This document shows, piece by piece, positions 1-64,000 of a stretch of DNA of 64,000 nucleotides. The stretch's first letter is position 1, and every line of letters starts with the position of its first letter. Both the position numbers and the translations under genes were made by a program. Below the pieces are notes generated by a model that did no database searches, had not been told where the DNA came from, and saw nothing but the letters and a program-made list of their open reading frames with translations. Origin of the DNA: Amoebophrya sp. A120 (taxonomy: Eukaryota; Protista; Dinoflagellata); contig CAJINV010000003.1 of the NCBI GenBank assembly GCA_905178155.1, positions 4,307,835 to 4,371,834 on the forward strand, given 5' to 3'.

Positions 1-1142
1 GCTGGTGGGATCGATCTTGCTCCAGGAAAACGGTAGGTTCTCCTTGCGCTCCTCCACCAATTTCGACGAACAGGCGGTGACGCCCTCGATCCCGTGCATG
101 GAAACAAACATGCGCAGCTTTTTCGGCAGGGCGGCGCACACCTGTCCGAGCTGCTCGCGGGAGAAGGAGAAGTTGTATACGAGCGTGGCATCGTCCATTT
201 TCGCTTTGGTAAAGTCCTTCTTCCGGAAATCGATCTTGCGCACGTTGTCGGGCGATCCGGTGAGCGACCGAATCTGCTCCGGGGACAGTTTCCCGCACTG
301 CTCCGGGAGGGACTCCTGCGTCTTCCGAAACAGAGAGGAGAACCCCTTCGTATCCTTTTTGTTGATCTGGTTCACCTCCTGCACCTTCGTCAGCGAGTTT
401 CTCAACAGAAACAGCTTCGCGTTCTGCGCGGCGTCGTACCGCGTCGGCTCGAATTCGATCCCGATGGCCCGCTTCACCGGCGTCGTCAGCGCGGTCTGCA
501 CGACGGCTTTACCGAGCCCGCTTCCGAGGTCGTAGAAAACGTCATTGGCCGTCACGTCCATGCGCCAGAGGATCTGCGCCAACGAGTCGGAAAGCACTTC
601 CCCGTACAACGGGCTGCCCCCCACTGCCTTCAGCGCCGCCTGCTCCTTCTCCGGCACGTAAAATCCCGAGGGCAGACTCCCGTAAACAGTGTTCACCAGG
701 TCGCCTGCGCAGGCGCTCAACTGCCGAAAGCCTTGCTCAGCCTTCGCGATCACATCAGCACGACGCTGCAGGGGCACCATGTTGCGTCGCACAAACGAGG
801 CGCCCCGCACATCTTGTATGAATTGCAAAAATGTCTGGGTCTGGAAGAGTGCAGGAGTTTGCCATGCATATTTTGCATGCCCCGTGAGGTCTGTGATGCA
901 TGCCCTGGCATCAGAGATTTTGCGAGGGCTTTCTGATGCTCATACCGCATGAGAAATGCCCTCTCCGCGTAGCACAAACTACGCGTCTTTTGCTGTTCAT
1001 GCAATACAGATTTTATGTAGAGTCCAAAGGTAGCATCACAAGTTGCATCCTTCCAGACCCAGACACTTTTGCATTTGATATCTTGATGAAGGAAGCAAAC
1101 CTGGTGCAGCAGGAGAACCAGAAACCGCGGCACACCGTACAT
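1..1142 (-). CDS. DOT1-like SAM-dependent methyltransferase, paralogue 1, with signal-peptide-like N-terminus; interrupted by an introner and truncated by the window start
   Basis: Exon 1 (MYGVPRFLVLLLHQVCFLHQD) joins in frame to VRGASFVRRNM...GGSPLYGEV...DVFYDLGSGLGK...AIGIEF once 817-1080 plus one TCTTG copy is removed. YGE, motif I (DLGSG) and GIE match the DOT1 family. No stop codon before position 1. Confidence 0.85.
817..1080. mobile_element. Introner/MITE family A, copy 1 (264 bp)
   Basis: 31-bp TIR: left TATGAATTGCAAAAATGTCTGGGTCTGGAAG, right reverse complement TATCAAATGCAAAAGTGTCTGGGTCTGGAAG (28/31 identical). 5-bp direct repeat TCTTG at 812-816 and 1081-1085. Confidence 0.93.
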
Positions 1143-1966
1143 GGCAGTAGTTTTGCACTAACGTATTTCTCAGTGTCGTGGTAGTCGTGTGAGCAGGATT
1201 TAATGCTAGTACTGCTGCAGCTTCGGCTGTATGCAAAAAAACCGTAGCTACAAGATTCAAAAATTTGTTATGTTGAAAGCAGAAATCGCGAAGAAGCACA
1301 CTTCTTACGCCAGGTTGGTGGAATCGGTCCGTGAAATCGTTATCGTATTTTGCTTACTAGTGCCTCTCAACTTGTATGGTGCACCTCTTCTCCGTGTTCT
1401 CGATCTTGGGCCGCGTCATGAGGTCGCTCAAATGAATCCAGGTAGATGCAGCGCCGGTATGGATCATCACCATCGTTTGAGATCTTTTCCCACCCTACCG
1501 CAGGCGGATGGAGTAACACATCTTCGGTGAGATTGATACACCTCACGTCATAGCGCCATTCTCGTAGGAGCTGCAAGTTGTCACTGTCTCCTGCTACCTT
1601 CTTCTCATGCGTCATCTTGGGAGAGCCATCTACTACATTGCGAAACGTATGTCCTGCTCTGATTCAGCTTTACTTCATCTTGGTTTCATCTTTTTATCCT
1701 TATACATTCAGCCAAAAAACGCAAGAAACTGTATCTGGTTGCTTTCCTGGTTCATTCTTTTCTTTTGGAAACGTCTGTCTGAGTCATCGCCAAGCTACTA
1801 GTCGTCTTGAACAACGAGAATTGCGCCCGAATCCGGTCACCGTTACATGATCATGGAGTTTCTGATGTTTGGCTGTGAGGACGCCGCGAGCCCGGCGCCG
1901 CTGCACTATGAGAATCGCCTTTGCGTTCGCTTCTCCTCCGGCTTTGCACCCAGTTCTTCTACTCGT

Positions 1967-2758
1967 TCACGCATGCGGCTGGTAGAAGTAGATCGAACTT
2001 CCACCGGATTTTCGGCTCCACGACATGGGTAACTGCATGACGTGCGCTTTCCAGAACTTTCGGGTACAATTTTCCACGTCCCCGAGATCCTTGAGAACCA
2101 CAAACATGCGCACCTTTTTTTGTGGAAGCAAATCGCAGATCTTTCCCAGCAATTCCGTAGAGAAACAGGTTGCGCATGAGTAGGCGATGGTGGCATCGTC
2201 GAGGGTCGCCTTCGCGAAGTCCTTCTGCTCAAACTCGATCACCCTATCGGCCGCCGCCGGCGTTCCCAGCACTGCCTTGCGTGCTTGGAGCGCCGTTTTG
2301 TGTCTTGTCGCTTCGAATTCGATACCGACTGCTTTCTTCACGGGTGTGGTGAGCGCGGTTTGAAGCACCGTCTTCCCGATTCCCGACCCGAGATCGTAGA
2401 AGACATCGTCTCTCGTGGGCTTCACGTACTCCAGAACTTTCGCCAACGACTCCGGTAGAATTTCCCCGTAAATCGGCGAACCCCCTACCGCCTCCAGTGC
2501 CTTTTGCTCTTGTGCCGGGATGTTAAATCCCGGATTCAAGTCCTCGTACGTCTTGGTCAACAACGTTGATGCTTCATCCGTGTCGAAAACGCCCCCGGGG
2601 GCTCTTTTTGCGGCCTCGGTCTTCAACTTGCTCTTACCTTGGCCCAGCATCAACTTGTGCCGCAAAACGTTTGCGCATTCGACGACACAAAAATGCGGGG
2701 TGAGCAGCACTGCCAAGCCGGCGAAACGCCAGGCAGCAGAACTATACGCGACAAGCAT
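1967..2758 (-). CDS. DOT1-like SAM-dependent methyltransferase, paralogue 2, intronless, signal-peptide-like N-terminus
   Basis: 263-aa ORF containing GGSPIYGEI, DVFYDLGSGIGK, AVGIEF and IAYSCATCFS. Hydrophobic N-terminus (WRFAGLAVLLTPHFCVVECA). Clearly paralogous to the gene at 1-1142. Confidence 0.88.
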   Translation of the reverse strand: MLVAYSSAAWRFAGLAVLLTPHFCVVECANVLRHKLMLGQGKSKLKTEAAKRAPGGVFDTDEASTLLTKTYEDLNPGFNIPAQEQKALEAVGGSPIYGEILPESLAKVLEYVKPTRDDVFYDLGSGIGKTVLQTALTTPVKKAVGIEFEATRHKTALQARKAVLGTPAAADRVIEFEQKDFAKATLDDATIAYSCATCFSTELLGKICDLLPQKKVRMFVVLKDLGDVENCTRKFWKAHVMQLPMSWSRKSGGSSIYFYQPHA

Positions 2759-3251
2759 ATTTTCACACTACCATGCTCCGGCGTTAGCGGTGCTGTTCAG
2801 GGTGGGATGATTTAAGTAGAAGGTGAAAAAGAAAAGCTACAGTGCAGTCCGTCATGTGAAAACCTCCTATCGAAACCATGTCGCGCACACTCTTCACCAA
2901 CTCTCAGAATTCTTCCCTTCCAAGAAACATGCTTCCATAAACGTAGCCTCACATCAACATACATAGGACACTCTGACTCTAGGGGTTTCTGCTCGTTGTT
3001 CCACCTTTTGGACAATCTGGTCCCTGTGACGGCGCGCCAACACGCTATGGCTAATATCCCATTCCCATATAGGCCGCTTAAGCACATAGCAAGAGACAGC
3101 CTGTGCATTTCAGTTGTAGCCGTAGCTGCCGATAGATCTTGATCCTGGTAGGTACGCGTTTGCTTTGTTGAGTAGTAGACTAAAAGAATTTCTGAATGCG
3201 AACCGAGTCTGGGACTGCAGCCCAAGGGAAAATTGTAACCGCGACTGTTCA

Positions 3252-6200
3252 TCACACACTGTCGAAGACTTCCCAGAACTCGTCAGACTCCTGCTTTTCC
3301 ACTTCCACCCCGGCGATCCGAACCTGACTGCGCACGAGCTCCTGGCTCTGCAAGAAGTCTTCTGCAAACTTCCCCGAGTTTGCCTTTGCCTTGTCATCTG
3401 GATGAGCTAAGGCGCCGACCCACAGGAAGATCGTCGGCTCCCCGTCCGAATCGGGTGCAAAGAACAATTGCACGAATTCGCTGTCGAGGTCGTCCGGATC
3501 GGGCATGCTCATCGGATCGTCCCAATTTGGGCACCTGGAATGGGACGTTGCTTCACGTAAGTACTAGTACAGGAGGTTTTGCACTGTTGCTTGTACATCT
3601 AGATTGATCCTAGTCCTGGTCCTGCTACTTTTACACGCAAACAGAAAAAACAGGTACGTGAAAAGCTGCGGTTTGATTTTCAATTTTGTCTTCGATGACG
3701 TAACAACTTCGGTGTTCAACGGGGGCGTCCTTGGCGAGGTCATCGGTGTCCGCGGCGTCTCATTTTTGGCTCCAAACGTCTTGACCAGCAGCTCGTAGTC
3801 GTCATCGTTACTCCGTATTGATTGCACCTGCAAATTTCTTGGTCACCGATTCACCGGAAGTAGATGTTGTTCACGTAGTTGTCAAAGTAAAAGAACTCGT
3901 CCTGATTCACATTTGAATCTTTTCGCCCTACAAGTTCCAGAAAAAATACGAAACAGGACCCGAAATTCCAATACCTGCCCTGAGCCTTTGTTTTCGCTCC
4001 GCAGAATGCCCCAAAAGGCCTCGGACGGGTTCGGGTCTCGGCAGTAATCGATGACGGGTCTTTCGTTGGGTGGCAGCCACCGCCTTCGGCAGTCGCTGAC
4101 CTGCAACAGGAGTTTCTCGGCTTCCTGCTCCGGAACCACGGACTCGGGCCCACGCCACACCAAGAACTTGTTCCGCTTGCTGTCAAAGCACGCGTAATCG
4201 AAGCGCGGGTCGATCCACAACGAGGGCACATTGCGGTATTCGACCGCGAACAGAACCAGAAACGGGTCCCGGTCGTGGTGACACCTGATCTTGCAAAGCT
4301 TCGGATCGGCTACTACCTGTATAAATTTAAGTAACGTTGGAGATCGTCCTCGGGACTTAGAGGTTTTCTATTCTTTTTTGTACTCGTGTGGATTTGCTTG
4401 AACGGCGAGGACCTGCATCAGCATCGACTCTGTGACTTATGGGGGTCATACATTGCAAAATTAGTACCGCTTCCCCAGGTTTTTCTGAGTTGGGGTTCGG
4501 AATCCCCAGTTCCTTCTGCCAGAGCAGAAGCTGGACGTAGAAGCCGGTATTGGGGCGGCAAATGGGGCGCGTTTGCTGAATGCGCGAGAGGACCTCCCCG
4601 ACGGGCTTCTTGGTCAGGTGCATCAGGTACACCAAACACAGAGTGCAACTTCGGCTCACACCTTGGCCGCAGTGGAACAAGATGCGCGGCTTTTTCCGGG
4701 TCGTTTCCGCTATCCTGTGCAAAAGTATCGTACTCGTATGGCAATCATGCATCAATTTTTTTCTTAAGGAAAATCCGCATTACAAATTTTATCTCTCATG
4801 CTGACGAAATTTGTAGTGCATTTATACGAATACGCTACTTTTGCAGTTCATATCCGCGGCCTGCACGCAAAACTCCAGCAGCTTGAAGAATCCACTGGAG
4901 ATATCCTCCGCGCGGCCGTCCTTGAAGTAAAAGGTGAGGTACTCGAAGTGCCGCGACGGGGCTTTCTGAGCTGTAGTAAGAGCAGGATAGAAGTCTTTCT
5001 ATTCCTACCACATTTTTCAGTTCCACCGAAAGCAACTACACTTGAAGTCGAAATGCTTGCGGATTCAAAAAAAAAAACGAAATCTATGTTTGTATTCAAG
5101 AAGTACGCGAGTCGTCGTCCGAGTCCTCCAAGTTGTCAGTTACTTCGGCGGCGGCGTTGACGATGTGTGTGATCCCCTGATTCAGAAGCTGTGTCTTGTT
5201 TCTCGCGACATCCGAGGCCCCGATATAAACGAAGCTTCCTTTCAACCGCGCCAGCGATGGATCGTCGAGGTCGCAGGGTATCTCGCTCAACTCCGGCCGG
5301 TATTTTTCGAGCATTTTTTGGTTCTCGGCCTCCGCGCCGTACTGCAGCTGCTGTTGTTGGCTCTGTTGCACCACCCGCGGGGTCGGCGGCGTCACGCCCT
5401 CCCCCTCGCCGGTGGCCGCCACCTGCTCGCCGCGTCTTCGTTTCAGCACGCCGGGCGCCCGCTCGGGGGACGCAGCGTCCTCCGCGAGGACCTGGACGTT
5501 GGGCGACTTCATCACGATTTGGGTGGAGTGCTCCACGATCTGCTCGTCCTGTTCGCGTGGACTCACCCGCGACATCACTGCCTGCTTCACCAAGTTCTGA
5601 CGGTAGCGGTCCGCGGGGGAAACCAGCTTCTTCGTCGGGTCCGACGGCGTTTGACCTATAGCAGGTTTGGGAGGGGAAGGGGATGAGATGATATCACAAC
5701 CACAAGCATGCAAACGACTATATGTAGATTGGAATCGCAAGTAAGTGTACTTATGCGGCCCCATGGTGGATAGCTGGTGTACGCATGGTTAAAGCAAAGA
5801 TTTTCAAAAGCTTGCATACCAGCAGCGCCTTTTCCGCGTGCAGAGCGGGGCGTAGCGGTCTGCGGCCGTCCTCTCGCAGAATCTTGTTGATTTGCCCGGC
5901 CTGCAGCAGCAGCGGGTGGTGGCTTGACCGCCCCTGCATGGAACGATTGCGCCCGCGGAGTGGTGAACACACCGAGCCCTGGCTGCAGTGGCAGGCGAGG
6001 AGTGGCCAGCGGGGTCGCTTGCAGCACTGCGCTCATAGGGAAGGACTGCGGTCTCGGCATGGGAATGCTGAAGCGACCGCCCAGACCGAGCACTGGGGGC
6101 CGTCCCACGCTTTTGTCTGGACTTGTCGCCCCGCCCGACGTCCCCAACAATGGTATCTGTGTCACCTGCGTCGCGCCAGTAAATTTTGGCAGTGCCTGCG

Positions 6201-9200
6201 GTCGCGAAAACGGTCCGTCGAGACCCGAGGGCTTGGCCGTCGAGGCGGCCGGCCTTGCGACGTTGGTTTGCTTCGCGCTTGTGGGCAGCAGCGCAGGCAC
6301 GCAGAGTTCTCCATAACTACCCGGAAGCGACAAACGGGGAGTCTGCTGCAACACGCGCCTCGCGGGCGAAAAAATCGCCGAAGACCCGGTCGAGCCGCCA
6401 CTCTGGAAATTCATGACGCGCGGCACTGGTGCGGTAGTACCGGCTGCCGGCTTTGCTGGGTAGTTCCTGGTCGTGCTACTGCTCGAAGGTGCCTTCTGCT
6501 GCATTTGGGAACTTCTGTTTCCCATGATCGTAGTGGCATCGTCGTAGTTACTTGCATCCTGTGACCGCCCGGGACGACCCGAGTTCGCTGTTGCCCAGGA
6601 GCTTGCGGCGGCTGCGGCACGGTTCCAGGTGTCTGCCGAAGTCCCGTCGCGAAATGAAGTTGCTCTGGGCAGAAGAGAACCGAGTTCAAATCGCGGCGTT
6701 GTGACGTAGCCGAAATTATCTGTGGATAAACGAGAATTCTTCATCAACGATCACCCGCACAACGGGTTGGTGCTGCCACAAGTGTTTTATTTTTGTTCAG
6801 TGTGGTATTGTCATCTACATTGGAGGTGCAGGTGGTTCAGGTGAAAGAAAAAAGAAAAACTAGAATTACAACAAAAAATTGTACTTCTGCCACTCTGCTG
6901 AACATCGTTCATGACGGAGAACGCAGTCTCAAGACGCGTTGGAACCGCAGAGGGCCCGGCATCTACGGGGACCGCCACATCTAGAACAAGATTCCGCCGC
7001 AGCGGACCAATTGATCTCTGGTGCGCCAGTTTCCGGTGCAGAACGTTCACTTGCCGCAGCGCCTTGTGGAAGACTTCATTCTTCACGCGATCGCCCTTAA
7101 CTCGGAAAAAAGTGACCATGACATCGCTACGAATCTGCCGGCCGGAGTCTGGCGGCGGCGAGGTTCCCCGGGGGCTTTGCAAAACCTTCTCCATGTTTTG
7201 CACCTTGGGCACCAACACGTGTACGGGAAAACCCGCCCCCTCCGGGGTCTTGAAGGGTGCGTCGCCAACCCCCGATATCGGCTTTCTCGTCGGAGCTTGC
7301 ACTGCGCGCGGCGACGTGGGTGCCGTGAAATTCCACAAATCGCGGCAAATCGGCGACACGTCAAAACCGGGTGGGAGCTCAATACGCGTCACCACGGAGC
7401 TCTCCATGTACGACCGCACTTTTCCGAACACTACCTAGAGACGATGTATAGAGACGAAATAGGTGATCTTCAGCACTGTTCTTATCCCTAAAGAAATTCG
7501 CAGCATACCGTCGGGATTTGCCCTTTTTCTTGCGCCAACGCAGGCGCTGCAGCTTTTATGGTCGCGCCTGCGTAGGAGTGGTGTTGCCTCCCCTGGTGGG
7601 TTTTTGCACGCGGCCCAGGCGTCGCTCTAGAGAAACCAACAGGCTGGCACGCTAGCACCCCGGCGAGCCTAGACATAGACTAAAGAGGCCCCCCCACTGC
7701 GCAGATCGACGCGCCCCGCGGGCACTCACAACACACCCATCCGGCGCAGGCGGGCATCTTTTCCGCGGCCCCGAGCCCGACGTACTCGCGACCCAAAAAA
7801 GGCCGCAAGCCGGCTCGTGCGGACTTGGTGCGCAGGCCCCTCGAGTCCTCTTGGAACTCTTCAAGCGCGCCCCCATCTCTCACCCGCCGCCCCAATCACT
7901 CACCGTTGGCACCGGACCGCTTTCGCGGCCGTGGTGGACGCACTGGCAGAAGACCCAAAAAGCTTCCCGCCTGGTATTCGTTTAAACGCTCCAAAAAGAT
8001 AGATAAGAACACCTACTGCAACGACCTGGCATTTGGCATTGATGTTTTGGCACGAAGCAGAGTTGGAGCTTCTGCGCCAGATGTTCCCGGTCTCGTTTTC
8101 TGCTGTTCTTATCCTCCACGCCATGCATAGATAAGAGCATGTTTGTAACGACCTGAAGCTGGTGTTTGGCACGAAGCAGAATTGAAGCTTCTGCGCCAAA
8201 TGTTCCCGCTCTCGAAAAATGCTGTTCTTATCCTCCATTTGGTGCATAGATAAGAACATGTTTGTAACGACCTGAAAATGGTGTTCTTATCTATGCACGG
8301 AGAGGAGGGATAAGAACAGCATTTTATAGAGAACGGGAACATCTGGAGGAGAAGCTTCAATTCTGATTCGTCCAATCACCCTACTGCAGGTTGGAAGCTG
8401 GAGAGCGACACGACTGTGGTGGTCAACGAGAAACTCCGAGGAGGCTACTACGTCCAACTCTGATTCATCCCAAAACACAGCAACAGGTCGCTGCAGTAGT
8501 GTTCTTATCTATGCACGAGCGGGAACGTGCGGAGCTGAAGCACCATCTTTGCTTCTAGTCCCTCCCATATGCGTATTATTTTATAGAGCCAGCGCCCCAT
8601 CGGTCCTAATTTAGGACCGACGGCACGGCGCAGGCAACAAAGACAACACCGGAGGGGCCATCATCTGCTATGGAGCTCTCCATGTACGACCGCACTTTTC
8701 CGAACACTACCTAGTAGAGACGATGAAAGTGGCACCAGATTGATTCGACACACTGAACATTTTGTGTGAGATTAGGCTGGGGCTACACATTGACATACAG
8801 TAGACATCATATCATTCTCTTCACGTCGTCCCTTTCTATAACTTTCATGTACATTTTTGTGATGAACGTTTCCAAGCCACAATCGCATACCTCCATGATC
8901 ACGTAGCATTCGTCTCGGCGAAGGTCTTCAGGATTGAATTCGAACTGCTGCTTCGCGTCGAGTATCAGATGTAAAAATGTCTGGGTCTGGAAGAATGCAA
9001 GATTTGTGATGCAGGTTTTCCATGACCCATGAGGTCTGGAATGCGAGACCCAGCATGACAGATTCTTGGAGGTCTCTATCATGCCTTTCCTGCATGAGAA
9101 ACTCCCTCTCAACTTGGTCAAACGCGGACAGCTTTTGGCACTCACGCAACACAGATTTTTGCATCATTTAGATTTAGCATGACAAGTTCTAATCTTCCAG

Positions 9201-9394
9201 ATCCAGACATTTTTGCAATCCATATCGAGGCACGAAACCCCTGCAGCGGCCGGCTGCTCGCCGTCCCGCCACCGCCACATCCGATACGCGGCGCACTCCT
9301 GCCATGACGTTGTGGAGTTGCCGGGGTTGTCGATGCTGCGTGCAAACTCCTCGAAGGACTGAGGGTCCTTCTCGAACGCGCACGCGTTCCCCAT
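3252..9394 (-). CDS. Multi-exon dual-specificity protein phosphatase (MKP-like) with possible gelsolin-like flanking segments and an MGNAC acylation-like start
   Basis: DSP motifs across exons: VYIGA..GITHIVNAA (~5160-5240), FEYLTFYFKDGRAEDI (4860-4950), ILFHCGQGVSRS and RPICRPNTGF (4540-4690). In-frame GT-AG introns can be traced, e.g. 6884-6720, ~5819-5657, ~5107-4970 and ~8891-7435. Two introners at 4711-4852 and 8963-9224. Joining the 6811-9394 part to the phosphatase is inferred from phase-compatible splice sites only. Confidence 0.72.
4711..4852. mobile_element. Introner/MITE family B (142 bp) inside the phosphatase domain
   Basis: TIR: left TATCCTGTGCAAAAGTATCGTACTCGTAT, right reverse complement TATGAACTGCAAAAGTAGCGTATTCGTAT. 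5-bp direct repeat TCCGC at 4706-4710 and 4853-4857. Removing 147 nt gives ...FCVQAA-ETTRKKPRILFHCGQG in frame. Confidence 0.88.
7447..8671. mobile_element. ~1.2-kb insertion with an internal fold-back, flanked by a ~50-bp direct duplication
   Basis: GGAGCTCTCCATGTACGACCGCACTTTTCCGAACACTACCTAG(TAG)AGACGATG occurs at 7396-7446 and 8672-8725. The interior has a GC-rich part, repeated TGTTCTTATC/GATAAGAACA motifs and a hairpin at 8600-8620. Confidence 0.6.
8000..8517. repeat. Imperfect ~520-bp palindrome built from ~120-bp units
   Basis: Two direct units at ~8000-8127 and ~8128-8247 (AGATAAGA.CA...CAGA.TTG.AGCTTCTGCGCCA.ATGTTCCCG...TGTTCTTATCCTCCA) are mirrored by reverse-complement copies at ~8283-8380 and ~8450-8517. 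Centre near 8266. Confidence 0.8.
8963..9224. mobile_element. Introner/MITE family A, copy 2 (262 bp)
   Basis: TIR: left TATCAGATGTAAAAATGTCTGGGTCTGGAAG, right reverse complement TATGGATTGCAAAAATGTCTGGATCTGGAAG. TSD TCGAG at 8958-8962 and 9225-9229. Removal joins ...GVSCL to DAKQQFEF in frame. Confidence 0.93.
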
Positions 9395-10287
9395 GGTGCG
9401 GGAAAGTAGAGGACCACCAGCAGTCGATTAGTACACCAGCACGGTTCAGACTCCGCAGATGTTGCAGATCACCTTTTTACTGCCTTCATAGTTTGGCTGG
9501 GTCCTCACATCCGTATCGCATTCTTTTGTCTCTAGGGCAGATACTCGTTTTTACTTGGCGGAAATGCTTGTGCTTCACAAAATGTTGACCGTGCAGCTGC
9601 CCGCACGGATCCTTTTCTTGAAGATCATGCATGATACGAGCGATAGCAGTATCGTGTCAGGAAGGACATCTTTCGAGTTGGACGTGACTGTAGTATGCAA
9701 GGCGGGCGATAGAAGGACATTTACATTTCAGATCCTCTCCTCAGAGCAACCGACGGAAGCATTATACAACGGTCGTGGAGCTTTTGACATCATCCACGAC
9801 GTACATTGAGATTGACATTTTTGCACCGTTCGCATTAAGTTCTTCACGCCTGAGCGCAACGGAGAGAGCGCCAAAATGGAGCGGAGTTGCGGTCATGATG
9901 AGATGCGTACCGCAAGTACTACACGCTCGAACACAAAAACTTTTTAGTCCACTGGGAGCGGTGTGGAAATCCATCGTGTCATATTCGCCAAGCGTGTGGA
10001 TACAGTTGTACGGACTTTTGCGATGATGTAGTACACCAGCAATCATACAAGTAAAATTTCTTTTTCGCGCACAGCGTATGTACAGAAAGCTTTCATGCGC
10101 GATTGCATTTATTTCCGTTTGCGTACTGCTTTCATCTGCGTATAACAACTATTCTAAATCTACTCAACTCCTTGCACTCTACCTGAGAGCGTTTTTCATT
10201 TTCGAGCGATGTAAACATTTGTAAACTTGAAAGTGGACAGGTTCATTTTACAGTCGATATCTCGGACAAGAATCCTCCGCTGGAAGC

Positions 10288-11521
10288 CTAACCGCCTTCC
10301 GCTGAGGGAGCCGGCACCTCTGCTGGGGCAGGCGGGGCTGCTGCTTGATCTGTGAAAAATTTAGTGGAAAAGGTTCACACTCCGTTCTGGCACTTACTTC
10401 CATCTTAGTAGCAAACTGCGTGTGCGTCTGTCATGCGTACATATCCGTTTATTCCTTTTCGTACGCATACCCATACGCAAGCAACAAGCAAAAAGAAAAG
10501 AGAATACCTTTTGGCATGTCTTCCAACGCAAATCGATTCTTCCAGGCCCCTTTGCAGTAGAGCCACCAGCTTTGCGTTCCTAAACCCTTGAACGCCGCCA
10601 TGTGGTAAGCCTGAACATTGGAAATGACAATGAGCAATTCGAGCATGCACACATAGTACATCGTTCGGAATTGTGAGCCTGAAGCATTATTTTTAAAAAA
10701 AGACCGTATTCTGTAAAGAAAAGCAAAGCCGTTATGAAGAACAAAGCTTATATCTGTACGGTGCATCCGTGCTTGTCGGTGACATTCGCGTCGCATCCCT
10801 TTTCTATTAGTGTCTTTGCTATCTGCCATCGCTGCGCTTCGACGGCCCGAAACCTGAATTGGGTTGTAAGATCTTAGTCCGGAAACTACCCAAGGTAAGC
10901 ACTAGTACATCAGGGAAACAAGTTTTTCACGAAGAGCTTCTATGCTTTCACTTTCAAGATGCTAGTACAGCGGAAAAGTATTTTTCAGTACAGTGGTGTT
11001 CTTCCTTCGTCGTCCTGCTTTATTTCTGCCTTCTTGTCCAGCAGCAAGTTTACCAAATCTTGATACCCGTAGAACCTGAAGGGAGAAATCAAAACTTCAC
11101 TTTTGCTTATCAATGCCAACTGTGCACCATTTGCCCGTTGCAAGAACCGCCCTCGAACTTTGACGGCGAAACGTCAACGAAAAGAACTACTACGTGAAGT
11201 AGATGCATCACAAAAAATTGTGGTCAACAACTGGTTGAGAAAGTGCTACTAAGGTTGGTACGATGCATCGTGGAGCGGCGTCCTCCCCAGGTAGTCCGTG
11301 CAGTTCATGCTGACGTTTTTGTCGAGCAAGAACTTCGCTACTGGTTCCCGGTTCATGGATATTGCCTCGTGGAACGCCGTTCGGTAGTAGGGTTTCTCGC
11401 TGAAGTCCAGGTCACCTTGTCTTCTCAACAGTTCGGACGTGAAAAATTTCACCCCGTTCTCCCCATCCATGATGCCCTTGTGTGCCGCCTGGCACAGCTT
11501 TCGGTTCTCTTCCTGTGCCAT
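10288..11521 (-). CDS. Multi-exon ankyrin-repeat protein
   Basis: YRTAFHEAI, GRTPLHDAS|FYGYQDLVNLLLDKKAEI and DEGRTPL are joined across a GT-AG intron. Later exons include AYHMAAFKG (~10510-10610) and a short Pro/Ala tail ending at TAG 10288-10290. Middle exons are uncertain. Confidence 0.78.
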
Positions 11522-12980
11522 CTTGTGTCAAGTAGATGTCGCCTTTGCTAGTCGTACTCGTGCTCCACCAGAGCGAAGGAGGACACAATTCCAATTCTGA
11601 AAACAGCTCTTGTCGTTTGTTTTTCAGAAGGTTTCGGTCTAGTGCAGACTCACGTTTGCCGTCCTGCGGGATTGGACTTTTCACGTTAGCTGGGACAGTT
11701 GGCCAAGAGATGTACCACTGGGAAGGCAGTCGACAACAGGTTCTCCTTTGCTCCCCTTGCGTCACTCCAATCCGGGCTGCCGCGTGGTATGCTGCCCCCA
11801 AAGGAGAGACCAGCTCCAGAACTTCAACAGAATTTTTAACAGCGCTGTCTGCGGTCCGCTACGCCTTCTTACGTACTTACTTGCCAGAAGATAGCCAAAC
11901 GTACACGTAGTCAGTGCAGCTATCACTGTGAGGCGGTAAAGAAAAAAATCTCCTAGAGGTGTCGACCTACGAAAGAAGAATGAATCGCTCCGCTCGAAAA
12001 CGAAAACAGATATCGAACAAGGGTCAGCTCGATGGATCAGAGTCTAACAAACATTGATGGAGTGGTCCTGCAAGATTTCAATAGATTTAAATTTACCTGC
12101 ATGGTAAATGATTTTCGGAGTGGTTACCGCGTCCAATAGTAATTCAGCGGTGATCGTACGTGGTAAGTGCTCTCGTGCTAGCCGAACGATGGTTTCATCT
12201 GCCTCAATAGGAGAGGAACAAGAACGAGTTGTAACGAGTACGATTAATAATAATAATAATAAGATTCCTTAAAAGGCGCTAGCCAATCGACAGAGCCGAT
12301 TATGGCAGCGAATGTCTGGAAATCTCTGTTGTTCTCTTTCACTTGGACTGGTGATGTCACATCAGAGAGTTTGGAACGATTACTATGCAGCTAATATGCA
12401 CCGATCTGCGATTGCGATGTTCTACTTCGGCTTAATGAAGTTACAGGAGTTCGATTGCTGAATTAAGTGAAATTCCTCTCTGCACAATCGCAAGCGCTTT
12501 TTCGCGACGAGCGTAGAAGTAGAACAGCAAGGCGAATAGCAGTGCGCAAACTTTCGCTTTTTCATTTTTTTCTTTTCTGGGTTGCAGTTGGAAATTCTCT
12601 AGTTGCGTACTCTGTCTTGAAATCTGGTTATTGTTGCGGGGGTTCAAGTTGTAAAACCTTGGTTAGCTGCTGCCATTGGGATACCATCCCGTTCAGACGA
12701 ACTTAAAGTCAACAATAGAATTCAAGTCTGCGCTCACAAATAGTACCAGCCGTCAGAGACCGTCAAACGAGTTGAAAAAATTTTTGGTAACAATTGCGAT
12801 GCATATATCCGTAAGTTTTCGTATTTCGATTCCATGATGGTGTAGCTCTAGCTCGTTCAAAATCAGGTTGTTGATGCAAAGAAATTCCGTTCTCAAGTTT
12901 TTTCTTCGAAAGTGTTGATGTTGATGCAGCTCCATGATAGTACCGACTTCCACTATATTCATTCGCTCTCCTCGTTACCC

Positions 12981-13818
12981 TCAGCGGCGGCGGGAGTCCG
13001 ACTTGGAGCGGGAGCGGTCGCGCTTGGAGCCCGCCCGGTCCTCCTTCTTGGAACCACGGTCGCGGTCTCCACCGCGGCTGCGGGAGCGGGAGCGATCACC
13101 GCCCCGGGGGCGGGAATCCGCCCGGGCTTGGAAGCGACCGCCCTGGCCCTTCGGCTTGCCGCACCGCATGCACTCCTGGCGCGCGGCGAAGTTCATGAAG
13201 TCGCAGCTGTCGCAGATCCAGTCCCCCGGCTTCATGCTCTGCTTCCCCTTGCCCTTGCCCTTGGGGGAACGGCTGCGGGAATCGCGGCGGCCACGCCCGC
13301 GCCCACGGGAGTCGTTGCGCCCGCGGCGGCGGGAGTCACCCCGTTTGCCCCGGCCCTTCGCGCGCTCGCGTGCGTCATGGTCCCCGGTTCCGCCAGTCAC
13401 CATCAGGGCGCGCTCCTTCCCGTTCCGGGCACGCTCGTCCTCCACGACCTCCATTTCAACCTGATGTGTAAAGATGAAGTGGATTGATGCTCTTGGACCA
13501 GATAAGAGATGTTCCCGCCGCTGGCTTCTAGTTGCTTTTGAGCGCGGGTGACATGCACGATGAATCTTGTATGTAGAAGATGTAGTAGTACATCAAACAT
13601 ATCTTCAGTGACATCAAGCAAATTTACAACATGCGACGTACTACGCAACAAATAGTACTACGTACCTTGTCATTTTCCATCAACGGACGGCCCTCCACAT
13701 CGACGGAGTGAACGAAGACGTCGATTCCCGCCTTTCTCCCCTTGGTCACCTCGATGAAGCCATAACCCTTCTCCAGGTTGAACCACTTCACGACGCCCGG
13801 CACGCGTTCTCCGCCCAT
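12981..13818 (-). CDS. Cold-shock domain + RanBP2-type zinc finger + RS/RG-rich protein, paralogue 1
   Basis: Exon 13818-13666 has [15 protein letters not shown] and DVFVH (RNP1/RNP2). GT-AG intron 13665-13461. Exon 13460-12981 has [22 protein letters not shown] and RS dipeptides. Confidence 0.92.
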
Positions 13819-15374
13819 GTTGTGATAAATTTATCTGTTCTTCAACGAGTACGTCCTTAAAAATGCTGGTCCTCCTTGCTTCCCCGATCAGGAAACGGTG
13901 AGATAGAATCAAATCGAAATAGAATTCCGAACAGCCTGTGATGTTTGTTGAAAAAGTCTCCGAGCGAGTAGTTGCGGTGGTTTCGCCCGAGGGAATCCGA
14001 AAGTCAAGTATTCCTACGCACCCGCCGAAATAAAGTAGAGCTGGACGGGGGAAATGTGCGCTTGTTGTAGCTCAGGTTCAACCACAACTAACTGGAATCA
14101 CGGTAAAAGTTGTCCCACAGCACCTCCAAGGGATGATAGATCCTGTAGTGCCCGCACGTTGTGCTACCGGAACGGCAACGGCTATAGTATAGTAAATTTC
14201 GTCGTGCGTGCAGGGGAATTGATAAGAGGCATTTTGCTTGAGGAGCCCACGCTGCACCGTTCCAATTTATGGCAATGTCGGGACAACCTGCGGGTACGCA
14301 CGCCGAGCCTCTACCACCTTCTGCGCTCGCAACACTGACAAGATCTCCGCCTTTCACAATTTTGAAGAACCCCGTTCGAGAATTTCGTTTCCGAGCAGCG
14401 CTGATCTTGATTCGCATTTGCATTTCGCACGTAGACATCTGCGCGAGAACGAGCATCGGCCCTTCGTCTAGCAGCTATCGACGTTAAAACTAGGACCCTG
14501 TCTTACGAAATCGATTTTAGGGCGTCTCTATGATCTCCGACCCGTCCCGACCTTTTTGTGACAAACTCGTAGGACATAGCGACAAACAAACCTGTATCTG
14601 CTCGAGTCTACCCCTACGTATCTTCTTCCTCGATATCATGATGAACAGGTGGACATTGTAGATATTACCTCTCATGCAAGTAGCTACCCCCCTTTGTACC
14701 ACTGCGAGCGGTGTTTGCGTTTGCATATTTCCAGTCTGTCTTCCTGTTCGACAACGACATTGACAGTTAGTGCATGAGATAAAACAGTGAATTCGGCGCG
14801 CAATGGACGATTGTGATAATCTCGATAAACAAATGTTGTGGTGCATTGGTGCCAATCCAAAGCCCCCGCTCCGATCGGGACGTTACGAGAACCATGGACT
14901 GCCACTGCTCCCGGTACGTAGCTCCAAAAAAAAATAGCTTGGTTCCACATCCACGTGAACGATCGAAAACGCGAAAGCAACTAGCCCCTTTTTTATGCAT
15001 GTTAAACCTCTGGTTGAAGTTGGATTTTTTGCTAAACCTCCTCGTTGTGACTTCGTGGTGGAGATGAGATGGCTTTTGATCGTGCGAGCGCCTTCAAGAG
15101 TAAATCAAACCTGATGTCCTCCTGGTCGACACCTGTTGTATGATATCAATGTTTTTTTGTTCTAGAGCAAGATCATTTCCTTTTCCATTGAAGATGGAAG
15201 TAACGAAAAACTAAACCCGAAGTGGTGTCAATCTATGCATCCGATCACAAATCTAACCCTTCACCTTGCGCAAAATCAAAAAATCGCGTTGTATGAATGT
15301 TGCTACCATGATTTTTTCGTTTTCCAATCTCCGTTTCCGAAATCTGTTTCGGTCCTTCTTCACTGCCCGGGCCT

Positions 15375-16245
15375 CTAGCGGCGGCGGGAGTCAGCACGAC
15401 CACGGGACTTCTCCTTGTCGCCCCCACGGGACTCCTTGTCGCCCCCACGGGACCTGGATCGGGAGCGGGACTTCTCCTTGCGGCGCTGGTCGGGAGAACG
15501 GCTGCGGGAGCGGGAGTCACGGCGCTTGCCACCCGGGACGCGACCACCCGGGGCCTTGACTGCGCCGCACTTGAGGCACTCCTTTCGGGACGCAAAATTC
15601 ATGAAGCTGCACTTGTCGCATTCCCAGTCACCCGGCTTGACGGACGTCTTTCCCTTGCCCTTGCGCGGGGAATCGCGGCGACGGCGGGAGTCACGGCGAC
15701 CACGGGAGTCGCGGCGACCACGCGAGTCTCGGCGGCCGCGGCCCTTTCCGTCTCCCTTCGCGCGCTCACGGGCATCGTAGTCTCCAGTGCCCCCAGTCAC
15801 GTTGGCGGCACGATCCTTGCTGGACGTCCGGTCGTCGTCCGCAATGTTGAACTCGACCTGCAGTTGGTGTTGCTTTAATTCTCTTTCCGAAAAATAACAG
15901 GAGGCTCAGACAAAACTGAAACAGCAAATTCAAACTTTAATTTTTCACACACAGTAAGTGAAGAAAATAAGTACTCCAAAGCCAATCAGGAGGCCAAATC
16001 GATCCTAAAGTCTTGATGCTACCTATGCGTCGCGATCGCGAACAAACAAGACAACTGAAAAATAATTCTGGCGAAGGCAAGAAAGTGCGTACCTTGTCGT
16101 TCTCCATCAGCGGGCGTCCCTTGATGTCGGATGCGTGAACGAAGACGTCCGTTCCCTTGTCCTTGCCGTTGGTGATTTCGATAAATCCGAACCCCTTCAC
16201 GAGGTCGAACCACTTTACGGTTCCCGTCAACATGTCTCCGCCCAT
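15375..16245 (-). CDS. Cold-shock domain + RanBP2-type zinc finger + RS-rich protein, paralogue 2
   Basis: Exon 16245-16093 has [15 protein letters not shown] and DVFVH. Intron 16092-15858 is at the same position as in paralogue 1. Exon 15857-15375 has [22 protein letters not shown] and RRDSRG repeats. Confidence 0.92.
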
Positions 16246-18518
16246 GGTTGATGCTTTTTGATCGACTTTTACGGCTTACGGTTCTTACGTCACCCAGTAG
16301 AGTAACGAGGAATGTTTTGCGAAAGGGCAAACGAGAAAACTGTGATAGCTGGCTGCGATTGGATAACCACTGGAAGATTTCGCCCGGCAGGTACACCTCT
16401 ACGATTCCAAAAAGTTTCCTGTCAACGTTTTTTGCAATGCCACAAGAATAGAAGGGACTGCGGTTCCGCTGCGGCGAAGAGAGGTCTCCGACCACTGCCG
16501 AACCAAAGGTGTTGCCGAAGCTAGGTAGTGTGTGTGGACTCCGTAGTGCTGTGTTCGCTAGGAAATGTAGTGGAGGACTCTTGGTAACGGTATCGGTACG
16601 TAGGTAGATAGAAAAACACGCGCCTTCGAGGACGTATCGCCGGTGCAATTGCCTGACCGGTCGCAATCGCCCCGCCCGCGCTTCGCGTCTGTCTACGATG
16701 TAGTACACTAGTGCAACTTCTACGACCCTCCGTCACGTAGTGCTTCCTTGTGCTCGCAGTTAAAATTCTTGATCCTCACCGAAACGTGTTCGCGTGCGCT
16801 GGCTACCAACAGCGGATAAAAATTTCATGATCCGCCCCTTTTCAGGGTAACTTCGCCAGGGCTCCCCTGTCACTCGCTGAAAAACTCCCAGCTGTCAAGA
16901 GCGCTGCGAAAAGGAACAGGAAGCGGGCACAGGCATCATCATCCCGTCCCGGCTTCTATTTCTCTGGGCCTTCATCGACAACGAGAATTGCGAGTCCCGA
17001 GCCTTGCAGTGCCTCGCGTATTCCTCTGTGGCTTTGCGATCGGAAGTTTTGTCGCACGACCCGCGCCACATTGAGCTGTTCTTGCAACTACGGCCACGAT
17101 CGGAAATCTCTCTCCATGTCTTTCCCCCCTATTACACCACCAGCCGGCAAGTTGCGCTAGCCAACGTGTTGATCATCGTGCCAAACGTCTATCTGTGCCC
17201 GTTGAAAAACAACGAACTTCCCTAGCACAGAACCCGACGCCGCGGCCGATCACCTTCATTGCGGCGAACAGCTGCTGGATCGCTCAAAGCCGTCCTGTGT
17301 TTGTTCGCGGAAGAAAAAGGCGACGTGAGGGCCTATTTGTTTGGGCGCGGCGTTATTTTCATCAGATATCGTGCCCAGATTGATGGACAAAAGAGAACTA
17401 CCTGATCCAAGTAAGTGTGGGCGTTGGATGGGCTTAGCGGCAACGCGTGGCTGCGGGGGGCTTTTCGCGCATTTTCGCGATCCTTGCCGCGGTGCGCAAA
17501 TGCGCGGCGCCGACGCGGTCGCAAATGATTCATACAAGAAATAAATCAACAGCGATCATTGCGATGGGCTCTGCAGTCGTGCTAGGTAGCGTGTTTACCT
17601 CCCCAGGATCAGCTACTGCGCGCTAGTGCGCCAAGCCCTCTATGTTTCCATACTGCAGTCGTGAACGTTAAGCATAAGCGATGTGTTACATTAGATAACG
17701 GATCCCATTTTCAAACATGCGTTGGGTAGTGTACTTACGTGTATTTCGATCGGGTCGATGTCGGTTTGCGAACGCGAAGCCGCATGAAAAATTTGCTCCA
17801 GAGAGAGCGTGAATAGCCGTATCCTCTGAAAAAGTGTTCCGTCTGATGTTACTGCAAAGATCTCTGCTGAGCGGCACTCGTCAGTAGAAGTACTAACTTG
17901 TTTAGTTCGTAGAAACTAGAAAGGTGATCTCAATTTATGCTCACTTGGATTTTTGACTCTGCTATTTTGCTTTTGGGTGCAGGGGGAAATGAACTCATTT
18001 TTACTTTGATCGTCTCAAAAGTCAGACCTCCTCCAGTGCATTTAGCATTTTTGCGGTTTCTTTTGGTTTCTGTAATTGGATCTTCGGCGACTCAGTTTCG
18101 TTTTCCTTCAGATGAAAAGATCTCGACTGCTGATACATCAATATTCAGTCCGTCCGCTTTTGAGTTGCCTGCTCAAGATTGAACGTCGACCATCAATAGG
18201 CACTACTTCTGCGTGGCGAATCAAACACATAAAGACAGAACTGACTTACAACAAGTGCTGGCACACAAGTACTTAGAACAAGAGGTCAAGCATTTTTCCT
18301 CATATACTATATCACCATGTCTCACTTCAGGAGCTCGAGTTCCGTCACACAAGAAGTGAAAGACGTCATATTCCGAGTCGCTCGTCCGTGAAGTTCGTGT
18401 TATTCTTTCGGAACTACACTGAGCAAATCCTTTTGCCTTTTTTGATTCATTGTGCGAGCGCGAGGACGACTTCAACATCTACATCCTGCAACTAAAAGCC
18501 TCAAAAATATGTCTGTTA

Positions 18519-19840
18519 CTACAGCCCTGGAGCCACGTCTTCGTCTCTGGTGCCGTCATTTTGCAGCAGCGGCGAGGTGAAGAAGGACAGGTAGCCGTTT
18601 TTCTGTGACTCGCCCAGAAAGTATCGGACGATGATGGGGTGGTTCTGCCTGAAAAAAAGATCTACTCGTCCAACCTGATTCGCGCAACTGGTAAACGTTT
18701 GCAGGAACTTGAGTGGAAACCGCTGCTCGAAGCTTCGTCGCATGCCGGAGAGATCGACCCAGTGCTCCTTGTTCGTCATTGTGTCGTTCTTTTGTGGTAT
18801 GCTCAGGTGCGTACTTACACCTGAAAATGTAAATGAAGATGTCGTGCATATTTTAAAGGGAGTACTATTAGCTGCAAAAAACATAAAGAAAGAAGCTCCG
18901 AACCACGAGCGAAAGCTCCGCCACTAGGTCCTCGTACCTGTTTCCCTGCTTTCTATGGAGCACCTGAAAATCTGGGGGTCGACGGAGATGCGGACATTCG
19001 CTGCCTGGGTCTGCAGGGCGTTTACCATGTACAACAGTGTCTTGCTGTTCATGCGGACTTGGTTGTCGTAGTATTCGCTCGGGACGTTTGACACCTTCAT
19101 CCGATCATCCTCAGTTATCTTCAAAAGCGGCAGCTTCGCGTTGAATTCCTGATCGATGTTGGTACGACAGTAGATGAAATAACTACAGGACTCAGTCTCA
19201 GCCGAAGCTTTTCCTTTCTTCATCAAAATCACTGAGACCTGAGGTTGCACGACGTCAACTCCGATACATTGAGGATGGGAAATCGTCTACCTTACCTCGC
19301 TAGTTTTGCGCTTTCCCGCGGACGTTTCGATGTAGGATAATCCGAGAAATGTCGGATTATCGTTACTGTAGATTTCTATGTGGTTGCCTGCCTCCGCACC
19401 AGCAATCATTTTCAGCAGCCACCGAACGTCCAGCTTCCATGAGATACTGATGTAGATTGATTTGGTCTTTCGCGATTCATGTTCATCGACTCACAAAAAG
19501 AAGCAAGCGCCGTCTCGCAGCAGTAATCCTGCCACAGTGCGATTGGTTTGCCTTTGCTATGCAGAAGCACGGGAACAATTACAAATAAGTAAAAACAGAG
19601 CCTGGTGACCATCCCGACACAACATACTTACCAGGTTTTTGCCGTGCGAAAGAACTCGAAGTGAGAGAAGCCGTCAAAGCTGATTTTCCAGTCGCAGAGT
19701 GCTACCAAGGCATCGTCTTGTGCGTGCCCGAACATCCCTTCTTCCTCCTTTACCGTAATTACTACGGTGTTACTCAACCCCTCCAAACCTTTAAGCACCA
19801 TGGCCAGGTGCTGGGCCTCGATTACGCACGCAAACGGCAT
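18519..19840 (-). CDS. Divergent PCNA-like sliding clamp, multi-exon
   Basis: Exons follow the PCNA pattern: MPFACVIEA...GMFGHAQDDALVAL...DGFSHF; FNAKLPLLKI...QVRMNSKTL; QRFPLKFLQTFT...HPIIVRYFLG...GYLSFFTSP. Similarity is low and was judged by eye. Confidence 0.7.
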
Positions 19841-20884
19841 TGTGGTTGATACTTAGTGATACTTACCAAAGGCAATGCGAAAGACAAACAGGAGCAAAGA
19901 GTAAGTCGCTTCGAGGTGGATTTGCCTGAACTCAGTGCAAAAACTGGTGCGATGGTGTTTCGAATATGCCGAATCAAGGCGCGAAGGCCCCGCCCGGCGA
20001 CTCAAGGGAAAATAAGACCTACAATTATTGAACTGTCCATTGAAAAACCTATGGATGTCACGCTGAAGGAATACTCTTCCACTAGAACTCACTATACACC
20101 AGAACCAGAAGAATGATTTCAACAAATCATGATTGCTTTTGGTGTTTGCCTAAGACATGTCGTTGGCGACGCAACTTAGCCACGATCACAAGCATCACAG
20201 ACATCTTGTCTTTTTTATCACGATTACTCCAGCTGAGTGCACAAACAGCCTCGGATTGATGTCAAGAAAACAAGTTGTCCTTCATACTAACTCAATACTT
20301 TAACCAGCGAGCAGGCAGCGTGCACAGACTTTCATGACTCGGTCGCCTTCGTACGACAGGTGCCTGTTGGAACGCGCTGATCGCCCATCCGTACCACCAT
20401 CAGGAATCACGAATACGATCTTCGAACTGAGCATGAGTTTGGCACGAAACGAACGTGATTATCAGTATGTTGACCTCGTCATCTGGATCTGGTTCCTGCT
20501 ATCAACGATTGCCTTCTTAAGACGCTAAGAAAGCAGTGAACACACCACGGGCCACGGCTTCAACTTTTGTCTGCGTATCTATGTCATTCATATTTCGGCA
20601 TGCTCTTTCTCCATGCTTGTCATTTGTATTTGTTGAAGGAGGATTACCATTACCGAAAAAACGGTGAACAGAAAATGCTACTTGCCGATGCATGTCGTCT
20701 AGGGTATTTCACGCACACCGTGGCAGTGGCAAGTTCGAAACTAGAAAGAAACCGAAACATTCAGAAGCCGTTCATCTACATCGTTGTGTAGTTCATCTTC
20801 ATTTACTTTTACTATACATTTCCATATAGACACCAGCACCCTGCTCCGTTACGGTATCAGCGCAGAGTACGTAGCCCCCACTGT

Positions 20885-21554
20885 TCATATAGGACTGAGA
20901 ATGTTTCGTATGAGACCCCCCGTAGCCGGATCCGTACTAACTTGCGTGACGAAATTTACGTCCAGCAGCGAATCGTCGTCCCGCATGAGAGAAAAGACGA
21001 GCAGTCCGACGTTTTTCAGCACATCCTTCGCGAGTTTTTCTGGCATCTCTAGGTTTTCGATGTGCCACACAACCTCGTTAGCGCTGTCTGGGGACACCGT
21101 TGCTGGATATTCAGCGACCTGCTCCGTCTCGCCGAATTCGACCTAAAATGGTAGTGGTTTGCTTTTGTGCTGAGCCAGTGCTTTTTCTTGTTTTTGATTT
21201 CGTTTTTACAAAAGGAAAAGAAAATACAGCGTCAGCGCATGCGTTTGTATCTTATGTAGTGAGGGAAATACATCCTTGAGAGCGGCGAGAACAAAACAAA
21301 TAAGCAATGCAGCATGGGAGAAACAAAAAAATTTGATAGCGATCAACCGGAACAAAGGAATGTTGTATGCGTACTATTTTTGTCTTCTTCGCAGTATCCA
21401 CGGAGAAGCGTATGCGCCATCTTGCGTTTGGTATGGCGAATGGGTGTGTAAAACGCAGGCGAATGGTGAGTGGGTCCTCCAAAGCGCAATCGTTCGGCGA
21501 AATATCAACGCCGACGACATCAATCTCCTCCTCCGGCTGCTCTACCGCCGCCAT
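20885..21554 (-). CDS. ASF1-like histone-chaperone-fold protein (2 exons)
   Basis: IDVVGVDISPNDCALEDPLTIRLRF...WRIRFSVD. GT-AG intron 21374-21143. Second exon ...DVLKNVGLLVFSL...VNFVTQV. The beta-strand pattern resembles ASF1. Confidence 0.6.
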
Positions 21555-21986
21555 TTCTTTTGTATATTTATGTGCAGGAGCGCCACGCCGGTTCACTCGT
21601 TACTAGTCCTCATCTACAGGTGCTTTGTCAGGAGTAGGATCTTCGTACGCAGAGCAACCGCCTTTCTCAGACACGATTGCTCACATGCTTACTTGTTTCT
21701 GCTCGCCATAACCTTACTTTCTCTGCTCCACACCGCGAACCACATTGACTCGCCACCCACGTTATTTTCCATCGCTAGAATTAAAATTACTTACATGGTT
21801 TGGTACTCCCGGATCGACTCTATAGCCTCGTTGGAACGGCGACACGCGAGAGTGCAGGTGACAGAAAAAAATAGAAAAGCAAAAGCAACACTGCAGCGCC
21901 TTCCTGTGGAACTCCGTGATGCACTGGCGTCAAGCAAGGGAATCAATCGAAGCCGTCTACGTAAGTAGATCGACCTATATAGGTTT

Positions 21987-24030
21987 CTATCTTTTTACTT
22001 CGCGAAACCCGCGGTAAAAGCGTTCGTGGTTCGTTCGTATTCTCTCAAGGACGGCCACTTTGTCCTCCTCTTTTTCAACAAGCAGGAAGTGTTCTATCTG
22101 GCCCCGACAGGCCTCCAAAGTCCACAAATAGGGCCCCATATGCTGAAAATTTTGTTCCCGCAGCTCGTCCTGATAATCGACGAAGCGGCCCCAGTCTGCC
22201 GCCGTCCAGTTCGCTAGCCGTTCCGGGCCGGGAAGCGCGAAGCAGGACCGTTCCGCGCCGTCCTCAATGAGCATGGCCGCCAGTGTGCGACCCGGGTTCC
22301 GCGGGCAAGGTACCGCGAAATCGTGCACGCGGCAGGGCTGTTCGTTGCCTGTTTGCAACTCCTGCAACTCCAAATAGTCCGTGCCGGTGTTGCGAAACGC
22401 GCCCATCCAAGGGTGGATCACGAAATCCTCGCGGTCGGTGATCTTCGAAAAGTCGTGCACGTTCCCCAGCGGCATCATCCCGCCCTTCTGCCCCTCGCCC
22501 AAGTCCAGCGCCTGCCGGTTCTCGTCCCCGAAGATCATGGTCTTCACGTCGACCTGAATGTCGCTCCAGTCGCCCACCTGGGCGGCGCGACTTCGGAAGG
22601 TACGGTGTCCGTACGCGATGTTGCGATCCGTGTCTCGAATGTAGCTGTTGATGTCTATCAGCAGCGTCGCGGGTTGCTTTCGGATGCAGTACAGCAGATC
22701 CTTTCGAAAGTACTCCACGGGGAGTGGCTTAATTCTATCATCCTCTGTCATTTCCCGGTGACCGCCAGCCGCCTCGATCTCCGCGTTGGTCTTCCCTTTG
22801 TGGTAAAAGTCGTGTACCTCCTGCGCGGCCTGGACACCCTCATGAGGCTGCACCGTTGTTTTCACGAAGCACTTGACATCCGGGGACCACTTCTCCAAAA
22901 CGAGAGTCAGTGTTTTTTGCAAGTAGCTCCACTCCTGTTCGTCTTTCACGCCGATCACAATTCCACATTGCTTGGAAAAATCATGCTGTGAGGACGGCCA
23001 CAATCTGATTCTTTCTGGACGACTACTAGAGCTAGTCCAGTTCAACATCACATGCAACAGACGATCACGCCGGCCCCACATCTACTGCGAGCCGCACAGC
23101 ATAATATCGCGAATCATTTTTTTCTGTCGATAAATCAATGTCGTTTTCCAGGAAATCTGGGTGATTTCTCAGTTCCCGCGCGCCCGCGGCGCCGTACCGC
23201 ATCAACGCGATGAGCGTGCCGCGGATGGGAAACCAATCGAGCTTCATTTCGTTCGTGAAAATGTCCGCGATCTCCTTGAAACTGCTGTGATAGTAGGCCG
23301 TGAAATCCTCATCGCTCAGCCCCTTTTGCTTGTCCACGTCCGTTCCCAGATGGTCCGCGTACGCGTCCTTCCCCGCCTGTATGTCCTCTGCGAACCACTG
23401 CCGGTACTTGTCCGCCCGCTCCCACCCGGACACGATGTTCCAGCCCTCGACGAGCCGGAGTAACCCGTCGTACGTGACGTCGCTAGACAGCTCGTGGTAC
23501 AGCGCGGTGAACTCCGCGACGATCTCCGCCGACTTCTTCAGCCGTTTCTGCTGCACTGCGATCTCGCTGTACGCGTCGGTGTACGTGACCGCCATGGTGT
23601 TTTCCAGCTCCAGCACGAGGGTCTGCAACGCGATCAAGGGGCACACGTCCACGATCACCTGCCGAAACTGCATCAGCGTCCCGCTCAGCCCGCCCACGTA
23701 CAGCTCGGCGCCCGAGTTGTAGAAGTCGTCGTAGTGCTTCTTGATGTGCTGGTACGTCATAAACATGTCCCCATTCTGAATACCCCCGCGCTCGCACGCG
23801 TTCCTCACCTTCTCCTCGGAAAACTTACCGGTGTGCTCGTCGCGCCCGGTCTCGGTTTCGATCAGCTCCCCGGGGTAGTCCGTCGGAAACCGGCTCACCG
23901 CCTCAAACTGGTCCGGCACAAGCGCGTCGCGATCACTCTGGGCTCGCGCTTTATCACTTGCGCTGGTGCTGAGAAAAAAAAAACGAACCAGGAGAAGAAG
24001 TAACGACTTGATGACAGCGAAAACCAACAT
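21987..24030 (-). CDS. Putative secreted protein of unknown function (~640 aa, two exons)
   Basis: ORFs 23065-24081 and 21987-23081 both show strong GC3 bias and can be joined in frame by a ~110-135-nt intron near 22982-23103. Hydrophobic start MLVFAVIKSLLLLLVRFFFLSTSAS. Confidence 0.65.
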
Positions 24031-24408
24031 CTTGTGAAAGCGAGATTTGGAGGCGTTGTGGAATATTGCGACGAGCCACACCGGTCTTCTTGCACTGGCA
24101 GTTCAATGCTACCGATCGCCTCCTTCAGATGATTGCGACTATTTGACCTTCGAATTACGCATGTCTGGCACGAGCCTTACGTCGGTACCCACAGCGGAAC
24201 AAATAAAAAAGAACCGGAGCATGTCGTCCACCAGCATCACCATTTTCAAAATCAAATTACTCAACATTTTTTCGCTATGAAACTTGGGAACGTCGCTGTG
24301 TGCTTTTGTATTTCAGAACTATATTCAACGAACCTCACGCGGAGCGGGTGCGGGAGCGGAGGCCGGGGACAAGACTATTCACCACAAAAAAACGTAAAGA
24401 AGTAGTCA

Positions 24409-25230
24409 TCATTCGTCCCAGAACTGAAACCGCCCCCAGTCGAAGGTGGGCTTTTTCTTTGTTTTCTTGACTATCCAATGATGCGGCGTCTTGTTGATCA
24501 CAAACGGCTCTGGCGGTGGTGGCGGCGGGGGTAGTTTGGTATCACCGAGCGCTGCTACCACTTCGTTGTTCCTGAAATCAATCCTACCGCGGACGGGAAC
24601 CGGCATTTCAGCGGGCCAGCCTACGTGGATGTTCTCGAAAAAAAAGTTGTCGGGCTTCTCGTCGTTACCCGTTGGCTTGTCAGGAATGCTAGCTGTTGTA
24701 GTTTTGCGCCCTTACGTAGCGAGCTGGTTTATCAACGACCTCCTGCGAGGCGAGGCCGAGGCGAGCGAGCGCATACAATCAACAACCTCCTGCGACTCAG
24801 AATGTCTATAGGTCAATCATCTGCGTACGCTAAGAAGCAAAACTGCACTGCACACACTTTACCTTTCATCTTCTCTGACGCACAGTGGAGAAATGGACCG
24901 CATTGCTTGATAAAAGGAGCCTCCGAGCCGAGATCCTTTCCGAGATCCTTTAAATGTGGAGTGTCGACCGTCGACCACAAGTCCGGATTATCCCCTGCGG
25001 AATCCTCCTCCAACTTTTTGTGCAGATCGTCTACGTGGTGCTGGTGTTTCGCGCACTCGAGCTCCTTTATCTTATCTTCGCACCAATGGACCCGCGCCCA
25101 CTCTTTGTCGATCGTCTCGCTGTCGTCCTTCCCCCTTTGTGTCAGAATGTCCTCCGGAGGCGTATGGTCTCCCGCTGGTCCGTTGAAGTTACCTTTAACC
25201 TTATACAAAAAGTCGTAGATCGGTGTCTTG
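24409..25230 (-). CDS. Hypothetical protein, multi-exon, start unresolved
   Basis: Protein-like exons YDFLYKVKGNFNGPAGD...CASEKMK and ...ENIHVGWPAEMPVPVRGRIDF...FQFWDE*. Junctions not resolved. Confidence 0.45.
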
Positions 25231-25952
25231 ACGGCTGCGAAACTCGTCGTGGTACCATGACGCAGTCGTATTGTCCATGCAGGCGCCGAGGGGATCTCAC
25301 TTCTTCTCTGCAAAAATTTTTGGCTGCAGCTGCTTGGAAGTTGTAAGGCATCAAACTGTGCCTCCACGGCATTCGAGACAGCACTTTCGTAGTGCTGATT
25401 AAAATCCAAGGAGCGCAACATCATTTTCGCTTCGCATCCAAGCGCTAGTATGTCGAGTCTGAGATGCTGGCTCACTTCGTTCCCATTACATCGGAGTCGT
25501 ATGCAGGCGGTAGTTCTGTAAAACTATCAATCTCTCTGCCTTTGATTGACACACTGACTCTAGTTCGATCTCGTCCTTGAGGACAAAACATATACTCTGG
25601 AATCACCAGCCCGGTGGAGATGCATTCGATTCTTCACATCATCGAGAACAATTTTGCAGAAGCAAGGCCTTCTGGATGACGACCGCGAAATCGAAACTAC
25701 GACACCCACACGACAAAGTGGCGAATCACGACTTACGATTTGAAGATATTGCTTTGCTATACAAAACTCACGGGCGAGGGATTCTGTGACGGGCACCAGA
25801 GCAACGCAGCGACATGTCGGACCGCTACAACTCTTCAGATCGAAGTTTCTCTGCGCACACTTAGTTCTGTGAATGTCAAAGGGTAAAAACCAAGCATGAG
25901 CTGCGTTGTGATTTCACCGTCCTGTTCGTTCTTGTTGCGCAATGTAATTTCA

Positions 25953-28900
25953 TTATCCCTCATCCATACGATCCTCATCATCAACATCCTCAACGCAATA
26001 ATCTTCTTCGTCGTCTTCGAGATCCAATGTTAAGATTCTCTTGGATCCCCGGTCGTATAGAGTACAAACGCCACGAGCGAAAGACAGCGTCACTTCGAGA
26101 TTTTTACTGCCAGACCGATCGTTGTACTCCGGCGGCAATATGCGGCAGCGAAGCCCAGTTTCCTCAGGATTTTTTTGCATCTCCTCGTCGAGGTAGTAGG
26201 ATTCAGTATTGCTGGCAGCATTAGGCCTGTCGTCCTCCATCATAATTGGCTGCACTTTTCCACCGATAACGCGATGTGTGCCGGGTGCGCAGCAGTCTTG
26301 TGCGCCAGCTAATTCCAATTGTTCCAAGGGAATCAGGACCGCTACACACGTCGACGTCTCAGCAGTACTGTACAAGACCAGCAGCTGCTTCGAGGAGTAA
26401 AACTTCGCGGCGACGAACCGGGGCGCGGACGTCTTGTTTTTAAACATTACTCGCTTCCACCGATCCCGCTTCCTTGGTGGCATTTCACCGGACAAAGATC
26501 CTCCTTGATAGCCTGGAATCTTGCCGTCGCAGCCGTGGCAAGGCTGGATTTCCGCAGCACCAAGTCGGACTCGATCTTCAGACATCAAGACCTGCACAAA
26601 GGCATTCCCATCTTCTGCCCAGGCACTGTCAACAACACGACCAGTCGTGGTGCTTGTACAGGCGCCCGATGAATCGTGAATCCTGTTGCTGGCGATCCGT
26701 AGCGCAACCTCCTCTACCTCCACGGAATGCGCTGCGCATACGCTGGAGGCAGTTTCTGTAAGACACTCTTCGAACTCTTCCAGCAAACTCCAGAAGGTGC
26801 TAACCTCGATGACTTTCTCACTGCCGCTCATCTTACTGGACTGCGACACGTGATTCGCTTGCTCCCCCCTCCAACAAGTACTAGTCGTGAAGGCCGGATC
26901 GCGAATCCGCGATACCCGCACTGCGCTCGCGTCGCGTGCTCCAGACAGCTCTCTCGTGGGTGCCTCTGAGGACAATAGTGCTGTGACGACGTCAAGGGAC
27001 TGGGCGAAATCCTTATTCAGCATGACTGCCTCGACATGCGCTACCGGGGCGCACACTGGGGGAGGTGACTCGCCAGTGATTTTCCGCAGCACGTAGAACA
27101 AGCTCAACACGTAGATTTGGCACCGGTAGAGGGAAATGCCGAGGGCCTCACATGTCTCGGCAAGCAAGTGCGCTTTCTGTGCCGCCGTGCCTTTTTCCTC
27201 GGATTGTTCCTCTCCAAGCTGACAATTGGAAGACGAAATTGCCACCTCCGCAACGCCACGGGACGCTAGCAACAGATGGCGTGCGGCGGGCTCCATGCGT
27301 GTAGCGAGCTATCAAATGTAAAAGTGTCTGGGTCTGGAAGAATGCAGATTTTTGTCATGCTGCTTTTGCATGACACAAAATGTCTGTCATGGAAGCCCTA
27401 GCACCATAGGTTTCGAGAAGCTTCCGCTTTGCTTAATCCGCATGACAAATCCCCCATTTTCGTGAAAGGTAATGGGCGCCTTTTGCTGCCTATGCATGAG
27501 AGATTTGTCTGTGTTGTGAAATGCGCATCACAAGTTCGCATCCTTCCAGACCCAGACATTTTTACAGTTGATACGAGCAGCGTTTGCACGTATTCGATTG
27601 CGTTCAGCATCTGCTTTTCCATCCGATGGAGGTTGGGCAGGTAGATGTCAGAAACCCGACCGGTGTACATCGCATGCAACAAGTTCTCCTCGCGGGTCGC
27701 CTCGCTACTTTCAGTCCCGTCTGGAGATTCTCGGTCCTCGTCCTCGTCGCCGCCGAAGTGGGCCCGCAGGTGCTCATCAACCGAGGACGCGAGTTTGGAC
27801 TCAAGCGTTTTGCGCGCGCCAGAAAAGTGCCGCAGCATTTGCTCGCAGAAGGTTCGCATGGCGGTGAGCACACCACAGCAATGTTGACGACAAACGATGT
27901 TGCGCAAAATGATCGCCCGACGCGCAGGAGGCGCTAGCACTTTCCGAAGATCCAACAACCTGGTGTCGGAAGGTCCAGCGGTGGATGGCCTTGATGGCCT
28001 TTCGATCGTGATAAACTTTCCGTTGCAGTACATCGTCGTGCTGGCCGCGGAGATTTCGTCGTCTTGAAAACCAACGCTAGAGGTCGGGTTTGAAGACGAT
28101 TTGCAGCTCAGCTCAAGTACGCACAGCAAAGCCGCAGCGTTTTCCGAACCATGAAAGCGCATACCACTATCCACAGTGGGACTTAGGGGAGAGGGCGCGG
28201 CTGCATCCGGCCCTGCGCCTGCGGCAAGCGAGCATATCGACGCGACATGCTCGTTTAGCACAAAGCCGGCAATTTTCCCCGTCGCCGAAGTGACAAACAG
28301 GATATCTAGGGGCGGTAACTCGTCCGGTAGCACGCATTCTGGATGCACGGTCAGCGGTTGTGATGTCGCTCCAACTTGTTGGGGCACCGCGAAAATCGGA
28401 GGCAGTGTGGAGAGTTGAGCCAAGTAGCTACCAGAGAGTCCGATCGCTCCGTTGCCATGATTTCGGACTCCTGCGGAAGATTCATCCTGCACTGAGGTAG
28501 ATGACAAGAGGCTCTCCGGGTGCGCACCGTTCGACAGAAGGACCTTCCCCAGCTCATCCTGGAACATTGGCGATGTTAGAGAAGCACTGATGCCTTGGCT
28601 CTCCAGCAGGGGACACCAGCCCTCCGGCGTTGAGGAAGCTCCCAAACGGCGAAACAGTGAATGCAAGATTTTGGTTCGGCTTTCACAACTGGATGCAGAA
28701 GCAGATTCCGGACCGGTACTAAAATCTTGGCCTGTATTGATGTGATCATTCACGTGCGAAGTGCAACTACCGTGTCGAGTGTCGCTTCCCCCTCCTGGTC
28801 GATGCCAACATAATGCAGCTAGAGTGTCGTCGCTGGAGTTATTTCCTGCGCTTGAGTTTTTGCCTTGTTTTTTCGTACCTTTTTCGAACACGTTCGTGAA

Positions 28901-29338
28901 CTTGAAGAACATGCGCTCGGTAGCGATGTCGAAGACCGTGATGACAGATCGCCGACCTACTGCGAGAAACCGCCCGCAAGGCGACCACGCGGCCACGGTC
29001 CGCGACGCAGGCGCATGCGTTGCAGTAGATCTAGCGGCCGCACTCGAAGAAGAAGAAGAAGATGAGCTGCTAGAAGATGAGCTGCCAGAACAACTGGAGC
29101 TACTTGTGTGAAAAACTTTTCCGACTTTTTCTCCTGCATCTTCGGAGTTTTCAGCAGGAAGCGTTTCCGCGGGGGAAACCGCGGCCGCAAACACCAAATC
29201 ATTCTCGTCTTCTGCCAGGGGACGCAAGACCGCCAGCACATCCCCATCCACGACAGCCAGGAGGTCCTGCACGGGGTTCCACGCCACGCAGCGGACGTCG
29301 GCAGCAAGCTTCTCGCTCACCAGACGGAAACTACTCAT
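25953..29338 (-). CDS. APC4: Anaphase-promoting complex subunit 4-like protein, interrupted by an introner
   Basis: N-terminal WD40-like motifs (VAWNPVQDLLAVV, AWSPCGRFLAVG), a helical middle region and a C-terminal RGVCTL...LTLDLEDDEE. ORFs 27398-29338 and 25953-27296 join (VQTLL-ATRMEP) on removing 27310-27573 plus one TSD copy. Confidence 0.75.
27310..27573. mobile_element. Introner/MITE family A, copy 3 (264 bp)
   Basis: TIR: left TATCAAATGTAAAAGTGTCTGGGTCTGGAAG, right reverse complement TATCAACTGTAAAAATGTCTGGGTCTGGAAG (29/31 identical). TSD CGAGC at 27305-27309 and 27574-27578. Confidence 0.93.
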
Positions 29339-29949
29339 GGTGATCAGATTGTAAGCATTCCCAGTACCAGTTCTTTTTAAGCAGTCGGCTCTGATAGCGA
29401 ATCCGCAAGAAGGCCCTACTGGTACTGTGCTTCATCTTCTGTACCATACAAAAGCAGACTCACACGAACCATCTCAAGACAGTACGATCTATCCCATGCA
29501 ACACAAAGAAAAAAACAACAGGGACAACCACGCTCCTCACAATGATGAAGTACTGCAGCTACAACTACCTGACTTACAAGCTTACGACTGCGTTGGTCTT
29601 ACTTACAATTCCAAAAGCATACATAAGGCTGGATCATGCAGTTGCAGACCCGAGCGCAATCAATGCTTCACCAATGATCGTCACAGTCTCTTTCCGTTCT
29701 GTTCGAAAAGAAGATCAAGATCCAACCGGTGGTCACACACAAGGAAAAAAAAAAGGAGTTGCATTTGCGGATCCTGCAAGAGAACTTGCTCAGAACACTT
29801 GCTTGCGACACGAAAAAAAAAAAAAACGATTGCTTGCGATCAGCCCCGTGTAAAATCTGTAGTACGTTCAAAGTCGCTTGATAGTATATAGAAATTTCGC
29901 ATACTGTGTACATATGTGAGGACACTGAAAAGTCACTTCACACACACAA

Positions 29950-31299
29950 CTACTGTTTGTTCTTGCGCGCCAAGTAGCGCTCCTTTGCACTGAGTGCCCG
30001 CTGGTTTCGCTCGACCTTTTCAGCTTGCTGCTGTGCCTGGCGCTCGGCTTCTTTCTCCTTTTCCACCGCCGCGGCCGCCTCTGCGCGCACGCGCTTTTCC
30101 TCGGCTTCCTGCTGTTTCTGTGCGAGACTTGCTTCTGCACTCTGCATCTCGAGCTTGGGGCGTTTAGCCGTGTCCCCGCTGCCTTCAACATCCTTTTCAG
30201 CGTCGCGCTTCGTGGTCGAAGTGGTCGTTTCCGCTGCTGGATCGTCTGGCTTCGCTGCGCCCATAGTTGACATTTTGTCTGTCGCCTTCTGCGGTCCGGC
30301 TGTCAATCCCGGAGGCCTTTGCGGCCCTAAAGCGCTCATATTGTCTGCTGCTTTCGCTGGCGCCGCGGCCATACCAGGCGGACGCGCGGGGCCTACCGCC
30401 ACGCCGGCCGCTGGTGGTTTAGCAGGTTCTTCCCCCGGTGCCGTTGTTTTCTGATCTCCAAAGGCTTTCTTGGTCTGCTCCTCAGCACCTCCCGCACCCT
30501 CGCCTCTTCGCTCGTTGAGCAGCCGTTGGTGCAACTCACCGGAGAATCCCCACGCGGCCTTTGCGTTTTTCGCAAAAGCGGCCTCGTCGGCTTGGTCCTG
30601 TTCGAGGAGTTGTGCTTCAAACTTTTTCCGCTTCTCGAGTTCCCGTGCGTAGGCGCCGGTGACGAACGCCTCGGGCTTCTTTTCCTCCGCGTCCAGGGTG
30701 CGGTTGATTGCCCGCTGCTCCAAAATGGCCTTTTCGACGTCGCGCCGGTCCTTCGTCTCGCGCATCCCCTCCACGTACTGGCTCTTCTTTTGCGCGAGCT
30801 CCTCGTGGTACTTCTTATTCATGACCGTCAACCCAGTGCGCTTTACCTGCTCCAGCGCGTCCGTGGTCTGCATGTTGTGGTACTTCTTCTCCATCTCCGC
30901 GTCGTCTAGGTGTTCGTCGTACTGGAACACACTCGCGTCCGCCGCAATCATGGCATCCATCTGCTTCTGCAAGTTCTTCGACACGCCAGGAATGTGCGCA
31001 GCTGCAGTGCTACTTTTCGTGGAGGTAGTTACCGTCGTTGATGTTGAGGAGGACGAAACGGCGGCTACCGCACTGTGCGCGATAATGGTGGGGTGGTAAC
31101 CCTGCTTGATTCGCTCCGCTTCGAGGTTCTCCTGCGCGTCGATCGCCTCCTGAAACATCTTGGGAACCACGGCGGGCGCCTTCGCTTTCGCCAGACCTTG
31201 CTGCTGCGACAAGACACTGACCCCGAAGGCGCCAGGCTTCGCCTTCGCCGGACCCGTAGCGCCTGCGCCGGGCTTCGAAAACGACATTGAAAATTTCAT
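29950..31299 (-). CDS. NSRP1: Nuclear speckle splicing regulatory protein 1 / CCDC55-like (DUF2040)
   Basis: 449-aa ORF with DASVFQYDEH, KSQYVEGM, EAFVTGAYARELE and C-terminal SAKERYLARK, typical of the family. Confidence 0.8.
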   Translation of the reverse strand: MKFSMSFSKPGAGATGPAKAKPGAFGVSVLSQQQGLAKAKAPAVVPKMFQEAIDAQENLEAERIKQGYHPTIIAHSAVAAVSSSSTSTTVTTSTKSSTAAAHIPGVSKNLQKQMDAMIAADASVFQYDEHLDDAEMEKKYHNMQTTDALEQVKRTGLTVMNKKYHEELAQKKSQYVEGMRETKDRRDVEKAILEQRAINRTLDAEEKKPEAFVTGAYARELEKRKKFEAQLLEQDQADEAAFAKNAKAAWGFSGELHQRLLNERRGEGAGGAEEQTKKAFGDQKTTAPGEEPAKPPAAGVAVGPARPPGMAAAPAKAADNMSALGPQRPPGLTAGPQKATDKMSTMGAAKPDDPAAETTTSTTKRDAEKDVEGSGDTAKRPKLEMQSAEASLAQKQQEAEEKRVRAEAAAAVEKEKEAERQAQQQAEKVERNQRALSAKERYLARKNKQ

Positions 31300-31613
31300 G
31301 GTGGGCGTGTTCTGCTCAAGAAAGAAAAAGAATTTCTAAAGTTTCTACTGGAGGTGGTGCGTGGGCAGTCTAGGTCTACACCTCCTCGCGTCCATATCTA
31401 CTTCTACACTACGCAACTTACAACAAACCATTTGCTGGGCAGCTTTAGTCGATTGTTCTTGTTCATACTAATACCTCCTACAAAGAATACTTTTGATTCT
31501 GGAAGGGTAGTTGCCTACTGGCAGAAATCTTACAATGAGAAGGAAGGGAAGAGGGACGCTAGCGGCTTTGTTTTTGATCGACGACCATGCACACTTCGAG
31601 AGCCATGAATTAT

Positions 31614-31819
31614 TATCAAAGAAAAAAAGTTCGTCACGATCACTCATGCGCATTCTTGCAATACAAAATTGTTTGTCATGCGTAAAAATGCATCACAGCC
31701 AAACCTCATTAGGGATTTCCCTAGTGTTTCTGCAATACAAGGAAAGTTTGTGATGCTGAGAAAATTTGTAATGCATAACCTGCAAATTAGTGATTGTGAC
31801 AAACTTTTTTCTCTCCATA
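31614..31819. mobile_element. MITE/introner relative, family C (206 bp), outside coding sequence
   Basis: ~40-bp TIR: left TATCAAAGAAAAAAAGTTCGTCACGATCACTCATGCGCA, right reverse complement TATGGAGAGAAAAAAGTTTGTCACAATCACTAATTTGCA. TSD ATTAT at 31609-31613 and 31820-31824. Internal ATGCTGAGAAAATTTGTAATGCAT resembles ATGCTGACGAAATTTGTAGTGCAT in the 4711-4852 element. Confidence 0.85.
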
Positions 31820-32142
31820 ATTATAGACCCGGTTGCAATGTTGCGTTGCTCGCTTTGCTTGTCATTTTCTCGAAGTGCAGTGTCGCAACATCTCAGCGTC
31901 TTCTCTAGAATTTCTTTTTGCTGTGAACTTACTTACTTTGCAGAACCAGATCGATGAATTTTGGTATCATGCTTCGCGCCTTCTTCATGTCTTGCGAAAC
32001 ACACCAGAGTCTTTGTACCGGTAAAGAGCCTCTTGGAAGAAGCTTTGACAGTCGCTTCCTTTCGAAACCTTTTCTTTCCATTTTTGTCGTCGCTTTGTTG
32101 TGATACAGAGATACTTGTCGTGATCGATATTGCGTCAATGAA

Positions 32143-34749
32143 TCAGAGATCCTGATTTGCGTCGCGGTACGATTCCAACATGGTCCAGTAGGACTCGCAC
32201 CCTCGAGAAGCCAATATCTGCCGCCCTTCTGCCTCGGTCTTAATCGTATGCGCCTTGAAACCGTCGAAAAGCCGCTTCTGGATCGTACCTGTAGAAGAAA
32301 GAAATCAAATTATACCCATCTAGGAATCAACATATCGACCGAACTAGTTAAACTGAGCGCATCCATGGTTCATGCAAAAATGCAAGGCACGCAAAACTTC
32401 GAACGAGCCTTACAAACAAAAAAACTTGACAAGGAATAAGTATATTATGGAAAACGAGTCTGATGCAAACAAGCGGTCACCCCTTACCTTGCCACATTAG
32501 CGTCGCTGGATCGTCCTTTTTCGCCGGCCCTCCGCCGCCGTCGCTATCTTCGTCGTCGTCATCCTCGTCTTCACCGCCTGCGGCGGTCTCGTCCCACTTG
32601 ATACGGCGCATGATCAATTTCCGGTACTTTGTTATCGCCCGCTTGCCACCTTCTACGATCAACAAATTTGCGAGGCCCGTGCACATGATGAGGACCCCGG
32701 ACAGCTGGAACTGCTCCGCGTTTACGGTGACCTTAAACTGGTGCTTGCCGTGCTTCATGTCCTTGATCGAGAACGCAAGCACGTGCGTTTCGTTGACCGA
32801 CGACCGACCGTCGGTCTTCGGGGCGGGGCCCCCGATGGTGTTGCCGTCCCAGCGCTGCTGCTTCTTTTTCTTCCGGGCCTCCGGATCCAGCTTCGCGGCC
32901 TCGTTCCGCCTCTCGTGGTCGAGCCGCCTCTGTTCGGTCTCGCGCTTCACCTTCTGCTCGATCGCGGTCGGATTCGCGATCTGCTCATCACCCAACACAC
33001 GCATCAGGTTAGAAAATTTCACCTGCAATGTATAAGTCGAAAGGTAGAGTGCTTGTTCAGATCGTACGTTTTCGCTTTGTATGTCTATGTTTTCATTCAA
33101 TAAGAACTACGGTAGGAAAGAACGCACATCTCGCCTCTTCCTGGTCTCGAATTATACAGACCTAGAATTGCAAACTCTTGTACCTTTGGTGGCGGTGCTT
33201 CAATGACACCCATCATGATTTTGTCTCGCATTTGCTGGGCGCGCTCCTGGCGGTTTCTCCGGCGCAGTTTCTTCCTCTCCGCGGGTGTGAGCATGCTTTC
33301 AAGGGGCTTCACAGTCATCTCTTTCTGCAGAGAAATTGTCTGCGGTTTAATGGGAACTGGGTGCTCCACGTAATTTGTGACCCGCCTCTCGTCGATCATG
33401 TCTAGATCATACGCCGGGGCTTTGTCGCTCTTTTTCAGCAACAGTGCGTCCCACCATTCAACGTGCTCGGGGACGGGAGCTGGCGGCGCGCGCGCGGCTT
33501 TTGTGCTCATTGCTATCAATTGAGCCCCCGTCTTTGCACCAGTACCATCGCCAGCCTGGGTATTCGTTTGTAAAGGGATCACTGAGAAGCGATAGCGGCA
33601 ATCGCACAGCTTTTGTCAAGGAAAACGTAAGGTCTAGCAAATTAACAAGAAGTTCGACGAGCGGAAATCAAAAATCATCATAAGTACCTCGGTCTTTTTG
33701 TTTTTCTCTTCCAAGGCCTTCGCTGCTGCCTTCTGCGCTTCCTCCTTATCCTTCTCTTCTTGCTGGGCAATGTACTTATCGTCCTGTACAAAACTGAACC
33801 CCATCATTCTTCGCTTGTCGCGCAGCCCTGCACCACGGAGCCGCACTTTAGGATCGAAGTGCTTCGCGGAGTGTAGCACAGATTGGCCCTGTCGTGTGAT
33901 AACGTTAATGCTGTAAGAGGTTCCGTTATGCGACTAAATAGTGAACGCTACCTCCCTTCAGCACGAATAAAACGGGAGCGTGTATAAGCACATCATCCCG
34001 ATTCGGGTGGTCGCCCGGATAAAATTTATTGAAATGATAGTCACTCGACGCACAGCATAATAGATACCTGCTTGTTGACAGCCATGACCGGTGCCTTCGT
34101 GTCTGGCCCTGCTATGGAACCGGCGTAGCTGGAGATGCCACCCGCGAAGCTGGAGATGCCGCTCGCGTAGCTGGCAATTCCGCTAGCTCCCCCGATCCCG
34201 GTCATACTCGACGCAATGCCGCTGTTCATTGCCGCAAGCTGCCGACTCGGGAAGTCAGCCGTGGAGGATGAGCTCACAGAGCCCTGGTTGTAGCCTGGCC
34301 GACTCCGTTGGTTCACTTTCAGGGTGGCGACTTGCGGTGCCCGCATGGGAATAACCTTCCCGTCCTCGTCGAGCTCCCGCCCCATGTTATCAATAATCAG
34401 CTTCGGAGCCGCTCCCATGCCGTAATTCATTGCGTTTTTGTCCCTGATAAAGTTTTCATCAATTTTTTTTGGGTTTGTTCCCTGCAGCACCTCTTCACAC
34501 AAACAAAAAGAACAAACATGAAACTCGATACAAAACAAAGATCATGAAAAAGTACTTCATTTCCTTAATCTTGTCGTGGAGATTCTGCTTTTGCTTCATG
34601 GCCGCCATGGCTGCAAGGGCGGCTTGTGCTGCCCCTCCCGCCTGGGATGCAGGAGGAGGCATGGACGGCTCCACTCCCCACCGACTTCGCTTCGCAGCCG
34701 GATCGTTGGGCTCGGCGCCCCATCGGCTTCGCTTGTAGTGATCCGCCAT
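32143..34749 (-). CDS. PRP3: U4/U6 snRNP protein Prp3, multi-exon
   Basis: VEWWDALL, TNYVEHPVPI, LTPAERKKLRR, PPPKVKFSNLMRVLG, FKVTVNAEQFQLSG, IVEGGKRAITKYRKLIMRRIKW. Last exon ...GCESYWTML ends at TGA 32143-32145. Confidence 0.92.
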
Positions 34750-35367
34750 GCTTGCCGTTAAATGACCGACGAAAGCGCGCTTAGTGTTTCTCTGACGTGC
34801 TGGGGGTTTCCGCTTACTTCACGATTGAAAAACACCGCCACGATATCAATCACAAAAGCCCGGTCGCGTAGCGCATAGTTTCTGGAGTGGAGGGTAGCGA
34901 TGCGGGTGAAACCTAAACGGCCTTTAGGGGGGGACTGACGTAGAAAGTAAATCGTACACAATACTAAAGTCGATGAAAGCTTAAGCTCTACACTCGTTGC
35001 GCGATAGATGGCTTTAGAGTGTTTCGGTAACGGTACACCGCCTTGGTCGCTGTCGAATAAAATCGGTATTAGAGTGTTACTGCTGGATCAAGTTGAAGTA
35101 ACAAATCAAAAGTAAAGAAATTGTTGTCGCAGATCTGAACAAAACCAAAAATTGAACATAAAAGCGCAGATCCGTCTCAACATAGTTTCAAACCGAAGGG
35201 GTGGATGTTGTTTGAGTCGGGAAATTTCATACAATGCAAGCGTCGCGAAGATCGCACTCCATGCAATTGCAGCTGCTGCCCTGCGGCATGATCATTGCAG
35301 CGCGCCTCTACAGCAGGGACTGACTGCGGAGCACCAGCAGCGAGCGCGCTGCCACTGCTTCTTCTAG

Positions 35368-37138
35368 CCCTGTCTTCGACGCTGCGGCTGCTGGGCCCGG
35401 TAGCTCTGCAAGGCCCGCAGCCCCGCCTAATGAGTGCGCCGGCTTATTAATTGGCACGCAGACACAGGCCGGCAGCCCCCGATAAGCCTGGGGCCCTTGC
35501 GCGCACGGCAGCAGGCTACCACCGCCCCGGCCTTCGCGTCCGGCAGATGTGCGCCGCCTGAAGCGCCGGAACCTTGGAACGGTATCGCAGTCCAGAAGCG
35601 CCACAACAGCCGCGCGAAGCCCATCGCCGGGCCGCTTCGTCCGCCACGCCCCGCGCTATTTGCCCCCTAGCTACTTCCGCGGCGGCGGCGCCGTACCTGC
35701 CGGAACCTTTGAGCCACTGCGCCGGAAGCGGTTGCTGCAGCAGCGTGGGCAAATCCGCCAGGGTCCGAAGAGTGGCGAGCGTAGCACGGCTACCAGCCCG
35801 GGGGCGCGGGGGCCTACCCTTTGGCGCCGGGACTGGCTCGAGAAACCCCGCCCGGCCCCTTCGCGGGTTTCGGCGCTGTCGCGGAGCCTGCCAATGGCAT
35901 CCGGTTAAGTCCAGCACAACGCAGGCGGCCGCTGCTAACTCAATGCACCGCCGGAACAGGGTGGGCGGGATGAGCGCGCTTGGGTGCTCTCATCCATTTC
36001 CACCAAGCTGTCCCCCGGAAGGGCGGTAAGGCTCTCAGGGAGGTCAACATCCCCCGCGCCCCCATCGACATACATATAAGAATCGACACCCGCCCCGCTG
36101 CCCGCCCTCGCTCCCCTGTCTCCGGGGGTGGCCTGCGGCCACGATTCCAACGCGCCAGTAGCGAAAGCGAATCTCCCGCAGCCCCCACACTTCGCGGAGC
36201 ACGCCGATGCCGGGAGCAGTCCGCGTGGCGCCCTGCGGACTTCCGGCCCATCGCCGACGCCCCGTGTCGTTCTGGCGCGTGCGTGCGGAGCGGTAGGCTG
36301 TTCGGCCGGCCGCGGGCGGGGGCGTTGGCCGGGCAGGGCCGGGCAGGGCCGGGCTGCGCGGCTTGCAAGTGGTGCCCGGCGTCGGTCCCACCGGAGGGGG
36401 AGCAGGTAAGGCGGTGGCCGGGAGGCCTCGGCCACCCTGCCTCGGCGGGGGGGCTGGCGTGGGGGCATACAGAAGCCCCGGCGGAGCCGCCGCGACTTGG
36501 GTGCAGTGGCGCCTCATATTTAGCCGCCATCCCATGAAAGAACACGCCCGGCGTCATCAGCCCACCCCCATTCTGATAGCTTTTCTGGTCTTCCTCGCGC
36601 GCGTCCCGGAGCGGCGTCGCCGACATCCTAAGGAGGCGGGCGGCCCAACAGGCTGGCCATTCTGCGCCCGCGCACGTTGAAAGCGGAGCCCGCGCCGCTG
36701 GGCATGTAGAGGGGCACGGGCCGGCCCATCCAGCCTGTTCCCAATACAAGGCGCGCGGCGGGGTTCAAGGCTCTGGCGCTGAACCGCTGCAGTCGCGCCG
36801 ATGTTGCGAGGCCCCCCCAGGACGTTACTGCAAACCCGCATACGTGCTGGACAAGGGCCGTCGCCGTCTATGGCAAGGTGGGGACGCCCTCGCCCCAGAT
36901 TCGCCCCGGCAACTGCCGAACGACCCCGCGCGGCGGACGCCCCCGAGCCCCACATGGCCGAGGTGTGGCCGCATTGCGCAAGCTGGACCGAATCAAACGC
37001 CGAGGACCCGGGGCGTGTTCTCCAGCTTGTAGGGAAGCCGGACCGGGCGGCGCCGACGCTGCGGGAGGCTCGCGGGGGTCCTTTTTTACCCGCGTGCGGC
37101 CACTCTGCTGGTGAGTGATTTTTTCTCAACACTTCCTC
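35368..37138. mobile_element. GC-rich island, probable decayed retroelement fragment
   Basis: Abrupt GC increase relative to the flanks, with CTAG at both edges (35364-35367 and 37139-37142). No coherent ORF. Minus-strand fragments YMYVDG, IELAAA and INKPAHSL occur in RNase H motif order but in different frames. Confidence 0.4.
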
Positions 37139-37432
37139 CTAGAGATGAACGAGCATGGCGATCTTTTCTTCTTCAACAAGAACCTCATTGACGTCATTGG
37201 AACACGGTTCATTTTCGTCGAAAGCAGCTCTCTAGGTCCGACTCCGACCCTGGACAGCTCTCATAATTATCGGAAAAGCGGTAGCGCAGATGCATCATTA
37301 GTAAACAACATATGATCCTGCTCAATCTTGGAAAACTGAGCAGCTCCGGGAAAAAAAAGTCGCAGATTGTAGGAACGATCAAAATATGGAGTGATCACGC
37401 AGCAACAAGAAATGGAAACGTAGGTCATCATG

Positions 37433-39653
37433 TTATTGCTTAGGCATATCCTCGGTGGACGGAATTCCGTTTTCCCAGTCAAATGCCTTTTCCAGCTCCG
37501 TGATCTTGGCTCCCTGGATCAACGCCTCCTTCACCCAGGTGGGCGGGATGATCGTTTTCCCACCGCTCTTTTTGCATTTGTTCGTCGCCGGGTAGAGGTT
37601 TTGTAGAAAGTCCACCACCCACGCTTTGAAGCGGCTCTCCAAAATCGCCTCCCGCATGCTGGTCATTAACCGCATCATAAACCGGATGTTGTGGATGGTC
37701 AGCAGCGTCGCCCCCGCCGGGTTGGCCTTCTCGTTCTTGGCCACGATGGACGCGAGAAACGACCGGCTGTAGGTTTTACACGTGTAGCAGTCGCAGTCCT
37801 CCTCGATAGGCAGGTTGTTTTCCGGCTTCGCCGCGTCGCTGCACTTGGCCAGCCGCAGCTGTCCCTTCCAGGTGAGCGCGGTGCCGAACCGGGCGGTCCG
37901 GCAGGGGTACACACAGTCGAACATGTCCACGCCGAGGGCCACGCTGACCACAATGTCCAACATGTAGCCCACGCCCATGCAGTACCGCGGTTTCAACCGC
38001 GGCAGGCCGTCTGCCTCCTCGTCCGTGCACTGTGCGACGACCCGCCAAAACTCGTGCTTGCTCTCGCCGCCGGATAAACCGCCAATTGCGTACCCCGGAC
38101 ACGAGTCGCCACGCGCCTGTGGGTGTGTATGGAGTGAAGATGATGTCTTGGGTAGGAGGAGGTGCACAAACAGCACGGGTTGCTGGAAAAGCAGTAAACA
38201 TACACGCGCCTCCTCTGTTTCTCTTGACAGAAACAAGAAGAGGAAATTTCCTTCCTTCTCAGAGATCTTGGTGAGAACAAATGTTTTCTCATCCGCAGGC
38301 AGAGCGCGTGCGTCAGAAGTAGCAAGTATTCAGATGTGGTTTCTCATCATAAAAGGTGAATTTGTTGCGACGAGAAGCTGAATGTGTGTCGTTCATGCAG
38401 TATCTATAGTATCTGCATGTCGTGCAAGAGCAAGCTGCAGTTATAGTAATAAAACATAACACGAAGTTGAAGAGCGTGGTAAGTACCTTCAAATCCGCCA
38501 GGCTTATTTTCCGGAGGTCCGCATGCAGGCCGCCCTGGACGATGGCGAAGAGGTTCTGCCGGTCCGGGTTTGCGTGTGCCTTGATGCAGCGATCCAACCA
38601 GCGGGTCGTCCGGTGGGTGGCCTCCTCCACCCGGGCCTTGTCCGGCTCGCAGGAACTGACCACATCGTCCAACTGCATCATGATATCCGAACCGATGCTG
38701 TTCTGACTTCGGATACTCTCCTCTGGGGTGAGCAACATCATGCTGCCCGGGTTCTTCGGGTCCTCGAACTCCACACCTTCCTCCGTGATCTTTGCGAGTT
38801 TCAGCAGGGATACCATTTGAAACCCGCCGCTGTCCGTCAGGATGTTTCGGTCCCACTGCATGAAATTGTGGAGCCCGTTGCACTTATCCAGCCGCGCACA
38901 GGTGGGCCGGTTCGCTAGGTGGTAGGTGTTTCCGAGAATGATCTGTGGGCCCAAATCGGCCACCTCCTGACTCAGGAGCCCCTTGATGGTCCCCTGCGTG
39001 CCGACGGGCATGAAAACAGGAGTGCGCACTGGGCCGTGCGGGAGCAACAAGGTCGCGGCGCGCGCTCGTCCATCCTGCGCCTCCAGGGTGTAGGTCAAAC
39101 ACCGAGACGACTGGCTCTGAGGAAAGGAGGCTGCGGGTCTGGGAGGTCGGTCCGCAGCTAGTTGTACTGTTGCAGGAGCCGCTTGAAGATGCGCGTTGTC
39201 ATCTGCCGCAGCCTTCACGATCTGCTCTTGTCGCCTGGGACTACGACTGCGCTCGCGTCTTTCCTCGGTCAAGCTTTTACCGTCCTTGGTGTGGTCTGCT
39301 AGTACCTGTCGCTGTTTGATTGTCGGGGCGTCGTCGTGCTCGTTCACATCCTGGGAAAAACTAAGCTTGCCGCAGTGCGACCCAGTTGCGCGCTCGAACT
39401 GAAGGAACGTCATGACTCTACTCACTCTCTGCTTGGAAGCTTGTACTCTTTTTGTTTCGAAAAAGCTATCCGAAGCTACATACAGTACCTCTAAATCTCT
39501 GATGAGAACCTGGAATACAATTGCATCCACATTGTCTTCAATGATCGGAGCTTTCTTCTGATTGAGGTACAACCACCTGCAGAAGGATCTCGCATGCCTC
39601 TTCTGATCCTTTCCCTCTGCGTTTTCCCTGCGGGCGTCGAACGTTGTTTTCAT
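37433..39653 (-). CDS. QTRT1: Queuine tRNA-ribosyltransferase catalytic subunit (eukaryotic TGT)
   Basis: [57 protein letters not shown] and Zn site CDCYTC...HN. GT-AG intron 38486-38117. The true start may be ATG 39413. Confidence 0.95.
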
Positions 39654-40538
39654 GGGGATCGTTCCTTTATTAGCTTCACTGATCTTAACCGTCGTGGATC
39701 CAGTTTTTATATCTTTAAGATCTTCACATGATTTCAGGATCGCCCTGAAATGGATCTTGAAACTGACACTACTTTCTGTGCAGCATCTGTTTGCCTTACA
39801 TACCTATCATCGCACGGGAAAGTGGTCGGGGCTTTTGTTGACAGACGCTGCAACGGAGAAGCAGAGCGCCTATTCTTTCTATTTCGTTTTTCTTTTTTTT
39901 TTTATTTCTACAAAAATCTATATCACCATGCTGCTTTTATGTTGTCCAAATTCTGTTGCTGTGGTACACCAATTAATGCTGAAGTCGAAAATTTCCCGGA
40001 ACCAAAACATCCCCTTTGCCGAATCGTCTGGCTCCCGGATATACTACTTAATTCGTGAATCTGTCCTTGTCTAAATCTGGTGAATCGGACCTAGAGAAGA
40101 CGAGTGTCTACTTGATGTTTCTGTTTGTTTGGATAATTACATCGTTGACATTCATTAAACGAGCGGAAAATTGACATCTTTACCGGAAATCATACATGCT
40201 AAAGTGAATGCTTTATCTAATTTTGAGAATGTGTGTATAAAACTTTCAATTTCATTTGAGGTTGAGTCGGGTTACATGCGCCGAAAAAAAATGAAAATGC
40301 TCTTTCTATTCTGTACAACGAACTCGCACGACATAGATCACAATGTGTATAAATTTGAGGTGGTCACGAAGTCAAGTCGCGTGGACTTCCTTCGGAAGTG
40401 GGTTCTAGGGAAAAGAGTCTCAGGCAACATCGGTTGGAAAACAGTACACCCACGATATGTGGGGTCCATTTCAATGATTCTAAATTGTCGCTGGAATTCA
40501 CCCCCCTGAACAAGAACTGCAAAAGCAACGGTCGTTTA

Positions 40539-43500
40539 TTACCGATGCTTGTTTTTCTCCGCCTCCGCTAACGACTTTTTGTCTGAGTCCTTTTCTGCAT
40601 CGTAGACGAGACGGAAACTTTTTTCCCCCGGAGAGATCATTCGCTCCACTAAATCATTGGCTTGTCCGGCAGGCGATTCGGCGTAGAAAAGCTCCACATC
40701 GTCGCAAGCAGCTTTTTCGTCTTGGGCGTCGCAAAGAGAAGTGGATGTTCCCCTGTTTTTTTTCAAACTAGTTTGCAAAAGCGTCCGCGGACTCGTTTTC
40801 CGGTACGTAAACGATGGAATCTGGCGCTGGGGTCGGTGAGCGTTTACTACGAATTGCGGTTCCGCGTTCTTTTCCTGCAAATTGATGTCAACACCGGTCT
40901 TGCCGACGCCCGCGTCACTGGCGAACATAAATGCCCTGCTCGTGTGCGTCTTCGCCGCTGTGTTAACCCGACTGGACGTCTTATGCTTGCTTTGCCGGTC
41001 CTGTTCCTGCTGACCCGCCACGGTAACTGCTGCTCCAGAACGGTCTGCTTGTTGCCTCGATGATGCCTTCAAGGTCGTGGTGGAAGCGCTGCTGCGAACG
41101 CTTGTCCCAGTTGAGACGGCCGAGGTTCTAGATGCCGAAGATAGCAGCGCTCTGGACACGGCGATCTCGCCCTCGGCTCTTGCTCGCACCTGCGGGCCCG
41201 TACTGGGCGGGACCGCTTCCTCCGGAGAAGGGACAGCATCGTACTGCTTTTGCAGCTGCTCTCGCATTTGCCGCAAAGTGAGCCACACTTTCTTCTTGTC
41301 TGCCTCGTTTTTTGCGCTCGTGGGACTCCGCGGCGGTGACGCAGAGCGCATGCGCAGCCGGGTTTCTTGGGACGCGCGCGTCACTTCGGAGATGCGTTCC
41401 TTCAAAGCGATGGACTGCTTCAGCATCTCCCCCACCTCGGTGCCAGAGGACGCAAGTCCGAGATCTTGTGCGGATGTCATCTGCTGGTTACTAGAGCCCC
41501 GCGGACTGCTTTTGCTGCCCCGCGGACTGCGGAATAGTGCGTCGCTCTGCCGATGAATCGTGGAATTTTTATTTCCACCCCGCGCGGAAAGATCGGCGCC
41601 AATGGAAGAAGACGACGAAGAGCGCATCGGACGACTACTAGAGTCCACTGCTGCACCAGCAGCACCGGGGATCTTCTTGAAGTTCGTCCGCCCTCGAGCT
41701 TCGTTGCGAACTTCAGCTCGGGGAGGTCCTGCTGTGAACTGCACGGTGTTCTTCATTTTTGGCGGCTTTAGCGCCGTATTGGCGGGTGGTGCAGCACCAG
41801 CCCCAGTTTGCTCCTCCTCGCGCATGAAAACTCGGCGAACTCGGTCTGGTATGCGTCGATTCAGATTCTGCTCCTTGCTTGCATTGTAGCTGTTACCATT
41901 GTTGCTTTTCAAGCTCGGAACAAGATTCTTGCTGGCACTCTCAGACGCTCGCGAACGCGCTGAAGCTGTGCGGTCTTTGGGGGTAAAGTCTGCCGGACTG
42001 TCGATTTGGAGCTGGCTCTTGCTGGAGCTCCTGCTCGCGGTGGACGTTGGAGCAAGCTTCTCTTTCCGCACTGTGCGCCCGATTTTTATTTTCTCTTCGC
42101 GAAAGGACTTTATCTCCGTGTCGACATCGCGGACCGCTTCCGCCTTCATCGTGACCCAGCGACGCACGCCTTCGTCCTTGCTCTTTGGGTCGGAAGCTGC
42201 ACCTCCACCCGCAGCTCTTACGACCGGCGCGCGCTTCTCTCTGCGAGTTCGCAGGTCAGGCTTGGCGCGCTCAAATTCGACAACAGCCTCGGCAGCACTG
42301 TCACGCGCTTGCCTGGAGGTCGTGGAGCCGCTTGCCAGATGAGAATCCGGTACTACAACTTTCCGAGTTGACACTTCTCCCTCCCCCCGGAAAAATCGCC
42401 GCGTTTGCAACGACGTGGCAGGAGAACACGCCCGGCGGTTGACTGGAGAGAGTTGCGCAGCGAGCTCTTCCGTGCGGGGGGAGCAGGTCCTTTCCGGAAT
42501 CGTCACGTTGGGTCTAGTACTTGATGTGTGCAAGAACTTTTCATGCCCGCCAGAAGTACCCACACCGCCGACCGCAGGCTGCTCCGCCGCAGGTGAAGAC
42601 ATCAAAGCGCCGCCGAGGGACCGTGCCGAGGGTGAGGTCTTCATCACGGTTTGTTTCATTTTCTCGGAAGCCAAGCTGTCTACGCGACTTATGGCCGCGG
42701 TTTTGCTGGGGCTGCTCCATCCCAGATCGGGGCTCAGGCCGCCGAGGTCCACGAGGTCGTCAGCAAGCGCCTCCGTCTTGTGTTTGGCGGTCACCGCGTT
42801 ACCCGAAACGTGGTAGCAGTGCTCCTGCAGCAGGTGGTGCCGACGCCCCTCGAGCATCCGCCGATAGAACTCCTGCGTGGCGAGCTCGCGCCGTTGGTCG
42901 AAGACCTGGCTGCGCGCTTGCGGTCGCGGCTCTCCGTTATCGCGAAACTTGCACTCCGGCGGAAACCTGCACGGAATTCATTACTATGGGGGGGAGACCA
43001 GTAAAAACGTCCGTGGACGTCGACAAAACAAAGACGATATGAAAGATCAAATACTGATGAATCCACATGCAGCTCTAGTTGTCATAATTAGAGACTTCTT
43101 TCTTACATCAATACAATTCTACGTAAAAAAGCCTACTTACCCGGGGAGGGCTTCTTCCCAGTCGCGGGTGGAAGCCCAGTACTTTTGCTGCACGGCTTCG
43201 GCGAACACCTTTCCGTTGCGAAGTGGACTGCCAGACGATCCGGAGGGAGCAGCGCCATTCCCGTGGTCCTGTGCTAAATTTCCCTCTTTGGAGGCCCGGT
43301 GCACGGCAAAAAGGCCTTGCGAAGCAGAAAACTTGTTTGCAAGCGGGGATGGTGGCGTCGAGGTTTTGTTCGCACCCCCGCGCGGGGAAAGCACTTGCCC
43401 GCGGCTCGTCAACACCTCCGCACGGGCTGCTTCCCGACCCTCCGCCTGGTCGTCGGAGTGTTCGTCCGGGACCTCTGAGTCGTCAATGACATGGTCGTCA

Positions 43501-46500
43501 ACGCCGACCGCCAGCGCTGCATGCGCTGGTAGATGCGCTTCTCCAGAAACAAAATCCTCGACATGATGGTCGGGGTAGTACGCCAGGATATCCTGCGGGT
43601 GTGCGACTTTCGGCGGCATCATCAGCGTGGTCGGATCGAAATCGTACCCGTCGATCCGCATGATGCTCCCCGTTCCAGCCCCGTCTTGCCAGGCTCCGGC
43701 GCTGCTGCCCGTGGGGCCGCCGGGAGTAGACACCAAAATCGTCGGCCGATTTGTCACCGGGCCCGGACGGGTGAGTCGCTCGTTGTTCGCAGGGTCGGAA
43801 AGTTCGTCGCAAAGAACCTGTGCCGCCGGTGAAATTCCAACTCGGTGCTTTATTTCGGATGGTGCCAAGGCGGCTGCACTACTTGCCACTTCGTCGAAGA
43901 TTTCGACTTTCTCAACCGCTTGATCCGCCAGAGCTGCCACATAGGTTTCTGGCGGGGCAGCAACTTCGCTCACGTGTACTTTCTCTACGGCAGCATGCAG
44001 CTCATGCTCGACATCTTCTTGCTCATGAAACCCTGGCGCTGCGCTACTGCTGCAATCCGCCACGTCGGAGGCCGGCAGGTTGCCAGCTTCTAAAAGTACA
44101 CCGACCTCCTCAGCAGGAGCAGCACAAGTCGTACCGTCCGCAGCAGGTGCCAGCACCTCTGTTGAGTCGCCCTCAGCAACCGCAACTTCTTCTGCCGGAG
44201 GTGGCAAAACCTCCAAAGCGAATGTCAAAACCAGCTCGGTGGCGCGGAGTCCCTTGTTGACATCGGTGCCGACCGCGTGCACTAGGTGCCGCAGGTCATT
44301 CGTTCTCTGAACCAAATCGGCGTCGGACGCCGACGGCACCTGCGCTGAGCTCAGGTTGCCCTTCTGCGTCACCTCGGAAGCCACCAAATCGAGCACTTCA
44401 AGCACTTTTGCGGCGTTGACCTGCCGCAGCTCCGTCAGCGACAGCGCCTGGCCGGTTTCCTGGAAATTCGTCAGCAAATTACGTTCGTTGATGGAGCGAA
44501 TCCGTTTATCCCGTAAACTCGCCTTCAGCCACGCTTTCTGCGCTTGCGCATCAGGCCCCTGCATCAGCACTGGCAGCCTTGGTATCAGATACGTGTGCTC
44601 CATGTAGTGGTGTAGCGGAATCTCGCCAGTTGCTTTCTTCTGTCCCAGGGCGAGCGAGTCCACGTCAACGCGCGTGCTTCCGAGACCATCGGGTTGTTCC
44701 TGAATAGGACGTCGAGGAGCACTATTCGCCCCATTGCCGCGCCCGCCGGCTGCGCGGCGGCTTGGGGAGGACGAGGAGCCCCCGCCTTGGCAAATACTAT
44801 CCGCAGTGTCGTCAGCCATCCACACACCCCCAGCCTCGGAATGAGGATCGCGTTTGGATTTGTTTCGGTCGCGTTGTTCATCAGGAGACAAAGTTGCTAC
44901 CGTGTTGTGGAGAAGAGATGGATCGTCGCGACGCGGTTTGATGGGCGACGGGTGGTCTGGAAGTAGATGCTGCTGGGCCTCATCATCTACTCCGGATCCT
45001 CCGAGACTCGCTGCGCCAGCGCCGCAGTCTGGAAAGTAATCCTGCGGGGGTGTCAGGTCCCACGGGTCTCGCCTCTTTCCTTGGGTATGGTAATTGCGCC
45101 GGCCCATGTCGACGGGCGCCTTCCTTCGCAACTTCGGTCTAGTCGACATAGATGCGGCTTGTTCTGCACTTTTGGAATTTGACCGGGAACTGCCCGTATT
45201 TTGCCGCGGTTTCATCTTGCTCGAATTTCTTGACGTCGTCTTCCCGTCTGTTGCAGGTGCGTCCTGGTCATCCTCGGCTTCCCCCTCTTCTAGTAGACAT
45301 TCGTGGTTAATCACGTTGCTAGAACTTGTGATATTTTGCGGAACAAGGTTCTTCGGGGTGTTCGTGTTCTGCTGGTTCGACTCGATTTCATCATCGTCCT
45401 CTCCTCGACGGGTACTAGAGTACGCCTGCTCACTGAGTCTGACAGCTTCCGCGCCGTGTTCCACAAATTGTTCAACGTCTTCACCAGTGGACGCAGTTGG
45501 CTGCAGCATAACTGGCACTGCACTGCAGGTCGCGTCGATTGTTCTTGATGCGTTGAGCGCTACTTCGCCGGACTCCAACGTGTGGTCGGGCGGCACGTGT
45601 TGCTCCGCCAACTCCAGCTCCACGAACGGATCATGCGCCGCGCCGTCCCCGGTGCCTGCAAGCTGCTCGTCGTTCGGCAGCGCATGAGGATCGATACGTT
45701 CATCTACTTCACCTCCAGGCGCTAACTGATTCCCTGGCACAACTTCCGGATGATGCGCGAGCCCTTGCACCGGCGATTCGCCGCCTCGGTGTTGCCGGAG
45801 AACCGTGGGCAGAACTCGAGGCGAGATCGCATAAGGCGAAGGGAGTGCAACCCCGGGGACCAGTAGCTTCTTGCTTGCCTGCGGAGGAGCCATCATCTGC
45901 GGCGCAGCAGAGCCACAGGCTGCAGCTGCGGCAACGCTCATCCAGTGATAACCCTCGGACGGCGTACTCGAGATCCGGCTAGTGTTGTGGTCGTCGCTGG
46001 TGCAGGAATTGTCGCCGCTATTCGGGCCTGAGGACTGCACAAACATGCTGTTGCCGGTAACCAAATCTATCATTTGGTGCGGGCCCCGAGAAGAACCTGC
46101 AGGAGGCCCGAAAGAACCCGGCGAAAACGATTGGTGAGCCGCTTTGTTTCCGGTTGCAAGTGATGGCGAAGGTCCGCCCCGCGGCGCAACCACTTCTCCT
46201 ATGCCGGGATTCAAAAAAGACCCCACGCTCCCTATAGGATTCAAGACTGGAGGTGGTCCTGATGAAGCATGGCTTGCAGTTGCTCCTCCGATTGCTGGTG
46301 GTGGCCCGCCCACAACCGGAAGAAGCAGCGGGCTCGCTGTTGAAGAAGTACCATTGGTCGCGACTGCGTCGCTAGCCGTGGTGTGCTGATGACTATTCGG
46401 ATCTTCCTGGGAGGCACCGCGACGCACCTGCTGTGCCGCCTGTAGCTGCTCTTCCTGTTCCTGTTGCTGTTGAAAAAACAGCTCAAGCCGAGCTTGGGAT

Positions 46501-46541
46501 TTCTCCGCTTCTGCCTGCTTCGCGCGCGCATAGTCCGTCAT
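40539..46541 (-). CDS. Very large low-complexity hypothetical protein (~1940 aa, 2 exons)
   Basis: ORFs 43137-46541 and 40539-42857 join in frame through a GT-AG intron (~43140-42968; EALPG|FPPECKF). Ser/Ala/Pro-rich, no recognised domain. Confidence 0.7.
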
Positions 46542-47556
46542 CTATGTCGTGTCTTTGCTGTTCAATGCCGATTGCACTCTGACTCCACCGAGACTCTGCT
46601 AGCTACAGCTACACGACTGTGGATTGATGTAATCTGCGCATTTCCAAATAGAGCAAGAGCGCTGTCGAAGTAACATCAACATAAACTGTTTTCTATCCAA
46701 CATGGCTATCTCTAACAAACTCTTGTGGAGAGAGACAATAGTTCTGCGGGGTAATCAATGGGACGGGATGAGGAATCAATATGGGTGGATTGAAAACCTT
46801 AACATTGTGCTACTTTTTTTGTTGGCACTCGAATCTTCGGTGGGCCCCTGTCATGAACGCAAAACTCATCCCGACTTTTACACTGAATGCGAAAAAACTA
46901 AATCTAAAAGAAGAGCAGAAAAAACGCATACGACCACATTTTCGACCTGAAGAAACGAAGCTGCTCCTGAGCATGACTTATTGAGCGAGGACACCACCAA
47001 GAACCATACACCACATAAAAAACCGCCACCGAAGTCTTGCAACACTTGAAGAAAAAAACAGCAAAACAAAGAAGATTGATGAAATTATACCGATATGCAA
47101 ATTGATTTGATGATCACTTCACGATTCAAAACTGTTCAAAAGTGCCCCTTATTTGCATTGAGCCCCCCCCCCCCAAAAGAGAGAAGAATGGCAATCAACA
47201 CTCGACTTCTGCAAAATCACCTTGCCTCAGCTTGGCCCCTCTCTTCTCATCTTGTGTTATTCCCCATGAAACCAATCAATGACATTTCTCAGATTCACAT
47301 TCATTTGTGGTGGGTTCATTTTCTCGCTTCGCGGCAACGTCCACGCGAAGCATGCTCGTACATTTTTGATCTCTACGAAAATGGAGAGAAACAACATTTA
47401 TTGAAATACCTGTGTGATACAACAATATGAACAACAGCACGGACACTCATCTTCTACCCTCATTCAACGATGCACAGCACGTTGAAAATTATTCAAAAAT
47501 CATGTCGATTGGGATTGCATTCATAATTTAAATTTTTTCCGTCCCGTATTTCCTGC

Positions 47557-50093
47557 CTAAACGACAATCTCCGCGGTTTTGTCGAGCGTCTGTTGCTGTG
47601 CCCCAATCGCAGTGCAACCCAGGCGTGCGAAAGGCCCGACATCCCCGACCAACTGCGTGTCGCCGCACAGTTCTATGAAGTCGATCGAAGTTTCCCCCGT
47701 AGAAGCATCGTACACCAAATCCACTTTACACATTCCCGCATTAGAAAGCTTTAGCTTTTTCAGGTCGGCGTGCACCTTCGCCGCCGGGCCGTCAGTGGAG
47801 GTTGAAAGCGGGTTCAAAAACTTGCGGAAAAGTTCGCGGAAATAGTGGGAGTGACCCACGACGAGGAGCGGCAGCGGGGGCTTTGTGTCCTTTGCTACAG
47901 GAGTTGGAGGTTTATTCACACATCGCGTAGCGGGATCTTCAAGATCATCCACGAGCAATTCGTTGCACAGCGCAAGTTGAAACGCAAAATCTTGCAGCCG
48001 CGCTTCCAAATCTGCAGAAGACTCACTCCAGTCGGTCCACCACTGCTCCTGTACTTGCCGCAAGTCCATCGCCTCTCGTCGCAACATGGCAGCCGGCGTC
48101 GTGGCTTTGCCCTCCTCACCGCTGCTGGTCAGTAGCGCTCGCATTTCCCCTTCCAAGACTGTGACCACGTCTTCCCCGACCGCGATGCCTTGGCTGTCGA
48201 CCGAGGCAACGGAATTTTTTTTCTCGCGAGCGCTAGGGAGCAGCACAAGGCGTGAAATTCGTTCGACACCGAGCCCAATCCAGGCCGTCTGCATGGCACG
48301 AGTCAACGGCGAACAAAACACGTCCACGGCTTGCTCCTTACCTGACGAGTTATGAATGTTTCTACATCAAAAAGCTTCTTTCGTCGCGGAAAGCAAAGCC
48401 GAGGTCAAGAATTTCTTCGTCTCCCGGCGGAAACTAGAGCAATTTGGGGCGGGCACAGTCTACTACTCAAAAAACCTCTATGTTGGTGCATCAGTTCAGT
48501 CAAATAAGGGGTTTTCCATCAATCGTTACATCTGTGAGTAGACGGTAAGTTAGTACCAAATTCCCGATCGACAATTTTTTGCAGATGCTCGCACTGGTGC
48601 TTTCCCGCTTGACTGAGCGGCGCGTCGAATAAGCTGGGCATGCGCCAAAACAACCCGTTATCCTGCGCTTCATTCCACAGGCTTTCGCCATGGCGGATTA
48701 GGTAAACCGTTTTTCGTTTCGGAACACTCGCAGAAGAAACCAATCGGAGCCGAATCTCCATTTCACCCGCTGCTGCGCCGCGGCAGTCACTGGTGCTACT
48801 GGACGAAGCGGCATGATTTGCGTCACTGGTCCCGTTCTTCGCGTCTTCTGCTCGTGGCTGCTTGGACCTGACTGGTGTGGAGGCGATCGTTGTCCCCGTC
48901 GAGTTTTTTGACTCCTCATCTGAGGCCCCCGCGCGCGGCTCGGACTTGCCCTTGCGGGACGGTGAGAACGCGTACAGTAGACTTTCGAACACCGTCGCGG
49001 GCGCCTCCTCGAGTGCGGTTGTCGTAGGCGTCTGGTCAAGAGAGCGTGCGCCTACTTCCGATGAAGAGGCTGCTCGTCCAGCGGCTGCGCCCAGAACCTC
49101 CTGGCTGGTCTTTGCGGTTCTCCTACTTTCCTCACTGATGAGCGAAAAAGTCTGCGAGTTGGCGTTCAGATCACCGAGTGCAATGCGTGCACTTGCAAGC
49201 ACCTCGACAGCTTGTTCACCAGGGGAAGAAGACGTTGCTCCCGTTACGACCGCGGCAGCCGCACTTCTACCCACGCCAACGGCGGTGTTGTTGCTTCGGC
49301 CACTCCTTTTGGCCGCCTTGCACACTTCGACTTCAACGAACAGATTCGACTTCGCGGTGCCATTGTCTGGCGCGTCGTTCTGGAGCCGGCTCGGTTTCTG
49401 CAGCTGGCGACCGCTGTACCAGGTGAGATAGCGCCCGGTCCGTCGTGGGTCCCAGGTGTGATAGGGTCCAGCAGTCTCCTGATTCTTGTCCACGACGTCG
49501 CTGCCCCTACCGACGAGCCGCATGCGAACGAACTGGTGGCTACTAGCAGTCGCACTGGACAGACTACTCCTTCCCGGCTTCGTGGTCCCCGTACGTCCGG
49601 CAGGGGTCGACGGCTCCGCGCGAGATGAAATATGAGCTGGAACAATCGGTCCGCCGATGGTCGACACATCACTGACACGGCCGCGGCGCTTTTGTGGTCC
49701 TATTTCCATGTCTCCCACTGGTATCTCGATTTTCCCCGTGGATATTCGCGCTCGGTCTACTGCGCTTGTTGTCGTTCCGGATCCGGAACCGGAGCTGGCC
49801 GCACCATTGGCGAGTTTTGAGTGGTCAGCTCCGGGCGAGTCGGGCACAAAAACACTAGTGGCCGAGACCCGCTTCCGGAGCGAATTCTGGTGCACACTGG
49901 CAGGACTATCGAAGGCCGTCACATTGTCGTCACAGTCTGGGTCGATGTCGCCAAACGGCTGAAACCGGAGCTCCTCGGCGCGCTCCCGCGCCAATGCGTC
50001 CTGAGAGTGACAGCAAAGAAAGCTGGTCGGCTCGTCTTCTACCCACGTCTTATCCTCCACTTGCTCAACGAAAATGATTACCGGCTCACCCAT
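47557..50093 (-). CDS. Histidine phosphatase / phosphoglycerate-mutase-family protein with a long N-terminal extension
   Basis: VYLIRHGES, DAPLS, VFCSPLTRAMQTA and LVVGHS. Phase-1 GT-AG intron at ~48555-48343. Confidence 0.88.
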
Positions 50094-50755
50094 GTTGATG
50101 CAGGAGCCAAAACAAACTTTCTAAATGACGTTTTACCAAAATCTGACAAGCACGAAACTTGTGTTTGTGAGTGAGAGTGTTGTATAGTCTTTTACAACAT
50201 AAAAGTGGGTCGGAGACGCCTCGGGTGCTAGTGGATATTTATCCCCCTGTTTCATCAGCAGACTCGAGGACATGTTTGCCACATCGTGTACTTCTTTTAT
50301 GTTTTATCTCCGTCAGAAAAGGTCGCTGAGACCCTGCAAGGCCAATCGCTCGGTCGCATCAAGGCAATCACTCTTCTATCACCGCAGCAAACGCATAGAA
50401 AAAAGGAAAATCCGTTGAAAAGCAAAAACGAAAAAAGCCAACAGAAGAATGCACCTGCAAGTGGACTTGTGCATCCACAAAAAGAACCGAAAGGACAGGC
50501 GAAGTAGTTCCAGCAGCTCGCCTCGAATTTCTTTTTTTTAGAAGTGCATGCAATGACGTGCGCGCTTGATGCATTTGCTTCTTCAATCGCTGTATTCTCA
50601 GTGGGAGAAACAGCCTCACACCATCTTTCTCAGGCCTAAAAAAATATGAAACGAATTATTCGAAAACGCACCCGTGCGCCTTCTAGAACCTCTTCCTTGA
50701 ATTCATTTACCTATCATACAAACATACATTAGCACTCTCAATCGGAGCATCCTAG

Positions 50756-52471
50756 TTACTCATCGTGCCCCGGCCAACGGGGCGTCATCTGGTTTGCGTC
50801 TCGGACTGACGGCGTGGTGCGATGGGAGGGGAGCCGCGGCGAAACGAGGCTCAGATTATCTGCCTCGTCATGATCTCCATGCTCGTACAGTTTGCTGTAG
50901 CGCTTTTGCATGCAGTACAAGCCCAGACCGGCCACGGATAGAAACCCGTACACGGCAAGCCCACACAGGCAAAAACCAGCGAAAAGTCCTGCCCGCCACT
51001 GCAGGAAAATGTTGCACTTTCCCCAAGAAACCAGCCAACACCAATGCGCGCCCCAGAGCTGCACGAGCAACGAAAACAGCCAGCTCGCAAAAGCGACCGC
51101 TGCGCCTGTAAAAAAGGTTCTTTGATCGGCTGCACTAGTAATATCTTCCACATAGTACACCTATTACGCATTCATATCCTCAGAATTGCAACGGCGAATA
51201 TTCCTTTCCATTTATCTTGCAACCAAGGAAGTAGATCAAGTTGTGGGATTGTCGAGATGCAAGCATGGTAGAACAATAACCGGCGTTGTACCATTCTCGA
51301 ATCCCCTCCTGGCTATCTCGCACTGCAAGTAGACGTCCGCGCCCGCCACGACCGAACCAAACAGGAGGTAGCCACCGAGCTCGAGACACTGTTCGGGCGC
51401 GGACGCGGAGAGCGGCGGGTCTAGCGTGGCCAGCGGCGTCTCCACCACCTTGTCCAACCGGTCGAGAAACACGAGGTTAAAGAAGCACAGCACGAAAAAC
51501 GGCACCGCGGCCACCCGAAAGTCCTTGTCGCCGATCGCCATCTGCGCGGTGAGCACGAAGATGGTCCCCAGTAGGCAGAGGAACAGCGCAGTTACCGTGT
51601 CCAGGAAGGCCGCCCCGTCCCGCCGATTCGGGTGTCTTGGGTACTTGGGGTTCGCAAACAGGTTCCGAGCTTCAGGGGACAGGGCGGACATGTTCACCGA
51701 ACTGACGTCGTCGTGCACCTTCGCCGCCGTAATATTGGTGTGCCCCACCGGTACGGGCACCACGATTGCGGCGCTGGCCTTCACCGGCGGTAAGTTCAGC
51801 GCCCCGTTCGAGATCGGGTTGTGCCGTAAAAACCACTTCGTACGCTCGTCATTGTCGAAATCAAACTTCTTCTTCGAAGAGCTACTACTGGAAATCTTCT
51901 TTCCGCGGGTCTTATGATCTGTGTGCTCCGTCTGGTGCGATCCGCGACGCGAACGCTGCACGAGAACAGCGGCTTTAGCTTTTTTCCCGTTGGCATTTTC
52001 CACGGAACGAGTTTTCGTTGTGCGATGTTTCGATGCGGCATCAGTGGCAGAAATGTTGCCCATTTGCATTTTCTTCTTCACCGCAGGAGCAGCAGGTACT
52101 GATATAGACCCGACATGATCATGAGCAGCGTTGTCGACCATGTCCTCTTCATCTTCGATTCGATCCGACGCTCCCCGAAACAGGGCGGCTGCGAGAGGTC
52201 GGGTCACTGTTGTCCCTGCGGCTGCACCAAGTCCGTCTAGTGCTTCTTCGTCATCGTCTGTTGCTATGTCCAGCAAATTGGTAAGATCACCAGGCGCTTT
52301 CGGCTTACCGGCGAAAAACGACGAGAGATACGACAAGCGCCTCGGCCGCGAACGTTCAAGCGTTCCGCTCGAAGCCGTTGCTGGAACTATCGCCGATGGC
52401 CACAAGACTGAAGAAGGTACCAGGAGTAGGCAGCACGGCAACACACCGTGACACCGCGAGCGCTGCTGCAT
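50756..52471 (-). CDS. Membrane protein with signal peptide and several C-terminal transmembrane helices
   Basis: Hydrophobic N-terminus and a low-complexity stalk, then TM-like segments (ALFLCLLGTIFVLTA, VAAVPFFVLCFFNLVF, GGYLLFGSVVAG). A second exon (50756-51145) has FFTGAAVAFASWLF and AGLFAGFCLCGLAVYGF. Confidence 0.65.
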
Positions 52472-53273
52472 CGGCGCGCCGACAAAACGACCACAAGAAC
52501 ACCCTTATTGTCCACGACTACCCTGGATCATCAAGAGACGAGCGAGGAAGGAAGCGAGCCCGCAGGTGATGTAAAGAAACCATGCACATTGGCATGGTCT
52601 TCGTCCGCAGCACCAGAAACACTTGTTCAGAGTGAATAGATTCTTCTCAATTCTCCCTAGTAATCAAAGAGAAAAAATTGTGTCGAGAAAAATGATCCGC
52701 ACCGAATCACCGCTTCGGTGTTTCGAAGAGCAAGGGAGCCAACTCGCATTTGTATTTTTCGCGTTGACGTTGCAGCTCTCAGCAACTGCATGACGTGCTC
52801 ATGTTGCCCCAGGCTCACTCTTCGCACCTCCTGAACAACAGCATCAGGATTCAAATCTGATACACCTGTGCAATTTCGTTGGCAACAACCTATTTGACGG
52901 AAATTTCCAATTCGACGCAGCGGTCTCCTTTTTATCTGAAAGAATTGTTTTGCAAGCTAAGCACTCAATGTGATCTCAACACATAATTTCGCTTTTAATT
53001 CATACCTCAAGAAGATGAAAGAGACGCACAGTTGTCATATTCTCGGGACCATGTATTCCTCGCTACCGCCTTTTTTTTCATTTTTGTAGATTTCCGCAGC
53101 CGCCGAACTACGAATACATTCAACCTTTTGCCATGGTGTATGGCCAAGACACTACATTTTCAGAAACAAGGATTGTGGATGACACAAAACTCGATGAAAC
53201 AAATATCAGCCAACTTGAATATGCGTCGAAGAAGTTCGTTATCGTCTAGGTGTATCGTATACATTTACGATAC

Positions 53274-55985
53274 TCAAATATGCAAAGTTTCGTTGACCGC
53301 GGTGGCACTGACTGAGTTGGATGAAGGTGCTTGTTCCGCTGGTTGTTCGTCATACAGAGCGGCAATCGAGGGCAGGTGAACACGCTGAAAAAAGCGGCCA
53401 CTTCCGTTCGGCAAAGACACCACGGAATGCAGATACCGCATGATTCCAGTTCGCTTCCGACGGTTCTTCGTGCTGCCCGACCGCGGGCGGCCTTTATTCG
53501 ACCGACTACTTGCTCGCCCCATCGGTGCGGCCGCCACCACCGCACCACCGGTGCTGCCTTCCGCATCTGCGTCGTGCGCCGACAAGGTTTCGTTCTCAGG
53601 GACCAGCAGAGCCACCGGGCTGCGTCCGGTTCGTCTTTTGCGCTGTGAAGGCGGGCGCGCGCAAAACTGCATTTTCTTACGGGTGAGGCTCGAAGAGCTC
53701 TTGTGCAGAACGCCCGAGAAAGGACCGCTGGTGCAGTCTTTACTTCTTGCCCGGGAAGATCCTCTGCTATGTGCAGCCACGTGGGCGGTTTTCGATGGCA
53801 CGTACAGTCGCCGCCTGAGCAGGGCCGGACTCGCACCCCGCCCACCTCGGCCATCGAACGTAGACGAAAAATCTGAATCCGGCGAACCAGACGGTACTGA
53901 AGCAGCAGGTGCGTGGTCTCCGGCGTGCACCAACCGTCTTCGCCGTACATCTTCGACGACGCTCCTGCGCTCTTCCTGGCTTTCATCCTCAGTAGCTTCC
54001 TTGGGCTCGCCGGGCTGGTGAACTACTAGTGAAGAGGTCACGGATGCGGTATCGTCATGGGCTGCTGAAAAGGTCCCGGATAGTACGGCATCCTGCATCG
54101 TCGCGGGCAGCTCTTGTGGGGTGTCTTCTTTCTCGGTCATCGCTCCAGTGGTCGAAGATACGTAGTTCCCTAAATTGTGTGGTTCGACGTGCGTTGCGGA
54201 GCTCGGAACCACTTCGTCCTCGGAGCTTTCGTCTGATGGCTTCAAATGCTGTTCATTCGCTTCCAGCAACTCGGCCATTGCTCTTTCGTAGGTAGAGCTC
54301 TGACGGAACTCCGCTCCACGCGGCCCCGTGGCCCCGAAAAGAGCAACACCAAGATCAGACCGAGGCGCTACGAAGCCGTTCTGCTGTAATCGCGCTCGAA
54401 TGGACGACCTGTCGCCCAGAAGTCGCTTGTTGTTTCGTTCCTGTCTTCGCATCCAGTCCGGTACCGGGGTTCTCGTCTTCTCTTCGAGCGCTTTCTGCAC
54501 TTCCAGCAACCACGCATCAGCAAACCCGGCCTTGTCACCCGGTGACTTCAAAACCAGTTCACGATTGCGGTCACGTTGCTGCCTCATCCAGAGCGGCATA
54601 GATGCGGCGTCAGAATCCTCGGTTGCCATGAGGCCGGTATCGCTCGTAGCCACGCCAGCGCTGCTCGCCGTTGCGGCGGGAGAATGTGCGGATACGTTGG
54701 GACTGTTTGTCGTGGCGCCGGAATCATTTTCCATTGCGCATGGAGGGTGGGAGTCGTTGTGCTCGCATCCCGTCCCGCCATCTGTGGCCTCTCGTGAAAC
54801 AACCGCACCGGCGCACTCCTCTGCTACCTCGCGCATCGACGATTCGGTCTCCCGCGGCGTTGCGATAGAGGTACTGTTGAAAAACTTCTCCTCGTTCTCG
54901 AAAACGGGAGACCAGTATCGTGACCAAGAAATTATTTGCTCCAAACCGATAAGCTCATCCGCACTCTCATCTGCCCTAAATGCGTTTTTGGCGTCGTGAG
55001 CAGTTTTCGGCGTGGAACTATCGGTGTCCCACGAAGCGGACGCGTCCTGTGCCTCGTGCAGCGACTTCTCCTGGGAGGTCCACAAATCGTCACTTGTCTT
55101 CTGTGCAAGGATTGCAGGTTCTGACGCTGCCATCTTCGACTTGCCTTCCGCGGACGTCGTCGAGCCTGTCTCAAAAACGCTCTCCTTATTTACCTTCACG
55201 AAGAAATTCCTTGGTCGGAGGTAATTGCTGGTACCGTTCGAAGGTCTAATATGCACGGTATCGTCGCCGCGAGTCGTGTCTTTCTTACTGTCGAGCGCCT
55301 CCGCACTATGGCTCGTAGTATCTTCGGAAGAAGAAAATTGAGAGGAGCTGCGCGATCGGGGACGCATCAGGTGCTTTCTAATGCCTGGGTGACAAAAACG
55401 CATCAGCGGGTTCACAACTTGAACTTCCCCCGCAGAAGTTTCTCTCGGATGACTATCTGCCTGTCGGCACTCGCGTTCTCTCCCGCGATCACCACTCCGG
55501 CCAGGCGCTGCCGAGCCAACGTGGCCAGTGAGGGACAGCTCAGACAAGTTGGCAGCAAGGGACTCGGGCGATACTTCCCGTGATGCCGACAACCTTGCAT
55601 CATCTTCCGTCGCCGGCTTCTCGTGGTTTTCAAAGCCGCCAACACCTGCTGCACATGGCCCTGCTGCAGGCAACGTAGGTATGCGAACGCTAGTGTCGTT
55701 GGTACAAATCGTGTGACAACCTGGCGAACTGTCGCCTCTGGCGCTGTGAAAGTCTGTCTCAGCAGTGTCCTCACACGAAATTCCTGCGGGCGATTGCTTT
55801 TCCTTCGTCACGGATGAAGCAGATGGGTAGAGCACGGAACGGTCTTGGTAAAACAGCTCGGGCTCAGCAGCGAACGTGTTTTGGTCGAAATGTTCTAGAC
55901 CTGCAAGCTGCGCGCCCGAGATTGTGTGTACCAAGGACGAGGCAACGAGTCCAACAAAGCGGACCAGCAACGCGCAAACAGGCAT
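53274..55985 (-). CDS. Hypothetical low-complexity protein with signal-peptide-like N-terminus (903 aa)
   Basis: Single long ORF starting MPVCALLVRFVGLVASSLVHTISGA, with an internal repeat PLWMRQQRDRN / PDWMRRQERNN. Confidence 0.7.
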   Translation of the reverse strand: MPVCALLVRFVGLVASSLVHTISGAQLAGLEHFDQNTFAAEPELFYQDRSVLYPSASSVTKEKQSPAGISCEDTAETDFHSARGDSSPGCHTICTNDTSVRIPTLPAAGPCAAGVGGFENHEKPATEDDARLSASREVSPESLAANLSELSLTGHVGSAAPGRSGDRGRERECRQADSHPRETSAGEVQVVNPLMRFCHPGIRKHLMRPRSRSSSQFSSSEDTTSHSAEALDSKKDTTRGDDTVHIRPSNGTSNYLRPRNFFVKVNKESVFETGSTTSAEGKSKMAASEPAILAQKTSDDLWTSQEKSLHEAQDASASWDTDSSTPKTAHDAKNAFRADESADELIGLEQIISWSRYWSPVFENEEKFFNSTSIATPRETESSMREVAEECAGAVVSREATDGGTGCEHNDSHPPCAMENDSGATTNSPNVSAHSPAATASSAGVATSDTGLMATEDSDAASMPLWMRQQRDRNRELVLKSPGDKAGFADAWLLEVQKALEEKTRTPVPDWMRRQERNNKRLLGDRSSIRARLQQNGFVAPRSDLGVALFGATGPRGAEFRQSSTYERAMAELLEANEQHLKPSDESSEDEVVPSSATHVEPHNLGNYVSSTTGAMTEKEDTPQELPATMQDAVLSGTFSAAHDDTASVTSSLVVHQPGEPKEATEDESQEERRSVVEDVRRRRLVHAGDHAPAASVPSGSPDSDFSSTFDGRGGRGASPALLRRRLYVPSKTAHVAAHSRGSSRARSKDCTSGPFSGVLHKSSSSLTRKKMQFCARPPSQRKRRTGRSPVALLVPENETLSAHDADAEGSTGGAVVAAAPMGRASSRSNKGRPRSGSTKNRRKRTGIMRYLHSVVSLPNGSGRFFQRVHLPSIAALYDEQPAEQAPSSNSVSATAVNETLHI

Positions 55986-56499
55986 CTTGCGATGGTCTCT
56001 ACATCCTATCAGCTGCGGTCAGCAACTCATGTTCACTCTATTCCTGTCTCTCGCACTCCTGTTCGGGCAATTTAAATCCTCACTGTGAGTGTCCTGGGTC
56101 TCGCACCATGAATTTTTCGGCCTCACATGCCCTCGGACCGCCATGATCAATCTCTTGATTGCAATCACGCCTACGCTGAAAGTGCGCAGTGGAACCACAC
56201 CACCCCATTTGCAAGTAAGTGATGTACAAAACCATTGTGGAAGGCCTATGGTATCATACAAAGACTTCTAAGCACCTTGTTGAGAATGTGCAACAGCTAA
56301 GTAACACGCCACGGAAGTAGCTTCACCTTCATCTTACAGTATAAAGAAGGGCAGTCCGATCTTTTCGTTTACCCCTTGCTTGATGACACAATCATACTTT
56401 GTACATGTGACTCTTCGGTTACTGAGCACCAAACGCGAAACAAGCACCTCCTTTGCTGAATGCGAAGCACGTCTTGGTAAAACCCACACCAGTGAACAA

Positions 56500-56640
56500 A
56501 AATGATACGATACGATGCTACAATGATACGATTTGAGGTTTTTTTTAGGTGAAATGATACAATGATACGATACAAAAAACAACACGCTACCAATTTGATA
56601 CGATAAAGATTCAATTTCAGTGTTACAATGATACGATACA
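56500..56640. repeat. Cluster of about six (A)TGATACGAT motifs
   Basis: Direct copies near 56502, 56523, 56554, 56562, 56596 and 56628 in intergenic DNA. Confidence 0.7.
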
Positions 56641-56799
56641 GAAGCATGCGTGCTCTCCCAAGAAAGCTTCTATCAGCTTAAAAGATTCTTACGCTCGCGC
56701 ACTAGGCATCAAAAACATAAAGATAAACTAGTTCCGTGTAGCACGGCGGAACGAGAGAACGCAAATGTGTCAGAATTGCGAAACAAATTGCTAAAGTTT

Positions 56800-57411
56800 T
56801 TATGCTTCGCAGTTGCCGATCTGGTAACTGAGGAAGTGCTGCATGCCTGCTGGGGCTCCCTCGCTCCCGGGCGAGAACTCCTCACACGTCGAGGCGGGCT
56901 TGGACGAGTCGCAGGCACCGATCTCCAGCGGGCTGACGGAACCAGCTTGGCAGTCGTTCCACAGGAACAAGGTGACTTTCAGGTTCACGCCGCACACCTA
57001 TTCAGATTTAAATTTTGTAAAGTTGATCTTGATTTAGATTGAGACAAAAGAAACACGGTAGACCTACAGTCCTTCACTATATAGCTTCAGCATGTCTGTT
57101 ATCTTTTAGTTCGCACGAACATTTAAGATCGTGCTTTCAAAATACGTAGACTATCACAAATTCCGTACCTTGATGCGCGGTTCCGTCGAGCTTTCCCTGT
57201 AGTTGGCAGAGACTTTCTGGCAATCCATCGACGATTGCGACCCACCAACACCTGCACCGAAAATCTTGTTATCGCTAAAGTAAACCTCGCCGGTCACCGT
57301 GGCATTCGTCGCTTTCTGCACAAGATCCATGTGATGTGTGTTGCTTCGGCTGAGCAGGGACCGCGCTTCGGCTGACACAGCCGCCAGGGCGGTCAGTAAA
57401 AAGACACGCAT
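56800..57411 (-). CDS. Small secreted cysteine-containing protein (2 exons, ~146 aa)
   Basis: Signal peptide MRVFLLTALAAVSAEA. GT-AG intron 57168-56998 joins EPRIK to VCGVNLKV. Six cysteines in the mature part. Confidence 0.8.
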
Positions 57412-57926
57412 GATCTCCTTCCTATTCTAGCTGCAACTACACAAGCCCCCTTTTCCTAACGCTTCAAAGTTTCGATCGTCATGGGCCTCCGATGTAAGTG
57501 GTTCTAGTGCGAGCGCGAATGATCTTCAGAATGAAACTTAAACGGATCAAAAAGCCGCACACTGTAGCTGATCTTTCGAATCGGAAAGAAACAAACCAAA
57601 AGAGCGCAACACCGTGTTGCCAACATAAAAAGAAACGGCGATCTGCAATCGCATGCAGCATCCTTTACTGCATCGAGGACAACGACAACCCGATCAACAT
57701 TAGGCAAATTAGATTCTCGCAGCGAAAAAGCCGCACTACTGTTTTCTTTCGTTGTGAGTTATCATCACACATGCGCTGCAGGGGCCAGAGCGAGATTACA
57801 GCAAAATTGTCTTTAGATGTGTCAATTCAAGGGCGGCATGTTCTGGTGCCAGTACAGAAGATTCCAATGCGCACGGCTACTTACGCGGCTAGGTGAAACC
57901 GGCCGCTCGCTACACACCCTATCGTC

Positions 57927-60797
57927 CTATACCATACCTGCGCCATGAGTCTTTTCATGCTTTGGCGCCTCGGCTTCCTCATCGAAAAAATCTGCCACTT
58001 CAGACCCTTGCGCGGTAATTTCGTATGCCACAAATTCTCCACCCTGTAGGCTTTCGCGCTCTCGCTCAACAATGCGGTCGCTGAAAACTCTGTGAGGATG
58101 CTGCAATCCCAAATGAACGAAAGCGTCAAGAATTGCGATATCTTGAAAATCCTCACTGTTCTTGAGTGTGTCCTTCTTTAGTTCGCCACCGGATTCCTTG
58201 CTCGCCCGTGAAGTCGTGGGGCTCGCTCTCTCAGCTCTACCTCCAGCGGCAATCAAGGGCGATAGCTGCACGAAGGCGAAGCCGAGTAAATCAAATACTG
58301 CTTGGTCCGCAATGTCCACTTTCCGATACGCAGTCGCCAGTTGAGCTATTTCCTGCTTCGACATAGGTTGTCCGCCATCTCGCTGCCCACGGGTCGCGCA
58401 TCCGGACAAAAGTTGTGGGTTGTCCACAACTTTTCTTGACAGAGCATCGAAAAATGCGCGCGTGCTGCTCGACGCTGAGTGTTTTTCCAGCTGCTCGGCC
58501 CACCGCGCGACACCGAGAGCCGCCTGCGCCAAGCTTTTAAGACACCAGTTTCGATCTGGGCAGGAAAGTGTCTGAGCCAGAGCATCCACGTGTTCGTCAA
58601 CTCTGGCTGTTACTTTCGCTGCGGCGTCGATATCCGACGCACCTGATCCGATATCCACATCCTGGGCGCGCGAGGACAACATCCTATTTGGTGGCGCAAA
58701 AAAGAGGGCCCTCCCAGACTTGCTCATGTCGAGGCTTCCGCGCGCGCACCGCAAACTTTCCGTGAGTACGTGGAGCGCAGGCGCCCAAAAGTCCGGATGC
58801 GAAATCCGCAAATGGCCTGCCGCCCACATGATTGCTGGCAAGGCATGACCGTGGAACGCGCAAGCAATCTGAGCTGCTTGCACGAAGACGGGTGTAGCTA
58901 CCTCTCCTATCGTTGGAAGATGTTTCATCTGCGCCGTTTCTGTGCTGCTCATTGTGGTTCCAGGACTGTTTTTCTTTTTCTTTGCTGCAACACGGAGCGT
59001 GTAGTCGTGCTGTGGAAAAAGTTTCGGCAGGGCCGAAAGCAGCAGTACAAAGTCCATCGTTTCGAACTTTGCAGGGTCGGTCTGCGCCAAGCTCAGATAG
59101 CATGCCTCCCTCAGGTCCTCGAAATTGTCGAAGGTTTCCAACTTCAAGCGGACCACGAGGGCGTGGACGATGCTGGGCAAGTAGTTCGGCAACAGGAACG
59201 CAGACGCACTCTCTGGCTTGGTTCTCGATTTTTTGTTCGCAGGGGCAACGGCATGCGGCGTCGAACGGTTTTTTTCTGGTCCTGCCGCAGTAGGCCAGGA
59301 CTCCGGTTCGCTTAGTACGCCGTCCGCTGTACAAAACTCACCTGCTGGTTGTACGCGGACTAGGCCCGTGCTCCGTTGCTTCCTCCACTTCTCGACACCA
59401 TCCACAAAAGGAGACACGGAGCAGAGCTGTCTCGCCCGGCGGCAAAGGAGGCTTATTACGTGCGGCGCGTCCGTGCATTGCACGCGGGCAAAGGCATTGG
59501 CTATCATGGCAACGTGAGATTGTTCGAACCTCTCTGTCAACCTCTCGTACGGAAGCTGGTGAAACAGCTCCGCGTTGTAGTAATCGAGCTTGCCAAAGCC
59601 GTTCAGGAAATTTGCAACGTCGATCGCATTGACGCTGAGAGGCGCGACGAAGTTAATCTGCTGGCACAGATGCTGATTCATTTTCCGTCGCGGTATCTTG
59701 CCGTGTTCCCCATGCTGCTCCATCGGTAAAAGGAAGTGCACAACGTAGCTGCACAACTTGTCAAGGAAAGCGTCATGCCGAACTTGCAGTCTTCCGAAAG
59801 CGTTCACCAGCATCGCAGCACTTCTTGCAGAAATCAAGATCTGCAGGTCCCGAGCAGAGGTGGCTGCGCCGTCATCTGACGAAAACGAACTTGGCTCTTC
59901 TGGTGTTATGCTTGCTAACACCGCGTCACAGTTTATCTCGGGTTTGCGTGCCGTCTGTGACTCGGGATTTCGATTTCCACTTTCAAAGCGCTCCGCAGGG
60001 AGGGATGAACCAGTTTCGATTTCCATGTCACTTTTCCCGACCCCAATCCCCTTCGATTGAGAGATTTGGAATGTCGTGATCTCGTCAAGCTCATCCAAGC
60101 GGACAACCACTTCATCCGCAAGGCGCTTGAGAAAATCCACGTCGCGGTCCTTGGCCACTGCGAATGCGTTCGCGATGGTGGCCAGTGTGTCGCCGGACTC
60201 GCAGAGGTTCAGGTCGACGACCTCCGTCAGACCCTTCCACAGCTTGTCGAGGACTTGTTGCTGCCCGTGCAGCTCGCTCGTTCTGCCATGTTGCCCGCGG
60301 CCGTGCCACTTGCTCCGTGCAACGTGATTCAAAATCATGGCGATTTCTCCAGGCCGCAACAGCTCGCGAAAAGTCAAAAATTGATCCGCGAAGGATGACA
60401 GCTGTTCGCGTGGCATGATCTTTCGCGCAGATTTCTGTGCCGCCAGAAACATTTCGTGAAATTCCACACACAAACGGGTTAGTTGTGTCGGAGTGTTTGC
60501 CGCCTGCGTTGCAGATGAAGTGGACTCAACCGCTACAACTCGCGACGTTCCTGGTTCTTGCAACATGTTCTGCCCCCTCGTGACTCCATCCAAATCCGGT
60601 GACGCAGATGAGATGTATCGTCTGCGGTCACTCGACACGCTCCGGCTGGCACACGCACCGCCGAAAAAGAGCCCCTGTTGCTGTACATCACCATCGTAGC
60701 CTCGGCGCGACAAGCGGACTATTGTGACCAGCTGCGACGACCCGTTATGTCGCTGGGCGTTTGAGAGAAGATCAATCCTGTAACGAACAGGGGCCAT
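57927..60797 (-). CDS. Helical-repeat RNA-binding protein (HPR/OPR/FASTK-like), probably organellar
   Basis: 956-aa ORF with recurring motifs EIAMILNHVA, TLATIANAFA, SAAMLVNAFGRL, DVANFLNGFGKL, HVAMIANAFARV and EIAQLATAYRKV. Arg/Ser-rich N-terminus. Confidence 0.7.
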   Translation of the reverse strand: MAPVRYRIDLLSNAQRHNGSSQLVTIVRLSRRGYDGDVQQQGLFFGGACASRSVSSDRRRYISSASPDLDGVTRGQNMLQEPGTSRVVAVESTSSATQAANTPTQLTRLCVEFHEMFLAAQKSARKIMPREQLSSFADQFLTFRELLRPGEIAMILNHVARSKWHGRGQHGRTSELHGQQQVLDKLWKGLTEVVDLNLCESGDTLATIANAFAVAKDRDVDFLKRLADEVVVRLDELDEITTFQISQSKGIGVGKSDMEIETGSSLPAERFESGNRNPESQTARKPEINCDAVLASITPEEPSSFSSDDGAATSARDLQILISARSAAMLVNAFGRLQVRHDAFLDKLCSYVVHFLLPMEQHGEHGKIPRRKMNQHLCQQINFVAPLSVNAIDVANFLNGFGKLDYYNAELFHQLPYERLTERFEQSHVAMIANAFARVQCTDAPHVISLLCRRARQLCSVSPFVDGVEKWRKQRSTGLVRVQPAGEFCTADGVLSEPESWPTAAGPEKNRSTPHAVAPANKKSRTKPESASAFLLPNYLPSIVHALVVRLKLETFDNFEDLREACYLSLAQTDPAKFETMDFVLLLSALPKLFPQHDYTLRVAAKKKKNSPGTTMSSTETAQMKHLPTIGEVATPVFVQAAQIACAFHGHALPAIMWAAGHLRISHPDFWAPALHVLTESLRCARGSLDMSKSGRALFFAPPNRMLSSRAQDVDIGSGASDIDAAAKVTARVDEHVDALAQTLSCPDRNWCLKSLAQAALGVARWAEQLEKHSASSSTRAFFDALSRKVVDNPQLLSGCATRGQRDGGQPMSKQEIAQLATAYRKVDIADQAVFDLLGFAFVQLSPLIAAGGRAERASPTTSRASKESGGELKKDTLKNSEDFQDIAILDAFVHLGLQHPHRVFSDRIVERERESLQGGEFVAYEITAQGSEVADFFDEEAEAPKHEKTHGAGMV

Positions 60798-61508
60798 GTT
60801 TTTTGTGTCGTTTGTTACGACGCTCTAGAAGAAGTAGCTACAATACGTCTGGCATCCGTGCTCCTGCGACTGACTGCAGGTGAAAATCATTGACCAAAGT
60901 TGAAACTGCTTTAGATTTTCAAGCTCAGATCACACCCACAATGGACAACGACGAGGACGAGGACATGAACACATCATTAACATGCATTGCTTGGACTGTT
61001 TTTGAGGTTCATGTCCCACGGAAGCCGCTGCGAGAATTACGACATCAAAAAGGAACAGGATTGGAACAGACCGTCGGAAATAACTGCGAGACTTCTGCGC
61101 CACCGCCAGGGTGATGGAAGCATAGTTTTAGAAAAGTGATTTGCTGCGGATCGTCCGAGATTGACAAAAATCACTAGCAGGTAGAACCGTTTTTATAGAA
61201 AGGTTTCTGAGCAGCGCGACAAGGACCACTCGGGAAGGTTCTTGTGGCTCAGCTGCGACGCTGTAGTAGGGTTACTTCAATTCTTCTTTAGTTTCTGGGC
61301 GTAAGTGGGGGGAACCTGATCATACCCAACTGCTACTTAGCGGAGTTAGTATAGTGTGTGAGAAGTGCGGGGGTTCGCATAATCTCCTGATCGAAAATAA
61401 CAGTGTTTCAGTCGGTTGTCGTGGTGGAGTTCACCTCGACAAAGAATTTTTACCTCCAATAAATAGTTTAACAGTAAGTGCCAAAGCTTCTGCGCACTTA
61501 CCTCAGCA

Positions 61509-64000: not shown

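Follow-up and report, generated by a model that had tools for sequence, protein, structure and literature searches.

Introners in Amoebophrya sp. A120 have been described by Farhat et al. (2021) as elements with an inverted-repeat start of TAT, 7 nt and at least three A residues, removed in a non-canonical, RNA-supported manner from genes that can combine both intron types; the legend to Fig. S19 of that report adds 5-bp direct repeats and inverted repeats at the ends (PMC7789003). Gozashti et al. (2025) assign to A120 several families of TIR DNA elements, about 107, 148, 209, 252-260, 278 and 317 nt long, whose splice sites are mostly non-canonical, and annotate a family 38 as ‘Ginger; 5-bp TSD, TA/TA Termini’ (PMC12130899). 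In animals, SOS splicing (Zhao et al. 2025) is similar in that a DNA transposon is excised from mRNA, at sites other than GU-AG that lie within or close to its inverted terminal repeats; excision is triggered by TIR pairing and requires AKAP17A, CAAP1 and RTCB (PMC12779559). The non-conventional introns of euglenids are likewise MITE-like, with pairing ends and TSD-like junction repeats, and occur alongside GT-AG introns. Those of Euglena require the signature 5'-N3CDG…CH'GN5-6|R (PMC11282704, PMC12501133), which was seen by eye in none of four elements at the locus studied here, at the placement with the intron starting at TAT. IS3EU/GingerRoot elements share the TA…TA termini of the elements at this locus, yet usually have a TSD of 6 bp as opposed to 5 (PMC10045372).

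The window, by which we mean the whole 64,000-nt stretch of DNA analyzed, carries the following elements and host genes.

817..1080: element 1, 264 nt, ~260-nt family, TSD TCTTG at 812-816 and 1081-1085, in the first DOT1-like gene, close to codon 20
4711..4852: element 2, 142 nt, ~145-nt family, TSD TCCGC at 4706-4710 and 4853-4857, in the phosphatase gene, inside the DSP domain
8963..9224: element 3, 262 nt, ~260-nt family, TSD TCGAG at 8958-8962 and 9225-9229, in the first coding exon of the phosphatase gene
27310..27573: element 4, 264 nt, ~260-nt family, TSD CGAGC at 27305-27309 and 27574-27578, in the APC4-like gene
31614..31819: element 5, 206 nt, ~206-nt family, TSD ATTAT, intergenic, with PRP3-like and NSRP1-like genes either side
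37..1142, minus strand: DOT1-like methyltransferase gene (Pfam DOT1, E 9.9e-15), carrying element 1
3252..9394, minus strand: dual-specificity phosphatase gene, A120 GSA120T00002328001 (DSPc, E 1e-19), carrying elements 2 and 3
7435-8890, 6720-6884, 5656-5819, 4971-5106, 4317-4467, 3828-3974 and 3535-3657, minus strand: seven GT-AG introns of the phosphatase gene
25953..29386, minus strand: likely APC4 gene, A120 GSA120T00002337001, carrying element 4

A scan for TAT…ATA ends with an exact 5-bp repeat and at least 19 of 30 TIR matches returned five elements in the window and none in each of 200 block shuffles. An earlier, sequence-only reading of this DNA had given elements 1 to 4 the same coordinates and TSDs, with TIRs of ~30 bp, which agrees with the 27, 23, 24 and 28 matches found over their first 30 nt. 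Element 5 had been overlooked there and was picked up by the scan. The TAT-N7-AAA inverted-repeat start is present at all 10 ends of the five elements, each of which is flanked by an exact 5-bp direct repeat, and on the sense strand elements 1 to 4 start with TATCAA, TATGAA, TATGGA and TATCAA, respectively. That the class is already reported in Amoebophrya, as the earlier reading stated, is exactly right: the strain is the same, the end motif and 5-bp repeat agree with those in print, removal is at non-GT-AG sites in both, and we see no difference in kind, so that the window elements are the published A120 introners. Dimensions differ somewhat, with inverted repeats of 8-20 nt and direct repeats of 3-5 nt in Farhat et al. 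(PMC7789003) versus an imperfect TIR of ~30-45 nt and a TSD of uniformly 5 in the window. Family 38 of Gozashti et al., compared by description and not by sequence, is ~810 nt long with integrase-like ORF remnants (PMC12130899), whereas the window copies are without such remnants.

The window elements, at 142-264 nt, contain no transposase and include three related copies of one repeated family. In the DNA-like run X1 their summed depth reaches 1e5-3.6e5 against about 45 (a depth, not a copy number), and folding gives z = -5.0 to -9.0 for elements 1 to 4, values to be expected of any TIR element. Elements of at least 400 nt with an exact TSD, as candidates for an autonomous partner, amounted to only four distinct ones in the window and 150 loci of a second assembly; the longest measured 1031 nt, and their longest frame (151 aa) had no Pfam match, leaving no transposase found among them. 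The TIR pattern had no matches in the viral contig and genome contig collections.

Deletion of each element together with one TSD copy (269, 147, 267 and 269 nt for elements 1 to 4) restores an open minus-strand frame in all four cases, as the sequence-only reading had maintained, and element 2 does lie just before the catalytic motif, 12 codons ahead of HCGQGVSRS. The same reading counted three unrelated host genes. Pfam supports this for the DOT1-like gene and for the phosphatase gene that elements 2 and 3 share, while the third is likely APC4, judging by a sequence match to ANAPC4_WD40 of 19.9 bits that falls below the cut-off of 22.9; the best Atlas match of its protein scored 0.95, with low recognition, and a PDB search with it gave nothing useful. 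No interruption other than element 4 was seen in the APC4-like frame, and the public model GSA120T00002337001 begins 158 codons later than the frame found here. The host proteins match public proteins of Amoebophrya sp. A120 at 100% identity (P0001 for the phosphatase and P0003 for the APC4-like protein, compared with the window frames), which identifies the strain as A120, the source of both. P0001 is continuous across the site of element 2, with the element and one TSD gone, and P0003 across that of element 4. At the protein level only, the AT5.2 orthologue P0002 is continuous over the element-2 site, a candidate empty site in a close relative, where it has one residue fewer.

Our RNA evidence comes from cDNA contigs of one sample, presumed to be RNA, in which rare isoforms are lost, and it may not be independent of the public gene models. 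The four RNA-like runs behave as spliced RNA, since all of them skip the canonical intron at 32286-32484, and the three host genes are covered by spliced-RNA contigs, with frames intact once the elements are removed. At elements 1 and 4 the contigs show exact non-canonical joints rather than nearby GT-AG sites. At element 1, a single contig of 2002 nt at depth 148 (X3 record 9) joins 810 to 1080, skipping 269 nt; at element 4, three of the four RNA-like runs join 27304 to 27574 (269 nt skipped), and the contig of the fourth ends at 27219. The claimed removal of element plus one TSD is thus seen directly for these two. For element 2 it follows from length bookkeeping, the deficit of 704 nt in X3 record 11 equalling the five introns of P0001, the 147 nt included, and for element 3 it is one-sided, with a piece of X3 record 12 that stops at 9225 as the record continues. 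The coexistence with ordinary GT-AG introns is borne out by the seven in the phosphatase gene. All joints seen are exact and without an indel footprint at the contig level, where rare variants are lost; SOS splicing, in contrast, uses several cut sites and leaves indels (PMC12779559). Element 5 had no bridging contig in any of the four runs, and among the transcript contigs listed, those on its flanks end at 31165-31558 and start at 31997-32080. In the raw-read RNA runs X9 and X10, coverage is confined to the ends of elements (217 and 2 reads), with the host genes uncovered.

Among the six or seven equivalent placements of the deletion at each of elements 1 to 4, none produces GT…AG, just as had been reported from the sequence. 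The accompanying statement that only the third copy has an in-frame GT-AG alternative was incorrect, as all four have one within ±30 nt, each including an option that adds one codon. A close alternative, with the donor at -1 and the acceptor at -4 (GTATCA…TTTGATAG, 266 nt), belongs to the copy at 27310 and not to that at 8963; the statement may have referred to copy three of the 260-nt family. This close site at element 4 is used in none of the three bridging contigs.

In the second assembly, 150 loci yielded 253 unique related elements, with best matches to the window copies of 88-97% and splicing inferred from sequence. The criteria for calling elements were TA[TC] ends, AAA at one end and a TSD matching at 4/5 positions or more, which makes part of the conservation at these positions a product of the selection. 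In a set of 328 TIR pairs unselected for TSD, the flanks carried an exact 5-nt repeat 199 times, compared with 24 for 2 nt, 7 for 3 nt, one each for 4 and 8 nt, and none for 6 nt. The TSD sequence is free (199 distinct among 226), and this constant length with variable sequence, together with the TIRs, upholds the earlier assignment to a non-autonomous TIR transposon (MITE) family. Of 226 elements, 12 on one strand and 11 on the other have a GT…AG placement, where a hand calculation predicts about 4% per strand; on the strand called for the gene the figure is 6 of 86, a count that took in only elements with an exact TSD. A spliceosomal (GT-AG) introner was rejected on this last figure and on the 0 of 4 in the window. 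After 51 of the 253 without 95 nt of flank were dropped, exact deletion opened a coding-like frame at 100 of 202 elements versus 9-18 of 202 with the deletion shifted by 1-2 nt; the other 102, below the coding threshold, were also dropped. Retention would add a stop in 96 of the 100 coding copies, and some genes carry four elements (L039, L042). A weak, length-limited search among longer proteins found no homologues of the APC4-like exon and an L039 exon.

Coding copies occur in both orientations relative to the gene, at 33:40 in the largest family (p=0.48), 17:18 in the 260-nt subfamily and 5:6 in the 142-nt subfamily. Strand calls were concordant in 40 of 41 adjacent pairs, and 4 of 11 neighbouring pairs within one called gene were oppositely oriented. 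Within the 260-nt family, the three window copies share one orientation; a rule to that effect was dropped given the 17:18 of the larger set. Free TSD sequence, GT…AG at chance level and both orientations in coding copies are new in this analysis; the main and supplement text of PMC7789003 turned up neither element orientation nor codon phase. Judged from sequence, these three properties together imply that the splicing signal is symmetric and that at least one cut lies in arbitrary host sequence. The codon phase of coding copies is biased (57:23:20), which the hairpin-ruler model described below leaves unaccounted for. Of 16 mismatches between TSD copies, 9 were synonymous; for the most frequent phase the figure was 8 of 10, which is no more than a hint noticed post hoc.

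We consider it an evenly balanced judgement that the elements, which are non-coding inverted-repeat DNA transposons, are cut from pre-mRNA by a machine that reads a predicted terminal hairpin rather than GT-AG. Independence of orientation and the free TSD sequence fit such structure-guided removal, and in its favour we also count the undetected U1 snRNA of A120 (PMC7789003) and the animal precedent of RTCB-dependent excision set off by TIR pairing (PMC12779559). Of the precise, structure-guided splicing that had been proposed from the sequence, the precision stands. Guidance by structure was not shown: in the single direct test of pairing in RNA, G·U and A·C mismatches on the sense strand number 104:84 (p=0.17; 62:51 in a stricter set), and with no G·U excess selection for RNA pairing is not demonstrated, TIR conservation being accounted for by transposition alone. 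In the proposed sequence of events, an integrase-like TIR transposase would insert the element with a 5-bp staggered cut, and in the transcript the TIRs would pair into a stem of 30-45 bp that brings the TSD copies together in either orientation. The element takes with it one TSD copy, which can have any sequence, so that at least one cut would be positioned by how far it lies from the end of the stem, with an offset of 5 nt in register between the two cuts. The exons would then be joined outside ordinary U1-guided splicing by an RNA ligase, perhaps RtcB-type as in SOS splicing, which is the least supported step. The larger claim, that A120 possesses a second, spliceosome-free splicing system of genome scale with a hairpin endonuclease of 5-nt stagger and a footprint-free ligase, is tentative, and we lean somewhat against it.

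A serious contender, though one we would call rather less than probable, is a retuned major spliceosome working without U1, in which a protein or the hairpin sets both sites relative to the TAT-N7-AAA ends. Farhat et al. suggest this line, and their report lists 83 of 89 spliceosomal proteins with U2, U4, U5 and U6 in A120, U1 snRNA not being detected (PMC7789003). The products are exact, as with spliceosomal introns; the TIR offers identical ends in both orientations and a pyrimidine-rich 3' arm, and reading a symmetric sequence signal would likewise be orientation-independent. The difficulty for a retuned spliceosome is that neither cut shows a constant dinucleotide under any equivalent placement, and that the good GT…AG beside element 4 is passed over while ordinary introns in the same host genes retain GTA…CAG-type ends.

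It is improbable that the joints are ‘falsitrons’, produced by reverse-transcriptase template switching between the 5-bp repeats across the hairpin, with the element retained in the mRNA and the cell coping otherwise, e.g. by ribosome hopping; whatever the phase, the 5-bp repeat contains one complete codon. Falsitrons are described as marked by direct repeats, strong structure and the lack of a canonical site (PMC10275267), the joint is exactly what repeat-mediated skipping would yield, and the data are all derived from cDNA; the main text of PMC7789003 contains neither ‘template switch’ nor ‘direct RNA’ nor ‘reverse transcri’. However, the depth-148 contig spans element 1 unbroken in skipped form, the stops brought by retention would affect nearly all coding copies, including genes with four elements, and the phosphatase domain has kept 71% identity to its AT5.2 orthologue. 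IES-like excision from DNA in the expressing life stage, not from RNA, is very unlikely: the exact loss of an element with one TSD does resemble precise DNA excision, but X1 contigs run from unique flanks into elements 1 to 3 at a single-copy depth of 41-45, and the 15 X1 joints listed include no empty-site joint. Hardly credible is the use of cryptic nearby GT-AG sites, or that the host genes are dead, since the observed joints, although minor isoforms are lost in contigs and in-frame alternatives lie close to all four elements, are exact and non-canonical, contradicting it for elements 1 and 4, and all three genes lie under spliced-RNA contigs with intact frames.

The elements and their removal have already been published for this strain, which makes the finding a rediscovery. 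Its value is in the constraints placed on the mechanism: the cut is independent of exon sequence, of GT-AG and of element direction, and at the APC4-like copy a usable canonical site is passed over. By analogy, the comparison suggests a possible link between A120 introners and SOS splicing; our literature search found no paper linking Amoebophrya with RtcB or ‘SOS splicing’, and the main text of the SOS splicing paper names neither Amoebophrya nor introners (PMC12779559). If hairpin-guided, spliceosome-free removal is true, the 5-nt stagger of the endonuclease would mirror the target cut of the transposase, and the system, acting on any target sequence and in either orientation, would be a counterpart, exact in its joints, to SOS splicing in animals. 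A whole transposon clan would then be harmless in coding exons, with 29,850 introners reported in A120. Footprint-free, sequence-independent removal, if true, would explain how transposons turn into introns without splice sites.

The elements are real, transcribed and, in the available data, exactly removed. The four predicted from sequence alone are all present in the window, with TAT…ATA ends, exact 5-bp target-site duplications (TSDs) and terminal inverted repeats (TIRs) of about 30 bp, matching at 27, 23, 24 and 28 of 30 positions in copies 1, 2, 3 and 4, respectively. An unbiased scan of the window returned the same four elements and a fifth, versus none in each of 200 block-shuffled controls searched with the same criteria:

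817-1080, element 1, in a DOT1-like gene read on the minus strand
4711-4852, element 2, in a phosphatase gene read on the minus strand
8963-9224, element 3, in the same phosphatase gene, minus strand
27310-27573, element 4, in an APC4-like gene read on the minus strand
31614-31819, element 5, a TAT element of 206 nt with TSD ATTAT, between PRP3-like and NSRP1-like genes

Copies 1, 3 and 4 form a family of ∼260 nt with 67-75% mutual identity over the compared stretches, while copies 2 and 5 are members of other families; TAT-N7-AAA ends are common to all. Folding z-scores of the window elements are strong because the elements have TIRs. As proposed, deleting the element with one duplication leaves the minus strand open in all four cases, and no equivalent placement of that deletion gives GT…AG. 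The sequence-only reading had allowed a canonical alternative at copy 3 alone, which proved incorrect: in-frame GT-AG options lie within ±30 nt of all four elements, the closest at the APC4-like copy (donor -1, acceptor -4, one codon added).

The phosphatase exon query matched protein GSA120T00002328001 (source name Amoebophrya sp. A120) at 100% identity. This protein spans copies 3 and 2, placing them in a single DSP phosphatase gene, and its sequence runs across both sites with the element and one TSD gone from each. The APC4-like query likewise matched GSA120T00002337001 at 100% identity, and this protein is continuous at the copy 4 site, where the element and one TSD are absent. Among the host identities assigned earlier, DOT1 and DSPc have clear Pfam matches; APC4 falls under the Pfam cut-off and is only the likely host of element 4.

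Several other repeats were observed in the window. Positions 37-1142 and 1970-2758 are tandem DOT1-like paralogues, the second without the element; it provides no empty-site control because the insertion site is upstream of the alignable core. Diverged coding duplicates, 72-75% identical and ∼2.4 kb apart (12984-13819 and 15375-16246), are probably also tandem paralogues. The phosphatase gene carries, in its first GT-AG intron, a repeated segment of 1276 nt (7396-8714), with internal direct and inverted repeats, a summed DNA depth of 400-1000 versus 45, and no match among the 150 loci of a second assembly described below. An exact 43-nt direct duplication borders this segment, repeating the acceptor and the initial codons of the following exon, and thereby creates a decoy acceptor at 8710; the gene model uses 7434. 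Tandem repeats with units of ∼92-93 nt and 40-47 nt occupy the right end (63233-63999).

Removal was observed in contigs of four RNA-like runs (X3-X6), which represent one sample with a guessed RNA label, drop rare forms during assembly, and may not be independent of the public gene models. At element 1, a single 2002-nt contig of run X3 at depth 148 joins 810 to 1080, a 269-nt skip equivalent to the element plus one TSD. At element 4, three of the four runs join 27304 to 27574, and the contig of the fourth stops short. Between two listed pieces, a 3077-nt contig covering element 2 falls 704 nt short of the genomic distance, a deficit equal to the sum of the annotated phosphatase introns in that interval (136+147+151+147+123). 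At element 3 one side was seen, with an X3 contig piece terminating at 9225, at the TSD. An ordinary intron of the PRP3-like gene is skipped in all four runs, and no contig in these runs bridges element 5, which is located between transcripts. Two raw-read RNA runs were also compared, without coverage of the host genes; 192 reads in one of them (X9) contain the final ∼90 nt of an element 3 relative (window 9140-9227), joined on its inner side to foreign sequence, and may derive from a longer or nested element transcribed at another site.

A TIR motif scan of metagenome contigs matched at least 151 stretches, and the same motif had no matches in the viral and prokaryotic collections. The analyzed set comprises 150 loci, all from one assembly (prefix JACKZZ01), including relatives of element 5 with up to 97% identity. 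Among 328 TIR pairs picked regardless of flanks, 199 have an exact 5-nt repeat and none a 6-nt repeat. Exact TSDs flank 226 of 253 unique elements, with 199 different sequences of near-background composition, and the copies differ by one base in the other 27. A GT…AG placement is possible in 12 of the 226 on one strand and 11 on the other, about equal to the chance expectation of ∼4% (hand calculation). Using a codon model trained on the window genes, 100 of 202 testable elements leave a coding-like open frame after exact deletion, versus 9-18 after shifted deletions, and retention would add a stop in 96 of the 100. Orientation relative to the gene is 33:40 in the largest family, 17:18 in the copy 1 subfamily and 5:6 in the copy 2 subfamily; strand calls of adjacent element pairs agree in 40 of 41. 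The elements at those loci are presumably spliced as well. L039 (1755-3297) and L042 (2991-4828) yield single frames of ∼3.5-3.9 kb only once four elements have been deleted from each, with both orientations represented. The longest span seen, 1031 nt with matched TIRs and an exact TSD GGCGG (L070, 2991-4021), has a 151-aa frame without a Pfam match, and no autonomous element with these ends was found in the window or the 150 loci.

Since one TSD copy of free sequence leaves with the element, at least one cut falls in arbitrary host sequence, and its position must be set by the distance to the end of the element; tolerance of both orientations implies a symmetric removal signal. We favor, at roughly even odds, a machine that would recognize the element hairpin, place its cuts by a ruler with a 5-nt stagger, and then ligate the exons. 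More tentatively, A120 may possess a second, spliceosome-free and exact splicing system at genome scale. The main rival, to which we give the same tentative weight, is a spliceosome lacking U1 and guided by the same symmetric ends; the available text of PMC7789003 describes A120 as retaining most spliceosomal parts, with U1 undetected. It is improbable that reverse-transcriptase skipping made the joints in cDNA: the RNA data are all cDNA and the element anatomy fits such an artefact well (PMC10275267, in part), but the contig across element 1 is unbroken at high depth and conserved genes need the element stops removed. Excision from DNA is quite unlikely; contigs of the DNA-like run X1 extend into elements 1-3 at single-copy depth. 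Least likely of all is that cryptic GT-AG sites are used or the host genes are dead, the nearby canonical sites at element 4 being used in none of the three bridging contigs. Comparisons can also be drawn with IES and ribosome hopping.

The G·U excess among sense-strand TIR mismatches is not significant (104:84, p=0.17) and thus gives no evidence that the stem is under selection at the RNA level, and TIR positions 4, 5 and 7 are paired in just 40-57 of 100 copies. The TSD is centered on one codon in 57 of 100 coding insertions (57:23:20, p=3e-6), a bias that persists with symmetric base-preference covariates (p 0.0004-0.003) and that hairpin recognition with ruler cutting does not explain. Three of the four window copies are in phase 2 and one in the phase commonest among second-assembly insertions. 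Among one-base differences between TSD copies in the called coding sequence of the second assembly, 9 of 16 are synonymous (8 of 10 for the commonest phase), which weakly hints that the mRNA may contain both copies.

The class is, as the earlier reading recognized, already known: these are A120 introner elements. In the sections available, Farhat et al. 2021 (PMC7789003) describe inverted repeats of TAT, seven looser bases and at least three A, with direct repeats of 3-5 nt (5 bp in the legend of Fig. S19) and 29 850 members in A120, proposing a hairpin and leaving the removal mechanism unknown. Gozashti et al. 2025 (PMC12130899, in part) list A120 TIR families with sizes matching the window copies, remarking ‘5-bp TSD, TA/TA Termini’ for family 38. 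From similarly partial texts, IS3EU/GingerRoot elements (PMC10045372) share TA..TA ends but usually have 6-bp TSDs, euglenid non-conventional introns (PMC12501133, PMC11282704) are analogous with a different signature, canonical splicing is described in another Amoebophrya (PMC12005148), and the portion of PMC9860276 available contains nothing specific to these elements. The nearest mechanistic analogue is SOS splicing, the removal of transposons from animal mRNA, which unlike the removal observed here leaves indels (PMC12779559, in part). For these introner elements, our analysis adds constraints on the mechanism, namely free target sequence, both orientations, an ignored canonical site and a phase bias, together with a testable connection to SOS splicing.
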